Source of the DNA: Erysipelotrichaceae bacterium
Lineage (GTDB): Bacteria > Bacillota_I > Bacilli_A > Erysipelotrichales > Erysipelotrichaceae
Reading direction: 5' to 3'
Assembly: GCA_033808805.1 (NCBI GenBank)
Contig: JAPXMY010000004.1
Location: forward strand, 6,241 to 70,240
DNA length: 64,000 nucleotides
Numbering within the stretch: the stretch's first letter is position 1; every line of letters begins with the position of its first letter. Of the stretch, positions 1 through 64,000 are shown piece after piece. The notes under the pieces were generated by a model, which searched no databases, was not told the DNA's origin, and worked only from the letters and a program-made list of their open reading frames with translations. The translations under genes and the position numbers were made by a program.

Positions 1-438
1 TTTTCCTCTGAGAAGATAAATCTGTTTAACACTTATTGGATTTTAATAATTGTAGGAACGATTAAGTATATTCCGTTTGCTTCAAGAAGTTCTTTAAACT
101 CAATGTTGCAGCTCTCAGGAGAAATTGAAGAAAGTGCCATGATACTTGGTGTGCCATGGTCAAAGAGGATGACAAAGATTATCATTCCAATTCAAAAAAG
201 TTCAATTATAAGCGGCTATCTATTACCGTTTATGACCTGTCTGAGAGAATTGAGTCTATTTATGCTTTTATGTACTCAAGGGTTCATATTGGCAACTACC
301 TTGGACTACTTTGATGAAATGGGCTTATATGCATTTTCAAGTGGTATTAACTTGATATTAATAATCACAATACTGATAAGCAACGCTTTGGTAAACAAGA
401 TAACTGGAGCTAGTTTAGATGAAGGAATAGGAGGATAA
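1..438 (+). CDS. ABC transporter permease, C-terminal portion (gene starts upstream of the window)
   Basis: Frame 1 is open from nt 1 with no stop before 436-438. It has an EAA-type permease loop (EESAMILGVPWSKRMTKIIIP) followed by hydrophobic helices. The stop lies 3 nt before the ATPase gene. Confidence 0.8.
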   Translation, partial: FSSEKINLFNTYWILIIVGTIKYIPFASRSSLNSMLQLSGEIEESAMILGVPWSKRMTKIIIPIQKSSIISGYLLPFMTCLRELSLFMLLCTQGFILATTLDYFDEMGLYAFSSGINLILIITILISNALVNKITGASLDEGIGG

Positions 439-441
439 GAT

Positions 442-2085
442 ATGCCAGAAATTGTGTTAAAAAATGTAACAAAACGTTGGGATAAATTCTATGCGGTAGA
501 TGATTTAAACCTGGTAATTGATGATAATGCGTTTGTAACATTGCTGGGTCCTTCAGGATGTGGAAAAACTACGACGTTAAGAATGATAGCTGGACTGGAA
601 ACTCCTACTAGCGGAAGAATAACTATTGGAGATAGAGTTGTATTTGACTCAGAAGAGGGAATAAATGTTCCGGCTAATAAGCGTAAAGTTGGATTTTTGT
701 TCCAAAACTATGCTTTATGGCCAAATATGACGGTCTATGAAAACATTTCTTTTGGTTTAACAAATGTTAAAGAGGAAATGGAAAAGGTAGACTTTGACAG
801 TAGAGTTAATGCTAAACTTGTAGAAATTCTAGCCAAACCTGAAGAAGTGGTTAAAGTAATAGAGGAATGCTATGACAAGAAAGATAAACTGGATGAGAAC
901 AAGGCTACTTTAAAACTGATTGATCATTTTGAAATATCTGAATTTACAGCTAAAAAACTGATGTCATACAAGTTGAATAGCAAAGACAGCAAGGCTATTG
1001 CGATAAGAAAAACTGAGGAATTGAAAGGCTTGCTGGCTAAAGCTGAAGAAAAAGCCAAAAAAGATGGTTTCACCTATAGTGAAAAATATGTTTATTTAAA
1101 AGATGGTAATCCCGTGATGGAAAACCGCAAACTTACCAAAGAAGAAATTGATTTGATTGTTCGAAGGGTTTCTAGAATTGTAAAAATCGGTATGTTTATG
1201 GACCGTTATCCGGCTGAACTGAGTGGTGGCCAACAACAGCGTGTAGCTATTGCCAGAACCCTGGCACCAGAGCCAGATGTCCTGTTTATGGATGAACCAT
1301 TAAGCAATCTGGATGCGAAGTTAAGATTGGAAATGCGCTCAGAACTTCAGAGATTGCATTTGGAAACAGGTTCAACATTTGTCTATGTTACCCATGATCA
1401 GATGGAAGCTATGACCTTGGCTACTAAAATCTGTCTGATTGATAATGGTATTCTACAGCAGTATGATGCTCCGCTTGATGTCTATTCAAAACCAAACAAT
1501 CTATTTGTTGCTGACTTTGTCGGTAATCCGGCTATTAACTTTATTGAGGCTAAAGGAAAACAAAATCAGGATGGCAACATCGAGTTAGAAATCTTTGATG
1601 GCCAGAAAGTTGAATTTGTTCCTAACGAAGAAATTGAAGTTTCTAAATGGTATAAAGAACAAAACCTGAAAGACGAAAGGAAAAAGGAAGAAGAACACCA
1701 TAAAGCCAATCAAAAAGGTTATGTTGAAAAAGTGAATAAAGAGGTAAGCTTCAAATACCGTATTCCATTGATTGATGAACGACAGGATTTTGATGATGTT
1801 GAAATTGTTACAGAAGAAGACTTTGTTATTGGTATCAGGCCGGAGTTCATCGATATTAGAGAAGATGGTAAAATTGATGCTGAAGTATATTCATCAATGC
1901 CTACTGGTATGGAGACAACAGTTAGAGCGGCAATAGGGAACTATCTGTTAACTGGAGTGATGTTTGGTGGAGTCATATATTCTTTAGAAGAAAAAATCAA
2001 ATTGGATTTCAAAGGTAAAAATGCTATGCTATTTGCTAAAACCAATGGCAGATTTATCTCACTGGGTTCAATCAAAGTAAAATAA
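442..2085 (+). CDS. ABC transporter ATP-binding protein (MalK/PotA/UgpC-like), 547 aa with large internal insertions
   Basis: Motifs seen: Walker A GPSGCGKTT, Q-loop FQNYALWP, signature LSGGQQQR, Walker B VLFMDEP, H-loop VTHDQ. AGGAGGA RBS at 429-435. Confidence 0.9.
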   Translation: MPEIVLKNVTKRWDKFYAVDDLNLVIDDNAFVTLLGPSGCGKTTTLRMIAGLETPTSGRITIGDRVVFDSEEGINVPANKRKVGFLFQNYALWPNMTVYENISFGLTNVKEEMEKVDFDSRVNAKLVEILAKPEEVVKVIEECYDKKDKLDENKATLKLIDHFEISEFTAKKLMSYKLNSKDSKAIAIRKTEELKGLLAKAEEKAKKDGFTYSEKYVYLKDGNPVMENRKLTKEEIDLIVRRVSRIVKIGMFMDRYPAELSGGQQQRVAIARTLAPEPDVLFMDEPLSNLDAKLRLEMRSELQRLHLETGSTFVYVTHDQMEAMTLATKICLIDNGILQQYDAPLDVYSKPNNLFVADFVGNPAINFIEAKGKQNQDGNIELEIFDGQKVEFVPNEEIEVSKWYKEQNLKDERKKEEEHHKANQKGYVEKVNKEVSFKYRIPLIDERQDFDDVEIVTEEDFVIGIRPEFIDIREDGKIDAEVYSSMPTGMETTVRAAIGNYLLTGVMFGGVIYSLEEKIKLDFKGKNAMLFAKTNGRFISLGSIKVK

Positions 2086-2090
2086 TTGTA

Positions 2091-2118
2091 AAAAAAGGCT
2101 ACTTAGGTAGTCTTTTTT
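2091..2118 (+). terminator. Rho-independent terminator after the ABC ATPase gene
   Basis: Stem aaaaaaggctac / gtagtctttttt (one G-U pair), loop ttag, followed by a T-run. Confidence 0.6.
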
Positions 2119-2171
2119 ATGAAAATCAATGAAAATCCTTACATTTTTGATGAAAATAGGTGAAAAAATGC

Positions 2172-2200
2172 TTGAAAATAATTACATTGTGGTGTAAACT
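2172..2200 (+). promoter_or_regulatory. Candidate sigma-A promoter of the opp-type operon
   Basis: TTGAAA (2172-2177), 17-nt spacer, TAAACT (2195-2200), about 30 nt upstream of the oppA-like start. Confidence 0.35.
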
Positions 2201-2231
2201 TAACGCATTACTAAAAGGGAGGATTTCAAAA

Positions 2232-3869
2232 ATGAAAAAATTGTTGGTAATATTAATGATTTTGGCATTATTGACAGGTTGTAATGGTGGCGATAAACCA
2301 GCAAAAGAAAAGGTTGTAACTATACAGGTACCGTCAGATGTCATATCAATGGATACGCAGATTGCAACAGATGGTGGTTCGTTCAGCGCTCAAGATATGT
2401 GTATGGCTGGCTTGATGACCTTAGATGAAAACAATCTGCCTGTGTTGGATTTAGCTGAATCTTATACAGTTGATGAAACCGGAACAGTCTACACTTTCAA
2501 AATTAGAGAAAATGCATACTGGTCTAACGGAACTCCTATTACAGCTCATGACTTTGTTTATGCTTGGAAAAGAGTTGTCAATCCTGATTTCGCTTCAGAA
2601 TACAACTGGTTTTTGGAAACAGCAAACATTGTTGGAGCTAGCTGCTATGATCCTGATAGTGGATATACAGTTGATGATTTAGGTGTTTCAGCTTTGGATG
2701 ATAAAACTTTCCAGGTTACTTTAACTAAACCATCAGGCTTCTTCTTAAGTATGTTGGCATTTCCAACTTTATTCCCATTAAATGAGGAATTTGTAGAATC
2801 TCAAGGTGACCAATATGCGTTATCAGTAGACAATATGATCTATTCTGGACCATGGGTAATGTCTGACTGGGAAGCAAACTATTCATATGAATTTACAGTT
2901 AATGATAAATATTGGGATTATGAAAACTTTAAGACAGATAAGACTCCAGATAAAATTGTCTTCCGTGTTGTAAATGACACTCAGACAGCATTGTTAGAAT
3001 ATCAGTCAGGTTCACTTGACACTGTTAACTTATCTGGCGAACAGGTTGAAGCTAATAAAAATACTGCTGGCTTTGTAAATCGTTTATCAGGATATCTGTT
3101 CTATCTATTAATCAATATTAATAAAACAGTTAATCCAACTGATATGGCTAACGTAAATGCTAGAAAAGCAATGTCTTATGCGATTGATAGAGAAGCGATT
3201 GCGACAGTATTAAATGATGGTTCTGTAGCAGCAGAAGGTATTATCCCTATTAATCTGGCTAACAACCCTGAAACAGGAGTAGACTTCCGTATCGACAATG
3301 GACCAGTAGTAGAATACAATGAAGCAAAAGCGAAAGAATACTATGATCTGGCAGTCGCTGAATTAGGTCATGACATTACTATCAATCTGATTTATTCTAC
3401 TGACCAGGGCGATCCAGAAATCAAAGCTGCTGAACAGATTCAGTACTTCTTAGAAAAAGTTGGATTTACAGTTGAATTAAATGGTAAACCTAAGAACACT
3501 CGTCTAATGATGCAAAGAGCTACATTGGAAGGTGGAAAAGCTGAGTTTGATGTTTCATTAACTCGTTGGGGCCCTGACTATGGTGATCCACAGACTTATA
3601 TGGATTTATTTACCAGCTGGCAAAGTACAGGTGGCTATGACAGTGAAGTTTACGATGCTTTAGTTATCCATGCTGAAGCAGCAACAACAGATGCAATTAC
3701 AAGATGGAATGATTTCTTGGAAGCAGAAAAAGTATTAATTGTTGAAGATGCTGCAGTAGTTCCAATTTTCCAGGCTGGTGGAGCAATGATTATCAATCCT
3801 AAAATTACAGGAATCAGATTCCACGTTGCGGCAGTAGACAGTTATCGTTATATTGTCTTTGTTGACTAG
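2232..3869 (+). CDS. oppA: Peptide ABC transporter substrate-binding lipoprotein (family 5, OppA/DppA-like)
   Basis: ATG at 2232 follows GGGAGG. Signal peptide with lipobox LALLTGC. Size and downstream oppBCDF-type genes fit. The track ORF start at 2160 is an unsupported upstream extension. Confidence 0.85.
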   Translation: MKKLLVILMILALLTGCNGGDKPAKEKVVTIQVPSDVISMDTQIATDGGSFSAQDMCMAGLMTLDENNLPVLDLAESYTVDETGTVYTFKIRENAYWSNGTPITAHDFVYAWKRVVNPDFASEYNWFLETANIVGASCYDPDSGYTVDDLGVSALDDKTFQVTLTKPSGFFLSMLAFPTLFPLNEEFVESQGDQYALSVDNMIYSGPWVMSDWEANYSYEFTVNDKYWDYENFKTDKTPDKIVFRVVNDTQTALLEYQSGSLDTVNLSGEQVEANKNTAGFVNRLSGYLFYLLININKTVNPTDMANVNARKAMSYAIDREAIATVLNDGSVAAEGIIPINLANNPETGVDFRIDNGPVVEYNEAKAKEYYDLAVAELGHDITINLIYSTDQGDPEIKAAEQIQYFLEKVGFTVELNGKPKNTRLMMQRATLEGGKAEFDVSLTRWGPDYGDPQTYMDLFTSWQSTGGYDSEVYDALVIHAEAATTDAITRWNDFLEAEKVLIVEDAAVVPIFQAGGAMIINPKITGIRFHVAAVDSYRYIVFVD

Positions 3870-3884
3870 TTATTAATAAGCTTA

Positions 3885-3914
3885 TTAGAACGATTATGCA
3901 AATAATCGTTCTAA
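3885..3914 (+). promoter_or_regulatory. Intercistronic stem-loop between the SBP gene and the first permease gene
   Basis: Perfect 13-bp stem ttagaacgattat / ataatcgttctaa with loop gcaa. No clean T-run follows, so it looks like an mRNA stabiliser or partial attenuator. Confidence 0.5.
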
Positions 3915-3937
3915 TTCGTTGCAAGGAGAGAAACTTT

Positions 3938-4873
3938 ATGAAGAAATATATATCAAAGAGAATTCTTATATCTATAGCAACTCTATTTTTTATTTTACTT
4001 GTGCTCTTTATTCTCATGGACCTGATGCCAGGATCACCTTTTAATGATGAAAAATTGTCAGAAGCACAGATTGCAGTGTTGTATACCAAGTATGGATTAG
4101 ATAGACCTGTAGCAGTTCGCTTCTTTCTTTATGTTAAGAATATGTTGAGTGGTGATTTAGGAGTTTCTTATGCCATCAATAAAAACTTCGCCATTTCACA
4201 AATGGTAAAGGAAAGATTGGGCATATCGATATTGGTTGGAGCCATGGCGATGGGGTTTGGTACAGTCTTCGGCTTGATTTTAGGGATAACATCAGCCTTA
4301 AAACATAATAGCTGGATAGATAATTTCTGTTCGGTAATTTCGGTAATAGGAGTAAGTGTTCCTTCTTATGTCTGTGCGATGTTGCTGGCATATTTTATAG
4401 CTTTCAAATTTAAGCTCTTTCCTGTTTTGTACAACAAAAGTATGCCAGTATTTTCGCTGATTTTGCCGGCTTTGGCTCTTTCGGTTTCACCAATGGCCAA
4501 TATTGCCAGATTTACCAGAAGCGAAATGATTGATGTTTTATCAAGCGACTATATATCTTTAGTTCAATCAATGGGAATTAAAGATTACAAGATGATTATT
4601 ACTCATGCGATGAGAAATACTCTGATACCGGTTATCACAGTTATGGGTCCTATTCTGGTTAATCTTTTGACTGGTTCAAGCGTAATTGAAAAGATTTTTG
4701 GTATTCCAGGTATTGGCTCACTGATGATTAATGGTATTCAGCAAAATGACTATAATGTAACGATTGCCTGTGCCTTTGTCTATTCGGTAATGTACATTAT
4801 TATGATGCTGATTGTAGATATTCTGTATGGTGTTATTGACCCAAGAATTAGAATCAGTAAGGAGGAAAAGTAA
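3938..4873 (+). CDS. oppB: Oligopeptide ABC transporter permease (OppB-like)
   Basis: ATG 3938 follows AGGAGAG. Multi-TM protein with an EAA-type loop (SDYISLVQSMGIKDYKMIITHAMRN). Confidence 0.85.
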   Translation: MKKYISKRILISIATLFFILLVLFILMDLMPGSPFNDEKLSEAQIAVLYTKYGLDRPVAVRFFLYVKNMLSGDLGVSYAINKNFAISQMVKERLGISILVGAMAMGFGTVFGLILGITSALKHNSWIDNFCSVISVIGVSVPSYVCAMLLAYFIAFKFKLFPVLYNKSMPVFSLILPALALSVSPMANIARFTRSEMIDVLSSDYISLVQSMGIKDYKMIITHAMRNTLIPVITVMGPILVNLLTGSSVIEKIFGIPGIGSLMINGIQQNDYNVTIACAFVYSVMYIIMMLIVDILYGVIDPRIRISKEEK

Positions 4874-4874
4874 A

Positions 4875-5891
4875 ATGACAGTTTATAATGAACGTGATTT
4901 TCATGAAGATGACTTCCTTTTTGCTCATGAAAGTGGCAAAAAAATAATTGATAAATCTTATAAGGCAACATCATATTTAAAAGATGTCTGGTCAAACTTT
5001 AAAAAGAATAAAGGAGCAATTGCTGGTTTTATTATTATTGTCATTATTATTTTGATGGCGATAATTGGTCCATCAATGAATGAGCATACCTATAAATCTA
5101 TTATTCATGGTCATGAGTGTTTGACGCCTAGAGTTCCATTTTTAGAAAAACTGGGAATTTTTGATGGTTCATATCATGGTCAGGATTATTATGCCGCTAA
5201 AGGTGCCAGTGATTATTACTATTGGTTTGGTGCCGATACTCAGGGACGTGATATCTGGACAAGAGTCTGGCTGGGGACAAGAGTTTCACTGGTAATTGCT
5301 TTCAGTGCTGTGGTTATTGATATCTGTTTTGGAATGATTTATGGACTTATTTCTGGTTTCTTTGGTGGAATAATTGATATTGTCATGCAGAGATTTGCCG
5401 AGATTTTAAATGGAGTTCCAACTCTGGTTGTAGTAACTCTATTGGGTTTGGTACTTCCAGCAGGAATGGTTTCTATTATCTTCGCCCTGATGATTACCGG
5501 CTGGATTCCAATGGAAAGAATTGCCAGAGCCCAGGTTATGAAGGTAAAAGAACAGGAATATGTTTTGGCAAGCAGAACTCTGGGAGCCAGCAAACTTTCC
5601 ATAATATTCCAGGAAATATTACCAAATATCTTTGGTCAGGTTATTATTACCAGTATGCTATCTATTCCAAGTGCAATTTTCCTGGAAGCATATTTGTCGT
5701 TTTTAGGGTTAGGGGTTCCAGCTCCAATGGCTTCTCTTGGCTCACTGGTTGCTGATGGTTATAAATCGATGACTACCTTTCCACATATTTTAGCTATTCC
5801 AGTAATTATCATGTCTTTACTGATGTTATCGTTTAATCTGTTTGCTGATGGTCTGAGGGATGCCTTTGACCCTAAACAGTTAAATAAATAG
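4875..5891 (+). CDS. oppC: Oligopeptide ABC transporter permease (OppC-like)
   Basis: ATG 4875 follows GGAGGAAAAG and lies 2 nt after the oppB stop. EAA-type loop EYVLASRTLGASKLSIIFQEILPN. Multi-TM. Confidence 0.85.
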   Translation: MTVYNERDFHEDDFLFAHESGKKIIDKSYKATSYLKDVWSNFKKNKGAIAGFIIIVIIILMAIIGPSMNEHTYKSIIHGHECLTPRVPFLEKLGIFDGSYHGQDYYAAKGASDYYYWFGADTQGRDIWTRVWLGTRVSLVIAFSAVVIDICFGMIYGLISGFFGGIIDIVMQRFAEILNGVPTLVVVTLLGLVLPAGMVSIIFALMITGWIPMERIARAQVMKVKEQEYVLASRTLGASKLSIIFQEILPNIFGQVIITSMLSIPSAIFLEAYLSFLGLGVPAPMASLGSLVADGYKSMTTFPHILAIPVIIMSLLMLSFNLFADGLRDAFDPKQLNK

Positions 5892-5902
5892 GAGGGTATG
5901 GT

Positions 5903-7000
5903 ATGGAAAAAATAAAAAAAGATAAAAAAGACCGTGTCCTTTCTTTGCGTAATCTAAACATTTCATTTAAGACAGCCTATGGTACCGTAAAAGCTATCAG
6001 AGGTGTCAGACTGGATTTGTTTAGAGGAGAAACGATTGCTATTGTAGGTGAATCAGGCTCAGGAAAATCAGTAACTGTAAAAACAATATTGGGAATTCTT
6101 GATAGTAACGGAATAATTGATGAAGGTTCAATTATCTATAATTACACTGACGAAAATGGACAAGAGCAATCAGTTGATCTGGTGGCAATGTCACAAAAAG
6201 ATATCAGATATAAGTTTTGCGGCAAAAAGATTGCCATGGTTTTCCAGGATCCGATGACATCGCTTGATCCAACAATGACAATAGGTAATCAGATTATGCA
6301 ACCGATGATCTATCATTTAAATATAGATAAAAAAGAGGCTAAGATAAGAGCGATTGAACTTTTAGAAGAAGTAGGGATTGATCAGCCTGAAAAAAGATTT
6401 AAACAGTATCCTCATGAACTATCTGGTGGCATGAGACAGAGAGTGGTTATCGCCATCGCTTTAAGCTGTGATCCAGAAATTTTGATTTGTGATGAACCTA
6501 CTACTGCTCTTGATGTAACAATTCAGGCTAAAATATTGGAATTGATTAAATCTATTCAACAAAAAAATAATATTTCTGTAATTTATATTACTCATGACTT
6601 AGGAGTAGTAGCTAAGGTTGCTGATTATGTAGCTGTAATGTATGCTGGCAGAATTGTCGAAAAAGGAAACATCAATGAGATATTCTATGATCCTAGACAT
6701 CCTTATACCTGGGGACTGCTAAGCAGCATGCCTGATACAGACACTAAAAGTAAAAGACTGTTTACTATCCCTGGTTCTCCACCGAATTTACTGGAAAAAG
6801 TCAGTGGTGATGCTTTTGCGGTTAGAAATCCGTTTGCCCTTAATATTGACTTCAGGGAAGAGCCGCCAATGTATGATGTTGGAGGACAGCACCGTGTAGC
6901 CAGCTGGCTTTGTGATGAGCGAGCTCCAAAGGTAGAGATGCCAGTTGATTTAAAAGAAAGAATTGAAAAGATGAAGGAGGAGGCAGCTGTTTATGAGTGA
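5903..7000 (+). CDS. oppD: Oligopeptide ABC transporter ATP-binding protein (OppD-like)
   Basis: Walker A GESGSGKS, signature LSGGMRQR, Walker B LICDEPT, and an oligopeptide-type C-terminal segment (RHPYTWGLL). Confidence 0.9.
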   Translation: MEKIKKDKKDRVLSLRNLNISFKTAYGTVKAIRGVRLDLFRGETIAIVGESGSGKSVTVKTILGILDSNGIIDEGSIIYNYTDENGQEQSVDLVAMSQKDIRYKFCGKKIAMVFQDPMTSLDPTMTIGNQIMQPMIYHLNIDKKEAKIRAIELLEEVGIDQPEKRFKQYPHELSGGMRQRVVIAIALSCDPEILICDEPTTALDVTIQAKILELIKSIQQKNNISVIYITHDLGVVAKVADYVAVMYAGRIVEKGNINEIFYDPRHPYTWGLLSSMPDTDTKSKRLFTIPGSPPNLLEKVSGDAFAVRNPFALNIDFREEPPMYDVGGQHRVASWLCDERAPKVEMPVDLKERIEKMKEEAAVYE

Positions 7001-7922
7001 AATTAAGCAACCTTTACTTCGTGTTGAAAATTTAAAACAGTACTTCAGAGTTTCAAGAAACTTTACTACTAAAGCGGTAGATGGTATCAGCTTTAACATT
7101 TATGAAGGAGAAACATACGGTTTGGTAGGTGAATCAGGTTCGGGAAAATCAACGACTGGTCGTTCTATTATTCGACTGTATGACCCTACAGAAGGAAAGA
7201 TTATCTTTGATGGAGTTGATATCTCCGGAAAACTTTCAAAAGAAGTTGAAAAGCATTTAAGAACCAATATGCAGATGATCTTCCAGGATCCAATGGCTTG
7301 TTTAAATCCAAGAAAAAAGGTAAAAGAAATTATTGCCCAGGGATTATTGATTCATCATAAGTTTGAGACTAAAGAAGAGTTGAACGATAAAGTCAATCGA
7401 ATCTTAGATAAAGTAGGTTTATCTGCTGAGCAGGCTACAAGATTTCCGCACCAGTTTTCTGGTGGTCAAAGACAGAGAATAGGTATTGCCAGAGCTCTGG
7501 TTATGAATCCGAAACTTGTTATTGCTGATGAATGTATTTCAGCTCTGGATGTTTCGATTCAAGCTCAGGTAGTTAATCTGATGAAAGATATTCAGGAAGA
7601 GCTTGGGACAACATATCTGTTTATTGCTCATGATTTATCAATGGTAAAGTATATTTCAGATCGAATCGGGGTTATGCATTTGGGACATATTGTAGAAACG
7701 GGAACAACGGACGAAATATTTCAAAATCCTGTTCACCCCTATACTAAGGCGCTGCTTTCAGCAATACCGCATCCAAATCCAATATTAGAGAAATCTAGAG
7801 TTGCTTTGAGCTATGACAAAGAAAAAGAAGGTGTAGATTATGTTAATGCTGTTGAGCACAAAATAACTGACACCCACTATGTCTTGGCTACAGAAGAAGA
7901 CTTTAAGAAATGGTATAAATAA
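6993..7922 (+). CDS. oppF: Oligopeptide ABC transporter ATP-binding protein (OppF-like)
   Basis: GESGSGKST, FSGGQRQR, VIADECIS, VHPYTKALL. Overlaps oppD by 8 nt. Confidence 0.9.
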   Translation: MSEIKQPLLRVENLKQYFRVSRNFTTKAVDGISFNIYEGETYGLVGESGSGKSTTGRSIIRLYDPTEGKIIFDGVDISGKLSKEVEKHLRTNMQMIFQDPMACLNPRKKVKEIIAQGLLIHHKFETKEELNDKVNRILDKVGLSAEQATRFPHQFSGGQRQRIGIARALVMNPKLVIADECISALDVSIQAQVVNLMKDIQEELGTTYLFIAHDLSMVKYISDRIGVMHLGHIVETGTTDEIFQNPVHPYTKALLSAIPHPNPILEKSRVALSYDKEKEGVDYVNAVEHKITDTHYVLATEEDFKKWYK

Positions 7923-7963
7923 AAACAATATCGTGGCTATAAGGTCACGATATTGTTTATTTA
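7923..7963 (+). terminator. Rho-independent terminator after oppF
   Basis: 13-bp stem aaacaatatcgtg / cacgatattgttt followed by atttatt. Confidence 0.6.
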
Positions 7964-7992
7964 TTATATAATGTATAAGCGAGGTATTTTTT

Positions 7993-9558
7993 ATGAACAC
8001 AGTTAAGATGTTGTATAATGGGAAAATCTATCAGGGCGAAGGAAATTTCTGCCAGGCTTTACTGATAGAAAATGAAACTATAGCAGGTTGTGGAAGTGAT
8101 GAAGAAATACAGCTGCTAGCTTTAAAATATAAGAATGTTGAGAAACATAATTTAGAAGGAAAATGTGTTATTGCTGGTTTTAATGACAGTCATATTCATC
8201 TTTTGAAGTACGCCAGACAACTGATAAGAGCTCAACTTCAGGACTGCAGATCAAAAAAAGAAGTTATTGATTTCTGTAAGAAGTATATCAAGGAAAATCC
8301 TGAACTAACAAGAGAAGGCTTAAGGGGCAGAGGATGGAATCAGGATAATTTTGATGATGGGAAATTATTAACTAAAGATGACCTGGATTTAATTTCTCAA
8401 GATATTCCAGTGGTGCTGGTCAGAGTATGCGGTCATATGTGTGTCTGTAACAGTAAAGCTTTAGAGCTTTTAAACTTTGAAAGTGAAGATGGTATTCTGA
8501 CTGAAAATGATGTCAATCTGACCAAAGATTTATTTTCTGAAGATGATGAGCAATTAAAAAAATTATTTCTTGAAGCTAGTAGAATAGCCTTATCATCAGG
8601 AATTACTTCGGTTCAAAGTCAGGATATTGATGACTTAAATGAAGAATTAAATATTGTTGCCCTATTAGAAGGTGTATATCAAAATAACAAAAAATTATGT
8701 CGTTACCATTTACAGGTGGGTTTTGACAGTGTGGACAGTTTTAAAAAGGCTTTAAAAAAGGGCCTTTATAAATTTAATATAGATGATGAAAGATTGACCT
8801 TTGGTCCGGTAAAGCTGTTTAAAGATGGTTCCTTAGGCGCAAAAACAGCTCTTGTATACGATGGATATATTGATGATAAGAATAATAAGGGACTTGAAGT
8901 AGTAAATCATCAGCAGATGAGAGAGTTCATTAGAGTGGCTGAGGATAATAATCTGCAGGTGATCGTTCATGCTATTGGTGATAGAGCCATTGATGAAACC
9001 TGTGAGGCCTTTATTTCTGAAATGGATCAGGAAAATAAACTGAGACATGTTGTCAATCACTGTCAGATTACCAGTTATGAAATATTAAAGAAAATTGCCA
9101 AAAACAATATCCTGGTGGCCTATCAGCCAATATTTCTGCAATATGATCTGCATATGGCCAAAAACAGAGTTGAAAAGCCACTTTTAGAAAGTTCATATGC
9201 CTTCAAGACCGCATTGGATTATGGTATCAGATGTTCTTTGGGAACGGATTGTCCAGTAGAAAGTTTAAACCCTTTTTACAATATTCATTGTGCTGTAAAC
9301 AGACAGGATCTTGAATATCAGCCAGAGTCTGGTTATTATATTGAGCAGTGTTTAACTGTACAGGAAGCAGTAGATGGCTATACGATTGGCAGCAGCTATC
9401 AGCAGTTTATGGAAAGCAGCAAAGGAAAGCTGCAAAAAGGGTATTTAGCTGACTATGTTGTAATTGACAGGGATATCTTTACCTGTAATAAAAAAGATAT
9501 TAAAAATACTGAAGTTCTTATGACCGTGATTAATGGTAAAACGGTCTATGAAAAGTAA
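7993..9558 (+). CDS. Metal-dependent amidohydrolase (Amidohydro_3 / YtcJ-like)
   Basis: HxH metal motif in GFNDSHIHLL. Later HAIGDRA, VNHCQ and GTDCPVE segments are typical of the TIM-barrel amidohydrolase fold. 521 aa. Confidence 0.8.
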   Translation: MNTVKMLYNGKIYQGEGNFCQALLIENETIAGCGSDEEIQLLALKYKNVEKHNLEGKCVIAGFNDSHIHLLKYARQLIRAQLQDCRSKKEVIDFCKKYIKENPELTREGLRGRGWNQDNFDDGKLLTKDDLDLISQDIPVVLVRVCGHMCVCNSKALELLNFESEDGILTENDVNLTKDLFSEDDEQLKKLFLEASRIALSSGITSVQSQDIDDLNEELNIVALLEGVYQNNKKLCRYHLQVGFDSVDSFKKALKKGLYKFNIDDERLTFGPVKLFKDGSLGAKTALVYDGYIDDKNNKGLEVVNHQQMREFIRVAEDNNLQVIVHAIGDRAIDETCEAFISEMDQENKLRHVVNHCQITSYEILKKIAKNNILVAYQPIFLQYDLHMAKNRVEKPLLESSYAFKTALDYGIRCSLGTDCPVESLNPFYNIHCAVNRQDLEYQPESGYYIEQCLTVQEAVDGYTIGSSYQQFMESSKGKLQKGYLADYVVIDRDIFTCNKKDIKNTEVLMTVINGKTVYEK

Positions 9559-9649
9559 AGTGGCACAACTGGAAGTGTGTGCAATAGATCAGATGAAACC
9601 TGTGTCAATAAAAAAGTTTAAAAATCTTTAAGTTTTTATGATTTTTTTG

Positions 9650-9678
9650 TTGACATAGGGTTTCCTTTGGAGTAATAT
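9650..9678 (+). promoter_or_regulatory. Sigma-A promoter of the str operon
   Basis: Consensus TTGACA (9650-9655), 17-nt spacer, TAATAT (9673-9678), with an A/T-rich UP-like tract upstream. Confidence 0.65.
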
Positions 9679-9685
9679 TAATGAG

Positions 9686-9778
9686 CAGATTGAATGGGCG
9701 AAAGCCCATATTAAATCGAAGATATATGGCACACCCGGTAATGTGTGCAAAAAAGAATATAGGAAAGGAGTAGAAATA
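9686..9778 (+). promoter_or_regulatory. Structured 5' leader of rpsL (two hairpins)
   Basis: Hairpin atgggc-gaaa-gcccat (9694-9709, GNRA loop) and hairpin gcacac...gtgtgc (9729-9748) lie between the predicted TSS and the AAAGGAG RBS. Confidence 0.3.
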
Positions 9779-10192
9779 ATGCCTACAATTAATCAATTAG
9801 TTCGTAAAGGGCGTCAAACCAAGCAAGGAAAATCAGCTTCACCAGCTTTAAATAGAGGATATAACTCATTAAAGCGTCGTGCTACACAGATCAGCTCTCC
9901 TCATAAACGTGGAGTGTGTACTCGTGTTGGAACAATGACTCCAAGGAAGCCAAACTCAGCTTTAAGAAAGTATGCACGTGTACGCTTGAGTAATGGAATG
10001 GAAGTAACAGCTTATATTCCAGGAATCGGACACAATTTACAGGAGCACAGTGTTGTGCTTATCCGTGGAGGTCGTATTAAAGACCTGCCAGGTGTTAGAT
10101 ATCATATCGTTCGCGGTACTATGGACTGCGCTGGTGTTACTAACAGAAAACAGGGCCGTTCATTATACGGTACTAAAAAACCAAAAGCATAG
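9779..10192 (+). CDS. rpsL: 30S ribosomal protein S12
   Basis: [12 protein letters not shown]... and [10 protein letters not shown]-type core ([13 protein letters not shown]). ATG 9779 follows AAAGGAG. The track start at 9743 is an upstream extension. Confidence 0.97.
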
Positions 10193-10215
10193 GTTGATGA
10201 AAGGAGAGAAAGAAA

Positions 10216-10686
10216 ATGCCTAGAAAAGGACATGTTGCTAAAAGAGATGTATTAGCAGATCCAATTTACAATTCAAAACTAGTTACTCGTTTAATCAACC
10301 GTATTATGGTCGATGGTAAAAGAGGAACAGCTCAATCAATTTTATATAAAGCATTTGAAATTGTTGAAGAAAAAACAGGAAAACCAGCAATGGAAGTATT
10401 CGAAACAGCATTAGAAAAAATTATGCCAGCTCTTGAATTAAAACAAAGAAGAGTTGGTGGTGCCAACTATCAGGTACCAGTTGAACCTTCTGCCGAAAGA
10501 AGATTAACTTTAGGTCTAAGATGGTTAGTAAACTACGCACGCCTGCGTCATGAAAAAACGATGGAGTTACGTTTAGCTAACGAAATTATTGATGCTTCAA
10601 ACGGACTTGGTGGTTCTGTTAAAAAACGTGAAGACACCCACAGAATGGCAGAAGCGAACAAAGCTTTCGCTCACTTCCGCTGGTAA
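10216..10686 (+). CDS. rpsG: 30S ribosomal protein S7
   Basis: [20 protein letters not shown]... Canonical position after rpsL. Confidence 0.97.
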
Positions 10687-10701
10687 GGTTAAAGGTGAAT
10701 T

Positions 10702-12768
10702 ATGCCTCGTGAATATGATTTACAACATACACGTAATATAGGCATTATGGCGCACATTGACGCTGGGAAAACGACAACTACAGAACGTATTCTGTACTAT
10801 ACCGGTAAAACTCACAAACTAGGTGAGACTCATGATGGCACAGCTGTCATGGACTGGATGGAACAGGAACAGAAAAGAGGTATTACAATTACTTCTGCAG
10901 CTACTACAGCAGCTTGGAAGGGTCATCGCATTAATGTTATTGACACTCCAGGACACGTAGACTTTACAGTTGAAGTTGAAAGGTCACTAAGAGTTTTAGA
11001 TGGTGCTGTTACAGTACTGGATGCTAAAGCAGGTGTTGAACCGCAAACTGAAACAGTTTGGAGACAGGCTACAACATACGGTGTTCCTAGAGTTGTCTTT
11101 GTAAATAAGATGGATGCTACAGGCGCGGACTTCTATATGTCATGTGACAGCATAAGAGACCGTTTAGGCGCCAAAGCTTATCCAATCCAATTGCCTATTG
11201 GTGTAGAAGATAATTACAGTGGAGTTATTGACATCATTGAAAGAAAAGCTTATCAATTCTCAGCGGATTTGCAAAAGCATGATGAGGAGATTGAAATTCC
11301 AGCTGCTATGGTTGATGATGTTGAAATTCATCGTCAAAGATTAATCGAAATGATTTCTGATTACGATGAAGAATTTATGATGAAAGTTCTTGTAGGAGAA
11401 GAAGTTACCATTGAAGAGATAAAAAATGCGATTAGAAAAGCAACAGTCTCTGGTGAATTCTTCCCGGTAATGTCAGGAGCTGCCTACAAAAACAAGGGTG
11501 TTGTGCAAATGCTTGATGCATTAGTAGAATACTTACCTTCACCACTGGATGTTAAACCTGTTAAAGGTATTAATAGAAATGGTGATGAAATAGAAGTTGC
11601 TGCTGATACCGATGGTAAGTTTGCTGCACTAGCTTTCAAAATTACAACTGACCCATTTGTTGGAAAGTTAACATATTTTAGAGTTTATTCTGGTAAAGCT
11701 ACCAAAGGCTCATATGTCTACAATGCCACTAAAGGTCAAAAGGAAAGACTTGGAAGAATAATGCAGATGCATGCTAACCACAGGCAGGATGTAGATGAAG
11801 TATATGCGGGCGATATTGCTGCCGCAATTGGCTTCAAATATACCACAACTGGAGATACACTATGTTCTGATGGACATTATGTAATTTTGGAATCAATGGA
11901 TTTCCCTGATCCAGTTATCAATATGTCTGTCGAACCAAAGACAAGAGCAGATCAGGATAAGATGGGACTTGCCTTAGCGAAGTTAGCTGAGGAAGATCCA
12001 ACATTTAAAACTTATACCGATACTGAAACAGGACAGATAATCATTGCCGGAATGGGTGAATTACACTTGGATATCATTGTTGATAGGATGAAAAAAGAAT
12101 TCAACGTTCAGTGCAATGTTGGCAAACCGCAAGTTGCCTATCGTGAAACAATTACCAAGATGGGTGAATGTCAGGGTAAGTTTGTCAGACAATCTGGAGG
12201 TCGTGGTCAATATGGTGATGTCTGGATCAGATTTGAACCTAATGAAGGTAAAGGATTTGAATTCATTGATGCTACTATAGGTGGCAGCGTACCAAAAGAA
12301 TATATCAAACCTACTGAGGAAGGTCTAAAAGCTGCACTAAGCGGCGGACTTCAGGCCGGCTATCCAGTAATTGATATTAAAGCTACGCTATATGATGGTT
12401 CCTACCATGAGGTAGACAGTAGTGAGAATGCTTATAAGATAGCAGCAGGTTTAGCGCTTAAAGAAGCAGCTAAAAAATGTGGTGCAGTTATCTTAGAGCC
12501 AATTATGAATGTTGAAGTTGTTGCACCAAGCGAATACTTAGGAAATGTAATAGGAGATATTACTTCCAGAAGAGGTCAGATTATTGATCAAAGTGAAAGA
12601 AATAATGCCATTGCCATTAAAGCGATGGTTCCATTATCAGAAATGTTTGGTTATGCGACAACACTTAGAAGTTTCACTCAGGGAAGAGGAAACTATGTAA
12701 TGCAGATGGATCATTATGCGGAAGTTCCATTCTCAATTACCCAAGAGATTATTAAGCGTAATAACTAG
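10702..12768 (+). CDS. fusA: Elongation factor G
   Basis: GTPase motifs [21 protein letters not shown]. 688 aa. str operon position. Confidence 0.97.
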
Positions 12769-12777
12769 TTGTTATTA

Positions 12778-12806
12778 TTGCATTAAATTGTAATTTGTTT
12801 TAAAAT
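12778..12806 (+). promoter_or_regulatory. Candidate internal promoter in the fusA-tuf spacer
   Basis: TTGCAT (12778-12783), 17-nt spacer, TAAAAT (12801-12806), within the 84-nt spacer. Confidence 0.35.
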
Positions 12807-12852
12807 GATTTTTGAAGGAAAAAACCAAGAAATATAGGAGGAAAATTAACAA

Positions 12853-14040
12853 ATGGCAAAACAAAAATTTGATAGAAGTAAAGAACACGTTAATATCGGT
12901 ACAATTGGTCATATTGACCATGGTAAAACTACTTTAACTTCTGCAATCACTAAAACATTAGCAGATGCAGGTTTGGCTGAAGCAAAAGATTATAGCCAGA
13001 TCGACGGTGCTCCAGAAGAAAAAGCTAGAGGTATCACTATCAACACTTCTCACGTTGAATACCAGACAGCTAATCGTCACTATGCACACGTAGACTGCCC
13101 AGGTCATGCTGACTATATTAAGAACATGATTACTGGTGCTGCTCAAATGGACGGCGCAATTCTAGTAGTAGCTGCTACAGATGGACCAATGCCTCAGACT
13201 AATGAACACGTTTTATTAGCTAAACAGGTAGGTGTTCCTGCAATGGTAGTATTCTTAAATAAATGTGACATGATGGAAGGCGAAGAAGAATTCGTTGACT
13301 TAGCTGAAATGACAGTTAGAGAACTGTTAGACAAATACGGTTTCGATGGCGACAATGCTCCAGTAATCCGTGGTTCAGCATTAAAAGCTATGGAAGGCGA
13401 TCCATACTATAAAGAAAAAATTATGGAATTAATGGATGCTTGTGACACTTATATTCCAGCTCCAGCAAGAGAAGATGACAAACCATTCTTAATGGCTATT
13501 GAAGATACAATGACTATCACAGGTCGTGGTACTGTTGCTACAGGACGTGTTGAACGTGGTGTATTAAAAGTTAACGACCCAGTTGAAATCGTTGGTATCA
13601 GAGAAACTCAAAAAACTGTTGTTACAGGATTAGAAATGTTCAGAAAAATCTTGGACTTCACTACAGCTGGTGACAATATCGGGGCTTTATTAAGAGGTAT
13701 CGCAAGAGATGACATCGAACGTGGACAAGTTTTAGCTAAACCTGGTTCAGTTAAACCTTTCAAAAAGTTCAAAGCTCAAGTTTACGTATTATCTAAAGAA
13801 GAAGGTGGACGTCATACTCCGTTTGTAAGTAACTATCGTCCTCAGTTCTACTTCAGAACTACTGACGTAACTGGTGTTATCAATTTACCAGAAGGCGTAG
13901 ACATGTGTATGCCTGGTGATAACGTTGAAATGACAGTTGAATTAATTTATCCAATTGCTATTGAAAAAGGTACTAAGTTCTCAATCCGTGAAGGTGGAAG
14001 AACAGTAGGTGCTGGAAACGTTACTGAAATTATTGCTTAA
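12853..14040 (+). CDS. tuf: Elongation factor Tu
   Basis: [21 protein letters not shown]. 395 aa. AGGAGG RBS. Confidence 0.98.
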
Positions 14041-14061
14041 TTTTAAGTACAATAATTAATT

Positions 14062-14091
14062 AAAGAGTTGTCTGATGACAGCTCTTTTTTA
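14062..14091 (+). terminator. Rho-independent terminator of the str operon
   Basis: Stem aaagagttgtc / gacagctcttt, loop tgat, T-run to 14090. Confidence 0.7.
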
Positions 14092-14152
14092 GTTTGCCTT
14101 TATAATACAGGCTTTGGTATAATTTAAGTAATAGTAAAAGAGGTGCATAAAA

Positions 14153-14563
14153 ATGATTGGTATTTTATTGATGAGCCATGGAAAGATGGCAGAGGGCATG
14201 CTTGATGCCAGTAAACTATTTTTTGGTGATGATGTTCCAAATATTAAAGCTTTAACTTTAAAGCCAGAAGATAACCCTGAAGAATTCGATGTAAGAATTA
14301 AAGAAGCAGTTGCTGAAATAGATGATGGCAGTGGAGTTATCGCGATGGTTGACATGTTAGGTGGAACTCCTTCTAATAGAAGCATGTTTGTTTTGAATGA
14401 TAGAATGCAGGTTATTACTGGGATGAACCTGACTATGCTGCTGGAGCTTTTAGGAAGAAGATTAAGTGCTGAAGATATTGATGAAATCGACATTGACGGA
14501 TTAATGGAAATTGGCAGAACTGGAATTGTCAGCCTGAATAAATTAATGGCAGAATTGCAGTAA
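14153..14563 (+). CDS. PTS EIIA component, mannose/sorbose family (stand-alone)
   Basis: MIGILLMSHGKMAEG (phospho-His context). DMLGGTP and ITGMNLTMLLE align with the ManX-IIA motifs DTWGGSP and IAGVNIPMLVE. Confidence 0.75.
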   Translation: MIGILLMSHGKMAEGMLDASKLFFGDDVPNIKALTLKPEDNPEEFDVRIKEAVAEIDDGSGVIAMVDMLGGTPSNRSMFVLNDRMQVITGMNLTMLLELLGRRLSAEDIDEIDIDGLMEIGRTGIVSLNKLMAELQ

Positions 14564-14567
14564 TTAA

Positions 14568-15485
14568 ATGATTGTTACCGTAACATTAAATCCAGCGATA
14601 GATTATCATATCTATGTCGCTGACCTTAAAAAAGATAGAACAAATGTTATGGCTAAAAAGGAAATTTGTTGTGGAGGAAAAGGGATAAATGTTAATAAAG
14701 CATTATCGCTTTTAAAAGAAAAATCCGTTGCAACAGGTTTTCTTTTTTCTAATGATTTATCTTTGTTTGCGAAAGAATTAAATGATAAATATATTACCAG
14801 TGATTTTGTTGTTGTTAAGGGTTCAACCAGAACAAACATCAAAATCAACCAACAGGATGGAAGTTTAATTGAAATAAACGATAACAATGAGGTAAAAGAA
14901 ACAGATTTTGATAACCTGATGAGTAAAATAGACAAGTATCTGTTTAAGGACAATATTATTGTTATCAGTGGCTCTCTGCCACAAGGGCTCAGTGAGGATA
15001 GCTATCTGAAACTCTGTTTAAAAGCGAAGGAAAATGGCTGTAAGGTTATTTTAGACAGTTCTAAAAAAGCTTTGATGTCAGCTTATAAGTGTTGTGATGT
15101 AATAAAACCAAATATAGAAGAATTTATTTACTTAACCGGTTTAGATTTTGATTGTTCTTTGCAGTCTGTGGTTACAGAACTTAAAAAATTAGACAATGAA
15201 CTGGTGGCTTTGTCTTTGGGTAAAGATGGGGCGATTTATAAATATAAGGATGAAATCTATCAGGTTAAACCTTTGGAATTAGAAATCAGATCAACTGTTG
15301 GTGCTGGAGACGCGATGGTTGGAGCAATAAGCTACGGTTTAAATAACAGAAAAGAAGTTGAAGAGATTATTAGGTATTCCAGTGCTCTTTCATCATTGAT
15401 GATTACCGATTATGATAAAGATAATTTCCTTAATCAGTTGGAAGAGATGAAAAATATGATAGAAATAGAAAGGCTTAAAGCATGA
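14568..15485 (+). CDS. PfkB-family sugar-phosphate kinase (1-phosphofructokinase / tagatose-6-P kinase-like)
   Basis: N-terminal VTLNPAIDY, CGGKGINV, and the C-terminal GAGDAMVGA anion-hole motif. Confidence 0.85.
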   Translation: MIVTVTLNPAIDYHIYVADLKKDRTNVMAKKEICCGGKGINVNKALSLLKEKSVATGFLFSNDLSLFAKELNDKYITSDFVVVKGSTRTNIKINQQDGSLIEINDNNEVKETDFDNLMSKIDKYLFKDNIIVISGSLPQGLSEDSYLKLCLKAKENGCKVILDSSKKALMSAYKCCDVIKPNIEEFIYLTGLDFDCSLQSVVTELKKLDNELVALSLGKDGAIYKYKDEIYQVKPLELEIRSTVGAGDAMVGAISYGLNNRKEVEEIIRYSSALSSLMITDYDKDNFLNQLEEMKNMIEIERLKA

Positions 15486-16513
15486 AATATATTGAATATG
15501 GTGTTGAAGTTGTAAAAAAATATGTTGATAAAAAGATATTGGCCGGAGCGGCTATCAGTTTTGTTACCAAGGATTCTATTGATGAATATTACCTGGGGAA
15601 TAAAAATTTTGAAAAAGACCCAATTGATGAAAACTCACTTTATGATTTAGCTTCAGTAACCAAGCCGATTGCGACAACAGTTTTAATTTTAAAGCTGATT
15701 GAAGAAGGTGTAATAACTTTTGAAACTAAAGTTAGCGATGTCTTTGAAGAATTTCCTTTTAAAGATGTTACAATAATGCACTTATTAACTCATACTTCAG
15801 GAATCACAGCTGATAACAAGGATTATCGTAAATGTAAAAACAAAGATGAGCTGTGGCAGTTTATGATTTCTTTAAAACAGAATAATCCAACTGGCAGCTT
15901 TGTTGAGTATTCTTGTTTTGGATATATTATTTTAGGGAAAATAATAGACCATTTTAAAGGCGATGTTGAGCAGTATGCTCAAGAAGTAATATTTAAACCT
16001 TTAGAATTAGATGGTTTAATGTACAACGCTAAGGAAAAAGGCAAACAAAAAGATTGTGTTCCATCAGAAATCACTGAAGAAAGAGGGGAAATAAGAGGAA
16101 TTGTCCATGATGGTAAAGCTAATATTATCGGTGGCAAAGCTGGTAATGCCGGTCTATTTGGCAATTTAAAATCGGTCAGTAAAGTAGCACAGATGTTTTT
16201 AAATAATGGAAAATATAAGGATAAGCAGATTCTAAAAGAAGAAACGATAGAGCTTTTAAAAAGACCATATACTCAAGATTTAAATCTTTCTAGAACTATT
16301 GGTTGGATTTTCGCCCAAGAAGATGAATCAATGGGCTTGCATTATAGTGATTGCTGTTTATATCACACCGGTTTTACGGGCACTTCAGTGTATATTGACT
16401 ATGTTAGAGAAATAGCAATTGTCTTTTTAACTAATGCTGCCTATCCAACTAGAGATGAAAAGATGATTACTATCAGAAGAGAATTTCATAATTCAATCTT
16501 AGAAAAAATGTAG
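15482..16513 (+). CDS. Serine hydrolase, beta-lactamase/esterase family (PF00144-like)
   Basis: SxxK nucleophile motif ASVTKP. ATGA start/stop overlap with the PfkB gene. 343 aa. Confidence 0.8.
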   Translation: MKYIEYGVEVVKKYVDKKILAGAAISFVTKDSIDEYYLGNKNFEKDPIDENSLYDLASVTKPIATTVLILKLIEEGVITFETKVSDVFEEFPFKDVTIMHLLTHTSGITADNKDYRKCKNKDELWQFMISLKQNNPTGSFVEYSCFGYIILGKIIDHFKGDVEQYAQEVIFKPLELDGLMYNAKEKGKQKDCVPSEITEERGEIRGIVHDGKANIIGGKAGNAGLFGNLKSVSKVAQMFLNNGKYKDKQILKEETIELLKRPYTQDLNLSRTIGWIFAQEDESMGLHYSDCCLYHTGFTGTSVYIDYVREIAIVFLTNAAYPTRDEKMITIRREFHNSILEKM

Positions 16514-16530
16514 ATAAATACATATCACAA

Positions 16531-16580
16531 AAAAAGCAACCCTTTATAAACTATGCGACAGTTTACAAAGGGTTTTTATT
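16531..16580. terminator. Bidirectional terminator between convergent genes
   Basis: 14-bp stem aaccctttataaac / gtttacaaagggtt (one mismatch), flanked by an A-run and a T-run. Confidence 0.65.
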
Positions 16581-16583
16581 ATG

Positions 16584-17471
16584 TTATTGCTGTGCTTTTA
16601 CCATTTTCATGAATTCTTTTGCCGCTGGAGAAAGGGAAATATCCTTAAGCTTAACACATTGAATTTCTCTTTCTAAATCGAATTCATCAATCCTGAGAGG
16701 CCAAAGATCACCATGCAGCACTTCTCTTTGAATAGCCTTTGTGGAGATAAAAGAAATTCCCAAGTTATGAATAACAGATTCTTTAATGGCTTCCTGCTGT
16801 CCGATAAATAACTTGTTTTCAAAAACAAAATTTTCACTTCTTAATAGGGAATCAATGAATTTATATTGTGATGAATCAGGAGCTTTTGTAATATAAATTT
16901 CATCTTTCAAATCTTTGATGCTGCAACTGGTTTTACCGAAAAGGCGATGGTTTTTTCCGACAATCAGTTGAAGCTCATCATGTTTATATTTGTTGATTTC
17001 ATATCTATCAGTATCTTGAGTGATATAGTCAGAAATAAAAGCAAATTCAAGCTGGTTTAAATGCAGTTTTTTTAAAATATTTGTTGATGAATTGATGGTC
17101 ATGTTAATGGTTATCTTTGGATATTTCTTTTTGAATCTGGAAATAATTTCGGGCATCAGATAAACGCCGATAAAGTTTGTGGCCCCAAAGTTTAAGGTTC
17201 CTTCCTCCAGATTTTGGATTTGACGAATATGCTCCAGGGCGTTGTTATAAGCTGCGATGGTCTGTTTGGCATAGTTGACCAGCATTTCTCCTTCAACAGT
17301 AAGAAAAGTTGACTTTCCTACTCTGTTGAACAGAGTTACTCCAAGCTCATTTTCTAAAGTCTGAATCTGCTTGGTTAAAGCAGGTTGAGATAAATAAAGC
17401 TGGTCAGCAGCTTTGGTAAAATTTTTAACTTCCGCCAAGACCAAAAATGATTGTAATTTGTTAAAATCCAT
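16584..17471 (-). CDS. LysR-family transcriptional regulator
   Basis: N-terminal wHTH FTKAADQLYLSQPALTKQIQTLENELG. 295 aa. Divergent from the DASS transporter gene. Confidence 0.9.
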   Translation of the reverse strand: MDFNKLQSFLVLAEVKNFTKAADQLYLSQPALTKQIQTLENELGVTLFNRVGKSTFLTVEGEMLVNYAKQTIAAYNNALEHIRQIQNLEEGTLNFGATNFIGVYLMPEIISRFKKKYPKITINMTINSSTNILKKLHLNQLEFAFISDYITQDTDRYEINKYKHDELQLIVGKNHRLFGKTSCSIKDLKDEIYITKAPDSSQYKFIDSLLRSENFVFENKLFIGQQEAIKESVIHNLGISFISTKAIQREVLHGDLWPLRIDEFDLEREIQCVKLKDISLSPAAKEFMKMVKAQQ

Positions 17472-17653
17472 TGTTTAAAAGCTCCTTATTTCTTTATAAA
17501 ACTATTATAACAAAAAGTGATTAAAATGATAAAATAATCAAATTAAGTTATTGCTTTTTCTACCTTATAATACTATTAATAGATAGTTTACTATTTAATA
17601 GCTGGTGATGTTATTAAATGTGAATTCTATAAAATCATAATAAGGAGGAATTT

Positions 17654-19096
17654 ATGAGTTCTAAAAAATTCAAAGAAAATCGCGGAGCCATTATTGGTAC
17701 AGTTCTAGCGATTCTGGCATTCCTTTTGATCTATTTTATGCCTCTTCCTGAAGGCATGACTCCAGAAGGTCAAAAGAGTTTGGCGCTCTTTGTCTTTGCG
17801 CTAGTCATGTGGATTGCTCGCCCGATCCCTATTTATCAAACTTCGATAATTGTTGTTTTATTATTGCCATTATTAGGGGCAGTAGCTAAACAAAAAGATG
17901 CCTTTGGCTGTTTGGGGTTTGACATTATCTGGTTAATGGTTGCTGCTTTCGTTTTAACTTCCGCAATGAGTTCTACCAACCTGGGTAAACGTATTGCTCT
18001 TACTCTGGTAACAAAATTTGCGAAAACACCAACTCAAACACTCGTTGTATTTATTATTGTTAACTTTATCCTTGCTTTCTTTGTTCCATCTACAACTGCA
18101 AGAGCTTCATTACTTGTTCCAATCACCCTGGTAATTCTGGAAATCTTTAAAGCTGTTCCTGGAAAAAGCAACTTCGGTAAAGTTATGATGTTACAGGGAG
18201 TTCAATCAAATGCTATTGCGACTTCTGTAGTTATGACTGCAACTTCTGCGCAGGTATTAGCTATTGGCTTCATCAATGAGCAGGCAGGTGGAGATCTTGG
18301 ATATCTACAATGGATTTTAGGTTCAATCCCACAGGCACTAATAACTGTAGTTTTGATGTTCTTTGCTGGTTTATTCTTATTTAAATATAAAGATGAATTT
18401 GGTGAAAAAATCGGTGATGTCGGGGCAGCGTTAAAAGGCCAGTTAGAAGAATTAGGCCCAATGACTAAAGCTGAAAAGAAAGCTGCTGTTATCTTTTTAT
18501 TCACACTTCTTTCTTGGGCAACTGGAGATTACCAGAAAGATTGGTTTGGATTTGAACTATCAACAGAGCAGACAGCGGTGTTAAGTATGTTATTATGTTT
18601 GCTTCCAGGTATTGGAGTTATTACTTGGAAACAGGCAGATATCAAATGGGATTTAATGATTTTCTCTGCGGGTGCCTATGCAGTCGGCAATGCAGTTAAT
18701 GATACAGGCGGTGCCAGCTGGGTTATTGATAAAATGATTAACGCTACTGGATTGGACCTGTTACCACCGAGTGTTGTGGCAGTAGCACTGATCTTTATTA
18801 CGATCTTCAGCCATTTGATCTTTACAAGCAAGACTGTTCGTACAACTATCCTGATTCCATCAATTATCGTTTTAGCAAAACAATTGGGAATTGATCCAGT
18901 TCCACTGGCATTGGCTTGTGCTTATGGTATTTCTTATACAATTACATTGCCACCACATTCTAAAGTTAATACACTTTACTTTGGTACTGGATACTTTGAT
19001 GTAAAAGATGAATTAGTCTATGGTCTGATCACTTGTTTCTTTGGCGCTGTAGCTATAAGTCTGGTATATTTTGCTTGGCTTAATATAATATTGTAA
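17654..19096 (+). CDS. Anion permease of the DASS/SLC13 (divalent anion:Na+ symporter) type
   Basis: 480 aa, about 12 or more hydrophobic segments, with a duplicated hairpin-type architecture typical of DASS/CitT-like carriers. GGAGG RBS. Confidence 0.75.
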   Translation: MSSKKFKENRGAIIGTVLAILAFLLIYFMPLPEGMTPEGQKSLALFVFALVMWIARPIPIYQTSIIVVLLLPLLGAVAKQKDAFGCLGFDIIWLMVAAFVLTSAMSSTNLGKRIALTLVTKFAKTPTQTLVVFIIVNFILAFFVPSTTARASLLVPITLVILEIFKAVPGKSNFGKVMMLQGVQSNAIATSVVMTATSAQVLAIGFINEQAGGDLGYLQWILGSIPQALITVVLMFFAGLFLFKYKDEFGEKIGDVGAALKGQLEELGPMTKAEKKAAVIFLFTLLSWATGDYQKDWFGFELSTEQTAVLSMLLCLLPGIGVITWKQADIKWDLMIFSAGAYAVGNAVNDTGGASWVIDKMINATGLDLLPPSVVAVALIFITIFSHLIFTSKTVRTTILIPSIIVLAKQLGIDPVPLALACAYGISYTITLPPHSKVNTLYFGTGYFDVKDELVYGLITCFFGAVAISLVYFAWLNIIL

Positions 19097-19148
19097 AATT
19101 ATAGCAATAACATAATTTAAAAGATTCAAATTAGAAAAGGAGGATTGT

Positions 19149-20390
19149 GTGAAAAATAAAATATTACTTTGTATTGCCGATGGCATAGGTGATCGTCCAT
19201 GTGAAGTGTTAGGATGGAAAACCCCATTGCAATATGCAAACACACCTCATTTAGACCAGTTGGCTAAAGATGGTCAAAGTGGGATTATGGACCTGTATCA
19301 GGCAGGAACGCCTGTTGGAACAGATCTTGGACATATGTGCATGTTTGGATATGATTTGAAAGATTATCCTGGTCGAGGCCCAATTGAAGCTTTTGGTGAA
19401 AATGTTGAACTTTTGGCTGGCGATGTGGCTTTTCGTAGTAATTTTGGTACGGTTGATGAAGATATTAATGTTATCGATCGCCGTGCCGGAAGAATAAGAG
19501 AAAAGACAAAAGAATTAGCTGCTGCTTTAAGCGGTATGCAGATTGAAGATGTTACAGTTTTATTTAAAGAAGCGACTGAACATCGTGCTGTTTTGGTATT
19601 AAGAGGTCCAGGACTTTCTGATGCCATTACTGATACTGATCCTAAGGTTGAAAAAGTTGCTGTAAAAAAACCTAAAGAAAAAGATGACAGCGAAGCAGCC
19701 AAAAAAACAGCCAGAATACTTCTGGAGTTCCAAAGACGCTCTCATGAAATACTGTCTAATCATCCAGTCAATATAAAGCGTGTTGAAGAAGGCTTATTGC
19801 CAGCAAACTATATTTTGACTCGTGGTGCCGGCAGTATGCCAGACATTAAGAAAGTTGCTCAACAGTTAAAGTTTAAGGCCTGCTGTGTGGCAGAAGAGTC
19901 GACAGTATTAGGCGTAGCAAGATTGGCTGGTTTTTCAACCATGACAGATCCAAGTTTTACCGGCAATATCGATACGAACATTGAGAAAAAAGCTGAGCTT
20001 GCTGTCGAGGCTTTAAAGGAAAACGATTTTGTGGCTCTTCATTTTAAAGCTCCTGACTTAATGGGGCATGACAACAAACCGGAGGGTAAAGTTAAGGCAA
20101 TTGAAAAGTTTGATGAGATGGTTGGTCATGCGATGAAGAGAATAGAAAATGCTGATGTTGGTAATGTAATTATCGCCTTGGCAGCTGATCATTCAACACC
20201 TTGTGAAAGAAGAGAGCATAGCGGAGACCCTGTTCCTATCTTGATCAGTGGTAAAAATATCCGTAAAGATAATGTTGAGAAGTATGACGAAGTCTCTTCA
20301 GCAGCTGGTGCAATCTGTCGAATTAAGGGGAAAGACCTATTCTATACACTTCTGGACTATTTGGAAGTAACAAAAAAAGAAGGTAACTAA
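19149..20390 (+). CDS. apgM: Cofactor-independent phosphoglycerate mutase, archaeal ApgM-like (metalloenzyme superfamily)
   Basis: GTG start follows AAAGGAGGA. CIADGIGDRP, TPHLDQLA, GRGPIEAFG, DVAFRSNF, DRRAGR and ADHSTP match the ApgM pattern. Confidence 0.7.
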   Translation: MKNKILLCIADGIGDRPCEVLGWKTPLQYANTPHLDQLAKDGQSGIMDLYQAGTPVGTDLGHMCMFGYDLKDYPGRGPIEAFGENVELLAGDVAFRSNFGTVDEDINVIDRRAGRIREKTKELAAALSGMQIEDVTVLFKEATEHRAVLVLRGPGLSDAITDTDPKVEKVAVKKPKEKDDSEAAKKTARILLEFQRRSHEILSNHPVNIKRVEEGLLPANYILTRGAGSMPDIKKVAQQLKFKACCVAEESTVLGVARLAGFSTMTDPSFTGNIDTNIEKKAELAVEALKENDFVALHFKAPDLMGHDNKPEGKVKAIEKFDEMVGHAMKRIENADVGNVIIALAADHSTPCERREHSGDPVPILISGKNIRKDNVEKYDEVSSAAGAICRIKGKDLFYTLLDYLEVTKKEGN

Positions 20391-20427
20391 TATTACTCCC
20401 GATACTTTAGTAGCAACTAAAGGAAAG

Positions 20428-20463
20428 AAAACAGTGCTCTATATAAAGGATGCACTGTTTTTT
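20428..20463 (+). terminator. Terminator after the ApgM-like gene
   Basis: Stem aaaacagtgc / gcactgtttt with a T-run. Confidence 0.6.
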
Positions 20464-20486
20464 AGTTTCAAACATATGAAACAATG

Positions 20487-21236
20487 TTATTGCATATACT
20501 TTCCGCCATTAGCTAACAGCGCCTCGCCATTAACATAGTCGGACAGGTTAGAAGCTAAGAATAGTATGCAGTTAGCTATATCTTCACTTGTTCCCATACG
20601 ACCCAATGGCAAAGAAGAAAGGACATTTTGTCTGTATTCTGTGGTCCAAGTCTTGGTAATGTCTGTATCAACTGGACCAGGACAGACAGCATTAGCGTAA
20701 ATGCCTTTTTCTCCAAATTCAGCAGCAATATGTCTTACTAAATATAGCAAGCCGGCTTTCGAGGCTCCGTAAGAAGGAGAGGCTCCGAGATTTATATTTT
20801 TTCCAGCAGTAGAAGAAACCATAACAATTTTTCCTCCACCGTGTTTTAAAAACTCTTGTATGGCAATTTGTGAAAGAAACATAGGGTAAGTTAGATTAAC
20901 TCTTATTACTTGCTCCCATTGTTCAGGCGTCATTTCAAGAGTCGGTTGGCGTAGTGCCATTCCAGCATTACATACCAAGATATCTACTTTTTTAAATTTT
21001 TTTATAGCAAAAGAAAATATTTTTTCAACACTTGTCAGGTCATTCCCATCTGCAACAATGTATTCACAGATACCAAAAGCATTAATTTCGTTACAAACTT
21101 CTTGTAATTCTTTTTCTCTTCTTGAAGTAATAACAACTCGTGCTCCCTCTTTAGCGAAAGCAATAGCTGAAGCTTTCCCTATTCCGCTAGAAGCTCCTGT
21201 AATTATTGCGGTTTTATTTTTTAATAAAATATTCAT
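20487..21236 (-). CDS. Short-chain dehydrogenase/reductase (SDR)
   Basis: TGASSGIGKA cofactor motif and YGASKAG catalytic YxxxK. 249 aa. Divergent from the regulator gene with a 35-nt gap. Confidence 0.9.
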   Translation of the reverse strand: MNILLKNKTAIITGASSGIGKASAIAFAKEGARVVITSRREKELQEVCNEINAFGICEYIVADGNDLTSVEKIFSFAIKKFKKVDILVCNAGMALRQPTLEMTPEQWEQVIRVNLTYPMFLSQIAIQEFLKHGGGKIVMVSSTAGKNINLGASPSYGASKAGLLYLVRHIAAEFGEKGIYANAVCPGPVDTDITKTWTTEYRQNVLSSLPLGRMGTSEDIANCILFLASNLSDYVNGEALLANGGKYMQ

Positions 21237-21271
21237 AACAAATCCTCTCTTATTTATTCTATAATATTAAT

Positions 21272-22990
21272 ATGGAAAAAGTAAATGTATTGGTAATTGC
21301 TCCTTATGAGGGACTTAAGGAAACTTTTTTATCCGTTGCACCAGATTATGCAGATTTGATTAATCTGGATATTTATGTCGGGAATTTAGCTGAAGGGTTA
21401 GAAATTGTTAAAACAATAAAAAATCGCTATGATATTGTAATCTCTAGAGGTGGAACTGCTACTCTTATAAGAAAGTCAACAGATATGTTTGTAATGGATA
21501 TTACAATATCTGGTTATGATTTTATGCGAGCTTTTAAAATGGTTGAAAACATTCAAGGGAAAAAGGCGCTGGTTGGTTATGAAAATATAATAAAAGGAGC
21601 TCATAGTGTTGATGTATTTATGAACACGGGAGTAGATTTATTTACAATTACATCAAACGACCACCTCACAGACCTTTATAAAGAGTTGCAAAAACAGAAT
21701 TATGAACTGATTATTGGTGATACTGTTGCTTGTCAGGAGGCAGAGAAAAAAGGCATTAATAACCTGATGCTTATATCGGGCGAAGAAAGCGTTAAAGCAG
21801 CAATAGAGAACGCAATCATAATTGCACAGAGACTAAAGCGTGATAATGATAGGCTTTATTTTCTTGAGCTGATACATAATAGAAAGTCTTGGACAAGCGT
21901 AGTGTTTAACAGTAAAAAAGAAGTTGTAATGTTCTATTCGAAAGATGATAAATTGACTTTGTCAGCTGAAATGTTGAGGGAACATTTAACGCTGGAGAAT
22001 CACGACTTATACTTAGAAACAGAAGATGGTTTTTATGATTTAAATTATAGATCTTTAGATGATGGATATTTTTTGGTTCAATTTCGTAAAGTGTGGAATC
22101 AAAATCAAAGAATAAGAGGTGTTTATGTAATGAATGCCTCAGAAAAAAGTACTTTAAAAGAAAACTGGGCTGATAGATTCTTTTATAGTGAGAAAATACT
22201 TATGCTTATAGACAAAGCCTCAAAATCATCTCGATCAGTGCTTCTTGTTGGTGATACTGGTGCTGGGAAAATGGAGATTGCAGAATCAATACATTATTCT
22301 TCTTCAAACAAAAAATATGCTTTCTTTTCAGTAGATTGTTCAGTGGTCTCATATAATGACTTGTCAAGCTTTTTGGATATGATTAATGGGAAAAAAGGAA
22401 CACTTTGCTTCAGTTCTTTAGAGTGTCTTGATGATATGAGTCAGAGATATTTGTTAAAAGTAATTCCGCAGCTTAATAGAAACGGTTTAAGAATAGTAGG
22501 TGTAGCAAATACTAAGATTAATGATTTCCTTATTAACAAACAATTTGATGCAAGATTGCATAGAATTTTTGCTGAATTGTCATTTTTTGTTCCTAATATT
22601 GAAACAAATGATAAAAATTATACAAACATTATTAATCGTTTAATACTTAAAGCGAATGAAAACCAGGGAAGACAAATTACTGGGATTGATAATGATGCAA
22701 TTAAAGAATTGATTAGTTTTGACTGGATATATAATTATGATCAGCTTACAGTAGCGATAAACCAACTTGTAATGATGACAAATGATACGAGGATACGATT
22801 AGAAGATGTAAAAACACTGTTAAAGCCTTTATCGATAAAAGAAAAGCATAACATTTCGCTTGATGGAACGCTCGATGACATAGAGAAAAAAATTATTGAA
22901 ACAGTAATAAGACAAGAAGGTGGAAATGTTACCAAAGCTGCAGAGAGACTTGGCATAAGTAGAAGCACTATTTGGCGCAAAACCAAATAG
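21272..22990 (+). CDS. PrpR_N-domain transcriptional regulator with a degenerate AAA+ (sigma-54-activator-like) module and a C-terminal Fis-type HTH
   Basis: The N-terminus matches the PrpR-type sensor (VLVIAPYEGL...ISRGGTATLIRK). Walker A GDTGAGK at 22250-22270. There is no GAFTGA, and Walker B is replaced by CFSSLE. HTH is VTKAAERLGISRSTIWRK. Confidence 0.8.
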   Translation: MEKVNVLVIAPYEGLKETFLSVAPDYADLINLDIYVGNLAEGLEIVKTIKNRYDIVISRGGTATLIRKSTDMFVMDITISGYDFMRAFKMVENIQGKKALVGYENIIKGAHSVDVFMNTGVDLFTITSNDHLTDLYKELQKQNYELIIGDTVACQEAEKKGINNLMLISGEESVKAAIENAIIIAQRLKRDNDRLYFLELIHNRKSWTSVVFNSKKEVVMFYSKDDKLTLSAEMLREHLTLENHDLYLETEDGFYDLNYRSLDDGYFLVQFRKVWNQNQRIRGVYVMNASEKSTLKENWADRFFYSEKILMLIDKASKSSRSVLLVGDTGAGKMEIAESIHYSSSNKKYAFFSVDCSVVSYNDLSSFLDMINGKKGTLCFSSLECLDDMSQRYLLKVIPQLNRNGLRIVGVANTKINDFLINKQFDARLHRIFAELSFFVPNIETNDKNYTNIINRLILKANENQGRQITGIDNDAIKELISFDWIYNYDQLTVAINQLVMMTNDTRIRLEDVKTLLKPLSIKEKHNISLDGTLDDIEKKIIETVIRQEGGNVTKAAERLGISRSTIWRKTK

Positions 22991-23167
22991 AGATTCAAAA
23001 TCAAATTTTTTATAACCCCTATTTTACAACAACTTAGGCAACTACATGTCTAGGTTTTTTAATTTCAATTCAATATAAACAGGTGTATTAATAAAGGCGT
23101 TTCCAACATATTTAAGATAACCATGCACAAAAATACATGGATATCCCAATGACAAATGGCACAAAAA

Positions 23168-23203
23168 TGTTTCAAAAACGAACAAACGTTACATATTGAA
23201 ACA
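23168..23203. promoter_or_regulatory. Split inverted repeat TGTTTCAA-N20-TTGAAACA (candidate regulator site)
   Basis: Half-sites at 23168-23175 and 23196-23203. An inner AACG/CGTT dyad is also present. Confidence 0.4.
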
Positions 23204-23228
23204 CTTATTAAAATTTATTTATTTTTTG

Positions 23229-23257
23229 TTGCAAAAAGAAAGTCAATATATTATGAT
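23229..23257 (+). promoter_or_regulatory. Candidate sigma-A promoter of the catabolic operon
   Basis: TTGCAA (23229-23234), 17-nt spacer, TATGAT (23252-23257). An alternative -10 TATAAT lies at 23286-23291. Confidence 0.4.
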
Positions 23258-23290
23258 TAAGATAAATAAATAACATATAGGTGTTTATAA

Positions 23291-23307
23291 TGTTTCAAAT
23301 TGAAACA
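23291..23307. promoter_or_regulatory. Perfect palindrome TGTTTCAA-a-TTGAAACA (candidate operator)
   Basis: 8-nt arms with a 1-nt centre, the same half-site as the upstream split repeat. It lies between the promoter candidates and the RBS of the first operon gene. Confidence 0.45.
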
Positions 23308-23329
23308 AAAGGGGAAAAGAGGAGATAAT

Positions 23330-24397
23330 ATGAATAAACTTCCAATTGTCGGAATTACTATGGGCGATCCAGCTGGTAATGGGCCTGAAATAACTGTAAA
23401 GGCTTTAGCTGATTCATCAATGTATGAAAAGTGCAAGCCTCTTGTGGTGGGAGATGCTCGTATGATTGAAAAAGCAGCCAAAATTGTTGGCCATCCTGAA
23501 ATAAAAATTAATAGAATAGAATGTCCCAATGAAGGATTGTATACTTATGGAACAATTGATGTGCTCCATTTGGATCTTATAAAAAATGTTGATACATTTC
23601 AGTATGGAAAAGTTAGTGCTGAAGCAGGAAATGCTGCTTTTGTATCAGTCAAGAAAGTAATAGAACTAGCTTTGGATGGTCAAGTAGACGCAACAGTTAC
23701 CAATGCTTTAAACAAGGAAGCCATGAATTTAGCAATCAGTAAGGATGGATTGAATTTCGATGGCCATACAGAAATATATGCTACGTATACTAATACTAAA
23801 AAATATACAATGATGCTTGCTCATCATGATTTTAGAGTAGTTCATGTTTCCACTCATGTTTCTATGAGAGAAGCTTGTGACTTAGTAAAAAAGGATAGAG
23901 TTTTTGAGGTAATAGAATTTGCCTATAATGCATGTAAAGATTTAGATATTGAAAATCCTAAAGTTGGTGTCTGTGGATTAAATCCACATGCAGGAGAAAA
24001 TGGTTTATTTGGAAACGAAGAAATTGAGGAAATTATTCCAGCAATTAACAAAGCTAAAGAAAAGGGAATAAATGCTATTGGTCCCTTACCACCTGACAGT
24101 GCATTCTCTCAAATGATAGGTGGATGGTACGACATTGTAGTTTGCATGTATCATGACCAAGGTCATATTCCTACAAAAACCATTGGTTTTGTTTATGATC
24201 GAGAAAAAAAGAAGTGGAAGGCAGTGGAAGGTATAAATGTGACTCTAGGATTGCCTATTATACGTACTTCAGTTGACCATGGAACTGGATTTAGATCAGC
24301 TGGGAAAGGAACAAGCAATGAACTTAGTTTGGTTAGTGCTATAGAATATGCGATTAGAATGGCAAGAACAAAAAGAAAAAAGGAGGGCTTGCAATGA
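23330..24397 (+). CDS. PdxA-family NAD(P)-dependent 4-phospho-hydroxyacid dehydrogenase (PdxA2-like)
   Basis: IVGITMGDPAGNGPEI N-terminus, HTEIY, GLNPHAGENG and DHGT motifs of the PdxA family. ATG 23330 follows AGAGGAG. Confidence 0.85.
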   Translation: MNKLPIVGITMGDPAGNGPEITVKALADSSMYEKCKPLVVGDARMIEKAAKIVGHPEIKINRIECPNEGLYTYGTIDVLHLDLIKNVDTFQYGKVSAEAGNAAFVSVKKVIELALDGQVDATVTNALNKEAMNLAISKDGLNFDGHTEIYATYTNTKKYTMMLAHHDFRVVHVSTHVSMREACDLVKKDRVFEVIEFAYNACKDLDIENPKVGVCGLNPHAGENGLFGNEEIEEIIPAINKAKEKGINAIGPLPPDSAFSQMIGGWYDIVVCMYHDQGHIPTKTIGFVYDREKKKWKAVEGINVTLGLPIIRTSVDHGTGFRSAGKGTSNELSLVSAIEYAIRMARTKRKKEGLQ

Positions 24398-25368
24398 AAA
24401 TAGTTATGACTCAGTCCGTTTGTAGAGAAGGCCTAGAAATAATGGATAAAAATGGCATAAGTTATTACGATGCTAATGGCAATAATCCTAATAACTATTT
24501 AGATTTAATGAGTGACGCTGATGGAATAATAGTCAGGATTGCAACCTGTGATGCTAATGTCATTGAAAATTCTCCAAATCTTAAAGTTATAGGTAGAACA
24601 GGTGTTGGCTATGATTATGTTGATGTGAAAAAAGCAACTGAAAAAGGTATACCTGTTGTAATAACTCCAGGAGCAAATAATAGAAGCGTTGCTGAACATA
24701 CTGTAGCAACCATACTGGCAATGTCCAAAAATTTATATGAGTCAGAAAGTGAGTTTAGAAAAGGTAACTGGAACATTAGAGGCAACGGAAAAATCATTGA
24801 AATTGAACACAAGACAGTTGGCATAATAGGAATGGGCAACATTGGGAAAATTGTTTGTGATTTGTGCAATGGTTTAGGAATGTGCGTCTTGGGTTTTGAT
24901 ACTTTCTTCAGCAAAGATCAAATTGAAGAAATGGGGGCTGAATATTGTGCAGATAAAGAAGAATTATTGAAACAATCAGATTTTATTACTGTTCACATCC
25001 CATTATTTGAAACAACAAGAAATACAATTGCTAAAAAAGAATTTGAAATAATGAAGAAAACAGCTTTTCTTATAAATACCAGTAGAGGAGGAATTGTAAA
25101 CGAAAACGATTTAGTAGAAGCACTGAAAAATGGAGAAATTGCTGGAGCATCACTTGATGTATATAGCCAGGAACCTCTTGAAATGAATAATTCGTTGTTT
25201 TCAGCTCCGAATTTAATGATGACACCTCATATAGCTGCCCAAAGCAAAGAGGCAATCGTGAAAATGGCTGAGATGTGTGTTAACGGAATGATAGCTGTAT
25301 TAAATGGAGAAAAATGGCCTTATGTTGCAGACAAAGCAGTATACGAACATCCAAGATGGAAAGGATAA
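24394..25368 (+). CDS. D-isomer-specific 2-hydroxyacid dehydrogenase (PdxB/SerA/GhrB-like)
   Basis: NAD fold VGIIGMGNIGK. Catalytic-region motifs NRSVAEH, TSRGGIV, LDVYSQEP, TPHIAA. ATGA overlap with the PdxA-family gene. Confidence 0.85.
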   Translation: MKIVMTQSVCREGLEIMDKNGISYYDANGNNPNNYLDLMSDADGIIVRIATCDANVIENSPNLKVIGRTGVGYDYVDVKKATEKGIPVVITPGANNRSVAEHTVATILAMSKNLYESESEFRKGNWNIRGNGKIIEIEHKTVGIIGMGNIGKIVCDLCNGLGMCVLGFDTFFSKDQIEEMGAEYCADKEELLKQSDFITVHIPLFETTRNTIAKKEFEIMKKTAFLINTSRGGIVNENDLVEALKNGEIAGASLDVYSQEPLEMNNSLFSAPNLMMTPHIAAQSKEAIVKMAEMCVNGMIAVLNGEKWPYVADKAVYEHPRWKG

Positions 25369-25372
25369 TAAT

Positions 25373-26560
25373 ATGAAAAAAATTATGGTAATTGCGGATG
25401 ATTTAACTGGGGCTTGCGATACTGGGATAAAGTTCACTCAAAAAGGATATAGGACTAGGGTAATTGTGCCAAAAGAAAATGATAAATCTCTTTTGGATGA
25501 AAGTGTGGATGTTTTCTCTATAACGACTGATACAAGAAACTGCGATTCTAAAGAAGCAAAAATAATTATGAGCAAAATGTTAGATTTTTATGGAGATAAT
25601 TACCACTTCTATAAAAAAATTGATTCAGTTTTAAGAGGAAATATTATCAGTGAACTAGATGTCTTTTTGGAAAAGGGATACGCAAAAAAAGCTATTATCT
25701 GTCCTTCCTTCATAGAAGAAGGAAGAACGTTGGAAAACGGATTTCTTCGAATCAGCAGATCAGAAGGCGAAGCAATAATGAATGTTGGAGAAGCTCTTGG
25801 GTTGAATAGCTGGGAGCACGTTTCCCTTGAAACTGTAAGAGCTGGCCATGAATTTATTGTTGAAAAAGTAAAAAACAGCTATCAAAAATACATAATAATA
25901 GATGCTGTTACAAACGAGGATTTAGAAATTGTCGCAAAAGCTTGTGAAATGCTACCAGAATGTATTCCTGCGGGAAGCTCAGGACTTGCTAGATATTATT
26001 ACGAGCCAATATATCCAAAGAAAATGAGTGGAGTTGAATTTGAAAAAAAAGGAGTGCCTTTAATAGTTGTCGGTACTAAAAATCCAATTACCGTAAGGCA
26101 GGTACAAAAGCTTAAAGAAGTGGAAAATTTGGAAGTTTATTTAGTGTATATAGCCAATGACGGAGTAACGGTGATGAGTACTGCTGTTTTAGAAGAGAAG
26201 AGTAACAAGAAAGGAATTCTGTTGACTACGAATGTTGTTTACTTCAATGAAGAAAATACAGATTATCTATTATATAGAAATTTCAGCAATGAAAATATAA
26301 AAGAAATTATTGCAAAAGAAGCATTTCATATATATAGCAAAAATGATATTTCATCAATAATTGCAACAGGAGGTGATACTGGCTCTTGTGTGCTTGAATC
26401 ACTAGGATTAGACAGAATAGATCTCGTAGAGGAAGTAATGCTTGGCATACCTTATGGAGTAGCAAGTGGCACAAAAGGAAAAAAAGTGAAAATTGTTACT
26501 AAGTCAGGTGGGTTTGGCAAAGAAGATGCACTTATAAAACTATTTGAATATATGAGGTAA
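25373..26560 (+). CDS. Four-carbon acid-sugar kinase family protein (DUF1537; OtnK/DtnK-like)
   Basis: The N-terminal IADDLTGACDTG motif is characteristic of DUF1537. C-terminal GGDTG nucleotide-binding segment. ATG 25373 (the track start at 25304 is an extension overlapping the upstream gene). Confidence 0.8.
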   Translation: MKKIMVIADDLTGACDTGIKFTQKGYRTRVIVPKENDKSLLDESVDVFSITTDTRNCDSKEAKIIMSKMLDFYGDNYHFYKKIDSVLRGNIISELDVFLEKGYAKKAIICPSFIEEGRTLENGFLRISRSEGEAIMNVGEALGLNSWEHVSLETVRAGHEFIVEKVKNSYQKYIIIDAVTNEDLEIVAKACEMLPECIPAGSSGLARYYYEPIYPKKMSGVEFEKKGVPLIVVGTKNPITVRQVQKLKEVENLEVYLVYIANDGVTVMSTAVLEEKSNKKGILLTTNVVYFNEENTDYLLYRNFSNENIKEIIAKEAFHIYSKNDISSIIATGGDTGSCVLESLGLDRIDLVEEVMLGIPYGVASGTKGKKVKIVTKSGGFGKEDALIKLFEYMR

Positions 26561-26564
26561 TAAT

Positions 26565-27443
26565 ATGAAGTATCCAAAAGGCTTAATTGCAGCAATGTCA
26601 ACGCCATTTTATGAAGATGAAACATTAAATGAAAAAGAACTAAGACATCAAGTAGATCGCTTAATTGATGCGGGGGTTCATGGAATATTTACGCTAGGAA
26701 CAAATGGTGAAAATTATACGATGGGCTTTGATGAAAAAGTTAAAGTTATGGAAATAGTTATTGACCAAGTTAGACATAGAGTACCAGTTTTTGTTGGAAC
26801 AGGTTGTGTAACCACTAAGGAAACTTTGGCGCTCAGTAAGAAAGCAAAAGAATTTGGTGCTGAATATCTATCTATCATTTCTCCTTGGTTTGCGCAAAGC
26901 ACTCAGGAAAATTTATATGAACATTTTTCCACAGTTGCCAAGGAAGTAAACATTCCCATAGTTATATACAACATGCCTGCTAGGACAGGAGTCAATGTTG
27001 ATTATAAAACAATGGAAAAATTAGCGAAATTTGAAAATATTGTTGGCATTAAGGACTCCAGTGGAAACTTTGACAATATGCAGAGATATTTAGAAATACC
27101 AGGTCGTAAATTTTCGGTCTTATCTGGAAATGACTCCTTGATACTCCCGTGCCTTTTGGCAGGCGGTCAAGGGGGTATAAGCGGCTTATCAAACGTAATT
27201 CCAGATAGAATGGTAAAAATTGTTACAGAATATGAAAAGGGAAACATTGAAGAAGCTTGGAAATTACAGCGTAGTATAAGACCGCTAAGGGATTGCATGC
27301 AAATGGCTAATCCAAATTCGGTAGTAAAATGTGCAGCAGGTATATTAGGTGAAAATTTGGGTCCCTGCAGAGCACCTTTCAATATAAATGATGAAAACTT
27401 GAAGCAAGCTATAGTGAAAAGTTTAGCATTGATTAATGATTAA
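26565..27443 (+). CDS. DapA/NanA-family class I (Schiff-base) aldolase, paralogue 1
   Basis: GTNGE, YNMPARTG and the Schiff-base lysine context GIKDSSGN. 292 aa. Confidence 0.85.
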   Translation: MKYPKGLIAAMSTPFYEDETLNEKELRHQVDRLIDAGVHGIFTLGTNGENYTMGFDEKVKVMEIVIDQVRHRVPVFVGTGCVTTKETLALSKKAKEFGAEYLSIISPWFAQSTQENLYEHFSTVAKEVNIPIVIYNMPARTGVNVDYKTMEKLAKFENIVGIKDSSGNFDNMQRYLEIPGRKFSVLSGNDSLILPCLLAGGQGGISGLSNVIPDRMVKIVTEYEKGNIEEAWKLQRSIRPLRDCMQMANPNSVVKCAAGILGENLGPCRAPFNINDENLKQAIVKSLALIND

Positions 27444-27461
27444 AAAGGAGATGAAGTCAGT

Positions 27462-28616
27462 ATGTTAGAAAAATTTACTTTAACAGTCCCACAAAATGTA
27501 TATTGTGGTAAAGGAACTTTAGACAAACTTCCTGAATTGTTGAGACAAAAAAAGTTGAAAAATATCGCAATTATTGTAGATAAAACAGTTTCAACATTAG
27601 ATGTATATAAAAAACTAAATAACAAGCTTAAACTTGAATTCAACATTAAGCAATTTACAGATGTACCACCTGAGCCAACAGATGAACAGGTTAAAAAAGT
27701 GGCAGATAGCGTTATGGAATTTGATACTGAAGTAATTGTAGCAATTGGTGGTGGAAGTGTAATGGATTCTGCTAAATTCATATCTGTTATGTTGACTAAT
27801 CCAGATTTTTATGTTGATCTTACTGATAAAGAGAAAATTGTAAATAGACCTATTCCTTTGATTTGCATTCCGACATCCGCTGGAACAGGAAGTGAAGCGA
27901 CACCAAATGCAATTATTTTAATCCCCAAAAAACAAGTTAAAGTAGGTGTGGTACATAATTATTTTCTACCTTCAGATGTAATTTTAGATCCATTAATGAC
28001 AAAATCATTGCCTAAAGCAGTTACTGCTGCTACAGGATTGGACGCATTCTGCCATTGTATTGAAACATATATTTCCAAAAAAACAAATCCCTTTGCCAGA
28101 CTATTCGGTTTGGAGGGGATTAAGCTAATAAATAAATATCTAAAAACGGCTTATGATAATCCCGATGATATGGAGGCTAGAGAGGGAATGGCTATAGCTG
28201 CATTTTATGGAGGTGTGGCTATAACATCTTCATCTACTGTTGCTATTCATGCTTTGTCATATCCACTTGGTGGATCGTACAATATTCCTCATGGTATTTC
28301 TAATGCCGTACTATTACCATATGTAATGGAATACAATATGGATGCAATTGAAGATAGCATTCCAGCTTTGTGTGATGCAATGGGATTGGATAATAAAGAT
28401 TTAAATATTAAAGAAAAAGGTGAATGGTTGGTAAAAGAAATATTTGCGTTATGCGAATATTTAAATATTCCGAAAAGCATAGTTCAGTTTGGTGTCAAAT
28501 CTGAAGATTTAGATAGATTAGCAGCATCAGCTAGTGAGGTTCGAAGACTTCTTGATCAGAATCCAAAACAAATGTCACTTGAAGACATTAAGTCGATATA
28601 TATTCAACTTTTATAG
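27462..28616 (+). CDS. Iron-containing (group III) alcohol dehydrogenase
   Basis: GGGSVMDSAK nucleotide-binding motif. His-rich metal-site segments (DAFCHCIE, HALSYPLG). 384 aa. Confidence 0.85.
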   Translation: MLEKFTLTVPQNVYCGKGTLDKLPELLRQKKLKNIAIIVDKTVSTLDVYKKLNNKLKLEFNIKQFTDVPPEPTDEQVKKVADSVMEFDTEVIVAIGGGSVMDSAKFISVMLTNPDFYVDLTDKEKIVNRPIPLICIPTSAGTGSEATPNAIILIPKKQVKVGVVHNYFLPSDVILDPLMTKSLPKAVTAATGLDAFCHCIETYISKKTNPFARLFGLEGIKLINKYLKTAYDNPDDMEAREGMAIAAFYGGVAITSSSTVAIHALSYPLGGSYNIPHGISNAVLLPYVMEYNMDAIEDSIPALCDAMGLDNKDLNIKEKGEWLVKEIFALCEYLNIPKSIVQFGVKSEDLDRLAASASEVRRLLDQNPKQMSLEDIKSIYIQLL

Positions 28617-28666
28617 TTGATTAAAATATATTTTCATAAAAGAAAAGAAAGGGAGGAAAAATTTTT

Positions 28667-29818
28667 ATGAAAAAAATAATTACTTTATTATTGGCACTGT
28701 TAATGATTTTTTCATTTACTGGTTGTAATGGCAATGATAATAAACCCGGTGAAGATGATAAACCAATTAAAATTGGTTTAACAGATGCGTTCACAGGTGA
28801 TAGAGCAGGGAATGGACAGTACACAAAAGAAGGTGTCGAAATGTTCCTTGAAGACATTAATAGCAAAGGTGGAGTCTTAGGACGTGAGGTTATAGTTGTA
28901 TTTGAAGATGACCAGGGCAATGAAACCGCAGCTGTTAATGCTTATCAGAAACTAATTTTAGAAAATGAAGACTTAAGTGCAGTAGTTCTTAACAAATATT
29001 CTTCAGTTGTTCTAGCTATGGAGCCATATGTTGCTGATAGTAAAATTCCAGCAATATGCTCAGGTTCTAACGTTAAAATTGAAGAATGTACAAATCCATA
29101 CCTTTACTCAACTCGCCGTTCTGATTATGGTTCAGGCGCTACTATGGCTGCTTTCATCAAGCAGGAGGGTGCTAAGAGAGTTGCAATTCTTTATTCACCA
29201 GATGCTTTAGGAAAAGGAATGAGTGAAATTGTAATCGAGAAATTACAGGAAGCTGGCATTGAAGTTGTTTCAACTCAGCAATTCTCTGAAGGTGAAAAAC
29301 AATTTGCTAACTATGTAGCAAAAATAAAAGATTCAAATCCTGACTTTATTGTCTGTATTGCTCAAACTTCAGAAACTGGCTTAATTGTAAAAGCAATATA
29401 TGATGCTGGATTAAATCATATTAAGTGCATTGGCAATTCTGCATTTGCACAAGCAACCACAATTGAGCAAGCAGGTATAGAGGCTTCAGAAGGTTGGTAT
29501 TCTATTACAGCATTTGCCGCTGGCACAGAGGAAGAACCAACTGCATCGTGGATTAGAAGATACACTGAAAAATATGGACATGCTCCTGAAATGACTTCAG
29601 TTACAACGTATGATGCTTTATCAATGATTTGTTATGCAATAGAACAAGCTAATTCAACCGATCCTGAAGCTGTAAATGCAGAGTTAAAGAAACTTTTAAA
29701 TTTTGAAGGTGTCGTTGCTACTTACAGTTATAATGGAAATCCAATGTTGGCCAACTCTGAGTTTGTTATTCAGATTCAAGGTGGTAAGGCTATAGTATTA
29801 ACCAAAGTTATTGGTTAA
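28667..29818 (+). CDS. ABC transporter substrate-binding lipoprotein, LivJ/K (Peripla_BP_6) type
   Basis: Signal peptide with lipobox FSFTGC. IKIGLTDAFTGDRA start is typical of branched-chain-amino-acid-type binding proteins. Confidence 0.8.
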   Translation: MKKIITLLLALLMIFSFTGCNGNDNKPGEDDKPIKIGLTDAFTGDRAGNGQYTKEGVEMFLEDINSKGGVLGREVIVVFEDDQGNETAAVNAYQKLILENEDLSAVVLNKYSSVVLAMEPYVADSKIPAICSGSNVKIEECTNPYLYSTRRSDYGSGATMAAFIKQEGAKRVAILYSPDALGKGMSEIVIEKLQEAGIEVVSTQQFSEGEKQFANYVAKIKDSNPDFIVCIAQTSETGLIVKAIYDAGLNHIKCIGNSAFAQATTIEQAGIEASEGWYSITAFAAGTEEEPTASWIRRYTEKYGHAPEMTSVTTYDALSMICYAIEQANSTDPEAVNAELKKLLNFEGVVATYSYNGNPMLANSEFVIQIQGGKAIVLTKVIG

Positions 29819-29844
29819 TTGTAAAGTTAATCATTTTAATAATT

Positions 29845-29878
29845 ATGCTAGGCAGAAATGTATATCTCTGCCTAGCAT
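29845..29878 (+). promoter_or_regulatory. Intercistronic stem-loop downstream of the SBP gene
   Basis: Perfect 12-bp stem atgctaggcaga / tctgcctagcat, 10-nt loop, no T-run. Confidence 0.55.
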
Positions 29879-29904
29879 AAAACTTAATTCGGAGGTAAAT
29901 TCCT

Positions 29905-30768
29905 ATGATATTGCAATTATTTATTACCGGTATCTCCATGGGCATGCTATATGCGTTGATGGCAATGGGATTGATTCTGATTGTTAAAGCAGTCGGAGTT
30001 CTTAACTTTGCACATGGACAGCTGTTCATGTTAGGCGCATATATAACATGGTCGTTAACCAATCAATTAAATCTGCCTCTTTGGGCTATGATTATTGCTA
30101 TGATTGTGTGTTTTTGTATCGTTGGCTTGTCCTTTATGTTTACTGTTTATTGGCCGCTAAGAAATTCGCCATGGAAAGTAACTGTTGTTATTTCTACTCT
30201 TGGAGCATCTATTGCCCTTAAGGAAGCTGTACGTCTTATTTGGGGGTTTATACCACTTTTAAGTAAGCCATTGATTGATAAGGTCATTCGAATTGGTGAT
30301 GCAGTTATGAATGTACAGTATATTTTTATTATTGTGATAAGTGGAGCATTGATGCTTTTCGTATATTTCTTATTTGAAAAAACATTTATTGGAAAAATAA
30401 TGCAAGCCACAGCCCAAAATCGTTATGCAGCAGAATTGATAGGAATTCCTTCTGTTGTTGCAATTGCTGGGACGTATATGATAAGCATGTGTATGTCTGG
30501 TGTGGGTGGATGGTTAGCTGCACCATTATTTCTAGTTTCACAATCTCTTGGGACATTTGCTCAAAAGGCGTTTGCTGGAATCGTTGTTGGTGGATTTGGC
30601 AGTATAAAAGGTGCTGTTGTCGGTTGTGTTTTAGTTGGTTTAATTGAGTCGTTTTCAATATTGATTACTGATGCCTATAAAGATGCTGTTGTATTTGGAG
30701 TGTTAATTCTCGTACTGATAATTCGTCCAACAGGTATCTTTGGTGAAAAAATTGAAGAAAAAGCTTAA
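29905..30768 (+). CDS. Branched-chain-type ABC transporter permease (LivH-like)
   Basis: 287 aa, multi-TM. LNFAHGQLFMLGAY motif typical of LivH. Confidence 0.85.
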   Translation: MILQLFITGISMGMLYALMAMGLILIVKAVGVLNFAHGQLFMLGAYITWSLTNQLNLPLWAMIIAMIVCFCIVGLSFMFTVYWPLRNSPWKVTVVISTLGASIALKEAVRLIWGFIPLLSKPLIDKVIRIGDAVMNVQYIFIIVISGALMLFVYFLFEKTFIGKIMQATAQNRYAAELIGIPSVVAIAGTYMISMCMSGVGGWLAAPLFLVSQSLGTFAQKAFAGIVVGGFGSIKGAVVGCVLVGLIESFSILITDAYKDAVVFGVLILVLIIRPTGIFGEKIEEKA

Positions 30769-30780
30769 GAGGTGATAGAT

Positions 30781-31797
30781 ATGGAAAAGAAAAAAATTCT
30801 AGAACCTAAAATAATTGGGATAATTATAGCATCTATAATTATAATTGCTGCATTCATTATAATTCCTCTTCCTGGAGTTATAAGTAGGTATATGCTCAAA
30901 ATCTTTAATGATGGCTTAATTTACTTTATTGCTGCATTAGGTTTGAGTGTTATGCTCGGTATGGGAGGGCAAGTCACCTATTCAACAGCTGGAATTATGG
31001 GTGTTGGTGCATATATAACCGCAATTCTGTCTACTAAATATGGCTGGAATACTGGCCTTGCCATTATTGTTGCCTTGATTTCTGGTGCAATCTTTTCATT
31101 TATAGTTGGTTTAGCATTATTTAGATTGAAAGGAAGTTATTTTTCGTTTGCATCGATTGGGTTGACAAACTTGCTTGTTACCATTTTTTCCAACTGGATG
31201 GAAATGACAGATGGACCAGATGGCATAACAAGAATTCCAAAACTGGATCTTGGATTTATAAAATTTACAGATTTTAATAGCTATTTCCGCATTTTATTTA
31301 TTGTTGCTCTTATTTGCTATTTGTTTGTTTTAAGGTTGCGTAAAACAAGTTATGGTAGAGCCTTAGCTTCGGTCAGAGATAACGAGATTACTGCTGCATC
31401 ATTTGGCGTCAACTGTTATATGACAAAGGTTTATAGTTTTGTCATAGCTGGCGTATTTGCCTGTCTTGCAGGAGGGCTATATGCAGTACACGCAGGTTTT
31501 ATTTCACCTGAACCGTTCAAATATGACCAATCAGCTATTTATCTAATCATGGTTATGCTAGGTGGTGTTGATAATACTTTTGGAGCATTTTTAGGAACTA
31601 CACTATTAACGATAATACCAGAGAAAATGCGTTGGTTGAACGATTACTATAAATTAATTTATGGTATTGGTGTCATTGTCTTGATGATATTTATGCCTAT
31701 GGGATTGATGGGCATTGTTGAGAACATTAAATATAAAATAAAATCCAAAATTAAAAAGCGTAGGCAATCAAATGTTGTGGAAACGGAGGTTAACTAA
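30781..31797 (+). CDS. Branched-chain-type ABC transporter permease (LivM-like)
   Basis: Multi-TM. ATG 30781 lies 6 nt after AGAGGTG (a GTG at 30772 is also possible). GQVTYSTAG motif. Confidence 0.85.
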   Translation: MEKKKILEPKIIGIIIASIIIIAAFIIIPLPGVISRYMLKIFNDGLIYFIAALGLSVMLGMGGQVTYSTAGIMGVGAYITAILSTKYGWNTGLAIIVALISGAIFSFIVGLALFRLKGSYFSFASIGLTNLLVTIFSNWMEMTDGPDGITRIPKLDLGFIKFTDFNSYFRILFIVALICYLFVLRLRKTSYGRALASVRDNEITAASFGVNCYMTKVYSFVIAGVFACLAGGLYAVHAGFISPEPFKYDQSAIYLIMVMLGGVDNTFGAFLGTTLLTIIPEKMRWLNDYYKLIYGIGVIVLMIFMPMGLMGIVENIKYKIKSKIKKRRQSNVVETEVN

Positions 31798-31798
31798 T

Positions 31799-32557
31799 AT
31801 GGGAAAAGTATTGTTAGAAGTTCGTGATGTAAATAAAGCATTTGGTGGCGTTGTAACAGCTAAAAATGTTGATATGAAGGTCAAAGCTGGAGAAATTCAT
31901 GGTTTAATTGGACCTAATGGTGCTGGCAAGACAACCCTTCTAAATCTTATCAGCGGTATATATGAAGTAGACAGTGGTCAGATTTTCTTTGAAGAAAAAG
32001 AAATAACTCACTTGCCGGCACACAAAAGAGCAAGACTTGGTTTAGGTAGAACTTTCCAGTCGCCGCGTTTCATGAATCGTGCAAGTATTAAAGATAATCT
32101 TGAATTAGGTACAGATCTACGTAATCAGTTTTCATATACTCAATCTTTTTTCGGGAAAAAAGGAGCAGATTTCTACAGTGAATTAGAAGAACTTATGGAA
32201 ATTGCTGGTTTTACATTTGATTGGAACGAACATATAACCTCGCTACCATATGGTCAACAGAAACTTTTAGAAATTGTTAGAGCAATGCTTGCACATCCAA
32301 TAGTTATTCTAGTTGATGAGCCAGCTGCTGGACTTAATAAACAAGAGCAAGAAAGAGTCTCTTTATTGTTGAGAAAAGCAGTTGATAGTGGTATGGGAGT
32401 TGTACTGATTGAACACTCTATGGAAATGGTTATGAATATTTGTGACAATATTACAGTTTTAAACTTTGGAGAAGTAATTGCTAAAGGAAAACCACAGGAA
32501 ATTGCAACTAATCCACAGGTAATTGAAGCGTATCTTGGAGGTGAAAACGATGCTTAA
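31799..32557 (+). CDS. Branched-chain-type ABC transporter ATP-binding protein (LivG-like)
   Basis: GPNGAGKTT, LPYGQQKLLEI, LVDEPAAG. ATG 31799 follows GGAGG. Confidence 0.9.
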   Translation: MGKVLLEVRDVNKAFGGVVTAKNVDMKVKAGEIHGLIGPNGAGKTTLLNLISGIYEVDSGQIFFEEKEITHLPAHKRARLGLGRTFQSPRFMNRASIKDNLELGTDLRNQFSYTQSFFGKKGADFYSELEELMEIAGFTFDWNEHITSLPYGQQKLLEIVRAMLAHPIVILVDEPAAGLNKQEQERVSLLLRKAVDSGMGVVLIEHSMEMVMNICDNITVLNFGEVIAKGKPQEIATNPQVIEAYLGGENDA

Positions 32558-33287
32558 AATTAACAATCTTCACGCTTACTATGGGCCTATTGAAGCACTT
32601 AAAGGCATAAATTTACATGTTGATGAAGGCAAAATTGTTTGTCTTATTGGGGCAAATGGTGCTGGCAAGACAACATTGCTTAATGCTATAAGTGGGATGG
32701 TGTCAAAAACAGGAGAAATTTTTTGGGACGATATAGAGCTCAGCAAGTTAAACAGTACAAAGATAGCTAAGGAAGGTATTATGCACGTTCCCTCAGGACG
32801 TCATATTTTCCCAGGACTGACAGTTAAAGAAAATCTAGAATTGGGAACTGTCAGCTGGCGTGGCCCTTTTGGAAAAGGAAAATATGATGAAGATTTAGAA
32901 ACAGTATATAATCTGTTTCCAAGATTAAGAGAAAGAGAAAATCAACTTGGTTGGTCTATGTCCGGTGGTGAGCAACAAATGTTGGCAGTAGGTCGTGCTC
33001 TGATGGGAAGACCTAAACTATTGCTTCTTGATGAACCATCAATGGGGCTTGCTCCTGTTATTGTTGCTGATTTATTTGAGAAAATAGTAGAAATAAATAA
33101 AACTTTGGGATTAACAATTCTTTTGGTTGAACAAAATGCCAAAATTGCGCTCAAGGTTTCTGACTATGCCTATGTTCTTGAAGATGGACATATTACTATT
33201 GAAGGAAAGTCTTCAGATTTACAAGACGATCCTCGAATTGTACAAGCGTATTTAGGAAAATTTGCTGCAGGGAAGGGAGATGAATGA
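32550..33287 (+). CDS. Branched-chain-type ABC transporter ATP-binding protein (LivF-like)
   Basis: GANGAGKTT, MSGGEQQML, LLDEPSMGL. ATG 32550 follows GGAGGTG. Confidence 0.9.
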   Translation: MLKINNLHAYYGPIEALKGINLHVDEGKIVCLIGANGAGKTTLLNAISGMVSKTGEIFWDDIELSKLNSTKIAKEGIMHVPSGRHIFPGLTVKENLELGTVSWRGPFGKGKYDEDLETVYNLFPRLRERENQLGWSMSGGEQQMLAVGRALMGRPKLLLLDEPSMGLAPVIVADLFEKIVEINKTLGLTILLVEQNAKIALKVSDYAYVLEDGHITIEGKSSDLQDDPRIVQAYLGKFAAGKGDE

Positions 33288-33288
33288 T

Positions 33289-34203
33289 ATGGAAAAAGAA
33301 CTTTATCCTATACAGGGTATAATAACAACGGTTATTTCGCCTTTTATTGGTGAAAATAAAGAATTAGATCTTGAATCACTACGAAATGAAATTGATATGG
33401 CATGTAAAGCTGGTGTTACAGGTTTTTTAGTGCCATGTTTGGCTAGTGAACAGTGGCTATTGTCAAATGAAGAGAAAAAGCTTCTTGTTTCAGAAACTAA
33501 AAAAGCTGCAAAGGGAAGAGCTAAACTAATCACATCAATTACTGCTCCAACTGTTAAAGAAAGAATTGAACTTATGAATAGTTTCCGTGATCTTGGGATT
33601 AATGGATTTAATATGCAAGTTCCTTTTGACACAAAAGAGAACTTCGATGAAGCAATAGCAGCTGTTGATGCACAAAACCCTGAATTTCTATTTATTCAAG
33701 ATGCTGATTTTTCAGGCAATGGGATTGATCCCGATTGGCTTGTCGATGCTTTTAATAAGTATAAAAGTGTAGTAGGTGTAAAAAGTGAAGTAAAGTTCAC
33801 TGCCCCGAAGCTTACTAAATTAAAAGAAGCAACTAACAATAAGATGGTTTTAGCTTCTGGATGGGGTAATGATCAGTTGCTTGAACTGTTAGATAGAGGG
33901 GTTCACACAGTGATGCCATCAGGTATGTTTGAACTTTGGGTAAAAGTTTACGATTTGCATAGTTCAGGCAATCGTGATGCTGCTCAAAAATTATTTTATG
34001 ATATGTTACCAATAATTACCTTTACAAGACAGTCACAAGAGCTAAATAGATGGTTCCATAAACGCTATCTTGTCAGATTTGGCGCTTTTAAAGAAGAAAT
34101 ATCAAGAGAAGAGGTTTTTCTTGATGAATATCACGTTAGATATGCGGATGAATTAATAGAAAGAGCTAAATTCTTGATTGACCATTTGGATGAATATAAA
34201 TAA
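33289..34203 (+). CDS. DapA-family aldolase-like protein, divergent paralogue 2
   Basis: TIM-barrel DHDPS-like N-terminus (GIITTVISPF...GVTGFLV) and Lys in VGVKSEV. The start is 33289 or 33280. Confidence 0.7.
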   Translation: MEKELYPIQGIITTVISPFIGENKELDLESLRNEIDMACKAGVTGFLVPCLASEQWLLSNEEKKLLVSETKKAAKGRAKLITSITAPTVKERIELMNSFRDLGINGFNMQVPFDTKENFDEAIAAVDAQNPEFLFIQDADFSGNGIDPDWLVDAFNKYKSVVGVKSEVKFTAPKLTKLKEATNNKMVLASGWGNDQLLELLDRGVHTVMPSGMFELWVKVYDLHSSGNRDAAQKLFYDMLPIITFTRQSQELNRWFHKRYLVRFGAFKEEISREEVFLDEYHVRYADELIERAKFLIDHLDEYK

Positions 34204-34220
34204 AAGGAGGGTATAACTTA

Positions 34221-35117
34221 ATGCATGAAAAAGTTTATGGCATAATTGCTGCTATGGTCACTTCTATGAACGAAGATGAAACATTGAATGAAAAAGAAAT
34301 TAGAAACCAGGTTAATAGGCAAATAAATGCTGGAGCAGATGCTGTTTTCTGTTTGGGAACAAACGGCGAATTTTACATCCAGACCGAAGAAGAAAAATTG
34401 CGTGTTATCAAAATTGTTGTTGATGAAGTTGCTGGTAGAGTGCCAGTATACGCAGGTACAGGATGTACAGGAACGAAAGCTACTATTGATTTATCATTAA
34501 AGGCTAAAGAACTTGGAGTTGATGTACTATCAATTATAAGTCCTTACTTTGCAGCAATTTCGCAAAAAGAAATATTCAATCACTATAAGAGTATTGCTGA
34601 AGCCGTTGATTTACCGATAGTTATGTATAATATGCCTGCACGAACAGGTAATAATATTGACCCGGAAACAGTTGCGAAACTTGCGGTAATTCCTAATATT
34701 GCCGGCATTAAGGATAGTTCAGGAAACTGGGACAATCTTAAAGCGTATATTGATGTTACAAAAGGGATGGATTTTTCTGTATTATCAGGAAACGATTCGC
34801 TAATTCTACCTTGCTTAAAAGAAGGAGGCCACGGCGGAATTACTGCTGTTGCCAACATTTATCCAAAAACAATGGTATCAATTTATCAATTGTTTAAAGC
34901 AGGCGATTTAGAAGGAGCTGAAAAAGCACAGGATTCTATTGCTTCAATAAGATCTTGCTTTAAATTTGGAAACCCTAATACAGTAACTAAAAAAGCAACT
35001 AATCTAACAGGATATCCGGTAGGACCTTGTAGGGCGCCATTTAACTATCTAAGTGATGAAGCTGTAGAAGTGATTAAACTAACGTTAGATAAAGACAAAG
35101 AAAACGGAATGGAATAA
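34221..35117 (+). CDS. DapA/NanA-family class I aldolase, paralogue 3
   Basis: Shares DETLNEKE, YNMPARTG, GIKDSSGN and FSVLSGNDSLILPCL verbatim with the 26565 gene. Confidence 0.85.
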   Translation: MHEKVYGIIAAMVTSMNEDETLNEKEIRNQVNRQINAGADAVFCLGTNGEFYIQTEEEKLRVIKIVVDEVAGRVPVYAGTGCTGTKATIDLSLKAKELGVDVLSIISPYFAAISQKEIFNHYKSIAEAVDLPIVMYNMPARTGNNIDPETVAKLAVIPNIAGIKDSSGNWDNLKAYIDVTKGMDFSVLSGNDSLILPCLKEGGHGGITAVANIYPKTMVSIYQLFKAGDLEGAEKAQDSIASIRSCFKFGNPNTVTKKATNLTGYPVGPCRAPFNYLSDEAVEVIKLTLDKDKENGME

Positions 35118-35159
35118 ATTAATGATTTATTCAAACGGGACGCTTTCCAGGTAGTCGAA

Positions 35160-36074
35160 ATGAAAATACTTTACTATGAGATAGATGACCTGCATCAGGC
35201 AGGTGTATTATCTGTGGATGGAGACACCGTATATTCATTTAAACAGTTGGGCTTACCATGGAATAACATTCAAGAGCTTTGTGATGATAAGGACATCAAC
35301 AAGTTAAAAAAAATAAAAAGCCGAGTTGAAGAAGTTTCTATAAACGGAGTATCTTTAAGCAATATTAAAATTCTCTCTCCTATTCCAGAGGTTAGAAGGG
35401 GAATAATTTGTATTGGTTTTAACTTTAAGAATCATGCTCAAGAAGTGGCTGTTTTAAGAGGGGAATCAAAGGATACTGCCAATATAGCTCATCCTATATA
35501 TTTTTCTAAAAGAAATGCGACTACTACTGGTCCTGGTGATGACGTTCCTTATGTAAAAGGATATGCAGAAAATCTTGATGTTGGTGTTGAAGTGTGTGTA
35601 ATCATTGGCCAAGATGCTCTAAATGTGCCAAGAGAAAAAGTTAAAGATTACATACTTGGATATACTATTGCTAACGATATTTGTGACACCAGAATAAATA
35701 AAGTCTATACCCAACCTTTTTTAGGGAAGAGTATTGATGGCTATATTCCAATAGGTCCTTGGATAGTGACAACAGACGAATTTGAAGAAAATCCATTATT
35801 TGACTTAAAACTTACGGTTAATAAAGAAGTGAGGCAAGAAGGCAATACAAGAGATTTGGTTTTTGATATACCTTATATTGTGTCTGAGCTATCTACTAAT
35901 ATGACTTTAAAAGCAGGGACAATTATTGCAACAGGTTCACCAGCTAATATTGATGCTGGTAATCCAAAAAAACTTATGTTGTTACCAGGGGATGTTATCA
36001 CTTGTGAAATAAGTCAAATTGGGACTTTGACCAATATAGTTAAAGAAAAAAATGATACGGAGGCATGGCGATGA
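35160..36074 (+). CDS. Fumarylacetoacetate hydrolase (FAH) family protein 1
   Basis: C-terminal FAH-domain motifs: GYTIANDICDTR, IPIGPWIV, TGSPANI, GDVITCEISQIGTLTN. An N-terminal beta domain is also present. Confidence 0.85.
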   Translation: MKILYYEIDDLHQAGVLSVDGDTVYSFKQLGLPWNNIQELCDDKDINKLKKIKSRVEEVSINGVSLSNIKILSPIPEVRRGIICIGFNFKNHAQEVAVLRGESKDTANIAHPIYFSKRNATTTGPGDDVPYVKGYAENLDVGVEVCVIIGQDALNVPREKVKDYILGYTIANDICDTRINKVYTQPFLGKSIDGYIPIGPWIVTTDEFEENPLFDLKLTVNKEVRQEGNTRDLVFDIPYIVSELSTNMTLKAGTIIATGSPANIDAGNPKKLMLLPGDVITCEISQIGTLTNIVKEKNDTEAWR

Positions 36075-36889
36075 TATTTACTGTATATGCATATAAAGGC
36101 AAAACCTTTCCTTCGCTTTATAAAGATGGAAAAGTTGTTTCTTTAAGGAGTCTAGGATTAAATTATGCTACATTAGAGGAAACAGCTAGATTTATAAATG
36201 AAAAACAATTTGAAACATTAAAAAATGTTGATTTTTCTCAAGGTATAGAAGTCTCAAAAGTTACTTTAATGCCAGCTATTATGGAACCAACCCAAGATAT
36301 AATAATAATGGAAAACAATTTTGTTGATAATGGCAATCCATTGCCAACGTATTTTTATAAAAAAGTTAATTATGCAAATTGCAGTGGAGGTATTGTTCCA
36401 TCTTATCCAGGCCATGTTACAGAACTTGATTATCAAGTTGAGGTTTGCGCAGTTGTAAGAAATGATGCTTATCAAGTTTCTAAAGAACAAGCTTCGAAGC
36501 ATATTTTTGGCTATGTACTTATTAATAATATAATTGCCAGGAATCTAACCGCGCGTCATCGTAGACCATATATTGCCACTAGTTTAAATGGTTATCTGCC
36601 AATGGGATACTTTATTGCTACTTCTGATGAATTTGATAAACCTATAGAACTAAAAAGTTATGTGAATGGAGAATTAAGACAAAAAGATATAATCAATAAT
36701 GTTAACTTTGATTTTAATTATGCTATCAGTGATTTGTCTAGAATTAGTATTTTAAGAGGGGGTTCTATAATTTCGTCAGGCACTCCTTTTGGAACTGCGA
36801 AAGATTTAAATAAACCATATTTATCAAGTGGTGATATTGTCTGTGTTGAAGCTGATAATCTTGGAACAATTACGAACATTGTAGAATAG
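36071..36889 (+). CDS. Fumarylacetoacetate hydrolase (FAH) family protein 2
   Basis: Same architecture (LPMGYFIATS, SGTPFG, GDIVCVEADNLGTITN). ATG 36071 lies 7 nt after GGAGG (36065 is also possible) and overlaps the upstream stop. Confidence 0.8.
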   Translation: MIFTVYAYKGKTFPSLYKDGKVVSLRSLGLNYATLEETARFINEKQFETLKNVDFSQGIEVSKVTLMPAIMEPTQDIIIMENNFVDNGNPLPTYFYKKVNYANCSGGIVPSYPGHVTELDYQVEVCAVVRNDAYQVSKEQASKHIFGYVLINNIIARNLTARHRRPYIATSLNGYLPMGYFIATSDEFDKPIELKSYVNGELRQKDIINNVNFDFNYAISDLSRISILRGGSIISSGTPFGTAKDLNKPYLSSGDIVCVEADNLGTITNIVE

Positions 36890-36898
36890 GAGATAATT

Positions 36899-37894
36899 AT
36901 GCATAAGATAATGATAACTTATCCGTTGTTTGGAGAAGCTATGGATATATTACATACCAGGGCAGATTTATTTATGTCTAATTCTGGACAGATAGAGCCA
37001 TTTATAAAACAGTTGGCAAAGGCTGAGGCTTTTATTACTAGAAATGTTCATCCTACTATAGAACAATTGGAAAAATGTCCCAATCTCAAAGTTATAGGAA
37101 TACCTGGAGTAGGTTATCAAAACTATGACATAGATTATTTGAATCAGAGGGGAATTGCTCTGGTATATTGCCCGGGAATAAATTTTAGAAGCGTTGCTGA
37201 ACATGCCTTAACATTGGCACTTTCTTTAAGTAAAAATATTGTCAGGGATAATAATGAAGTAAGAAAAGGTAATTATGGTATTAGAAACAGTTTTGACAAT
37301 TGTGAGATGCTAGGTAAAAACGTTGGAATCGTTGGGTATGGTGCCATAGGCAAAGAAACAGCTAAACTATTTAATGCTATTGGATTAAATGTCTATGTCT
37401 ATGATCCTTTTGTCGAAGAAGAAACATGTAAAAAAAATGGATACATTTATTGCTTTACACTAGATGAACTGTTGTTGAATGCTGATATTATTTCACTGCA
37501 TATGCCATCAACCGATGAAACTCGTCACATGTTCTCGTATCATCAATTTGAAACAATGAAAAAAGGTGTAATAATTATCAACTGTGCTAGAGGAGCAATT
37601 ATTGATGAAGATGCACTATTTGAAGCTTTGGTTTCTGGCAAAGTATTAGCAGCAGGATTAGATGTAATGGAAAAAGAACCATTTGATTGTAATAACAAAT
37701 TATTTAAGCTTGATAATGTTTTATTCACTCCACATGTAGCAGGGGTAACTACTGAATCTTCAAGTAAAATTCATAAAATGGTTGTTGAAACATCACTAAA
37801 ATTATTGGATGGTGTATATATTGATAACATCGTCAACAAAGAGGCTCTTAAACATTCAAGATGGAAGAATTTAAAAAACAATAAAGTAATATAA
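36899..37894 (+). CDS. D-isomer-specific 2-hydroxyacid dehydrogenase, second paralogue
   Basis: VGIVGYGAIGK, FRSVAEH, CARGAII, LDVMEKEP, TPHVAG. Confidence 0.85.
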   Translation: MHKIMITYPLFGEAMDILHTRADLFMSNSGQIEPFIKQLAKAEAFITRNVHPTIEQLEKCPNLKVIGIPGVGYQNYDIDYLNQRGIALVYCPGINFRSVAEHALTLALSLSKNIVRDNNEVRKGNYGIRNSFDNCEMLGKNVGIVGYGAIGKETAKLFNAIGLNVYVYDPFVEEETCKKNGYIYCFTLDELLLNADIISLHMPSTDETRHMFSYHQFETMKKGVIIINCARGAIIDEDALFEALVSGKVLAAGLDVMEKEPFDCNNKLFKLDNVLFTPHVAGVTTESSSKIHKMVVETSLKLLDGVYIDNIVNKEALKHSRWKNLKNNKVI

Positions 37895-37963
37895 AAGTCT
37901 TGCATAAAAATATAAGATAAAGTAAAATTTAAGGGTGCTAGAAAGAAATAAAAACAAAGAAAG

Positions 37964-37992
37964 AAAAAAGCAGTTGCATTACTGCTTTTTTT
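37964..37992 (+). terminator. Rho-independent terminator of the catabolic operon
   Basis: Stem aaaagcagt / actgctttt, loop tgcatt, long T-run. Confidence 0.7.
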
Positions 37993-38002
37993 GTAGTATT
38001 AT
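37974..38002 (+). promoter_or_regulatory. Candidate sigma-A promoter of the S10 operon
   Basis: TTGCAT (37974-37979, inside the terminator loop), 17-nt spacer, TATTAT (37997-38002). Confidence 0.45.
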
Positions 38003-38009
38003 GAATGTT

Positions 38010-38132
38010 GCGACCGTATAGATATGCGAGGTTGCCGGCGCACTGGTATCCGTTGTCATGGTGTGCAGTCGGGGAATTCGCATGGAACGGGTCTATCATG
38101 GAAATAGACAAGCAAAAAAGGAGGAAATATCC
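38010..38132 (+). promoter_or_regulatory. GC-rich structured 5' leader of rpsJ
   Basis: Helices tgcgag/ttcgca (38025-30 / 38077-82) and gcgcac/gtgtgc (38038-43 / 38061-66) are nested. The GC content is locally much higher than in the surrounding intergenic DNA. Confidence 0.35.
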
Positions 38133-38444
38133 ATGGCAAGAAACATTGTAAGAATTCGTCTGAAAGCTTATGAACATCGTTCTTTAGACTCAGCAACGCA
38201 AAAGATTGTTGAGGCAGCATTAAAGCACGGTGCGAAAAAGGTTGTAGGACCAGTACCACTACCAACTGAAAAACAGGTAGTAACAGTAATCAGAGCTACT
38301 CACAAGTACAAAGATTCAAGAGAACAGTTCGAAATGAGAACACATAAAAGATTGGTTGAAATCGTCGGCCCAACTGCTGAAACGATTAATGCGTTAAGCG
38401 GTTTAGAGTTGCCAAGCGGTGTCGATATTGAAATCAAACTTTAG
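38133..38444 (+). CDS. rpsJ: 30S ribosomal protein S10
   Basis: [19 protein letters not shown]... ATG 38133 follows GGAGG. The track start at 38058 is an extension through the leader. Confidence 0.96.
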
Positions 38445-38462
38445 GAATTAGGAGGAGACATC

Positions 38463-39137
38463 ATGAAAGGACTAATCGGTAGAAAACTTGGCATGACTCA
38501 AGTATTCGCCAGTGATGGGACACTCATTCCAGTTACAGTCGTTAAGGTATTCCCTAATGTGGTTACCCAGAAGAAAACAGTGGAAAACGATGGTTATGTA
38601 GCACTACAACTTGGAATGGAAGACCTAAAAGAACACAAAGCTACAAAGGCAAACAAAGGGCATGCTGCCAAGGCTAACACAGCACCAAAGAGATTCTATA
38701 GAGAAATCAGAACTGATGAAATGGCTGATTTAGAACTTGGCGCAGTCGTAACTGCAGATTTATTTGAAGCAGGCGACAAGGTTGATGTTCAGGGAACATC
38801 TCGTGGTAAAGGTTACATGGGAGGCGTTTACCGCAATAACCAGAAATTATTATTTGCAACCCATGGTGCAGGACCAGCACACAGAACAATTGGTTCATTA
38901 GCTACCAACGGACGTACTAACGCTCGTATTAATAAGGGTAGAATAATGGCTGGTCAGGAAGGTAATTACACTACTACAAATCAAAACCTGGAAATTATCA
39001 AAGTTGATATGGAAAATGAATGCCTGTTAATTAAAGGAAATGTTCCAGGACCAAGAAGAGGTGTGGTAATTGTAAAAACAACAGTTAAACCTGTTAAACA
39101 CGTTGACCCAGTTGAATTGGTCAACTATGAAATTTAG
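38463..39137 (+). CDS. rplC: 50S ribosomal protein L3
   Basis: MKGLIGRKLGMTQVF. S10 operon order. Confidence 0.97.
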   Translation: MKGLIGRKLGMTQVFASDGTLIPVTVVKVFPNVVTQKKTVENDGYVALQLGMEDLKEHKATKANKGHAAKANTAPKRFYREIRTDEMADLELGAVVTADLFEAGDKVDVQGTSRGKGYMGGVYRNNQKLLFATHGAGPAHRTIGSLATNGRTNARINKGRIMAGQEGNYTTTNQNLEIIKVDMENECLLIKGNVPGPRRGVVIVKTTVKPVKHVDPVELVNYEI

Positions 39138-39151
39138 AAGGAGGCTCACAT

Positions 39152-39784
39152 ATGTCATTGATTGTAAAAGTAACTGACCAAAAAGGTGCTCAATTACATG
39201 ATATCGAATTGAATGAAAATGTCTTCGGTATTGAGCCAAACCAACAGGCGATGTTTGATGCGGTAGTTATGCAGCAGGCATCACTAAGACAAGGCACGCA
39301 TAAAACAAAAGGGCGTAGCGAAGTTAGTGGAGCTAACAAAAAACCTTGGCGTCAAAAGGGAACTGGTCGTGCAAGACATGGTTCAAGAAAAACCCCACAA
39401 TTCGTTGGTGGTGGAGTGGTATTTGGACCAACTCCAAGAAGCTATAAATACAGAATTAACCGCAAGGTGGCAAGATTGGCTTTAAAATCATATCTATCAA
39501 CATTTGCTGCTGAAGGCAATATTAAAGTTGTTGATAAGATGGTATTCAATGCACCAAAGACTAAAGATTTTGTTCAAGTAATGAAGGACTTAGGTGTAGA
39601 TAGAAAAGTACTATTCGTTTTCGATATAGAAGAAGATTGGGAAAATGCTGAATTAAGTATGAGAAATATTCAAAATGCTACATTCACATTTGCAGAAGGC
39701 ATCAACTGTTTAGAATTAGCTAATTCATATACAATTGTTGCTACTGAATCAGCAATCAATAAGATTGAGGAGGCATTAAAGTAA
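39152..39784 (+). CDS. rplD: 50S ribosomal protein L4
   Basis: KPWRQKGTGRARHGS motif. Operon order. Confidence 0.97.
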   Translation: MSLIVKVTDQKGAQLHDIELNENVFGIEPNQQAMFDAVVMQQASLRQGTHKTKGRSEVSGANKKPWRQKGTGRARHGSRKTPQFVGGGVVFGPTPRSYKYRINRKVARLALKSYLSTFAAEGNIKVVDKMVFNAPKTKDFVQVMKDLGVDRKVLFVFDIEEDWENAELSMRNIQNATFTFAEGINCLELANSYTIVATESAINKIEEALK

Positions 39785-39785
39785 T

Positions 39786-40073
39786 ATGGCAGCTAGAGAT
39801 ATTATCATTCGTCCAATCGTGACTGAAAAAACAATGTTGCTTCAGGAGCAAGATAACAAAGTAACATTTGAAGTTGCTAAGGGAGTTAACAAAACTGCAG
39901 TAAGACAGGCAGTAGAAGAAATCTTCAATGTAAAAGTTGAAAAAGTAAACATTTCTAACACAGCTTCTAAGAAAAGAAGAGTGGGACGTTATGTTGGTAC
40001 AGTCGGTGGTTATCGCAAAGCTGTCGTTAAATTAGCTGAAGGTTACTCAATCGATCTGTACGATAAGGACTAA
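39786..40073 (+). CDS. rplW: 50S ribosomal protein L23
   Basis: IIRPIVTEKT N-terminus. 95 aa. Confidence 0.96.
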   Translation: MAARDIIIRPIVTEKTMLLQEQDNKVTFEVAKGVNKTAVRQAVEEIFNVKVEKVNISNTASKKRRVGRYVGTVGGYRKAVVKLAEGYSIDLYDKD

Positions 40074-40142
40074 AAAGTAGTTCTTAAAAATTATCGGAAG
40101 ACAACGCTATTTCCGGACAATTGCGTATAGGAGGAAAAGAAA

Positions 40143-40979
40143 GTGGCAATTAAAAAGTATAAACCTACGACTCCTGGTCGTAGAGGAATGACTACAATTG
40201 ACTATAACAAAGTATTAACTGCAAAAAAGCCAGAACGTTCATTATTAGCTCCTAAGAAGTCTCAAGGTGGTCGTAACAATACAGGACGTATCACTACCAG
40301 ACATCAGGGTGGAGGACATAAAAGGGCGTATCGTATCATTGACTTTAAACGCAACAAGGATAATATTCCTGCAAAAGTTGCAACAATCGAATATGATCCA
40401 AACAGAAGCGCTTTTATTGCATTATTAAATTATGTCGATGGTGAAAAACGTTACATCATCGCACCAGAAGGATTAACAGTTGGGCAAACAGTTATCTCAG
40501 GCGAAACAGCTGACATTTTAACAGGTAACTGCTGTCAGATGAACAACATGCCAGATGGTACATTCATTCATAACGTTGAATTAAAACCTGGTAAGGGTGG
40601 ACAGCTGGCAAGAAGTGCTGGTTGCAGTGCTCAAATTCTAGGTTCTGAAGGTAAGTATGTTTTAGTTAGATTATCTTCAGGTGAAGTTAGAAAAATCTTA
40701 GGTGTCTGCCGTGCAACCATTGGTACAGTAGGTAACTCTGATCACAGTTTAGTAAATATTGGTAAAGCTGGCAGATCGCGCTGGCAAGGTAAAAGACCTA
40801 CAGTCAGAGGTTCAGCAATGAACCCAGTTGACCATCCACATGGTGGTGGTGAAGGAAGAACTCCAATCGGACGTAAATCACCAATGACTCCATGGGGCAA
40901 GAAAGCTATGGGTGTAAGAACCCGTAAAAGCAAAAAGAAGAGCAGTCAACTAATTGTTCGCCGTCGTGGCAAGAAGTAA
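40143..40979 (+). CDS. rplB: 50S ribosomal protein L2
   Basis: GTG start follows [25 protein letters not shown] and HPHGGGEG motifs. Confidence 0.97.
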
Positions 40980-40998
40980 TGAAAGGAGATAGATTTAA

Positions 40999-41274
40999 AT
41001 GAGTCGTAGTTTAAAAAAGGGCCCATTCGCCGATAAACATCTATTGAAAAAAGTTGAGGCAATGAACGCTAGTGGAAGAAAAGAAGTTATTAAGACATGG
41101 TCTCGTCGTTCAACGATCTATCCATCATTCTTAGAACACACCTTTGCTGTGCATAACGGTAAAGAACATGTTCCTGTCTATATCACAGAAGATATGGTTG
41201 GTCATAAATTAGGTGAATTCGTTCCAACGAGAAAATTTGGTGGACACGGTGACGATAGAAAGACTAAGAAATAG
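40999..41274 (+). CDS. rpsS: 30S ribosomal protein S19
   Basis: [10 protein letters not shown]...GHKLGEF. Confidence 0.97.
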
Positions 41275-41288
41275 GAGGGAAAATTAAT

Positions 41289-41624
41289 ATGGAAGTAAAA
41301 GCATTAGCCAAAAACGTCCGTTTGACTCCTAGAAAAGTCAGACTGGTCTTAGATTTAGTAAGAGGAAAGAACATTGAAGAAGCATTAGCAATTTTAAAGT
41401 TCACTCCAAGAGCTGCATCACCAGTTGTAGCTAAATTAGTTAAATCAGCTGTAGCAAACGCTACAAACAATCACAACTTAATTGAAGATAAGTTATATAT
41501 CAAAGCTTGTTATGCTGATGAAGCAAGAACATTAAAACGTTGGAGAGCAAGAGCTAGAGGCTCTGCATCTCAAATCTTAAAAAGAAGCAGCCATATTACA
41601 GTAGTGGTTGCAGAAAGAGAATAG
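41289..41624 (+). CDS. rplV: 50S ribosomal protein L22
   Basis: [17 protein letters not shown]. 111 aa. Confidence 0.96.
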
Positions 41625-41635
41625 GAGGAAGATTT

Positions 41636-42403
41636 ATGGGTCAGAAAGTATCACCTATTGGAATGCGCGTAGGCGTTATTCGTGATTGGGAATCAAGATG
41701 GTTTGCTGAGAAAGAATATGGCACTTTATTACAAGAAGACATTAAGATCCGTGAATGCCTGTTCAAAGAATTAAAAGATGCTGAAGTAAGCAGAATTGAA
41801 ATTGAAAGAAGCAAAAACAGTGTCCAACTATTCATCAAAACAGCAAGACCTGGTGCTATCATCGGTCAAGATGGTGAAAGAGTTGAAGCGTTAAAGAAAA
41901 AATTAGAAAAAATCATTGATGGCAAGAGATTAAATATTAAAGTAGTCGAAATTGCCAACCCTGATTTAGATGCTCGTTTAGTAGCTAGATCTGTTGCTGA
42001 TCAGTTAGAAGGAAGAGCTTCATTCAGAACTGTTCAGAAAAGAGCAATCCAAAAAACTATGAGAGCTGGAGCAAAGGGAATTAAAACTTTAGTTTCAGGA
42101 AGACTTGGTGGAACTGACATTGCTAGAAGTGAAGGTTATTCTGAGGGTGTTGTACCATTACATACAATCAGAGCAGACATTGACTTTGCACATGAAGGCG
42201 CTATGACAACTTATGGTATTCTGGGTGTTAAAGTATGGATTTGTAGAGGCGAAGTATTAAGAGGCGAAATGGTTAAAGAACCAGAAGCTCCTAAATATAA
42301 TGTTCCTAGAAATACGCGTAGAAGAAACCCTAGAAGAGATAGCTCAAGAAGAGACACAAGATCTAGAAATGCATCAGTTGAAAATAAGGAGGTTGCTGAA
42401 TAA
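41636..42403 (+). CDS. rpsC: 30S ribosomal protein S3 (with an Arg-rich C-terminal tail)
   Basis: [15 protein letters not shown] domain. 255 aa, ending in an [18 protein letters not shown] tail. Confidence 0.97.
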
Positions 42404-42822
42404 TGTTAATGCCAAAAAGAACAAAGTACAGAAGACCTCATAGAGTTAGCTACGAAGGCCGTAGCAAAGCTGGTAGAAAAGTACATTTTGGTGAATATGG
42501 TCTGGTTGCAGAACAAGGTGCCTATATCACCAATAACCAAATTGAAGCAGCACGTATCGCAATGACTCGTTATATGAGACGTGGTGGTAAAGTTTGGATT
42601 AAAATATTCCCACATTTAGCTAAAACAGCTAAACCGTTGGAAGTTCGTATGGGTTCTGGTAAAGGTGCTCCAGATGGATGGGTAGCAGTTGTACAAGCTG
42701 GACGCGTTCTATTTGAAGTAGCTGGTGTATCTGAAGAAGTAGCTAGAGAAGCATTACGTTTAGCTGCTCATAAGTTACCTATCAAGACTCGCTTTGTGGT
42801 AAAAGGACAGGAGGAAAAATAG
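42403..42822 (+). CDS. rplP: 50S ribosomal protein L16
   Basis: [11 protein letters not shown]. The start overlaps the rpsC stop (TAATG). Confidence 0.97.
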
Positions 42823-42825
42823 TTT

Positions 42826-43023
42826 ATGCAAAAAATGAAAGAAATTCGTCAACTATCTGATGCAGATTTACTAAGACAGATTGATACATTGAAAGAAGAA
42901 CTATTTGACTTGCGTTTCAAACAGGCTACAGGCTTCTTGGAAAACCCTGCACGCATCAGAGAAATTCGTAAAACAATTGCTCGTATTAAAACAGTTTTGA
43001 CAGAACGTCAAAACAATGCTTAA
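42826..43023 (+). CDS. rpmC: 50S ribosomal protein L29
   Basis: 65 aa, with the L29 pattern [20 protein letters not shown]. Confidence 0.95.
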
Positions 43024-43037
43024 GGAGGATCTGAAAG

Positions 43038-43301
43038 ATGAAAGAAAGATCAGCTCGTAAAGTTTACCGCGGTGTTGTAGTCAGCAATAAAAGCAATAAG
43101 ACAATCGTTGTTGAAGTTACAACTTCAAAAGACTATGGAAAATATGGTAAACGCGTAAAATATTCAAAGAGATTTGCTGCTCATGATGAAAACAATGTTG
43201 CCAATATTGGTGATAAAGTTGTAATCATGGAAACAAGACCTTTATCTGCTACTAAACATTTCCGTTTAATTGAAGTAGTGGAAAAGGCTCAAGAGTTATA
43301 G
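43038..43301 (+). CDS. rpsQ: 30S ribosomal protein S17
   Basis: [19 protein letters not shown]...YGKRVK...HDENN pattern. Confidence 0.96.
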
Positions 43302-43314
43302 GAGGTAATGATAA

Positions 43315-43683
43315 ATGATTCGTAATGAAAGCCGTTTAAAAGTTGCCGACAATACAGGAGCAAAGGAATTATTGGTTATCCGCTGTTTAGGTGGATCTGC
43401 TAGAAAATTTTCTTCTATCGGTGATGTTGTAGTGTGCACAGTTAAAAGTGCTACTCCTCATGGCGCTGTTAAGAAGGGTCAAATTGTTAAAGCGGTTATC
43501 GTTAGAACTACTTACCCAGTAAGAAGAGACAACGGTACATATATCAAGTTTGATGATAACGCTGCAGTTATCATTAAAGAAGACAAGTCACCAGTAGGGA
43601 CTCGTATATTCGGCCCTGTAGCTAGAGAAGTCAGAGAAGCTGAATATACCAAGATTGCTTCCCTTGCTGCTGAAGTTTTATAG
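43315..43683 (+). CDS. rplN: 50S ribosomal protein L14
   Basis: [17 protein letters not shown]. 122 aa. Confidence 0.97.
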
Positions 43684-43696
43684 GAGGCAAAAAAGT

Positions 43697-44017
43697 ATGA
43701 AAATCAAAAAAGGTGATAAAGTACAGGTAATTGCTGGAAAGGATAAAGGCGTTACAGGTGATGTATTGGCTGTTTATCCTGACAAGAATAAAGTTGTTGT
43801 TGAAGGTGTTAATATTTTAAAGAAACACGTTAGACCTTCACAGTTAAATCCAGAAGGTGGAATCCTGAGTCAGGAAGCTCCAATTGATGCTTCTAACGTC
43901 ATGGTTTATGACACAAAGAAGAAAGTTGCTGGAAGAGTTGGCTATCGTTTTGAAGGTGGCAAAAAAATTAGAATTAATAAAAAGAGCGGTAACGAAATCA
44001 AGACCGCTAAAAGATAA
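43697..44017 (+). CDS. rplX: 50S ribosomal protein L24
   Basis: [21 protein letters not shown] 43697 follows AGGAGG. The track start at 43655 overlaps rplN. Confidence 0.96.
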
Positions 44018-44028
44018 GGAGGAGAAAG

Positions 44029-44568
44029 ATGAATCGTTTAACTCAAAAATTCAATGATGAAGTTGTTAACAAATTGATGGAACGTTTTAACTACTCTTCT
44101 GTTATGGAATGTCCAAGACTTGATAAGATTGTTATCAATATGGGTGTTGGTGATGCTATTGGCAATCCTAAAGCTTTAGAAGAAGCCGTTGAACACTTAA
44201 CACTTATCTCTGGGCAAAAGCCAGTTATCACTAAAGCTAAAAAATCAATTGCTAACTTCAAATTAAGAGACGGTATGTCAATTGGCTGTAAAGTTACTCT
44301 AAGAGGTGAAAGAATGTATGACTTCTTTGATAAGTTGATTTCTATCGCTTTACCACGTGTACGTGACTTCAGAGGCGTTTCAAAAACAGCATTTGATGGT
44401 AGAGGTAACTATACTTTAGGTGTTAAGGAACAATTAATTTTCCCAGAAATCAGTTATGATAAAGTAAATATTACTAGAGGAATGGACATTGTTATTGTAA
44501 CAACAGCAAAAACAAACCAAGAGGCACATGCTTTATTGCAAGCATTGGGAATGCCTTTTGCTAGATAG
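44029..44568 (+). CDS. rplE: 50S ribosomal protein L5
   Basis: [15 protein letters not shown] and [20 protein letters not shown] motifs. Confidence 0.97.
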
Positions 44569-44582
44569 GAGGATGAGGAAAA

Positions 44583-44768
44583 ATGGCAAGAAAAGCAATG
44601 ATAAACAAGGCTAATAAACGCGCAAAATTTTCAACCAGAGCATATACTAGATGCGAGCGTTGCGGAAGACCTCATTCAGTCTTAAGAAAATTTAAATTAT
44701 GTCGTATCTGCTTCAGAGAATTAGCTTATAAAGGCGAAATTCCAGGAGTCAGAAAGGCTAGTTGGTAA
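44583..44768 (+). CDS. rpsN: 30S ribosomal protein S14, short zinc-ribbon (type Z) form
   Basis: 61 aa, with CERCGRP...CRIC cysteine pairs. Confidence 0.96.
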
Positions 44769-44783
44769 AAGGAGGAAAACACT

Positions 44784-45185
44784 ATGTCAATTACAGATCC
44801 AATTGCTGATATGCTTACACGCATTAGAAATGCTGTACAGGCTAAACACGACAGTGTTTTAATTCCTTGCAGCAAGCAGAAATTAGAAATCGCTAGAATT
44901 TTAAAAGAAGAAGGCTTCATTAATGATTATTCAGTTGATGCTAGTGATAGTGTTAAAAAGAATATTGTTATTTCATTAAAATACGGAAAACATGGCCAGA
45001 AGATTATTCATGGAATCAAACGTATTTCAAAACCTGGCTTAAGAGTTTACGTTGAAGCTGACAAATTGCCAAGAGTTCTAAACGGTTTAGGTATCGCTAT
45101 CATCTCAACATCTAGTGGTGTTATGACTGATAAAGATGCAAAAGTTAAACACGTTGGTGGCGAAGTTCTCGCCTACGTTTGGTAG
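44784..45185 (+). CDS. rpsH: 30S ribosomal protein S8
   Basis: [17 protein letters not shown]. Confidence 0.97.
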
Positions 45186-45213
45186 AATTTAATTAAAGAA
45201 AGGAAGACACAAA

Positions 45214-45762
45214 ATGTCACGTATCGGAAATAAAACGATTACCATTCCTGCAGGTGTAGAAATTAATGTTGCTGATGGGAATGAGGTGACTGTTAAAGGG
45301 CCTAAAGGAACTTTAACTCGTCAGTTTGATAGTAGATTAGAAATCGTTGTTGACGAAGGAACTATTACAGTAAAACGTCCAAGTGATGAAAAATTTATCA
45401 AACAATTACATGGTACAACCAGATCATTATTGAATAATATGGTTACAGGTGTATCAGAAGGATTCGTTAAAGAATTAGTTATTGAAGGTGTTGGTTATAG
45501 AGCTGCTGTTGAAGGTCAAACCTTAAGATTGAATATGGGCTTTTCTCATCCAGTAATTATTACTGCTGAAGAGGGCTTAACAATAGAATGCCCTAAACAA
45601 ACACAGATTATCGTAAAAGGCATCGATAAACAAAGAGTCGGTGAATTAGCTGCAAATATTAGAGCCGTCAGAAAACCAGAACCTTATAAAGGTAAAGGTA
45701 TTGCTTACAAGGGTGAAAAGATCCGTCGTAAGGAAGGTAAGACTGCAGCTTCAGGCAAGTAG
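45214..45762 (+). CDS. rplF: 50S ribosomal protein L6
   Basis: [15 protein letters not shown]...PEPYKGKGI. Confidence 0.97.
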
Positions 45763-45778
45763 GGAGGGAGTTTAAGAT

Positions 45779-46135
45779 ATGATTAAAAAAACACCTAGAA
45801 ACAAACAAAGAATTCGTCGTCATATTCGTGTTCGTACCAAAGTCAGTGGTACAGCAGATACTCCACGTTTAAACGTATTCCGTTCAAACGCTCATATCCA
45901 TACACAGATTATTGATGACACAAAGGGAACTACATTAGTTTCAGCAAGTTCAGTTGATATGAAATTAGCTCATGGTGGAAACATCGAAGCTGCTAGGCAG
46001 GTTGGTGCAGAAGTTGCTAAACGTGCTTTAGAAAAGGGTATTGATAAAGTTGTATTCGACCGTGGTGGTTATGTATATCATGGTAGAGTAAAAGCTTTAG
46101 CAGAAGGCGCAAGAGAAGCTGGATTAAAATTCTAA
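45779..46135 (+). CDS. rplR: 50S ribosomal protein L18
   Basis: [27 protein letters not shown]...[16 protein letters not shown]. Confidence 0.97.
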
Positions 46136-46149
46136 TAGGAGGAAAAACA

Positions 46150-46755
46150 GTGACAGAAAAAGAAAACAAAGTTGAAGAAGTTGCTGAAGTAGCTTCTCAA
46201 CCAACAAAAGAAAGAGTCGACAGAAGAAGTCGCAGAAGTGGCGAAAGAACTAGAAGAGTAAGAACTGAACGCCCAGAAAAAGAATTTGAAGAAAGAGTTG
46301 TTAAAATCAATCGTGTCACCAAAGTAGTTAAAGGTGGCAGAAGAATGAAATTCACGGCTTTAGTAGTAGTAGGTGACAAAAAAGGTCGAATCGGTTTTGG
46401 AACCGGTAAAGCAAAAGAAGTACCTGATGCTATTAAGAAAGCTACTGAAAAAGCAACTAAAAATGTTATTAGAGTTTCACTTGTTGATACAACTTTACCT
46501 CATGGTACAGTGGGTAGATATGGCGCTGCTGAAGTAGTGTTAAGACCAGCTGCAGATGGTACAGGCGTTATCGCTGGTGGTCCAGTACGTGCAGTATTGG
46601 AACTGGCAGGTGTTAATAACGTTTTATCAAAATGTATTGGTTCTAGAACTCCTGTCAACCTGGTAAGAGCTACAGTTGAAGGATTAAAGTCAATGAGAAC
46701 AATTGAACAAGTTGCAAAAGCAAGAGGCAGAAAGCCTAACGAAATTCGTTACTAG
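46150..46755 (+). CDS. rpsE: 30S ribosomal protein S5 (with a charged N-terminal extension)
   Basis: GTG start follows AGGAGG. Core motif [19 protein letters not shown]. About 45 extra N-terminal residues rich in E/R. Confidence 0.95.
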
Positions 46756-46767
46756 GAGGTGTGCTCA

Positions 46768-47208
46768 ATGAAATTACATGAATTACAATATACTGAAGGT
46801 GCTCGTAAGAATGGCTTCAGATTAGGTAGAGGTCACGGTAGTGGAAAAGGCAAAACTGCTGGTAAAGGTCATAAAGGCCAATTGGCAAGAAGTGGTGGAC
46901 AGGGTAAATTAGGTTTTGAGGGTGGACAGACTCCACTGGCAAGACGTTTACCTAAACGCGGGTTCACTAATTATACTCGTAAAGAATATGCTGTAGTTAA
47001 CCTGGAACAATTAAATAGATTTGCAGATGGAACAGAAGTTACTGTAGAGCTGCTACAAAACTGTGGAATAGTAAAAGATCTAAAAAATGGCGTTAAAGTT
47101 CTAGGCGATGGCGAACTTGAAAAGAAGTTAGTTGTTAAAGCGAATAAGTTCTCTAAATCTGCTGTAGCAATGATTGAAAAAGCAGGTGGAAAAGCAGAGG
47201 TGGTCTAG
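46768..47208 (+). CDS. rplO: 50S ribosomal protein L15
   Basis: [14 protein letters not shown]...[20 protein letters not shown] 46768 follows AGGAGG and lies only 12 nt after the rpsE stop. Confidence 0.96.
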
Positions 47209-47209
47209 G

Positions 47210-48532
47210 ATGATCAAAACTCTAATAGACTTATTTAAAAATAAGGATACCAGAGCAAAAATTTTGTTCACACTAGCAATGCTCTTTGTCTTCAGAGTTG
47301 GAGCAGCAATTACCGTTCCGGGAATTGACACTTCAAAATTAATCTCTGGATTATCAGGCAACTCTTTAGTTGCCATGATGAATATTATAGGAGCAGGAAG
47401 TTGGCAGACATTTTCAATCTTCTCGATGGGTGTTGGGCCATATATCACTTCCAGTATCGTCGTTGAACTGTTAGCAATGGATATTATTCCTCCATTAGCT
47501 GATCTGAAAAAAGACGGTCAAAAAGGACGTCAACAACTTGACAAAATTACGCGTTATGTTGCTGTGGCACTGGGCTTTTTACAGGCCTATACATTGACGA
47601 TGACATTTGATGTATCATATGGCATATTAGTTGATGGAAGTCCGACAACATATTCATATATTGCGACAATCTTGACAGCAGGTACATTTTTACTGGTCTG
47701 GATTGGTGATAGAATTGCAGCATTTGGCATCGGTAATGGTATCTCAATGATTATCTTTGCTGGTATCGTAAGCTCAATGCCTTATCAGTTCTATGCATCG
47801 TTTATGACCTTGGTAGATTTAAGTGCTGATTCAGCCGCAATATTCACTGGATTATTGAAATTTGCACTTATAGTTATCATGTATGTAGCTATCATTGTGC
47901 TGGTAATCTTTACCGATACAGCGCAAAGAAAAATCCCGGTTCAATACACTTCAAGCTCAAGCAGAAGAGGAGCCAGGGATATTAACTACCTGCCATTAAA
48001 GATTAACAGTGCTTCAGTTATGCCAGTAATCTTTGCTTCTATTATTATGGTAGCTCCAAAAACTATCATGAACTTAATCAGTGGAGCAAAATGGTTCAAA
48101 TCGACAGATTTTACAAAAACATTAATTAACGTATTTGATTATATCTCAGACTTTACTAAGCCTGGTGGATTAATCCTTTATGTTGTCATGATTTATGCAT
48201 TCACTTTCTTCTACACTCATATTCAGGTTGATCCTGAAAAAATCAGTGAAAATTTGAATAAATCAGGAACATATATTCCTGGAGTAAGACCTGGAACAGA
48301 AACTAAAAACTATATTACTAAAGTATTAAATAGAATCACTGTTCTTGGCGCATTATTCTTATGTTTCATTGCTTCATTACCTTATCTGTTAAGTATGTTT
48401 ACAGATATTCCAAGTACGATTACAATGGGTGGTACATCAATTATCATCGTTGTAGGGGTAGCTCTTGAGACCGTAAAGGACTTAAAGAATCAATTGACAC
48501 AAAAAGAGTATAAGGGCTTTATGAAGAGGTAA
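47210..48532 (+). CDS. secY: Preprotein translocase subunit SecY
   Basis: ATG 47210 lies 1 nt after the rplO stop. 10-TM protein with KILFTLAMLFVFRVG and GISMIIFAGI segments. Confidence 0.96.
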   Translation: MIKTLIDLFKNKDTRAKILFTLAMLFVFRVGAAITVPGIDTSKLISGLSGNSLVAMMNIIGAGSWQTFSIFSMGVGPYITSSIVVELLAMDIIPPLADLKKDGQKGRQQLDKITRYVAVALGFLQAYTLTMTFDVSYGILVDGSPTTYSYIATILTAGTFLLVWIGDRIAAFGIGNGISMIIFAGIVSSMPYQFYASFMTLVDLSADSAAIFTGLLKFALIVIMYVAIIVLVIFTDTAQRKIPVQYTSSSSRRGARDINYLPLKINSASVMPVIFASIIMVAPKTIMNLISGAKWFKSTDFTKTLINVFDYISDFTKPGGLILYVVMIYAFTFFYTHIQVDPEKISENLNKSGTYIPGVRPGTETKNYITKVLNRITVLGALFLCFIASLPYLLSMFTDIPSTITMGGTSIIIVVGVALETVKDLKNQLTQKEYKGFMKR

Positions 48533-48537
48533 GTAAT

Positions 48538-49188
48538 ATGATGTTAAAAATTGTTATTATGGGACCTGCTGGGTCAGGTAAGGGGACAATGTCTGATGTA
48601 ATTGAGGACAATTATCCTGTGAAGCATATTTCAAGCGGAAGTATGTTTAGAGATGAGATCAGAAATAATACACCACTGGGACAGAAAGCAAACAGTTACA
48701 TTACACAAGGTTTGCTTGTCCCAGATGATGTTACTGTTGAATTGGTTAGAAACCGCATAACCAAAGATGACTGTAAAGATGGTTATCTTCTTGACGGATT
48801 TCCAAGATCGCTGATTCAAGCAGAAGCAATTGATGACTTGGGAATTAATGTGGTGCTCAATTTAACAATTGAAGAACATTTATTAGTTGATAGGATAGTC
48901 TATCGCAGAATATGTGAAGATTGTAAGGCTATCTACAACGTCAAACTTAATCCATTGAAGGATGAAGAACATTGTGAAAAATGTGGTGGAAAACTGTATC
49001 AGAGAAGTGATGATACTTATGACAAATTAATGGTCAGACTACATTCTTATGAAGAAGAAACTAAACCGGTAGTTGATTATTATCGTCAAAAAGGTATTGT
49101 TTATGATGTTGATGCAGGACAATCTGTAGAAGATGTTTACAAACAAATTGACGAAATCTTGACAAAAATTATGGAGGAAGAAAACTAA
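48538..49188 (+). CDS. adk: Adenylate kinase (zinc-lid type)
   Basis: P-loop GPAGSGKGT. Lid cysteines CEDC...CEKC. Confidence 0.96.
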   Translation: MMLKIVIMGPAGSGKGTMSDVIEDNYPVKHISSGSMFRDEIRNNTPLGQKANSYITQGLLVPDDVTVELVRNRITKDDCKDGYLLDGFPRSLIQAEAIDDLGINVVLNLTIEEHLLVDRIVYRRICEDCKAIYNVKLNPLKDEEHCEKCGGKLYQRSDDTYDKLMVRLHSYEEETKPVVDYYRQKGIVYDVDAGQSVEDVYKQIDEILTKIMEEEN

Positions 49189-49191
49189 TTA

Positions 49192-49413
49192 ATGGCAGAC
49201 AAGAATGATGTAATTGAAGTCGAAGGCATTGTGGAAGATACACTTCCTAATGCACAATTTAAAGTGAAGTTACCGAACGGACACACTATTTTGGCCCACG
49301 TTTCTGGTAAAATCCGTATGAATTACATTCGCATTTTACCAGGTGATCGTGTCACACTGGAAATTTCACCTTATGATTTAACACGTGGGCGTATAACATT
49401 TAGACATAAATAG
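49192..49413 (+). CDS. infA: Translation initiation factor IF-1
   Basis: 73 aa S1-fold: [36 protein letters not shown]. Confidence 0.97.
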
Positions 49414-49431
49414 TCTAGGAGGAAACAATTT

Positions 49432-49545
49432 ATGAAAGTTAGACCATCAGTCAAACCAATCTGTGACAAGTGCCGCATTATCAAACGTAAGGGACGCGTC
49501 ATGGTTATTTGTGAAAATCCTAAACACAAACAAAGACAAGGTTAA
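49432..49545 (+). CDS. rpmJ: 50S ribosomal protein L36 (not in the supplied ORF track, below 60 aa)
   Basis: Translates to [46 protein letters not shown] at 49417-49422. Canonical position between infA and rpsM. Confidence 0.93.
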
Positions 49546-49562
49546 TTGGAGGGAATTAAATT

Positions 49563-49928
49563 ATGGCTCGTATAGCTGGAGTAGACATCCCACGCGATAA
49601 GTGTGTTGGTGTCGCATTAACTTATATTTATGGAATCGGCGCAACTAGAGCAAAGAAGGTGTGTGAAGCAGCAGGTGTAGACACATCAATCAGAGTTAAA
49701 GATTTAACAGATGAACAAGAATTTGCAATACGTACTGAAGTCGATAAAATCAAAACAGAAGGTGATTTAAGAAGAGAAACAAACTTGAATATTAAACGCC
49801 TTATGGAAATTGGCTCTCATAAGGGTAAACGCCATCGTGCAGGTTTACCAGTAAATGGCCAAAGAACTAAAACAAACGCACGTACACGTAAAGGACCACG
49901 TCGTACAGTGGCAAATAAGAAGAAATAA
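49563..49928 (+). CDS. rpsM: 30S ribosomal protein S13
   Basis: [13 protein letters not shown]... Confidence 0.97.
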
Positions 49929-49943
49929 GCGAGGTAATATTAT

Positions 49944-50339
49944 ATGACTGCAAAGAAAAGAGCAACAGCTAGAAGACGTAGAGTTAGAAAGAATATTGCC
50001 AAAGGTGTCGCTCATATTCATTCTACTTTCAACAATACAATCGTTACAATCTGTGACGAACAAGGAAATGCAGTAGCATGGTCAAGTGCTGGTGCATTGG
50101 GATATAAAGGTTCACGTAAATCAACACCATTTGCTGCTCAACAGGCTGCAGAAGCTGCTGCTAAAGCGGCGATGGAATTCGGAATGAAATCAGTTGATGT
50201 TAACGTTAAGGGACCTGGTCCAGGAAGAGAATCTGCAATCAGAAGTTTACAGGTTGCAGGTTTAGACATCAGTTCAATTAATGATGTAACACCAATTCCA
50301 CACAATGGATGTCGTCCACCAAAACGTCCACGTGGTTAA
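49944..50339 (+). CDS. rpsK: 30S ribosomal protein S11
   Basis: [16 protein letters not shown]...[15 protein letters not shown]. Confidence 0.97.
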
Positions 50340-50361
50340 AACAATAAAGGAGGAATAGTTG

Positions 50362-51324
50362 ATGCAACAATTTGAAAGAGCAGAATTAGAAGTTCAAGAA
50401 TATATTGAAGATGAGCATTATGGCAAATTTGAGTTTGGACCTCTGGAAAGAGGATTTGGAACTACAATCGGTAATGCAATACGTCGCGTATTATTGGCTG
50501 CTATGCCAGGTGGTGCTGTATATTCAATCAAAATTGATGGAATTTACCACGAATTTACAGCTATTCCAGGAATCGTTGAAGACGTTACTGCTATCATCCT
50601 AAATTTGAAAAACATGGTGTTAAAAATTGAAGATGAAGAAGATTACACATTAAGACTTAATGTAACTGGTCCTGCTACGGTAACAGCTGGAGATATTGTA
50701 TGTCCTACATATGTTACAGTATTGAATCCAGATTTAGTAATCTGTCACATCTCAGAAGGTGGAAAACTTGAGATGGAAATGAAAGCGCGTAAAGGTAGAG
50801 GTTACTTAAGTGCTGAGGAAAATAAGGCTTTATATCAAAGCTCTTCACAGGGGATTGGAACAATCTATACTGATTCAATCTTTACACCAGTAACTAAAGC
50901 TACTTATGAAGTCAATCCTACACGTGTTAATCAGAGTGCTAAGTATGACAATTTAACGCTTGAAGTTTGGACTAATGGTTCAATTCATCCGCAAGAAGCA
51001 GTGGCACTGGCAAGTAAAATTTTAACTGATCATTTAGTTCTATTGACTGAAATCAACCCATGTGTTTTAGAACTGGGAGACAGTATTAAAGAAACAAGTA
51101 CAGTTGAAGTTCCAGATGAAACAGATCGTAACATCGAAGAATTAGAACTTAATAACCGTGCTGTTAACTGCTTAAAACGTGCAAATATTCATACGGTAAA
51201 TCAACTGTGTTCAAAATCAGAAGATTATATCTCAAAACTGAAAAACTGCGGTAAGAAAACTGTTGAAGAAATTAAAGATGCACTACATAGAGTTGGCAGA
51301 GAACTTAACAAATCTGAAATTTAA
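50362..51324 (+). CDS. rpoA: DNA-directed RNA polymerase alpha subunit
   Basis: GPLERGFGTTIGNAIRRVLL N-terminal domain and a C-terminal domain with ELELNNRAVNCLKRANI. ATG 50362 (the TTG at 50359 is less likely). Confidence 0.96.
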   Translation: MQQFERAELEVQEYIEDEHYGKFEFGPLERGFGTTIGNAIRRVLLAAMPGGAVYSIKIDGIYHEFTAIPGIVEDVTAIILNLKNMVLKIEDEEDYTLRLNVTGPATVTAGDIVCPTYVTVLNPDLVICHISEGGKLEMEMKARKGRGYLSAEENKALYQSSSQGIGTIYTDSIFTPVTKATYEVNPTRVNQSAKYDNLTLEVWTNGSIHPQEAVALASKILTDHLVLLTEINPCVLELGDSIKETSTVEVPDETDRNIEELELNNRAVNCLKRANIHTVNQLCSKSEDYISKLKNCGKKTVEEIKDALHRVGRELNKSEI

Positions 51325-51348
51325 AATAGGTAGAGGGAGTGAGCTAAT

Positions 51349-51714
51349 ATGCAAAATCGTAAATTAGGACGCACATCTGATCATCGTAAGGCATTATTAC
51401 GTAATTTAGCTACAGATATGATCGTTCATGAAAAAATAAATACCACCGAAATGAAAGCTAAAGAATTAAGAACTGTTGTTGATGAACTGGTTACTTTAGC
51501 AAAAAAAGGTGATTTACATTCACGTCGTAGAGCAGCCAGAGTTGTAAGAAATGTCATCGCTGACAAGGCAACTGGCAAAACAGCTTTACAGAAATTATTT
51601 GAAGAAATTGGACCACGTTTCGCAGAAACCAATGGCGGTTACACAAGAGTTGTAAAAACTACCGTTAGAAGAGGCGATGCAGCTCCAATGGCGTATATTG
51701 AATTTACAAAATAA
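51349..51714 (+). CDS. rplQ: 50S ribosomal protein L17
   Basis: [21 protein letters not shown]...GGYTRV. Confidence 0.97.
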
Positions 51715-51733
51715 TCATATATAGATAAAGTAA

Positions 51734-51790
51734 AAAAAAGAAGCTAGCAAAAACTTAAGAAATCAAGTGAGAGAGCAGCTTCTTTTTTGT
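51734..51790 (+). terminator. Probable terminator of the alpha operon (large-loop hairpin)
   Basis: 12-bp stem aaaaaagaagct / agcttctttttt with a 31-nt loop and a T-run. Confidence 0.5.
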
Positions 51791-52012
51791 TGGGTATTTT
51801 ATTTTTAAGAAATGCTTGATGACAAAAAGATAAAATACACAGATAAAGTAATATTAGTATCAAAAAACAATTGAATGTGAAATTCTTAGAATATTTTTAA
51901 CAGGATTTGAGTAAGTCTTGAAAAGAATAAAAAATACACATAATAAAATTTCCGTGTTAATATGGATATATAGTTATATTTTTAATAATAATGATAGGAG
52001 TTAAAGGGGTAT

Positions 52013-53209
52013 ATGAAAAAAATAATAATAAGTTTATTGAGTTTATTACTTGTTTTAAGTTTAACAGGGTGTGATGATATAAAAATACGCCCTGATAAAC
52101 CTGAGTTAGCTGTATTGAATGCAGATACAGCTGTAAAATATGTAAAAGGTCTTTATTCTGATGCCAGAATAACCAGGTGGATGGGACCTGTAGAGAATTT
52201 ACTTCATTTGAAAGCATCATTTACTTATGATGTTGAGGCATTTAAAATATTTATCGATGCAGACGAATTTGAAAAAGTAGAAAAAAATAAATGTGGTTTT
52301 TCTGTTGAAACATTTCAAAAAAGGATAGATGAAATATTCGGCAAGGATAGATTCAGAGTGCAGGATTTATTTAAAGATGAACTTGACGATGGTTATGTGA
52401 TGTTCAAAGTAAACCCTGACGCTACAAAGTTTCCTGAAATAAAAGCGATCAGCTATTCAGCTTTAGAAGTAAAAGAGCACTATGTTGTAGTGGAAAGATT
52501 ATCAGAATATGATGTCTCATATGAAGGCAAGAATTACAATGTAAAATTAAGAGATTTAATTGTTGTTTATTCAACTTTAGAAGGATTAAAGGTTTGGGAT
52601 TGTCAATCTGGATTAATTGATTCAGATTTAGAGTTGAACTATTTTCCTCCATTACCACAAAAAGAAGTTCCTGAAGAAAATACCAGTTGGATAGACATGA
52701 CATTTACATTAGAAGATATAGTATTCAATTATCCTTGGTCAGTTAAAATGTTGGAAGAAGTTAGCTGGGTATGCTGTAATGATCCTACAATGACTATTAA
52801 AGCGGGTGAAGGATTATATACTTATATGGATTATCCTAAGTATGCTGGTTATGTAGAAACTATCTTCATGACTTTACAGGTTAAGAATTATTCAGATGAA
52901 GATACAATATTGAGAAATTGTTTTGCCTGGAGTATAAAGTTTGAAATAATGGCCAACAATAGAACAAAAGAAATAGTTGATGAACCATATAGACTTGTAC
53001 TGGCTAATGGAATTACCTGGGGTTCGACAGAAGAAGAAATTATTGAAGCTTATGGTGAGCCTCAATCACTAATGGATGGAAATGATGGCAGCAGCTATAC
53101 AAAAATAGAGTACGAATATTTTGATGGTCAATATAGATGCGCGATGGTATTCTGGTTGAGAGATCATATTGGATTATATGAAATAGAGTTAAAGAAGTAT
53201 ATATATTAA
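52013..53209 (+). CDS. Lipoprotein of unknown function
   Basis: Signal peptide with lipobox LSLTGC. 398 aa. I recognised no family motif. Confidence 0.75.
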   Translation: MKKIIISLLSLLLVLSLTGCDDIKIRPDKPELAVLNADTAVKYVKGLYSDARITRWMGPVENLLHLKASFTYDVEAFKIFIDADEFEKVEKNKCGFSVETFQKRIDEIFGKDRFRVQDLFKDELDDGYVMFKVNPDATKFPEIKAISYSALEVKEHYVVVERLSEYDVSYEGKNYNVKLRDLIVVYSTLEGLKVWDCQSGLIDSDLELNYFPPLPQKEVPEENTSWIDMTFTLEDIVFNYPWSVKMLEEVSWVCCNDPTMTIKAGEGLYTYMDYPKYAGYVETIFMTLQVKNYSDEDTILRNCFAWSIKFEIMANNRTKEIVDEPYRLVLANGITWGSTEEEIIEAYGEPQSLMDGNDGSSYTKIEYEYFDGQYRCAMVFWLRDHIGLYEIELKKYIY

Positions 53210-53423
53210 AAAGTTAAAACTTTATAGAAAATTAACATTTTTAAGATTAATATAATGATTATTTTCTTTATTAAGAAAAAATGTTTTAGTTGTGTCTTTT
53301 TGTCAGCAAAAGGACCTATAATTAACTTTAGCGGTGCCCTGTTCCAAGTGACTATGTTCATAAGGGTTCATACAAAAAAATAAAAAACTTGTTTTATCTT
53401 TTTAAAATTGTCGATATAAGATT

Positions 53424-53453
53424 AAAAAGGCAAGATTATATGTTCTTGCCTTT
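53424..53453 (-). terminator. Rho-independent terminator of the 822-aa gene
   Basis: 10-bp stem aaaggcaaga / tcttgccttt. On the minus strand it is followed by a T-run. It begins 4 nt after the stop codon. Confidence 0.65.
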
Positions 53454-53457
53454 AAAA

Positions 53458-55926
53458 CTATCTTTTGGTTCCAATATCATAATTCGTTATAACTATTGAG
53501 TCAACAACATTTTTGACAGAGTCAAATAATGTAACATATCCTTTTAAAGACTTGGCCTTTACTTTTAGAATTTCTGATCTGGGGTTGATAAATATTTTTG
53601 TTTTTCCTTTTCCATTTTTAGCTTCCTGTACCAGGTTGGCAACAGCTGAATTGCCATCAAAGGCAAATAGAAACGAATTTCTTCTTTCGAATATTTCATA
53701 ATTAAAAGATTTATATATTCCCATTTCCTGAGATTCAATAGATAGTCTGATACCGGTAATATCAGCTTTAGAAAGCGCAGCTGCCTGAGACTTATCCATT
53801 AGAGAGGGGATAATGCAATAGATATCAAAATTGCGTCTATTATTATTTAACAAATATCTTTCATAGGCTAACAGTTTGTGGCCGATTACAAAGAATACTT
53901 TTTCTGGGTCCAGTCTGTTTAACATTGAACGGATTAAACGTCTATCGAAATCTGTTATTTTAATTGCTTTATCATCAGTGGTAAAGCTGGCACCAGCAAT
54001 AATAATGGGGAATTTATCCCAAGGCAATTCTTTGATTTTTTCTTTAAAAATTGGATAAGAAGGCACTTTATTAATTTCAAATTTTACTTTATTTTCTGTT
54101 GTAGCATTTTCAAATAATTCAGTGTAGTATTGTTCAACGGATTTATCTTTTCGCTGTTTGTTAAATTGTTTTGATTTGTATAAAAATGCCTTTTGACTTC
54201 TTTCAATAATTTCTTTTTCTGTTTTTTTCATTGTTCTGAATTGATTATCAGTTACTTTTAAAAGATTCATTAAGGCTAATTGTTCATCAATGCTATCTGT
54301 GCCATATAAACCACAACCATCAGTGCCCATAACGCATTTGATATCATTTTCTAAATATGTTTTAAGTGGATGAGCGGATAAGTCAGTCAAGTTATTTAAT
54401 CTGACATTACTCGTTATTTGGAATTCCAAGACAACATTTTTATTTTTAAGTGTGTTTAATAACCTTTTACCTTTGACTGATTTTAAATCATCGGAATAGA
54501 TACCGTGTCCAATTCGAACATAAGGAAACTGTTGATTTTCATTCAGTGAATCTTCAATCAACTCTATAGCCTTAGCCATATTATCTTTTAGGGAATCGTT
54601 TTCACCAGCATGCACTCTGATGGTCCAGTGTTTATCCTTATTGGCAATAGTTGAAACTATTTCTCTAATTACCGACTTTAATTCGCTGATGTCGTTTATT
54701 TCTTCACCGACAAAATCACTGCCAACGACATATGGGTCTTTGCTGACAATTTTTAAGACACTCATTGCTTCCGTCAAATAGTTAGCTGATTGAATGTCAT
54801 CTCTAACCAAAGTTAAAGGGATTCTTCTAATAGCTGCTAAAAATCTGATGTCAACACCAGTTTCTTTTTTAGCAAGAGGCAGAATGTGATGAATCTGTTT
54901 AAGCAAATCAATAGCTGATTGCTCTTTTTTAACTAAAGTAGTATCACTTATTTCTACATAATTGATTTGTTGAGCCTGGTAACTTCTGGCTATCCATAAC
55001 AGCTTATCTTCAAAGAAGGTTAATTCACGATAGTTTTTATTATTATAATCTTTGAGCATCCTGACTAAATAACGATAAACATCAACATCCTGAAGTTTTT
55101 CAAAATTGGTTAGAGGAATTCTATAGGCACTTAATTTAGGTTTAGTGAAGACATAACGATATAAGTAAAGCTTTTCCAGATTAGTAAAAACTGCCTGTGA
55201 ATCTTTTAAAATAGCCAGAGAATTTCTTATTTTAGAAATGTTTTCCACAGAGTTTTCCAAGTTTAGAAGAATTAAGTCAGCAAAGTTGATAAAAGTATTA
55301 TCGTCAATTTTTCTATTCAGGTGTTTATCGGATAAAGAAGAATCAATGACTGTTAAAGCTACCTGCTCTCTTTGTTTTTCCAACATGTGATACTGTCCAT
55401 CAGATAGTTTTAAATTTAATTTTTTTACATAATAGTATGGATAATCTATCTGATGCTTAATACCTAAAGCAATTAAGGCATCAGGAGTCAGGTTAGCATT
55501 GGCATGAGTGTGCAAATCGGTTCTTAGTTTGATGTCTTCTAAGATATAAGACTTTATCAAAGTGTCTCTAATATCAAAATTGTATTCTTTGGTTTGCGAC
55601 ATCAGTGTTTTAGAAATAGCTGGCACAAGAGCATTGATTTCTACTTTACCATTGGGATAGATGTTGGCTATCTTGGTTTCATTCAGTCTAAAGACATAAA
55701 CTCTTTGTCCATCACCTTTGATGAAACAGGGGATAGTTCCTTTTATTACCAAACGATTATTTTGATGAACAGTTTTCTGATTTAAGACTTTGGCTAAATT
55801 GACAATCAGATTATCTGTTTTATGATTTGGAGTAAAAAGGCAATAAGAAAGGATATGTTTGGACATATCTAAGTTTATTGCTATATCTTTCTCTTTATCT
55901 AAATAAAACTTACCAAAGTGACTCAT
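53458..55926 (-). CDS. Multidomain protein: unknown N-terminal domain + adenosine-deaminase-fold catalytic core + C-terminal LOG/SLOG-like Rossmann domain
   Basis: ADA motifs in order: DLHTH (aa 137-141), VGSDFVGEE (400-408), RVHAGE (437-442), RIGHG (471-475), ITSN (504-507), GTDG (534-537). The C-terminus (aa ~636-812) has PIIIAGAS, VFFVIGH, FDIYCIIPS and FAFDGNSAVANLVQE in LOG-family order. Confidence 0.8.
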   Translation of the reverse strand: MSHFGKFYLDKEKDIAINLDMSKHILSYCLFTPNHKTDNLIVNLAKVLNQKTVHQNNRLVIKGTIPCFIKGDGQRVYVFRLNETKIANIYPNGKVEINALVPAISKTLMSQTKEYNFDIRDTLIKSYILEDIKLRTDLHTHANANLTPDALIALGIKHQIDYPYYYVKKLNLKLSDGQYHMLEKQREQVALTVIDSSLSDKHLNRKIDDNTFINFADLILLNLENSVENISKIRNSLAILKDSQAVFTNLEKLYLYRYVFTKPKLSAYRIPLTNFEKLQDVDVYRYLVRMLKDYNNKNYRELTFFEDKLLWIARSYQAQQINYVEISDTTLVKKEQSAIDLLKQIHHILPLAKKETGVDIRFLAAIRRIPLTLVRDDIQSANYLTEAMSVLKIVSKDPYVVGSDFVGEEINDISELKSVIREIVSTIANKDKHWTIRVHAGENDSLKDNMAKAIELIEDSLNENQQFPYVRIGHGIYSDDLKSVKGKRLLNTLKNKNVVLEFQITSNVRLNNLTDLSAHPLKTYLENDIKCVMGTDGCGLYGTDSIDEQLALMNLLKVTDNQFRTMKKTEKEIIERSQKAFLYKSKQFNKQRKDKSVEQYYTELFENATTENKVKFEINKVPSYPIFKEKIKELPWDKFPIIIAGASFTTDDKAIKITDFDRRLIRSMLNRLDPEKVFFVIGHKLLAYERYLLNNNRRNFDIYCIIPSLMDKSQAAALSKADITGIRLSIESQEMGIYKSFNYEIFERRNSFLFAFDGNSAVANLVQEAKNGKGKTKIFINPRSEILKVKAKSLKGYVTLFDSVKNVVDSIVITNYDIGTKR

Positions 55927-55956
55927 CTTTAAAATTGATTATTTAAAGTATAGTAT

Positions 55957-55988
55957 AAAGAAAAACTGATAACAACCAGTTTTTCTTT
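55957..55988 (-). terminator. Rho-independent terminator of the upstream (minus-strand) hypothetical gene
   Basis: Perfect 12-bp stem aaagaaaaactg / cagtttttcttt, 8-nt loop, 3 nt after the stop at 55992. Confidence 0.65.
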
Positions 55989-55991
55989 ATT

Positions 55992-57020
55992 TTAAAATTT
56001 ATTGTGAACTTTTTCAGCAAATCCTATTTGGCCAGTCAGTGAAATGAGGGTTCCATCATCTAATATACAGTCACCATAAAATCTTCCAAAGACCTGATGC
56101 TGGTCGGATTTAAGTATTATAATGTCTGTACAGCTGGCTCTATCAATAATAGGTTCAAAGCGCAATGTCAAGCGATTATCATTGCTGGTAAAATTCCAGG
56201 TTCCATAGTAATCGTCTTTGCCATCTTTAGTCGGTAAACCAAAATCAACTTTATCCAGTTTGTGAGCTTTTCCTTTATAGAACAGCATGTTTTCAGTAGC
56301 TGCTGATGTGTTTCCAAATCCATATCCCAGGTTGAAACCAAAAGGCTGGCCATCAACATAGGTGCTTAGTGAAGCCCAAAACCAGGTGTTATCATAAGTC
56401 CATATCCCTCTTCCCCAGTCCAAGACAGCTGCAGAATCTTTCTTGTTAAAGACATATTCATCATCTCCGATAGAGACAATACCGCTGGCTGCCATACAAT
56501 TCAATTTCTGGTTGTAATAGAAGTGTCCAGGTTTATCAAAAGGTGTCGCAATAACCATGCTTTCCGCTGGTATATCTGTTAATTCAACACTGAAATTAAT
56601 AGTTTTCTTGTCTTTAAAATTATTCATGTAACCAGACAGGATTCTTTTATTGCCTTCATTTCTAAAGGAGATATTATATTTCTTATTGCCATAACTTATA
56701 TCACCGGTAACTGAAGTTCTAGGGAAATTTTTCTTACCCAGGGTTAAAAGCTGCATTGGTGATTTGGTGACTTCCCACTTTTCATTGAAATCAATGAAAG
56801 ATACAGAATCAAGACCCATATAACCATTATCAGCCAAAGTAAGACAGAGGGCAAATTTATCATTCGAGATACAATAGTAATCCCATTCTTTAGTTTTAAA
56901 ACGAGTCTTGAGATCGGTTTTCTTATTGTAGATCGGTAACATCTTTTTAGCATAACCAGGTTCTATTAAATTATTATTTTCATCCAACAGATTACCTGCA
57001 GTAGTAATTTCATGTTGCAT
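55992..57020 (-). CDS. Conserved hypothetical, predominantly beta protein (DUF2804-like, assigned from memory)
   Basis: ATG 57020 follows GAGGAGAG. The track start at 57110 adds a low-complexity extension. 342 aa, no signal peptide. Confidence 0.6.
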   Translation of the reverse strand: MQHEITTAGNLLDENNNLIEPGYAKKMLPIYNKKTDLKTRFKTKEWDYYCISNDKFALCLTLADNGYMGLDSVSFIDFNEKWEVTKSPMQLLTLGKKNFPRTSVTGDISYGNKKYNISFRNEGNKRILSGYMNNFKDKKTINFSVELTDIPAESMVIATPFDKPGHFYYNQKLNCMAASGIVSIGDDEYVFNKKDSAAVLDWGRGIWTYDNTWFWASLSTYVDGQPFGFNLGYGFGNTSAATENMLFYKGKAHKLDKVDFGLPTKDGKDDYYGTWNFTSNDNRLTLRFEPIIDRASCTDIIILKSDQHQVFGRFYGDCILDDGTLISLTGQIGFAEKVHNKF

Positions 57021-57210
57021 ATTATAGCTCTCCTCTCTATATAAAAATAATACCATATAATCAAGTTGAAAAAATGTTGAAAATAAAATAAAAAATGTAA
57101 ATGATTTCATACAAATTTCATAATTATATAGTTTAATATAATTGTAATAGAGGAATTTCTCTCGTTTCCCCCTTCTTGAGTAATAAATATTTCAAAAATA
57201 ATGGTGTCTA

Positions 57211-57239
57211 TTGACACCTTTATTTTGTGATAATATGAT
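57211..57239 (+). promoter_or_regulatory. Candidate sigma-A promoter of the PPC-domain gene
   Basis: TTGACA (57211-57216), 17-nt spacer, TATGAT (57234-57239). Confidence 0.35.
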
Positions 57240-57256
57240 TAAATCAGGTGATGAAA

Positions 57257-57658
57257 ATGATTTTGGTTAAAAGACTGCAATATGGAAATGATTTAAAAAG
57301 AGAAATAGAAAACTTATGTTATGAAAATAATATCACCAGTGCAGTTGTAATCTCTTCAGTTGGCTGTGTCTACAAGGCAACGATCAGGCTTGCTGATGGT
57401 AAAACGATTAGAGAATACAACGATAACTATGAAATTTTGTCAGTTAATGGAACGATAAGTAAGGATGGCAGTCATTTACATATAAGTTTCAGTGATATAA
57501 ATGGTGACACATTTGGTGGCCATTTGTGTTATAATACCTTAGTTAATACGACCTGCGAATTAGTGCTGGCTGGTATTGACGAATATTCTTTTAAAAGAGA
57601 ATTTGATGAAAAGACAGGATATGATGAACTTGTCATCAATAAAAAGGAGGATTTTTAA
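57257..57658 (+). CDS. PPC (DUF296) domain protein
   Basis: SSVGCVYKATIRLADG...ILSVNGTIS...HLHISFSD...GGHL pattern of PPC/DUF296. ATG 57257 lies 6 nt after AGGTGA (57248 and 57251 are possible alternatives). Confidence 0.7.
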   Translation: MILVKRLQYGNDLKREIENLCYENNITSAVVISSVGCVYKATIRLADGKTIREYNDNYEILSVNGTISKDGSHLHISFSDINGDTFGGHLCYNTLVNTTCELVLAGIDEYSFKREFDEKTGYDELVINKKEDF

Positions 57659-57895
57659 ATGGATTTAACAAAATATTTCCCAGGATCAGCAGAGGCTAAA
57701 AAAAGCGTTTTACATTTAGTGGTAGTTTTAGTATTTTATGCTGTAGCAGTATGGGCTGCACAATTCTTGGCTGCTATCTTATCAATCATTCCATTAATTG
57801 GAGGTTTAGCTGGGTTAATTATCGGGATAGTTAGACTCTATATTGGTATAGCGGCTATCGTAGCATTTCTAGCATTCTTTAAAGTTGTTAAGTAA
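57659..57895 (+). CDS. Small membrane protein (two predicted TM helices)
   Basis: The ATG immediately follows the upstream stop. 78 aa with two long hydrophobic segments. Confidence 0.6.
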   Translation: MDLTKYFPGSAEAKKSVLHLVVVLVFYAVAVWAAQFLAAILSIIPLIGGLAGLIIGIVRLYIGIAAIVAFLAFFKVVK

Positions 57896-57898
57896 CTT

Positions 57899-57930
57899 AA
57901 AAAGCTCAATAATTTCTATTGAGCTTTTTT
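57899..57930. terminator. Bidirectional terminator between convergent genes
   Basis: Stem aaaaagctcaat / attgagcttttt, 7-nt loop. Confidence 0.65.
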
Positions 57931-57942
57931 ATGGTCGAATCT

Positions 57943-59136
57943 TTATTTATCTGAATAATCATCAAAGTATCCTTTGATAAGCACTACTGGTGTTCCTTTA
58001 TCTCCTGAACCACTGGTCAAATCACATAGTGAGCCAATCAGATCAGTCAATTGCCTTGGAGTTGTTCCCATGGTAGTTGGACTCTTCGATGGTTCATTCT
58101 CTTTTTCTCTAATAGCCGTTGAAATGGCTTCTTTTAATTTTTCACCAGAGAGGTTTTTGAAATTATTATCAGCCAGGTATTTTAGTTTGACTTCATTTGG
58201 TGTTCCTTGCAATCCATCTGTATAGGCTGGTGAAACAACAGGATCTGCCAACTCCCAGATTTTCCCTTTTGGATCCTTGAAAGCTCCATCACCATAAACC
58301 ATGACTTCAACATGTTTACCAGTTCGATCTAGTGTTTTCTTTTGGATATCCAAGACAAGATCTTGACACTGATAAGGAAACAGTTTAATGGTATTCTCTG
58401 TGGCAGCATTAGAACCCAATAAACCATATAGACCATTATAGCCAGAACCATTATGAGAAACAGTCAATATATCATCTAAGCCATAAATAGTTTCAGCTCC
58501 ATTTTCCTTAAGAATTCTTTTAGTTCTAAAACGGCTGTGAACATCACAGACCAAGACATCTTTAGTATAGTTTAAAATGACTTTCGGATTGTTGGCAAAA
58601 ATGATTTCAGCTTCACAGTCCTCATTTTCAATTACATCCTTATAATGAGTAATATAGTCTACACCAGTAAAAGGGTGAATGCTTTTCCCAAAAAGTTTAT
58701 GGTACTCTTCTAAGGTAAGGACATCACAGTAAGGATTGACATCTGAATGTTGCAGCTGATCACAGGTTAGAAGTTCATTACCAACTTCATCAGCAGGATA
58801 TGAAAGCATCAAGGTAATTTTCTTGGCGCCTTTGGCAATGCCTTTTAAATTTATCGCAAATCTGTTTCTGCTTAAAATAGGAAATATTACACCAATATGT
58901 CCTTTAGGAAATTTATTTTTAATATCAGCAGCAATGTCATCGACGCTGGCATAATTACCCTGAGCCCTGGCAACAATAGATTCAGTAATAGCGATAATAT
59001 CTCTATTATCTATGTTAAACCCCAGGCTTTCACAAGCCTCTAGGACACTATCGACGACAATTTCTGCTAAAGCATCATTTTTTCTAATTATTGGGCATCT
59101 TACTCCAATTGAAATTGTTCCTGTTTTTCTTTCCAT
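57943..59136 (-). CDS. CofE-like (F420-0:gamma-glutamyl ligase family) protein, long form
   Basis: ITESIVARAQG, LLGSNA, GDGAFKD, GTTPR and SGSGDKGTPVVLIKGY motifs. ATG 59136 follows GGGAGG. The track start at 59196 is an extension. Confidence 0.7.
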   Translation of the reverse strand: MERKTGTISIGVRCPIIRKNDALAEIVVDSVLEACESLGFNIDNRDIIAITESIVARAQGNYASVDDIAADIKNKFPKGHIGVIFPILSRNRFAINLKGIAKGAKKITLMLSYPADEVGNELLTCDQLQHSDVNPYCDVLTLEEYHKLFGKSIHPFTGVDYITHYKDVIENEDCEAEIIFANNPKVILNYTKDVLVCDVHSRFRTKRILKENGAETIYGLDDILTVSHNGSGYNGLYGLLGSNAATENTIKLFPYQCQDLVLDIQKKTLDRTGKHVEVMVYGDGAFKDPKGKIWELADPVVSPAYTDGLQGTPNEVKLKYLADNNFKNLSGEKLKEAISTAIREKENEPSKSPTTMGTTPRQLTDLIGSLCDLTSGSGDKGTPVVLIKGYFDDYSDK

Positions 59137-59211
59137 ATTGGTAACCTCCCTGCTTAAATAATATACCTTATTTTGCCTGAAACGACAACAACACAATTTT
59201 TTAATGTGTTG

Positions 59212-60444
59212 TTATTTTATCAGCAATAGATATAAATCGTTAACATTTGTATCTGTTGGACCAGTGATAATCAACTGATCTAATTGTTTAAGACAGCTGT
59301 GACTGTCATAGTTATTCAAACAGGCATTAATATCTAATCCTAAGGACAGTGATTTATTGAAGGTGGTGTTATCTACATAACCACCGGCAGCATCAGTAGG
59401 GCCATCGCTGCCATCTGAGCCAATGCATGCGATAGTCGTATTTTTAAAATCTTTTATTTTCTCTGCACATGATAAAGCCAGATGCTGACATCGTCCTCCT
59501 AGACCATCTCCTTTTACTTCGATGGTTATTTCTCCAGTAAAGATAAAGGCTAGTTTGGCATTTTGATGTTGATTTGTAGATGCTAAACCAATCAGTTTAT
59601 CTTTAAGAAGCTGGAAGTTGTAATTAACATTATTTTCAACAATAGTTGAGTGATACCCCAGTTGGCTGCAGATTTCTTTAGCGTTGGCAGCCAGCATTTT
59701 TACTGAGCCAATAAGAGTAGTTCTAATATTGTCTAAATCTTTGATGGTATCATTGTTAATGACTGATTCAGGAAGTTGCAGATTGTATTTTTTGTTTATT
59801 TCAATTACCTGCTCTTTAACAGTTGAATCATTGACTGTTGGTCCTGAACCTATTGAATCGATACCATCAGAAATGACATCACTTAAAATAAAGTTATGTA
59901 CAGTAGCAGGATAGCAATGTCTGGCAAACTTTCCGGCTTTAACATTGGAAAGTCTTTTTCTGATGATATTGATTTCCTGGATATTGGCATTTGAATAGAT
60001 CAGCTTTTCATTAATCTTTTGAAGATAGTTTAAATCAAAATCAGTGTCTTCAAAAAGAGCACTGGCTCCACCAGATAGAAGAAAAACGACATCATCATTA
60101 CTGCTTAATTGTGCAGTTAATTCTAAAACCCTTTTGGTAGCTTTCAGACTGTTTTCATCCACAATAGGATGACCGGCTTCATAGAGTTCAAAATTATCTA
60201 TTTTACCTTTACTATGATTATATTTAGTAATAATGATTCCTTTATCAATTTTTTTATCAATTAATTGAGCTACTGTTTCAGCCATCAGCCAGCTGGCTTT
60301 ACCTATCGCTATGACAAGTAGTTTACCACTATTAAAAGTAACGTCTTTTAAATATTTTTTTAAAGCTACATCAGGTTTGCTCTGATTAATTGAGTAATCA
60401 ATTATTTTATAAATATCACTGTTCATACCTTTATTATAGTTCAT
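59212..60444 (-). CDS. Glycerate 2-kinase (DUF4147 + MOFRL type)
   Basis: VIAIGKASWLMAE N-terminal domain, LLSGGASAL, and a C-terminal MOFRL-like segment GSDGSDGPTDAAGG. Confidence 0.75.
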   Translation of the reverse strand: MNYNKGMNSDIYKIIDYSINQSKPDVALKKYLKDVTFNSGKLLVIAIGKASWLMAETVAQLIDKKIDKGIIITKYNHSKGKIDNFELYEAGHPIVDENSLKATKRVLELTAQLSSNDDVVFLLSGGASALFEDTDFDLNYLQKINEKLIYSNANIQEINIIRKRLSNVKAGKFARHCYPATVHNFILSDVISDGIDSIGSGPTVNDSTVKEQVIEINKKYNLQLPESVINNDTIKDLDNIRTTLIGSVKMLAANAKEICSQLGYHSTIVENNVNYNFQLLKDKLIGLASTNQHQNAKLAFIFTGEITIEVKGDGLGGRCQHLALSCAEKIKDFKNTTIACIGSDGSDGPTDAAGGYVDNTTFNKSLSLGLDINACLNNYDSHSCLKQLDQLIITGPTDTNVNDLYLLLIK

Positions 60445-60549
60445 TAACAGAAAAAATATTAAAACTTTATAAAAAGCAATGATATTTATTACTGTAAAAA
60501 AGAATTTGGTATAATAAAGTCAGTTAGATAAGAATTTGGAGATATAAAA

Positions 60550-61074
60550 ATGTTTTATTTTATTAGACATGGAAAAACTGATTATTCAGAAAAAAATACA
60601 AAAATATATAAAGGCTTTGGCGTAAATCTGTCGAAGCTTTCAGAATTGGGCATTTCACAGGTGAAAAAGACGGCCAAAGATAAAAGACTTAAAAAGGCCG
60701 ATATAATTATCAGCTCTCCTTATACAAGAGCATTGCAGACAGCAGCAATTCTATCAAGAGAATTGGATATTGATATTATGATAGAAACCGATCTGCATGA
60801 ATGGCTGGCAAATAAAAGCTATATATTTGAAAGCGATGAAGCAGAAGAAAAAGCCTATCTTGAATATAAAAGTGAAAAAGGCCGATATCCCGATGGTGAA
60901 GAACGATTATGGGAAAGTGCTGATTGTATAAAAAAACGTGTCTTGAAAGTATTGAATAAATACCATGATTACAAGCGAGTAATAGTTGTCGGTCATGGAA
61001 CAATGATAAAAGCGACAACAGGAGTAGAACAGGTTAAATGTGCTGAAATCATTGAATTTAATTTAATTGACTAA
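60550..61074 (+). CDS. Histidine phosphatase (phosphoglycerate mutase superfamily)
   Basis: RHG motif FIRHGKTDYS and a second catalytic His in VVGHGTMI. Confidence 0.8.
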   Translation: MFYFIRHGKTDYSEKNTKIYKGFGVNLSKLSELGISQVKKTAKDKRLKKADIIISSPYTRALQTAAILSRELDIDIMIETDLHEWLANKSYIFESDEAEEKAYLEYKSEKGRYPDGEERLWESADCIKKRVLKVLNKYHDYKRVIVVGHGTMIKATTGVEQVKCAEIIEFNLID

Positions 61075-61105
61075 TTATACATACTGTAATGTGAGGAGAT
61101 TTACT

Positions 61106-61468
61106 ATGAAAAATAAGAAAAACCTATTGACGGCTCTATTGTCTCTTATCATTTTATTTGCAGGATATCTTTTAGTGAGATACCCATTGTTTGAAACTCA
61201 TGGAATGAAGGGATGGCCACGTTTTCTGCTTGTTATATGTGTTTTTATAATCGCTATCTCATATATATCAAAAGCAAAGATATTACCTTTAGCGACTTCA
61301 ATTTCATATATGGTTGGATTCTTTACTGGCCTTCTATTTCACACAACAGTAGTTGATGATATCGTTGGAAGTACTGATAATTTGTGGATTATTTGGACTG
61401 TTGTGATTCTCGTCACAGTAATTATTTCTGGAATTGCGGATTTTTTGTCAGCAAGAAAGAAAAATTGA
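61106..61468 (+). CDS. Small integral membrane protein (4 predicted TM helices)
   Basis: ATG 61106 follows GAGGAG. Hydrophobic throughout. No recognised family. Confidence 0.6.
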   Translation: MKNKKNLLTALLSLIILFAGYLLVRYPLFETHGMKGWPRFLLVICVFIIAISYISKAKILPLATSISYMVGFFTGLLFHTTVVDDIVGSTDNLWIIWTVVILVTVIISGIADFLSARKKN

Positions 61469-61582
61469 TTTTATTTCAATTGCTTATACTCCAGTTTTCA
61501 GATTGTTGAAAAGAAAAAAATTAATTAAAGGCAAAATATTTCAGCGAGCAATCTAAAACATTCTTACAGGTAAATGAAAATC

Positions 61583-61611
61583 AAAAAACCTCTTGCAGAT
61601 AAAGAGGTTTT
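61583..61611 (-). terminator. Terminator downstream of tRNA-Gln
   Basis: Stem aaaacctctt / aagaggtttt. On the minus strand it is followed by TTTTTT. Confidence 0.6.
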
Positions 61612-61618
61612 CTTGTCA

Positions 61619-61693
61619 TGGCTGGGGATAAAGGATTTGAACCTTTGAATGACGGAGTCAGAGTCCGTTGCCTTACCGCTTGGCTAATCCCCA
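61619..61693 (-). tRNA. tRNA-Gln (anticodon CUG), CCA encoded
   Basis: The reverse complement folds as a cloverleaf: acceptor TGGGGAT/ATCCCCA, anticodon stem ACGGA/TCCGT with loop CTCTGAC, T-arm AAAGG-TTCAAAT-CCTTT. 75 nt. Closely resembles Bacillus tRNA-Gln. Confidence 0.9.
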
Positions 61694-61705
61694 AATTGCT
61701 AGTTT

Positions 61706-61734
61706 ATTATACAATAAGAAATTGTAAATATCAA
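61706..61734 (-). promoter_or_regulatory. Sigma-A promoter of tRNA-Gln
   Basis: On the minus strand: TTGATA, 17-nt spacer, TATAAT. The -10 ends 12 nt before the mature 5' end. Confidence 0.55.
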
Positions 61735-61955
61735 TCAAGTATTGAAATCATCACACAAAAATAATAAATTTTCATTACAAACTTGAATTGAAAATACAAA
61801 CACTTTTTCATTTGAAAAGAAAATATTTTCATAAAAATTTATTCATTTATTAGAAAAGTACATATAAATATTTATTTTTTTCTATCAATATAGTATAATG
61901 AGCATGGTAGAAAATAAATTTCAATAGATTGTTATTAGAGAGGGCGTCTAAAGAA

Positions 61956-62498
61956 ATGAAAATATTTAAAAAAATCTGCAGTTGGTTAACAACTGTTATT
62001 GTTGTCTGTGTTTTTTTGGTTGCTTTATTTCTGGTGGGCACAAAATTTGCTGGAATAAAGATTTTTTCAGTTATTTCTGGATCTATGGAGCCTGCTTACC
62101 GGATGGGCTCTTTAATATTTGTTAAACCTGTTAAATATACGGAAGTGAAAGTAGGAGATGCTATCACTTTTGTTTTGTCTGATGAGACAATCGCTACTCA
62201 TAGAGTAATAGCAATTTCAGATGATAATAAATATTTTTCTACCCAAGGGGATGCTAATGATTTTGAGGATGGAAATCCTGTTTACTTTGAAAATCTAATT
62301 GGCGTTCCTGTTTTTACTGTGCCTGTTCTGGGATATGTTGCAAACTTTATTCAACGCCCACCAGGGTCATATATTACTATAATATTTTGCGCAGCCATGA
62401 TACTGTTGGTGTTTTTGCCTGACTTTCTTGGTAATTCAGAATCTAAAGAAGAAAAGTCAGCCAAAAAATTAATAACACCTAAATATCATAAAATATAA
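61956..62498 (+). CDS. sipW: Signal peptidase I, SipW (archaeal/eukaryotic-like) type
   Basis: N-terminal TM helix, then the catalytic SGSMEP motif, THRV, and a C-terminal TM. Adjacent to TasA-like genes. ATG at 61956 (the TTG at 61929 is less likely). Confidence 0.85.
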   Translation: MKIFKKICSWLTTVIVVCVFLVALFLVGTKFAGIKIFSVISGSMEPAYRMGSLIFVKPVKYTEVKVGDAITFVLSDETIATHRVIAISDDNKYFSTQGDANDFEDGNPVYFENLIGVPVFTVPVLGYVANFIQRPPGSYITIIFCAAMILLVFLPDFLGNSESKEEKSAKKLITPKYHKI

Positions 62499-62528
62499 AT
62501 TTCATAAGAATGCAGAGGAGGAAATATT

Positions 62529-63092
62529 ATGCAAACTAAAACTAAGAAATTATTAATTGCGATTGTTTCAGTATTGATTCTAATCACTGGTACTATTGGA
62601 GCTACTTTAGCGTGGTTTACTGATAAGACACCAACGATTCAAAATACCTTTACGGTAGGCAATATTGACATCAAATTGGAAGAAACTGAAAGAACTTATA
62701 AAATGGTTCCAGGCTACACTCTTCCCAAAGATCCTACAGTAACAGTAGAAAAGGGTTCTGTTGATTGCTGGTTATTTATTAAAATTGATAAGTCAACGAA
62801 TTTAGATAATTTTATTGAATATACAGTAGCTGATGGATGGTTACTGTTAGAACCAAATATATATTATCGTGAAGTTGCTGCTAACGAATCGGCAGATCAA
62901 TCATTTGCGGTACTGAAAGATAATCAGGTTACTGTAAAAACTACTGTAACAAAAGAAATGATGGAAAAATTGACTGGTACAGCAGGTGAAAATCCTTATC
63001 CAACACTATCGTTTACAGCTTACGCAATACAGAAACATGGTTTCAATACTGCTGCTTTAGCTTGGGCTGAAGTCAGTACAACAACACCATAG
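62529..63092 (+). CDS. TasA/CalY (camelysin)-like secreted fibre protein with a SipW-type signal peptide
   Basis: GATLAWFTDKTPTIQNTFTVGNIDIKL matches the TasA/CalY N-terminal pattern (AxF[ST]D...NTF..G..D). GGAGG RBS. Confidence 0.8.
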   Translation: MQTKTKKLLIAIVSVLILITGTIGATLAWFTDKTPTIQNTFTVGNIDIKLEETERTYKMVPGYTLPKDPTVTVEKGSVDCWLFIKIDKSTNLDNFIEYTVADGWLLLEPNIYYREVAANESADQSFAVLKDNQVTVKTTVTKEMMEKLTGTAGENPYPTLSFTAYAIQKHGFNTAALAWAEVSTTTP

Positions 63093-63173
63093 GAAATTTA
63101 AATTTAAAACGGAAGTTCAGGTTTTTTCACTGGACCGAGACTAATTAAAATATCTTAGTTATCAATATGCATG

Positions 63174-63189
63174 CCTAACTTCAGTTAGG
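63174..63189 (+). promoter_or_regulatory. Short hairpin between the two TasA-like genes
   Basis: cctaac-ttca-gttagg, no T-run. Possible processing or attenuation site. Confidence 0.25.
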
Positions 63190-63284
63190 TGTGTAGATGA
63201 ATAATCAAATATTTTTAATTATTTTTCTATGCAGAAATGTGATATGTAAAGATATTGCTACGTTTGTAAAAAGGAGAGATAGAT

Positions 63285-63848
63285 ATGAAAAGGAGAGTTT
63301 TTGTTACATCTATTATAGTTATATTACTTTCAATAGGTGCTTTGAGTACGCATGCTTATATTGTGGCTCAGGGTACAGCAACAAATATCATCACAACGGG
63401 GAAAGTGAAAATTGAATTAAAAGAATATACGCTAGATGAAAATAATAAAAGAATAGAATATGGTAACGAACCAATAGCTGTTATCCCATCAATGCAGGTT
63501 GATAAGATTGTCAATGTTAAAAATGTGGGCAATCAACCGGCATATGTCAGAGTGTCAGTCAAAGTGCTGGTTAATTCACAGACTCAGCAGAACCCGGACT
63601 TGAGCAAAATTATTATTGACTACAATCAGACAGATTGGACATTTAAAGATGGTTATTGGTATTACATGGCAGTTTTAAATGCTGGAGAAACTACAAAGGA
63701 CCTTTTCACTTCAGTAGAATTTTCAGCAAATATGGGAAATGAGTTTATGAATAGTACTGTTACAGTAGATATACAGGCGCAGGCAACACAGTTTGCTAAT
63801 CAAAATGTAGCTGATGCAACAGATGCAAAAGGTTGGCCAACAGATTAA
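63285..63848 (+). CDS. Second, divergent TasA/camelysin-like secreted protein
   Basis: Signal peptide, then AYIVAQGTATNIITTGKVKIEL (same spacing pattern as the first). AGGAGAG RBS. Confidence 0.7.
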   Translation: MKRRVFVTSIIVILLSIGALSTHAYIVAQGTATNIITTGKVKIELKEYTLDENNKRIEYGNEPIAVIPSMQVDKIVNVKNVGNQPAYVRVSVKVLVNSQTQQNPDLSKIIIDYNQTDWTFKDGYWYYMAVLNAGETTKDLFTSVEFSANMGNEFMNSTVTVDIQAQATQFANQNVADATDAKGWPTD

Positions 63849-63860
63849 AAGGAGGTAAAT

Positions 63861-64000
63861 ATGAAATTATCAATTAAAAAAGTATTGTTTATCTTATTGA
63901 CCTTACTGGCAATTACAACTACTTCAGTGCTTGCTGCCGGACAGGTAATCTACGATGGTGATGCTCAAGAATTTATCTTTATACCGGGCACTGGTTCAAC
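63861..64000 (+). CDS. Secreted protein, N-terminal fragment (runs off the window)
   Basis: ATG follows AGGAGG. Signal peptide MKLSIKKVLFILLTLLAITTTSVLAAG. Open to the window end. Confidence 0.6.
   Translation, partial: MKLSIKKVLFILLTLLAITTTSVLAAGQVIYDGDAQEFIFIPGTGS

Follow-up and report, generated by a model that had tools for sequence, protein, structure and literature searches.

The D-glucarate/galactarate pathway employs the aldolase GarL, the tartronate-semialdehyde reductase GarR, and the glycerate kinase GarK. Sialic acid (nan) catabolism relies on a sialidase, the NanA lyase, the NanQ/YhcH anomerase, and a TRAP or SSS carrier, and the lower homoprotocatechuate pathway on the FAH-fold isomerase-decarboxylase HpaG/HpcE and on HpaI or a DapA-family substitute (TIGR02313). 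Among transcriptional regulators, E. coli TyrR and DhaR are sigma-54-independent relatives of enhancer-binding proteins (EBPs). D-threonate and D-erythronate are turned into DHAP by DUF1537 kinases acting together with PdxA2 (Zhang 2016, cited in PMC10971088 and PMC10580937). In a 64,000-nucleotide stretch of an Erysipelotrichaceae genome (the window), our analysis revealed a 17.5-kb block (20464-37951) that is best explained as a single operon for acid-sugar catabolism that has been exchanged horizontally. All 17 genes given in the preliminary description were present, with every gene family recovered by Pfam at its expected place. The literature search found this route or operon in no paper; the preliminary description likewise knew of none with this exact set.

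The segment 20464-37951 is a presence/absence island, the edges of which match an insertion/replacement polymorphism relative to the sibling genome G013. In blastn against the window, the G013 flanks were 96.9% (to 20463) and 98.0% (from 37952) identical, enclosing approximately 1.25 kb with a lone PdxA gene (77% match) and none of the other island genes; the same joint was found in a metagenome contig of run X19. The tight co-directional packing described earlier was borne out by inter-gene spacings of -10 to 86 nt from the PdxA gene to the last gene (several overlaps, refined start codons) and by a strong hairpin terminator (37964-37991) closing the operon directly before the rpsJ leader. 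The SDR (20487-21236, minus strand) and regulator (21272-22990, plus strand) genes lay just upstream, as had been noted, with a terminator-like hairpin (23031-23056, plus strand) 3' of the regulator gene. The full gene set recurred in identical order across several Firmicutes lineages, being syntenic in L003/L004, L006/L009, L007, L008, L010, L012, and L005 with differing flanks. Since the same genes and order occur on unrelated contigs with different neighbors, the set is no chance mix, and the modules, which the preliminary description had considered might be unlinked elsewhere, were linked across many lineages. The operon is real and mobile, and is present in many anaerobes.

The conserved core of these loci consisted of a DapA/NanA-type aldolase, an Fe-dependent alcohol dehydrogenase (Fe-ADH), a DUF1537 kinase, a PdxA-type dehydrogenase, a transporter, and a PrpR_N-type regulator. 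The minimal unit, found in Marinisporobacter, Marasmitruncus, and one Calditrichales genome, comprised the regulator, kinase, Fe-ADH, PdxA, a TAXI-TRAP transporter, the aldolase, and a DUF386 NanQ-like anomerase (114 bits for the YhcH-family protein of related cassettes against the anomerase model). In Gilliamella and Bacillaceae, the same four enzymes were accompanied by a sialidase-like propeller protein (BNR_2) and by carriers of the SSF or DctPQM type. Pfam showed that locus L049 of Acidobacteriota pairs the kinase and PdxA with an HpcH/HpaI aldolase in place of the DapA-type enzyme and with an aldo-keto reductase in place of Fe-ADH; by tblastn, the HpcH/HpaI aldolase also neighbored this pair in another five Acidobacteriota loci, of which two had the reductase as well. 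This is a non-orthologous displacement that preserves the same predicted chemistry. This genome and all Liv-type loci lacked DUF386 (anomerase) and BNR_2 (sialidase-like) genes, so the Liv-type loci may have a substrate other than that used by the BNR/DUF386 cassettes.

The window PdxA (23330-24397, plus strand; Pfam PdxA, 2e-99) retained the catalytic and Zn residues of E. coli PdxA without exception and is proposed to be a 4-phospho-tetronate oxidative decarboxylase yielding DHAP. The DUF1537 acid-sugar kinase (25373-26560, plus strand; Pfam SBD_N and NBD_C), present in the database as a 395-aa form, had invariant family motifs and is proposed to be a tetronate 4-kinase. Fe-ADH (27462-28616, plus strand; Pfam Fe-ADH and ADH_Fe_C), a core member in all cassette loci, is proposed to be a C4 semialdehyde-acid reductase; members of its family reduce succinate semialdehyde. 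Of the three DapA-family proteins, two are of the DapA/NanA aldolase type. Paralogue 1 (26565-27443, plus strand; Pfam DHDPS) retained T44, Y133, R138, and K161 when aligned with E. coli DapA and grouped with the cassette aldolases, and paralogue 3 (34221-35117, plus strand), the core aldolase, contained YNMPARTG and GTNGE and shared 64-65% identity with its counterpart in the minimal sigma-54/TAXI cassettes. K161, Y133, and T44 were also kept in the L020 and L026 aldolases and in paralogue 3, and the Y133/R138 motif YN[MI]P[AS][RK]TG occurred in every cassette aldolase, with Lys at the R138 position in one. In DapA, Arg138 contacts the carboxylate of the C4 semialdehyde aspartate semialdehyde (ASA). 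The divergent DapA-fold protein between them (33289-34203, plus strand; Pfam DHDPS, only 6.5e-21) kept the Schiff-base Lys but lost T44, Y133, and R138 in the alignment, and formed a long-branch clade of its own, with 70-88% conservation from locus to locus.

Taken together, these features point to the following scheme. The Liv-type ABC system would take up a 2-keto-3-deoxy dicarboxylic sugar acid, for which the best candidate may be 3-deoxy-D-lyxo-2-heptulosaric acid (Dha), a constituent of pectin rhamnogalacturonan-II (RG-II) and green-algal scales. A Schiff-base aldolase of the DapA/NanA type (paralogue 3, perhaps paralogue 1 too) would cleave it to pyruvate and 2,3-dihydroxy-4-oxobutanoate, which Fe-ADH would reduce to a tetronate, D-threonate by our own Fischer-projection derivation if the substrate is Dha. 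The kinase would then form the 4-phosphate, and the PdxA-type enzyme would oxidize and decarboxylate it to DHAP and CO2. Reduction of a C4 semialdehyde acid by Fe-ADH is most likely the predicted source of the C4 acid. As the kinase requires a CH2OH group, it can act only after aldehyde reduction, which fixes the step order and implies a dicarboxylic (2-keto-3-deoxy) substrate. We regard the order aldolase, reductase, kinase, PdxA as probably correct, and hold the whole reading, an acid-sugar operon with a Dha-type pathway, with evenly balanced confidence. The substrate is most likely a rare seven-carbon plant sugar acid converted to pyruvate, DHAP, and CO2; its identity with Dha itself is only tentatively proposed. 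The preliminary interpretation thereby stood in part: cleavage of a longer acid sugar to pyruvate and a C4 acid, passed to DHAP via the kinase and PdxA, appeared favored by the comparative evidence, whereas its SDR/FAH diketo route and its amino-acid-derivative option were not supported. Several observations count against our reading. The kinase scored 150 against the DtnK equivalog cut-off of 450 and PdxA 301 against the PdxA2 cut-off of 583 (NCBIfam), an Erysipelotrichaceae variant lacks PdxA and aldolase 3, 7 of the 17 genes fall outside the proposed steps, and the host, an inhabitant of anaerobic digesters, has a genome of 1.6 Mb.

The regulator combined a PrpR_N sensor, a degenerate AAA+ domain, and a Fis-type HTH (HTH_8) in Pfam, and its best NCBIfam match was DhaR. 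Its translation kept Walker A and lost both Walker B and GAFTGA, the sigma-54 contact loop, and no rpoN domains were found in the genome; as read from its sequence, the regulator is no longer a sigma-54 activator. The control region (23168-23307) contained predicted GTTTC/GAAAC operator half-sites (23168-23175 and 23196-23203), a GTTTC-N5-GAAAC palindrome (23291-23307), and, between them, sigma-70-like hexamers (23229-23257). The same palindrome pair, flanking a TTGACA/TATAAT promoter, was also present in L003, L006, L008, L012, and L013. The PrpR_N-type regulator may thus be proposed to control a sigma-70 promoter through GTTTC-N5-GAAAC operators. Because close homologues encoded in the minimal cassettes remain complete EBPs, with promoters of the TGGCAC-N5-TTGCT form, the loss of sigma-54 dependence is visible within one operon family.

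The accessory genes were less readily placed. The divergently transcribed SDR (Pfam adh_short_C2, 1e-58), without a specific NCBIfam assignment, was a frequent member of the cluster, conserved in position in L003, L006, L008, and L022 and located internally in Bacillaceae cassettes. The two FAH-family genes (35160-36074 and 36065-36889, plus strand; Pfam) overlapped, and their products lacked the canonical E-x-E...D metal triad, showing G-x-E...D in FAH1 and Q-x-E...N in FAH2, both conserved in orthologues. They scored 135 and 59 against the L-KDR hydrolase cut-off of 500, and the diketo-hydrolase route suggested earlier was not supported, given the missing triad, these scores, and the accessory status of the genes. 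The operon also encoded two D-2-hydroxyacid dehydrogenases (Pfam, NCBIfam), the SerA/PdxB-like 2-HADH1 (24394-25368, plus strand) and the accessory 2-HADH2 (36899-37894, plus strand). These extra genes, including the aldolase duplicate and the divergent DapA-like protein, probably act on stereoisomers of the substrate or on its modified forms.

An unlikely alternative retains the core chemistry but replaces Dha with a related open-chain 2-hydroxy or 2-oxo dicarboxylate, such as a 3-deoxy-aldarate, which 2-HADH1 would first oxidize to the 2-oxo acid, with the extra DapA-like and FAH proteins forming a second branch (dehydration, isomerization, or decarboxylation). In its favor stand 2-HADH1, which the simple pathway does not need yet which occurs in nearly all Liv-type loci and is missing from TAXI and SSF cassettes, as well as the missing DUF386 and BNR_2 genes, the nickel-pincer 2-hydroxyacid isomerase within the L007 operon (NPN group 22, 486 bits), and the closest resemblance of the FAH proteins, below cut-offs, to HpaG/HpcE, an enzyme of C7 2-oxo-diacids. 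Nevertheless, aldolases 1 and 3 fall with the TAXI/DUF386 cassette aldolases into a single, well-supported clade (96/98), and their common active-site signature points to an aldol substrate that is identical or closely similar; moreover, we know of no candidate natural compound. That the imported substrate is already a C4 acid sugar (D-threonate, D-erythronate, or L-threonate) seems improbable. The operon would then be composite, with PdxB/SerA-like 2-HADHs interconverting C2 epimers and the aldolases, Fe-ADH, and FAH proteins belonging to other co-regulated pathways, and the kinase and PdxA do stand alone in most of the 80 tabulated loci, the commonest arrangement of the family. The aldolase and Fe-ADH, however, co-travel with this pair across phyla and four transporter types, and where replaced, as in Acidobacteriota, they give way to functional analogues, a pattern unexpected for unrelated passengers.

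The transporter bears on a further option, the degradation or salvage of a hydroxy-amino acid or derivative, such as 4-hydroxythreonine or an ASA-related product, in which the Liv-type system would import amino acids and ASA-like aldehydes would be the substrates of the DapA-like proteins. Two window DapA-like proteins kept Arg138 and exceeded the TIGR00674 cut-off. DUF1537 kinases can also phosphorylate 4-hydroxythreonine (Thiaville 2016, as cited in PMC10971088). The importer is indeed of the Liv type, with a Peripla_BP_6 binding protein (28667-29818; Pfam), two permeases (29905-30768 and 30772-31797; Pfam BPD_transp_2), and two ATPases (31799-32557 and 32550-33287; Pfam ABC_tran, starts refined by ribosome-binding site), all on the plus strand. 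In the LivJ/LivK alignment, however, the binding protein showed Y18N, Y150L, Y202Q, and E226S and gained a conserved Arg and Lys, so that the residues holding the alpha-amino acid in LivJ are lost and the pocket, judging from these positions, is not of the amino-acid type. DapA Tyr107 is replaced by Phe and Thr45 by Asn, neither an aminotransferase nor a deaminase is encoded in the locus, the genome lacks PdxJ, DapB, and any DHDPS gene beyond this locus, and related cassettes pair TRAP, TAXI, or SSF carriers with sialidase-like and anomerase-like genes. We therefore consider this option very improbable.

Compared with D-threonate/D-erythronate catabolism (DtnK, DenK, and PdxA2), the window shares a kinase adjacent to a PdxA-family dehydrogenase with intact catalytic residues and the predicted end products DHAP and CO2. 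It differs in its transporter and regulator types, in a kinase and PdxA well below the equivalog cut-offs, and in joining this pair to an aldolase and Fe-ADH, through which the tetronate would be made in the cell from a larger acid. The regulator resembles TyrR and DhaR in its sensor, AAA+ domain, and Fis-type HTH, in the absence of a functional sigma-54 contact, and in a target resembling a sigma-70 promoter, whereas its sensor is PrpR_N and its Walker B is lost too. The lyases share the NanA fold and Schiff-base chemistry, and related cassettes share BNR_2 sialidase-like and YhcH-family proteins and TRAP/SSF carriers with nan systems; the window lyases, however, fall below the NanA cut-offs and have Arg where NanA presumably has Leu142, the downstream enzymes are unrelated to NanK/NanE, and the window lacks sialidase-like and anomerase genes. 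The homoprotocatechuate pathway also handles C7 2-oxo-diacids and ends in aldol cleavage to pyruvate and a C4 semialdehyde acid, and HpaG domains and TIGR02313 are the best match of the FAH proteins and the second-best of the aldolases, respectively; yet every score stays below its cut-off, the metal triads of the FAH proteins have changed, the host appears to be strictly anaerobic, and ring-cleavage genes were not seen in the locus. The logic is identical to that of the glucarate/galactarate pathway, in which a 2-keto-3-deoxy-aldarate yields pyruvate and a semialdehyde acid that becomes a hydroxy acid and then a phosphate, and the Acidobacteriota aldolase even belongs to the GarL/HpaI family. 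In contrast, the proposed window substrate is one carbon longer (C7 versus C6), its aldolase, reductase, and kinase come from other families, and the locus adds a PdxA decarboxylation step and has no dehydratase.

Pfam and NCBIfam scans confirmed the gene list of the preliminary description, with every family found in its place. An SDR gene (20487-21236), divergent to the main run, and a regulator gene encoding a PrpR_N sensor, an AAA domain, and an HTH_8 domain (21272-22990) accompany a co-directional run (23330-37894) that encodes PdxA, 2-hydroxyacid dehydrogenase 2-HADH1 (24394-25368), a DUF1537 kinase, a DHDPS (DapA-type) protein, an Fe-alcohol dehydrogenase (Fe-ADH), five Liv-type ABC importer components, two further DHDPS proteins, two FAH-family proteins, and 2-HADH2 (36899-37894). 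After ribosome-binding sites had been used to refine the start codons, every intergenic gap within the run fell between -10 and 86 nt, and hairpin terminators were located after the regulator gene (23031-23056) and after the last gene (37964-37991). Four enzyme functions (aldolase, reductase, DUF1537 kinase, and PdxA) and a transporter are co-located in the window. Function-specific NCBIfam cut-offs were exceeded only by two DHDPS proteins, which scored just above that of the DapA model, and by PdxA, which passed that of the general pdxA model; all other enzymes of the block fell short.

The spacer that harbors the locus separates the str operon (tuf end, 14034) from the S10 operon (rpsJ from 38133) in a 1.64-Mb host genome that is 98.2% complete. 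DNA identity between the window and the sibling genome G013 was 96.9% up to position 20463 and 98.0% from position 37952, and between these flanks G013 holds only 1.25 kb, with a PdxA gene 77% identical to that of the window (protein identity, 78%). The short form was also found in a contig of metagenome run X19, in which an apgM-like gene is followed by a diverged PdxA gene and the rpsJ leader, and the kinase was present in one of 15 genomes of the genus. Given these junctions and this distribution, the coordinates of the block (20464-37951) almost exactly delimit a 17.5-kb accessory island; the block is one mobile unit. Near-identical copies of the stretch were detected in anaerobic digester, bioreactor, sludge, and manure metagenomes from several studies. 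In the window, the island stands in place of the lone PdxA gene of G013, where a LysR regulator, a DASS anion carrier, and an ApgM-like phosphomutase precede PdxA and rpsJ (L102, G013:C4 8581-13630; window 16584-20390); the DASS carrier, ApgM-like protein, and PdxA might together constitute a small acid-phosphate pathway of their own. In G011, another genome of the genus, the island's place (L101, G011:C1 6712-13083) is occupied by genes for EIIA-man, a PfkB kinase, a beta-lactamase-like protein, and PdxA (80%), along with two small genes. The tuf-rpsJ spacer (window 14034-38133) is a cargo hot spot in this genus.

A search with the single kinase sequence returned no relatives, and an alignment query was required. 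Conservation was surveyed by tblastn with 17 proteins against 87 fetched loci and from the gene tables of five metagenome contigs. Gene content and order are identical in L008, a congeneric Erysipelotrichia MAG (73-98% identity), and both gene set and order were found in metagenome scaffolds L003 and L004, whose flanks are unrelated; the set recurred in Oscillospiraceae (L006/L009, L012, and L013), Christensenella (L010), and other contigs (L005 and L007). The apparent absence of 2-HADH1 from L003 is a scaffold gap, with the first 188 residues present at 80% identity. The modules, which the preliminary description allowed might be unlinked elsewhere, were found linked in many lineages by tblastn against the 87 loci. 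The importer, aldolases, Fe-ADH, and 2-HADH1 of the window and L003 were 73-90% identical, versus 52-58% for the regulator, PdxA, and kinase. Such unequal divergence makes the operon a mosaic as well and suggests recombination between cluster versions.

Every version has the regulator, the kinase, Fe-ADH, PdxA, a paralogue 3-type aldolase, and a transporter. In the minimal version, represented by Marinisporobacter balticus, Marasmitruncus massiliensis, and a Calditrichales genome, TAXI-TRAP replaces the ABC system and a DUF386 protein is added, for which the nearest specific NCBIfam model is N-acetylneuraminate anomerase (114 bits; cut-off, 160). Sporosarcina, Halalkalibacter, and Gilliamella carry the same four enzymes; here the carrier is DctPQM or SSF, and a BNR_2 protein resembling a sialidase is also encoded. 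In the Acidobacteriota locus L049, Pfam identified the kinase and PdxA with an SSF carrier, BNR_2, an HpcH/HpaI class II pyruvate aldolase, and an aldo-keto reductase, and tblastn located this aldolase next to the kinase and PdxA in another five loci from Acidobacteriota, some of which also have the reductase or BNR_2. Because unrelated families supply two of the four functions here and the set still remains together, we regard this arrangement as the strongest evidence that all four enzymes belong to one pathway. A Muribaculaceae (Bacteroidota) locus, L086, holds the kinase and PdxA only, surrounded by housekeeping genes. Two further gene contexts were noted: in L015 (Calditrichales), a 505-amino-acid flavoprotein resembling fumarate reductase/succinate dehydrogenase lies between the TAXI permease and the aldolase (16830-18347), and in contig L007, a nickel-pincer (LarA-type) isomerase of NCBIfam group 22 (17329-18567; 486 bits, above the cut-off) lies inside the operon instead of the extra genes. 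The position of the latter hints at the substrate class of NCBIfam group 22; a LarA paper (PMC11770544) contained no matching gene context.

The aldolases were compared with E. coli DapA by alignment. The catalytic set (Thr44, Tyr107, Tyr133, Lys161, and Arg138) was complete in none of the three paralogues. Paralogues 1 (26565-27443) and 3 (34221-35117) and the minimal-cassette aldolases keep Thr44, Tyr133, Lys161, and Arg138, with Phe at position 107 and Asn at position 45; one supported clade (96/98) of the tree unites paralogues 1 and 3 with the TAXI-cassette aldolases. The motifs YN[MI]P[AS][RK]TG and GTNGE were present in every extracted cassette aldolase, including those of Gilliamella and Bacillaceae. 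DapA uses Arg138 to bind the carboxylate group of the C4 semialdehyde acid aspartate semialdehyde, and NanA has Leu at this position; the retention of Arg138 fits an aldehyde product bearing a distal carboxylate. The NanA equivalog cut-offs were not reached (151-167 bits versus 382 for TIGR00683 and 281 for NF003164). Paralogue 2 (33289-34203) retains only the Schiff-base Lys161 of the catalytic set, lacking the catalytic Tyr, Thr, and Arg, and is placed on a very long separate branch while being 70-88% conserved across loci; it may represent a new activity within the family. A role of the DapA-like genes in lysine biosynthesis was rejected: DapB (DapB_N) was not found in the genome and its only three DHDPS genes all lie in this locus, so the paralogues are not lysine-pathway enzymes.

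The kinase comprises both expected domains (SBD_N, 2.2e-36; NBD_C, 4.3e-17 in Pfam), with family motifs invariant in 24 relatives, and fell below the equivalog cut-offs for D-threonate kinase (NF047819; 150 versus 450 bits) and 3-oxo-tetronate kinase (NF043035; 105 versus 350). In the kinase tree, it was positioned within the clade of Liv-type loci, that is, those with the Liv-type ABC importer (SH-aLRT, 93). Because the deeper branches are long and unresolved, we make no claim of orthology to the Gilliamella and Bacillaceae kinases. PdxA (Pfam, 2.3e-99) has an invariant set of zinc-binding and catalytic residues in the alignment (His136, His166, His211, His266, Asp247, Asp267, and Arg292; E. 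coli numbering), scoring above TIGR00557 (320 versus 290) and below the D-threonate 4-phosphate dehydrogenase equivalog NF002891 (301.6 versus 583 bits). PLP biosynthesis by a PdxB-like/PdxA/kinase triad was rejected, as PdxJ (PF03740) was not found in the 98.2% complete genome.

The pocket of the importer's binding protein differed from that of LivJ/LivK, with Tyr18 replaced by Asn, Tyr150 by Leu, Tyr202 by Gln, and Glu226 by Ser, in alignments of 19-25% identity in which positions are approximate. The replacements of Tyr18, Tyr202, and Glu226, the residues that hold the alpha-amino acid, by Asn, Gln, and Ser were shared by all five cluster binding proteins at these approximate positions, and Arg and Lys were conserved at two pocket positions in this 19-25% identity alignment. 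Such a predicted pocket favors an anionic ligand over an alpha-amino acid, and the reading of the system as an amino acid importer was rejected on these residues. When read against HpcE (1gtt) and 8sky, the E-x-E...D metal triad was altered to G-x-E...D in FAH1 (35160-36074) and Q-x-E...N in FAH2 (36065-36889), with the deviations kept in orthologues. The two proteins scored 135 and 59 bits against the L-2,4-diketo-3-deoxyrhamnonate hydrolase model NF053535 (cut-off, 500). On account of the altered triads and these scores, the SDR plus FAH diketo-hydrolase route put forward in the preliminary description is unsupported. The overlapping FAH genes (35160-36889) could encode the two domains of an HpaG-like enzyme as separate proteins, or the subunits of a heteromer in which a single metal site is changed.

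The regulator resembles an enhancer-binding protein in which Walker A is kept, the GAFTGA loop is deleted, and Walker B reads CFSSLE in translation; Sigma54_activat matched over profile positions 10-67 of 168 only. The rpoN domains PF04552 and PF04963 were not found in the genome. A -24/-12 element (TGGCAC-N5-TTGC) was absent upstream of PdxA and present in the minimal cassettes L015, L020, and L026; a candidate sigma-54 promoter upstream of PdxA was rejected, since TGGCAC at 23157 is followed by TGTT rather than TTGC. The minimal-cassette homologues are complete enhancer-binding proteins, their operons have TGGCAC-N5-TTGCT promoters, and TTGCA-rich upstream repeats accompany the sigma-54-type promoters upstream of the kinase gene in these three loci. 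The promoter of the Liv-type loci is sigma-70-like and lies between GTTTC-N5-GAAAC palindromes, one upstream of the -35 element and one between the -10 element and the ribosome-binding site, an arrangement kept in the window (23160-23310), L003, L006, L008, L012, and L013. The cluster is not mentioned in a sigma-54 regulon paper (PMC6615313). As read from these motifs, one operon family shows both control modes, full sigma-54 activators on the one hand and degenerate activators with sigma-70 promoters and predicted operators on the other. In this host, in which no rpoN was found, the regulator clearly illustrates the natural loss of sigma-54 dependence by an enhancer-binding protein. TyrR and DhaR are relatives of enhancer-binding proteins that work without sigma-54, and the regulator of the window is like them in this respect.

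On small acid sugars, DUF1537 kinases transfer the phosphate to the terminal CH2OH. According to the passages of PMC10971088 and PMC10580937 that cite Zhang 2016, PdxA2 oxidizes and decarboxylates the 4-phosphate to DHAP. In the pathway proposed here, the aldolase would cleave a 4,5,6-trihydroxy-2-oxoheptanedioate, an aldehyde reductase would turn the cleavage aldehyde into a tetronate, and the DUF1537 kinase would phosphorylate the tetronate, whose 4-phosphate the PdxA-type enzyme would oxidize and decarboxylate to DHAP. Comparative genomics and predicted active-site features lend moderate support to the order aldolase, reductase, kinase, PdxA. The earlier reading, in which a longer acid sugar yields pyruvate and a C4 acid that is funneled to DHAP, is supported in outline and has been sharpened, apart from its SDR/FAH route. 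An aldolase and a reductase can supply a tetronate only if the aldehyde is already carboxylated, and the substrate would therefore be a 4,5,6-trihydroxy-2-oxoheptanedioate. To our knowledge, the sole natural compound of this constitution is 3-deoxy-D-lyxo-2-heptulosaric acid (Dha), which occurs in the pectin rhamnogalacturonan-II (RG-II) and in prasinophyte scales. By our own Fischer-projection derivation, cleavage and reduction of Dha would give D-threonate, the substrate of DtnK/PdxA2. The sialidase-like and anomerase-like genes of the related cassettes are consistent with a ulosonic acid that forms a ring and is held in ketosidic linkage. Dha as the substrate is a reasoned guess. The expanded Liv-type operon could take a related but different diacid: BNR_2 and DUF386 genes were found neither in the window nor in any Liv-type locus; 2-HADH1 is an addition in nearly all of these loci, and the SDR, DapA-like paralogue 2, a second aldolase, the FAH pair, and 2-HADH2 are frequent ones; and an Erysipelotrichaceae variant lacks PdxA and aldolase 3. 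This alternative consequently keeps substantial weight beside the Dha reading. The extra genes suggest either that the C2 stereocenter is edited or that the substrate arrives in modified or reduced form.

Dha is one of the signature sugars of RG-II, and a literature search, judged by title, found nothing published on its fate after release in guts, rumens, digesters, and sediments. We found no published description of the proposed route in the literature searched, and the locus is apparently a variant of DUF1537/PdxA2 acid-sugar catabolism undescribed there. Taken jointly, and tentatively enough that we would sooner expect some part of it to be wrong, the family would be the first catabolic route for Dha, explaining the origin of bacterial D-threonate and the real role of the widespread DtnK/PdxA2-like pairs; the window would hold an expanded version, in which a duplicated aldolase, a new DapA-fold enzyme without the usual Tyr/Thr, and a split FAH pair with a remodeled metal site form a second branch, under a regulator in transition from sigma-54 to sigma-70. 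If true, this would add a new pathway to carbohydrate metabolism, reveal what the many poorly annotated DUF1537/PdxA pairs do physiologically, and offer a C7-diacid aldolase and a tetruronate reductase for biocatalysis. The expanded locus also supplies three uncharacterized enzyme types, the DapA-fold protein and the two FAH proteins with their altered metal sites. The proposed route follows the same logic as the glucarate pathway (GarL, GarR, and GarK), from which it would differ in being one carbon longer and in its final decarboxylation.

Follow-up and report, generated by a model that had tools for sequence, protein, structure and literature searches.

Locus and Genomic Context

The window, i.e., the whole stretch of DNA that was analyzed, comprises 64,000 nt of contig JAPXMY010000004.1 (GCA_033808805.1) from an Erysipelotrichaceae bacterium. 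On its minus strand, at positions 53458-55926, it carries a complete coding sequence of 822 aa, as indicated by the ORF list, the homologues, and dN/dS values. The encoded protein, referred to here as ADA-SLOG, is composed of an N-terminal domain, a split adenosine deaminase (ADA) core, a linker, and a SLOG-fold domain; the coordinates of these parts given below likewise refer to the minus strand. The ORF begins with ATG, and its start, MS(H/Y)FGKFYLDKEKD, is common to the homologues (>5,600), which are mostly 819-832 aa long. No strong Shine-Dalgarno sequence was found ahead of the ATG.

Predicted terminator-like hairpins were located on both sides of the gene (53426-53453 and 55955-55990), consistent with the flanking terminators that an earlier note on this DNA had described. 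The first, on the minus strand 5 nt past the stop codon, has a 10-bp stem in which 4 pairs are G-C; TTAATCTTAT follows the stem. The second belongs to an intergenic segment past the DUF2804 stop (55947-55990, minus strand), where a 16-pair A+T-rich stem at 55990-55955 overlaps a promoter-like site, TTGTTA-17-TATACT at 55975-55947, which is a consensus match only. The GC content of the gene (0.316) is below that of rpoA and rplQ (0.353-0.366), as the earlier note had claimed when calling it AT-rich; however, this does not amount to a compositional anomaly, as the neighboring non-ribosomal genes are similar (0.317-0.347) and the GC3 of the gene (0.27) is within the range of the window (0.20-0.33). 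The idea that conserved synteny is broken at this point was contradicted by the comparison with related Erysipelotrichia, where the order DUF2804, ADA gene, rplQ, rpoA is kept in 6 loci. Relatives of 85-94% identity also carry the gene at this locus.

The immediate neighbors in the window are the DUF2804 gene and an unassigned lipoprotein-like ORF. Housekeeping genes surround the gene in the window itself and in six Pfam-annotated contexts, and no defence genes were found among approximately 130 Pfam-annotated neighboring genes. No cas family was detected among the window genes scanned on both flanks of the ORF, and the Rfam search of the window returned only a tRNA and no CRISPR repeat. Across 80 homologous loci there was no conserved neighbor, nor was there a TIR, cyclase, or CD-NTase partner of the kind that the earlier note had suggested looking for. 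A riboswitch or purine-regulon signal was not found upstream of the gene. No purine operon showed consistent linkage either; both results speak against the metabolic reading proposed below. A TadA/GuaD-like CDA-fold deaminase gene is situated directly upstream of the ADA-SLOG gene in 9 loci, and a TIGR00730 LOG-family gene occupies this position in locus L094.

Family Distribution and Selection

The family comprises more than 5,600 proteins from at least 576 species, all of them gut or rumen Firmicutes, with family-wide identity of at least 50%; several public records label homologues plainly as 'adenosine deaminase'. The three-part ADA-SLOG fusion is a real protein, strongly conserved in gut Firmicutes. 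Values of dN/dS against relatives were 0.04-0.07 (about 0.05) in the N-terminal, ADA, and SLOG parts alike; judging by these values, all three modules are under strong purifying selection and are predicted to be functional. Members from different orders share 77-86% identity, which argues for horizontal transfer, and no copies were found on plasmids or phages in the collections searched. The gene of the window clade is most likely a stable chromosomal accessory gene that has spread horizontally among gut Firmicutes.

The SLOG-like domain of the 822-aa protein was found only fused to ADA. The ADA part was also present in 10/10 of the longest representatives with this C-terminal domain, and those short matches to the domain that were examined proved to be fragments. 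The searchable literature yielded no earlier description of the architecture, which appears new, as the earlier note had supposed.

A rare sister clade of about 11 proteins has the same architecture and a different genomic setting. Its genes are part of a conserved four-gene operon encoding a PLC-like protein of about 160 aa, a 323-aa protein, ADA-SLOG, and a protein of about 157 aa. One copy, located in a defence island, adjoins AbiLi-like ATPase, ThsB-TIR, Schlafen-helicase, and MazG genes, and other copies are carried on mobilisable or conjugative elements.

Domain Architecture

All motifs quoted for the 822-aa ORF in the earlier note were located in the translation, in the order given there. 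In the ADA part, these are DLHTH (aa 137-141), VGSDFVGEE (401-409), RVHAGE (437-442), RIGHG (471-475), ITSN (504-507), and GTDG (534-537); in the C-terminal part, they are PIIIAGAS (640-647), VFFVIGHKLLAYE (677-689), FDIYCIIPS (700-708), and FAFDGNSAVANLVQE (754-768).

The first strand of the ADA core, which bears the HxH metal ligands H139 and H141 (aa 135-170; 55417-55524), was picked up separately by the Pfam A_deaminase profile (positions 3-38). The main part of the core (aa 312-575; 54202-54993) carries VGSDFVGEE, RVHAGE (H439, E442), RIGHG (H474), TSN, and GTDG (D536, G537), and matched PF00962 over aa 312-568 with 75.9 bits (cut-off 27; E 4e-21). The residues required for metal binding and catalysis (H139, H141, H439, E442, H474, and D536) do not vary among 14 sequences from both clades, nor do T136 and D137 near the HxH motif. 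Hence, the complete ADA core claimed in the earlier note was recovered: the zinc deaminase core is intact in every metal ligand and catalytic residue, and deaminase activity is predicted. Between the two parts lies an insertion (aa 171-311; 54994-55416). Because the HxH strand ends at profile position 38 and the main match starts at position 77, about 103 of its residues are extra, in agreement with the earlier estimate of about 100. The insertion carries the highly conserved motif QAVFTNLEKLYLYRYVFTK, and its residues N229, S236, Q244, F247, and R257 are the same throughout both clades.

Two positions set this core apart from classical ADA. The TDD motif has Gly in place of its second Asp (TDG), and G537 is invariant family-wide (14 sequences, both clades). 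In addition, the position after HxH-x is Asn in the window protein (HTHANA) and never Asp in the ADA-SLOG family, compared with HRHLDG in classical ADA and HAHLNG in ADAL and MAPDA, which are AMP-level deaminases. The Asp of classical ADA at this position contacts the ribose 5'-OH. When the profile was searched against PDB sequences, the nearest solved relatives were classical ADAs (2e-14) and ADAL (6e-7), and RdrB and Cad1 were absent from the matches. The NCBIfam Add equivalogs (PRK09358.x, TIGR01430) were not reached, with a best score of 61.6 bits against a cut-off of 459 and, for TIGR01430, 52.9 bits against 216.55.

The C-terminal domain (aa 638-815; 53482-54015) was assigned as a SLOG-fold Rossmannoid domain by AF2 modeling and Foldseek comparison with the PDB; here and for the N-terminus, single domains were modeled, and the underlying alignments were shallow (28 and 13 sequences). 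Residues 590-822 gave a model (pLDDT 83.2) that matched DprA (1e-4), Pseudomonas aeruginosa LOG (5.7e-4), the Moco carrier protein (8.5e-4), and TRPM4 (2.4e-3), followed by the weaker matches ShosA (1e-2) and YgdH (about 1e-2 to 2.4e-2). More than 30 of the best matches all belonged to the SLOG superfamily with probability 1.0 and E 1e-4 to 1e-2; TM-scores were moderate at 0.45-0.66, with a TMt of 0.54-0.66 for the matches named here. At the level of the fold, the LOG/SLOG-like C-terminus described earlier therefore holds, and the domain modeled as SLOG rather than as the unrelated fold that had been named beforehand as a refutation. At the sequence level, none of the curated SLOG models of Pfam (Lysine_decarbox, LDcluster4, LSDAT_prok, DprA) matched even at E 10. 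The only bridge, an indirect one to LSDAT_prok ('SLOG in TRPM, prokaryote'), runs via a Chlamydiales protein (P0292) whose C-terminus scores near the threshold of this model (24.4 bits vs 25.4) and aligns with the window C-terminal profile in hhalign (probability 79%, E 1.6e-5).

The LOG motifs PGGxGTxxE and GGGxxGxMG are absent from the domain; their counterparts in the window protein are FDGNSAVANLVQE and VIGHKLLAYE, and those in the family are FDGNSxxANLVQE and VIGHKLxxxE. The earlier statement that the glycines are lost holds only in part, as the loop after strand 1 reads AGGS in most homologues and AGAS in the window lineage. Neither PF03641 nor TIGR00730 matched, and hhalign of the C-terminal profile against four LOG structures gave a probability of 0.2%. 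The Arg of ERRN is a candidate counterpart of the LOG catalytic Arg and is not conserved in the distant clade. DprA, the Moco carrier protein, and TRPM, which are non-catalytic SLOGs, match the model as well as LOG does. Among the invariant or conserved residues of the domain (G645, S647, G682, E689, Y738, K739, D757/G758, N764, E/D768, and N771-G772-K773), the invariant ones occupy the loops that follow strands 1, 2, and 5 as well as the helices that come next; loops of this kind are the binding place of phosphoribosyl nucleotides in SLOG proteins. A SLOG fold without the LOG catalytic motifs fits a ligand-binding role better than that of a LOG-type hydrolase, which favors the earlier suggestion of a sensing SLOG with predicted ligand binding.

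The N-terminal domain (aa 1-134; 55525-55926) is beta-rich alpha+beta and without family assignment, as first described. Its AF2 model (pLDDT 84.3; 9 strands, 2 helices) had no significant fold match in the PDB (best E 0.11, TM about 0.3) and no CARF-like fold match, and Pfam gave no match in this region. Residues L9, D10, N43, G63, and Q111 are (nearly) invariant, distant clade included. The linker between the ADA core and the SLOG-fold domain (aa 576-637; 54016-54201), which AF2 predicts to form a helix and a short strand, is the least conserved stretch, with the conservation minimum of the protein at aa 571-600 and lower pLDDT in AF2 model blocks 2-3.

Proposed Function and Alternative Explanations

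ADA-SLOG is most likely a ligand-regulated adenine-nucleotide deaminase, for which we infer the ligand, the substrate, and the oligomeric state. The best explanation, put forward tentatively, is that of a nucleotide-regulated deaminase of 5'-phosphorylated adenine nucleotides serving homeostasis or salvage rather than dedicated defence. The SLOG domain would bind a nucleotide and exert allosteric control over the deaminase, a part played by CARF in Cad1 and by the regulatory region of AMP deaminase in eukaryotes, and would not form a second catalytic center. The substrate would be a 5'-phosphorylated adenine nucleotide of the AMP, ATP, or dATP class and not free adenosine, because the Asp expected at the 5'-OH is Asn, as in ADAL/MAPDA, and the second Asp of TDD is Gly. 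By analogy with RdrB, the N-terminal domain and the insertion may mediate oligomer assembly. The window copy would thereby provide regulated control of the adenine-nucleotide pool, in homeostasis or salvage, and not dedicated phage defence.

A somewhat unlikely alternative is a stand-alone antiphage (abortive-infection) effector, in which SLOG would sense an infection-derived nucleotide, such as a cADPR isomer, a cyclic oligonucleotide, or a phage-made or modified nucleotide, and ATP/dATP would be converted to ITP/dITP, as in Cad1/RADAR. The role of SLOG as the sensor domain of ThsA is in line with this alternative. The combination of a sensor with ADA parallels Cad1 (PMC11645235), and the N-terminal extension and core-splitting insertion parallel RdrB (PMC9994260). 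The conserved operon and the defence and mobile contexts of the sister clade, together with horizontal transfer, keep the defence idea alive; the high identity across orders and the patchy, transferred spread fit conflict genes as well as metabolic ones. In contrast, the window clade has no signal-generating partner or conserved neighbor in the 80 loci, no defence genes among the annotated neighbors, and no plasmid or phage copies in the collections searched. PADLOC matched nothing beyond the ADA core, and ThsA was absent from the best 50 structural matches of the C-terminal model. Moreover, the identity of at least 50% across the family and the dN/dS of about 0.05 differ from the 24-28% identity between RdrB systems, a divergence that has been called typical of immunity proteins (PMC9994260). 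With housekeeping neighbors, stable synteny, and normal composition as well, the defence-effector reading proposed earlier gained no support for the window gene; a defence role of this copy is possible, and its context gives no support. It is equally doubtful that ADA-SLOG represents an unrecognized class of nucleotide-gated ATP/dATP deaminase immune effectors, with clade II (the sister clade) as a new four-gene system and clade I (the window clade) as its single-gene version. If this were true, the SLOG of clade I would be the direct sensor of a phage-derived or infection-induced nucleotide, leading to adenine-nucleotide depletion and ITP poisoning.

The alternative offered by the earlier note itself, bifunctional purine salvage, was weakened and is now improbable. 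Here, SLOG would act as a LOG/PpnN N-glycosidase that frees adenine from AMP, and the ADA domain would convert it to hypoxanthine. The best structural matches include LOG enzymes, the AGGS loop after strand 1 and an acidic residue on the helix behind strand 5 are conserved, purine-related neighbors occur sporadically, and the missing ribose 5'-OH Asp would also be compatible with a free-base substrate. However, both LOG motifs and any Pfam or NCBIfam LOG match are absent, the distant clade does not keep the candidate catalytic Arg, and non-catalytic SLOGs match equally well, in addition to the hhalign probability of 0.2%.

Quite unlikely, too, is a deaminase of a special adenine compound (N6-modified AMP, a toxic adenosine analogue, or a signaling nucleotide that contains adenine and would be inactivated), with SLOG serving substrate capture. 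N6-substituted AMP and ADP-ribose-type compounds are ligands of SLOG and LOG proteins, ADAL is a significant match (6e-7) that shares the Asn of HxH-x-N, and the invariant TDG in place of TDD suggests altered purine recognition. The presence of the sister clade on conjugative elements would suit an anti-defence enzyme that destroys signals. Against these points, the genomic context offers no link to RNA/DNA modification turnover, antibiotic clusters, or signaling enzymes, and the proposal is purely inferential.

LOG and DprA domains dimerise or hexamerise, and the SLOG and N-terminal domains could accordingly be structural only, i.e., oligomerisation scaffolds of a constitutive adenosine deaminase without ligand sensing. 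This is the least probable alternative: RdrB insertions serve assembly (PMC9994260) and several public records name the protein 'adenosine deaminase', but the invariant SLOG residues gather on ligand-binding loops rather than surfaces, the Add equivalogs are far from reached (61.6 vs 459), and the protein lacks both the ribose 5'-OH Asp and the second Asp of TDD.

Comparison with Known Systems

Cad1, the CRISPR-associated CARF-adenosine deaminase, likewise unites a Rossmann-like nucleotide sensor and an ADA-fold deaminase in one polypeptide (PMC11645235) and is the best model of how ADA-SLOG may work. The PADLOC model CARF_ADA matched the window protein at 1.3e-10 over profile positions 338-561, i.e., in the ADA part only. 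In contrast to Cad1, whose CARF sensor is N-terminal, the sensor here is a C-terminal SLOG, and the CRISPR-cas neighborhood of Cad1 is absent at the window gene.

RdrB resembles ADA-SLOG in its large size, its ADA fold, its N-terminal extension, and a core split between the HxH and HxxE strands. At 298 aa, the spacing between these motifs in the window protein lies between the 344 aa of RdrB and the roughly 197 aa of classical ADA. In RdrB, the ATP/dATP deaminase of RADAR, the deaminase core is likewise divided by an insertion (PMC9994260). Unlike RADAR, the window gene is not accompanied by the AAA+ partner RdrA, and RdrB, which builds a dodecameric shell, lacks the SLOG domain; PADLOC gave no RdrB match to the window protein.

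SLOG is the sensor domain of Thoeris ThsA. In the SIR2-SLOG form of ThsA, as in the window protein, a C-terminal SLOG fold stands behind an N-terminal enzyme for adenine nucleotides (predicted here), and the SLOG pocket has a conserved Gly-rich loop and acidic residue. The effector differs, being an ADA-fold deaminase and not SIR2, TM, or Macro, and the ThsB/TIR partner is absent from the window and is not a conserved neighbor in the 80 loci. PADLOC found no ThsA match. LOG and PpnN (YgdH) (PF03641, TIGR00730) share the fold and strand order of the C-terminal domain, which lacks their catalytic motifs and HMM match.

Among deaminases, Add, ADAL/MAPDA, and AMP deaminase share an ADA-fold core with ADA-SLOG, including the zinc ligands and the catalytic Glu and His, and ADAL also has the Asn after HxH-x. 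The window protein differs from Add in its TDG motif, the 100-residue insertion, and two extra domains. Eukaryotic AMP deaminase, likewise about 800 aa long, has a nucleotide-responsive regulatory region. To our knowledge, every bacterial ADA-fold protein described with a sensor domain or a large insertion (Cad1, RdrB) is a defence effector, which counts against the metabolic reading of ADA-SLOG. The closest independent case of an ADA + SLOG architecture is P0292, a 927-aa Chlamydiales protein without a name in public records. As in the window protein, its ADA domain (1.7e-23) is followed by a SLOG-like C-terminus, although the two proteins are only 25% identical, belong to different phyla, and have different N-terminal regions.

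Deaminase core and predicted substrate

The ADA-SLOG gene of the window extends over positions 53458..55926 on the reverse strand and encodes 822 aa from the same start as in its homologues; the motifs quoted for it in the earlier note were all recovered where they had been placed and in canonical order. Pfam A_deaminase matched aa 312-568 (4e-21, 75.9 bits; gathering score 27), and the HxH strand at aa 135-170, scanned alone, aligned with positions 3-38 of the same profile. Because the two stretches were matched separately, the ADA core is split by approximately 100 extra residues, which bears out an observation made from the sequence alone. The best score against the NCBIfam adenosine deaminase equivalogs was 61.6 (cut-off 459), and the nearest solved proteins by sequence were classical bacterial and Plasmodium ADAs (2e-14) and ADAL (6e-7); Cad1 and RdrB were not among the PDB sequence matches, and the PADLOC Cad1 model matched only the ADA part. 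The protein is best classified as an ADA-fold enzyme and not as an Add orthologue.

Residues H139, H141, H439, E442, H474, and D536 were invariant in 14 sequences from both clades of the family, i.e., the abundant stand-alone clade I, which includes the window gene, and the rare sister clade II, and the deaminase core is intact but atypical. The residue after HxH-x is Asn in the window protein and N, H, S, or T family-wide, never Asp; classical ADA reads HRHLDG at this site, and HAHLNG occurs in human ADAL and Arabidopsis MAPDA, both AMP-level deaminases. Additionally, TDG stands in place of TDD in all family members. The two positions that contact the ribose 5'-OH and the purine N7 in classical ADA thus differ in the window protein, and the non-Asp residue together with TDG points to a 5'-substituted (phosphorylated) adenine nucleotide as the putative substrate.

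C-terminal SLOG-fold domain

The C-terminal domain was identified only through structure prediction, since sequence methods gave no match, neither in Pfam at E 10 nor in the PDB with phmmer or an hmmsearch profile, and hhalign against four LOG structures returned a probability of 0.2%. The earlier note had proposed an AlphaFold and Foldseek comparison of this region, and its outcome is a predicted SLOG fold. The AlphaFold2 model of the isolated aa 590-822, built on a shallow alignment of 28 sequences, reached a pLDDT of 83.2 and a pTM of 0.80 and displayed a Rossmannoid strand-helix order. The top Foldseek matches of this model in the PDB all belonged to the SLOG superfamily with a probability of 1.0, including H. 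pylori DprA (E 1e-4), LOG proteins from P. aeruginosa, Arabidopsis, B. subtilis (YvdD), C. glutamicum, and M. tuberculosis (5.7e-4 to 1e-2), the Moco carrier protein (8.5e-4), the N-terminal domains of TRPM2, TRPM4, and TRPM8, ShosA, and YgdH/PpnN; ThsA was not in the best 50 matches.

The invariant residues of this domain comprise AG[G/A]S after strand 1, G682 and E689 after strand 2, Y738 and K739 on helix 4, and FDGNS after strand 5, and on the helix that follows strand 5, N764 and E/D768 precede an invariant N771-G772-K773. These sites are presumably where SLOG proteins bind phosphoribosyl ligands, with equivalences based on secondary-structure order because Foldseek gave no residue-level superposition, and the predicted pocket of the SLOG-fold domain is conserved. 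The LOG motifs PGGxGTxxE and GGGxxGxMG are absent from the domain, and the Arg of ERRN is not conserved among distant members, so that the earlier view of the domain as a SLOG rather than a catalytic LOG is the better-supported reading. The loss of glycines that had been noted applies to GGGxxGxMG, but not to the Gly-rich first loop, which is kept family-wide, mostly as AGGS.

A 927-aa protein from a Chlamydiales MAG (P0292) matched Pfam A_deaminase at 1.7e-23 and scored 24.4 bits with LSDAT_prok ('SLOG in TRPM, prokaryote'), just below the 25.4-bit cut-off. Its hhalign comparison with the window C-terminal profile (probability 79%, E 1.6e-5) makes it a sequence-level bridge from the window domain to LSDAT_prok. 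P0292 also represents an independent ADA-plus-SLOG fusion outside the Firmicutes.

N-terminal domain

The isolated AlphaFold2 model of aa 1-134, likewise based on a shallow alignment, had a pLDDT of 84.3 and contained nine strands and two helices. The best match of its fold in the PDB had an E of 0.11 and a TM of ~0.3, and the segment had no Pfam match at E 10. The domain is conserved even among the most distant family members, and the confident model, matched by no known fold in the PDB, suggests a new N-terminal fold.

Distribution, selection, and transfer

More than 5,662 homologues were identified, most of them 819-832 aa long, and with each GTDB species represented by a single genome, the family was present in at least 576 species. 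Among the matches listed, all 80 loci were from Firmicutes of gut, rumen, or digesters; carriers include Erysipelotrichia, Lachnospiraceae, Oscillospiraceae, and other Clostridia, with cultured representatives such as Lachnospira multipara, Bilifractor porci, and Stecheria intestinalis.

Only 161 matches to the C-terminal-domain profile were found among 1.84 billion representative proteins, and the ten longest of these proteins all carry ADA. Fourteen shorter matches aligned to the same C-terminal stretch of the query, several from their first residue. A stand-alone SLOG domain was considered for them and rejected, as the short matches begin at the equivalent of the conserved M566 or at contig edges and are fragments; the one traced to its source starts 15 nt from the edge of a 997-bp contig. 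Since the ten longest matches carry ADA and the short ones are fragments, the SLOG-like domain appears to exist only in the ADA fusion.

All parts of the gene are under strong purifying selection, the three modules each having a dN/dS of 0.04-0.07 against relatives at 85-94% identity. Against the homologue at locus L009 (5742-8207), dS rose from 0.21 (N-terminal domain) through 0.34 (ADA core) to 1.14 (SLOG domain), and this marked unevenness suggests intragenic recombination between lineages. In a cluster of loci defined at >=70% identity (L012-L031), members are 77-86% identical over 822 aa, share no neighbours, and are labelled as Erysipelotrichaceae, Lachnospiraceae, Oscillospiraceae, and 'Bacilli' MAGs, the taxonomy being that of MAG labels, which carry some uncertainty. 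Such identity between orders is too high for vertical descent and indicates that the gene has probably spread horizontally, recently in this cluster, among gut Firmicutes and with no obvious vehicle. A tblastn search for ADA-SLOG on mobile elements (72,556 plasmids and 50,697 phages) returned only distant add genes. The GC content (0.316) and GC3 (0.27) of the window gene are both ordinary for the window, and a compositional signal of horizontal transfer was rejected given the normal GC3.

Genomic context of the window gene and its clade

The window gene is surrounded by rpoA, rplQ, an unassigned lipoprotein-like ORF, DUF2804, a PCC-domain protein, an F420-ligase-like protein, a glycerate kinase, and a histidine phosphatase. 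The earlier note had placed it where conserved synteny is broken; however, the order DUF2804 - ADA gene - rplQ - rpoA recurs in a relative at 86%. Among Erysipelotrichia, six loci have the DUF2804 and PCC neighbours and five have rplQ, and these recurring neighbours mark the gene as a stable resident and not a recent island. The lipoprotein-like ORF (52013-53209, forward strand, 398 aa, with a Cys after its signal peptide) separates rplQ from the ADA gene and has no Pfam or NCBIfam family; the same slot in the 86% relative (L005) holds a 148-aa ORF, so the slot is variable and the ADA gene constant. DUF2804, the divergent PCC-domain gene, and a 78-aa hydrophobic ORF occupy 55992-57895. DUF2804 is 372 aa as listed, but its Pfam match begins at residue 32 and its relatives have 342 aa, so its translation probably begins some 30 codons downstream of the listed start.

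Clustering of all ORFs within 6 kb at 80 GTDB loci revealed no conserved neighbour, the commonest being a generic ABC ATPase (12/80). The six Pfam-annotated contexts contained housekeeping genes, namely thyA, folA, ilvBN, and those for Hsp33, NAD synthase, MutY, DapF, PurC, fab proteins, and biotin ligase. TIR, cyclase, and CD-NTase partners, for which the earlier note had suggested looking around homologues, were absent from these six contexts, as was any recognised defence system. With approximately 130 annotated neighbouring genes and the clustering of 80 loci covered, the context of the window clade is not defence-like. At the Rfam gathering threshold, only tRNAs were found when riboswitches and regulatory RNAs were sought upstream in the window and ten loci; a tRNA gene at 61622-61693 (reverse strand) was the only match within the 64-kb window, and no r-protein leader family was reported there despite the long ribosomal-protein operon.

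A TadA/GuaD-like CDA-fold deaminase gene lies directly upstream of ADA-SLOG in nine loci of one Clostridia clade (L050, L036, L042, L047, L048, L049, L056, L063, and L074). Orientation was examined in L050, where the gene (5436-5897, 153 aa, below the TadA cut-off) is on the same strand as ADA-SLOG. This arrangement could reflect a link to purine metabolism or merely lineage synteny. A bona fide LOG-family gene (L094, 9303-9893; 170 bits with TIGR00730, plus matches to Pfam Lysine_decarbox and LDcluster4) precedes ADA-SLOG by 108 bp in a single metagenomic contig. Together, the two genes are weak hints towards purine metabolism.

The sister clade

Clade II consists of ~11 proteins of 860-1012 aa, which are 28-30% identical to the window protein and have the full architecture. 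In L091 (8445-13190) and L093 (8521-13173), the gene is the third of a four-gene operon, following genes for a ~160-aa helical protein (its homologue in L088 gave a weak Zn-dependent PLC-like match) and a 323-aa protein, and overlapped by a gene for a ~157-aa protein. On the shorter contigs L088, L089, and L090, the contig edge truncates the upstream gene, and downstream lies the same gene for the ~157-aa protein. One clade II copy is followed by genes encoding DUF6664, MazG-like, Schlafen-type helicase, AbiLi-like ATPase (PADLOC 1.4e-44), and ThsB-type TIR proteins; other copies adjoin Mob_Pre and TnpV, or PcfJ and NikA. These settings are one defence island and mobilisable or conjugative elements. 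The partner proteins had no Pfam, PADLOC, or PDB assignment beyond the weak Zn_dep_PLPC match, and the window lacks the ~157-aa partner. The operon is a candidate for a new conflict system. A homologue of the ~157-aa partner (E ~1e-19 to 1e-21) was located at L035 13770-14222 (reverse strand), 5 kb from a clade I ADA-SLOG gene and at the extreme end of the locus, and this genome may carry both clades.

Proposed role and comparison with known systems

In the window protein, an intact ADA-fold deaminase is obligately fused to both a SLOG-fold domain and a new N-terminal domain, and the gene stands alone in ordinary chromosomal contexts. We propose that the SLOG domain would bind a nucleotide and regulate the deamination of a phosphorylated adenine nucleotide, with the N-terminal domain and the insertion building an oligomer. 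Context, conservation, and the absence of partners were weighed against the defence precedents, the horizontal spread, and the sister clade, and on this balance we tentatively favour a regulated nucleotide-pool enzyme as the role of the window copy. A stand-alone defence effector, the role suggested in the earlier note, has precedents in Cad1, RdrB, and ThsA and would suit both the spread of the family and the conflict-like sister clade, but the context of the window clade, the sequence conservation, and the missing partners make it unlikely. A bifunctional salvage enzyme joining LOG activity to adenine deamination is quite improbable without the LOG signature motifs and a conserved ERRN Arg in distant members, a deaminase for some specialised substrate is very improbable, and purely structural extra domains are the least probable of all.

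As a homeostatic enzyme, the favoured reading, the protein would be the bacterial counterpart of eukaryotic AMP deaminase with its allosteric regulation, an activity that, to our knowledge, lies outside the standard picture of Firmicutes purine metabolism; as an immune effector, it would poison nucleotides under the control of SLOG and from a single gene. In both cases, a stand-alone chromosomal clade can be compared with an operon-embedded mobile-element clade, and the pair could reveal how conflict effectors and housekeeping enzymes turn into one another; one recombinant protein suffices to test all the hypotheses directly. In public records the protein is named 'adenosine deaminase' or 'hypothetical protein', and no description of the fusion was found in the searchable literature, a passing mention in the 2015 SLOG survey (Burroughs et al.) being possible.

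The family, with over 5,600 members from at least 576 species of gut and rumen Firmicutes, greatly outnumbers curiosities of the Cad1 type. Bacterial immunity has recently come to include sensor-fused ADA-fold deaminases, namely Cad1 and RADAR; SLOG would be the third sensor type on such enzymes, here accompanied by an undescribed N-terminal fold. In RdrB, an N-terminal extension and a core-splitting insertion build the oligomer (PMC9994260), and the window protein likewise has an N-terminal extension and an insertion dividing its core. The fusion of sensor domains to ADA-fold deaminases is known; the ADA-SLOG family adds the new predicted N-terminal fold and the candidate new multi-gene system of the sister clade.
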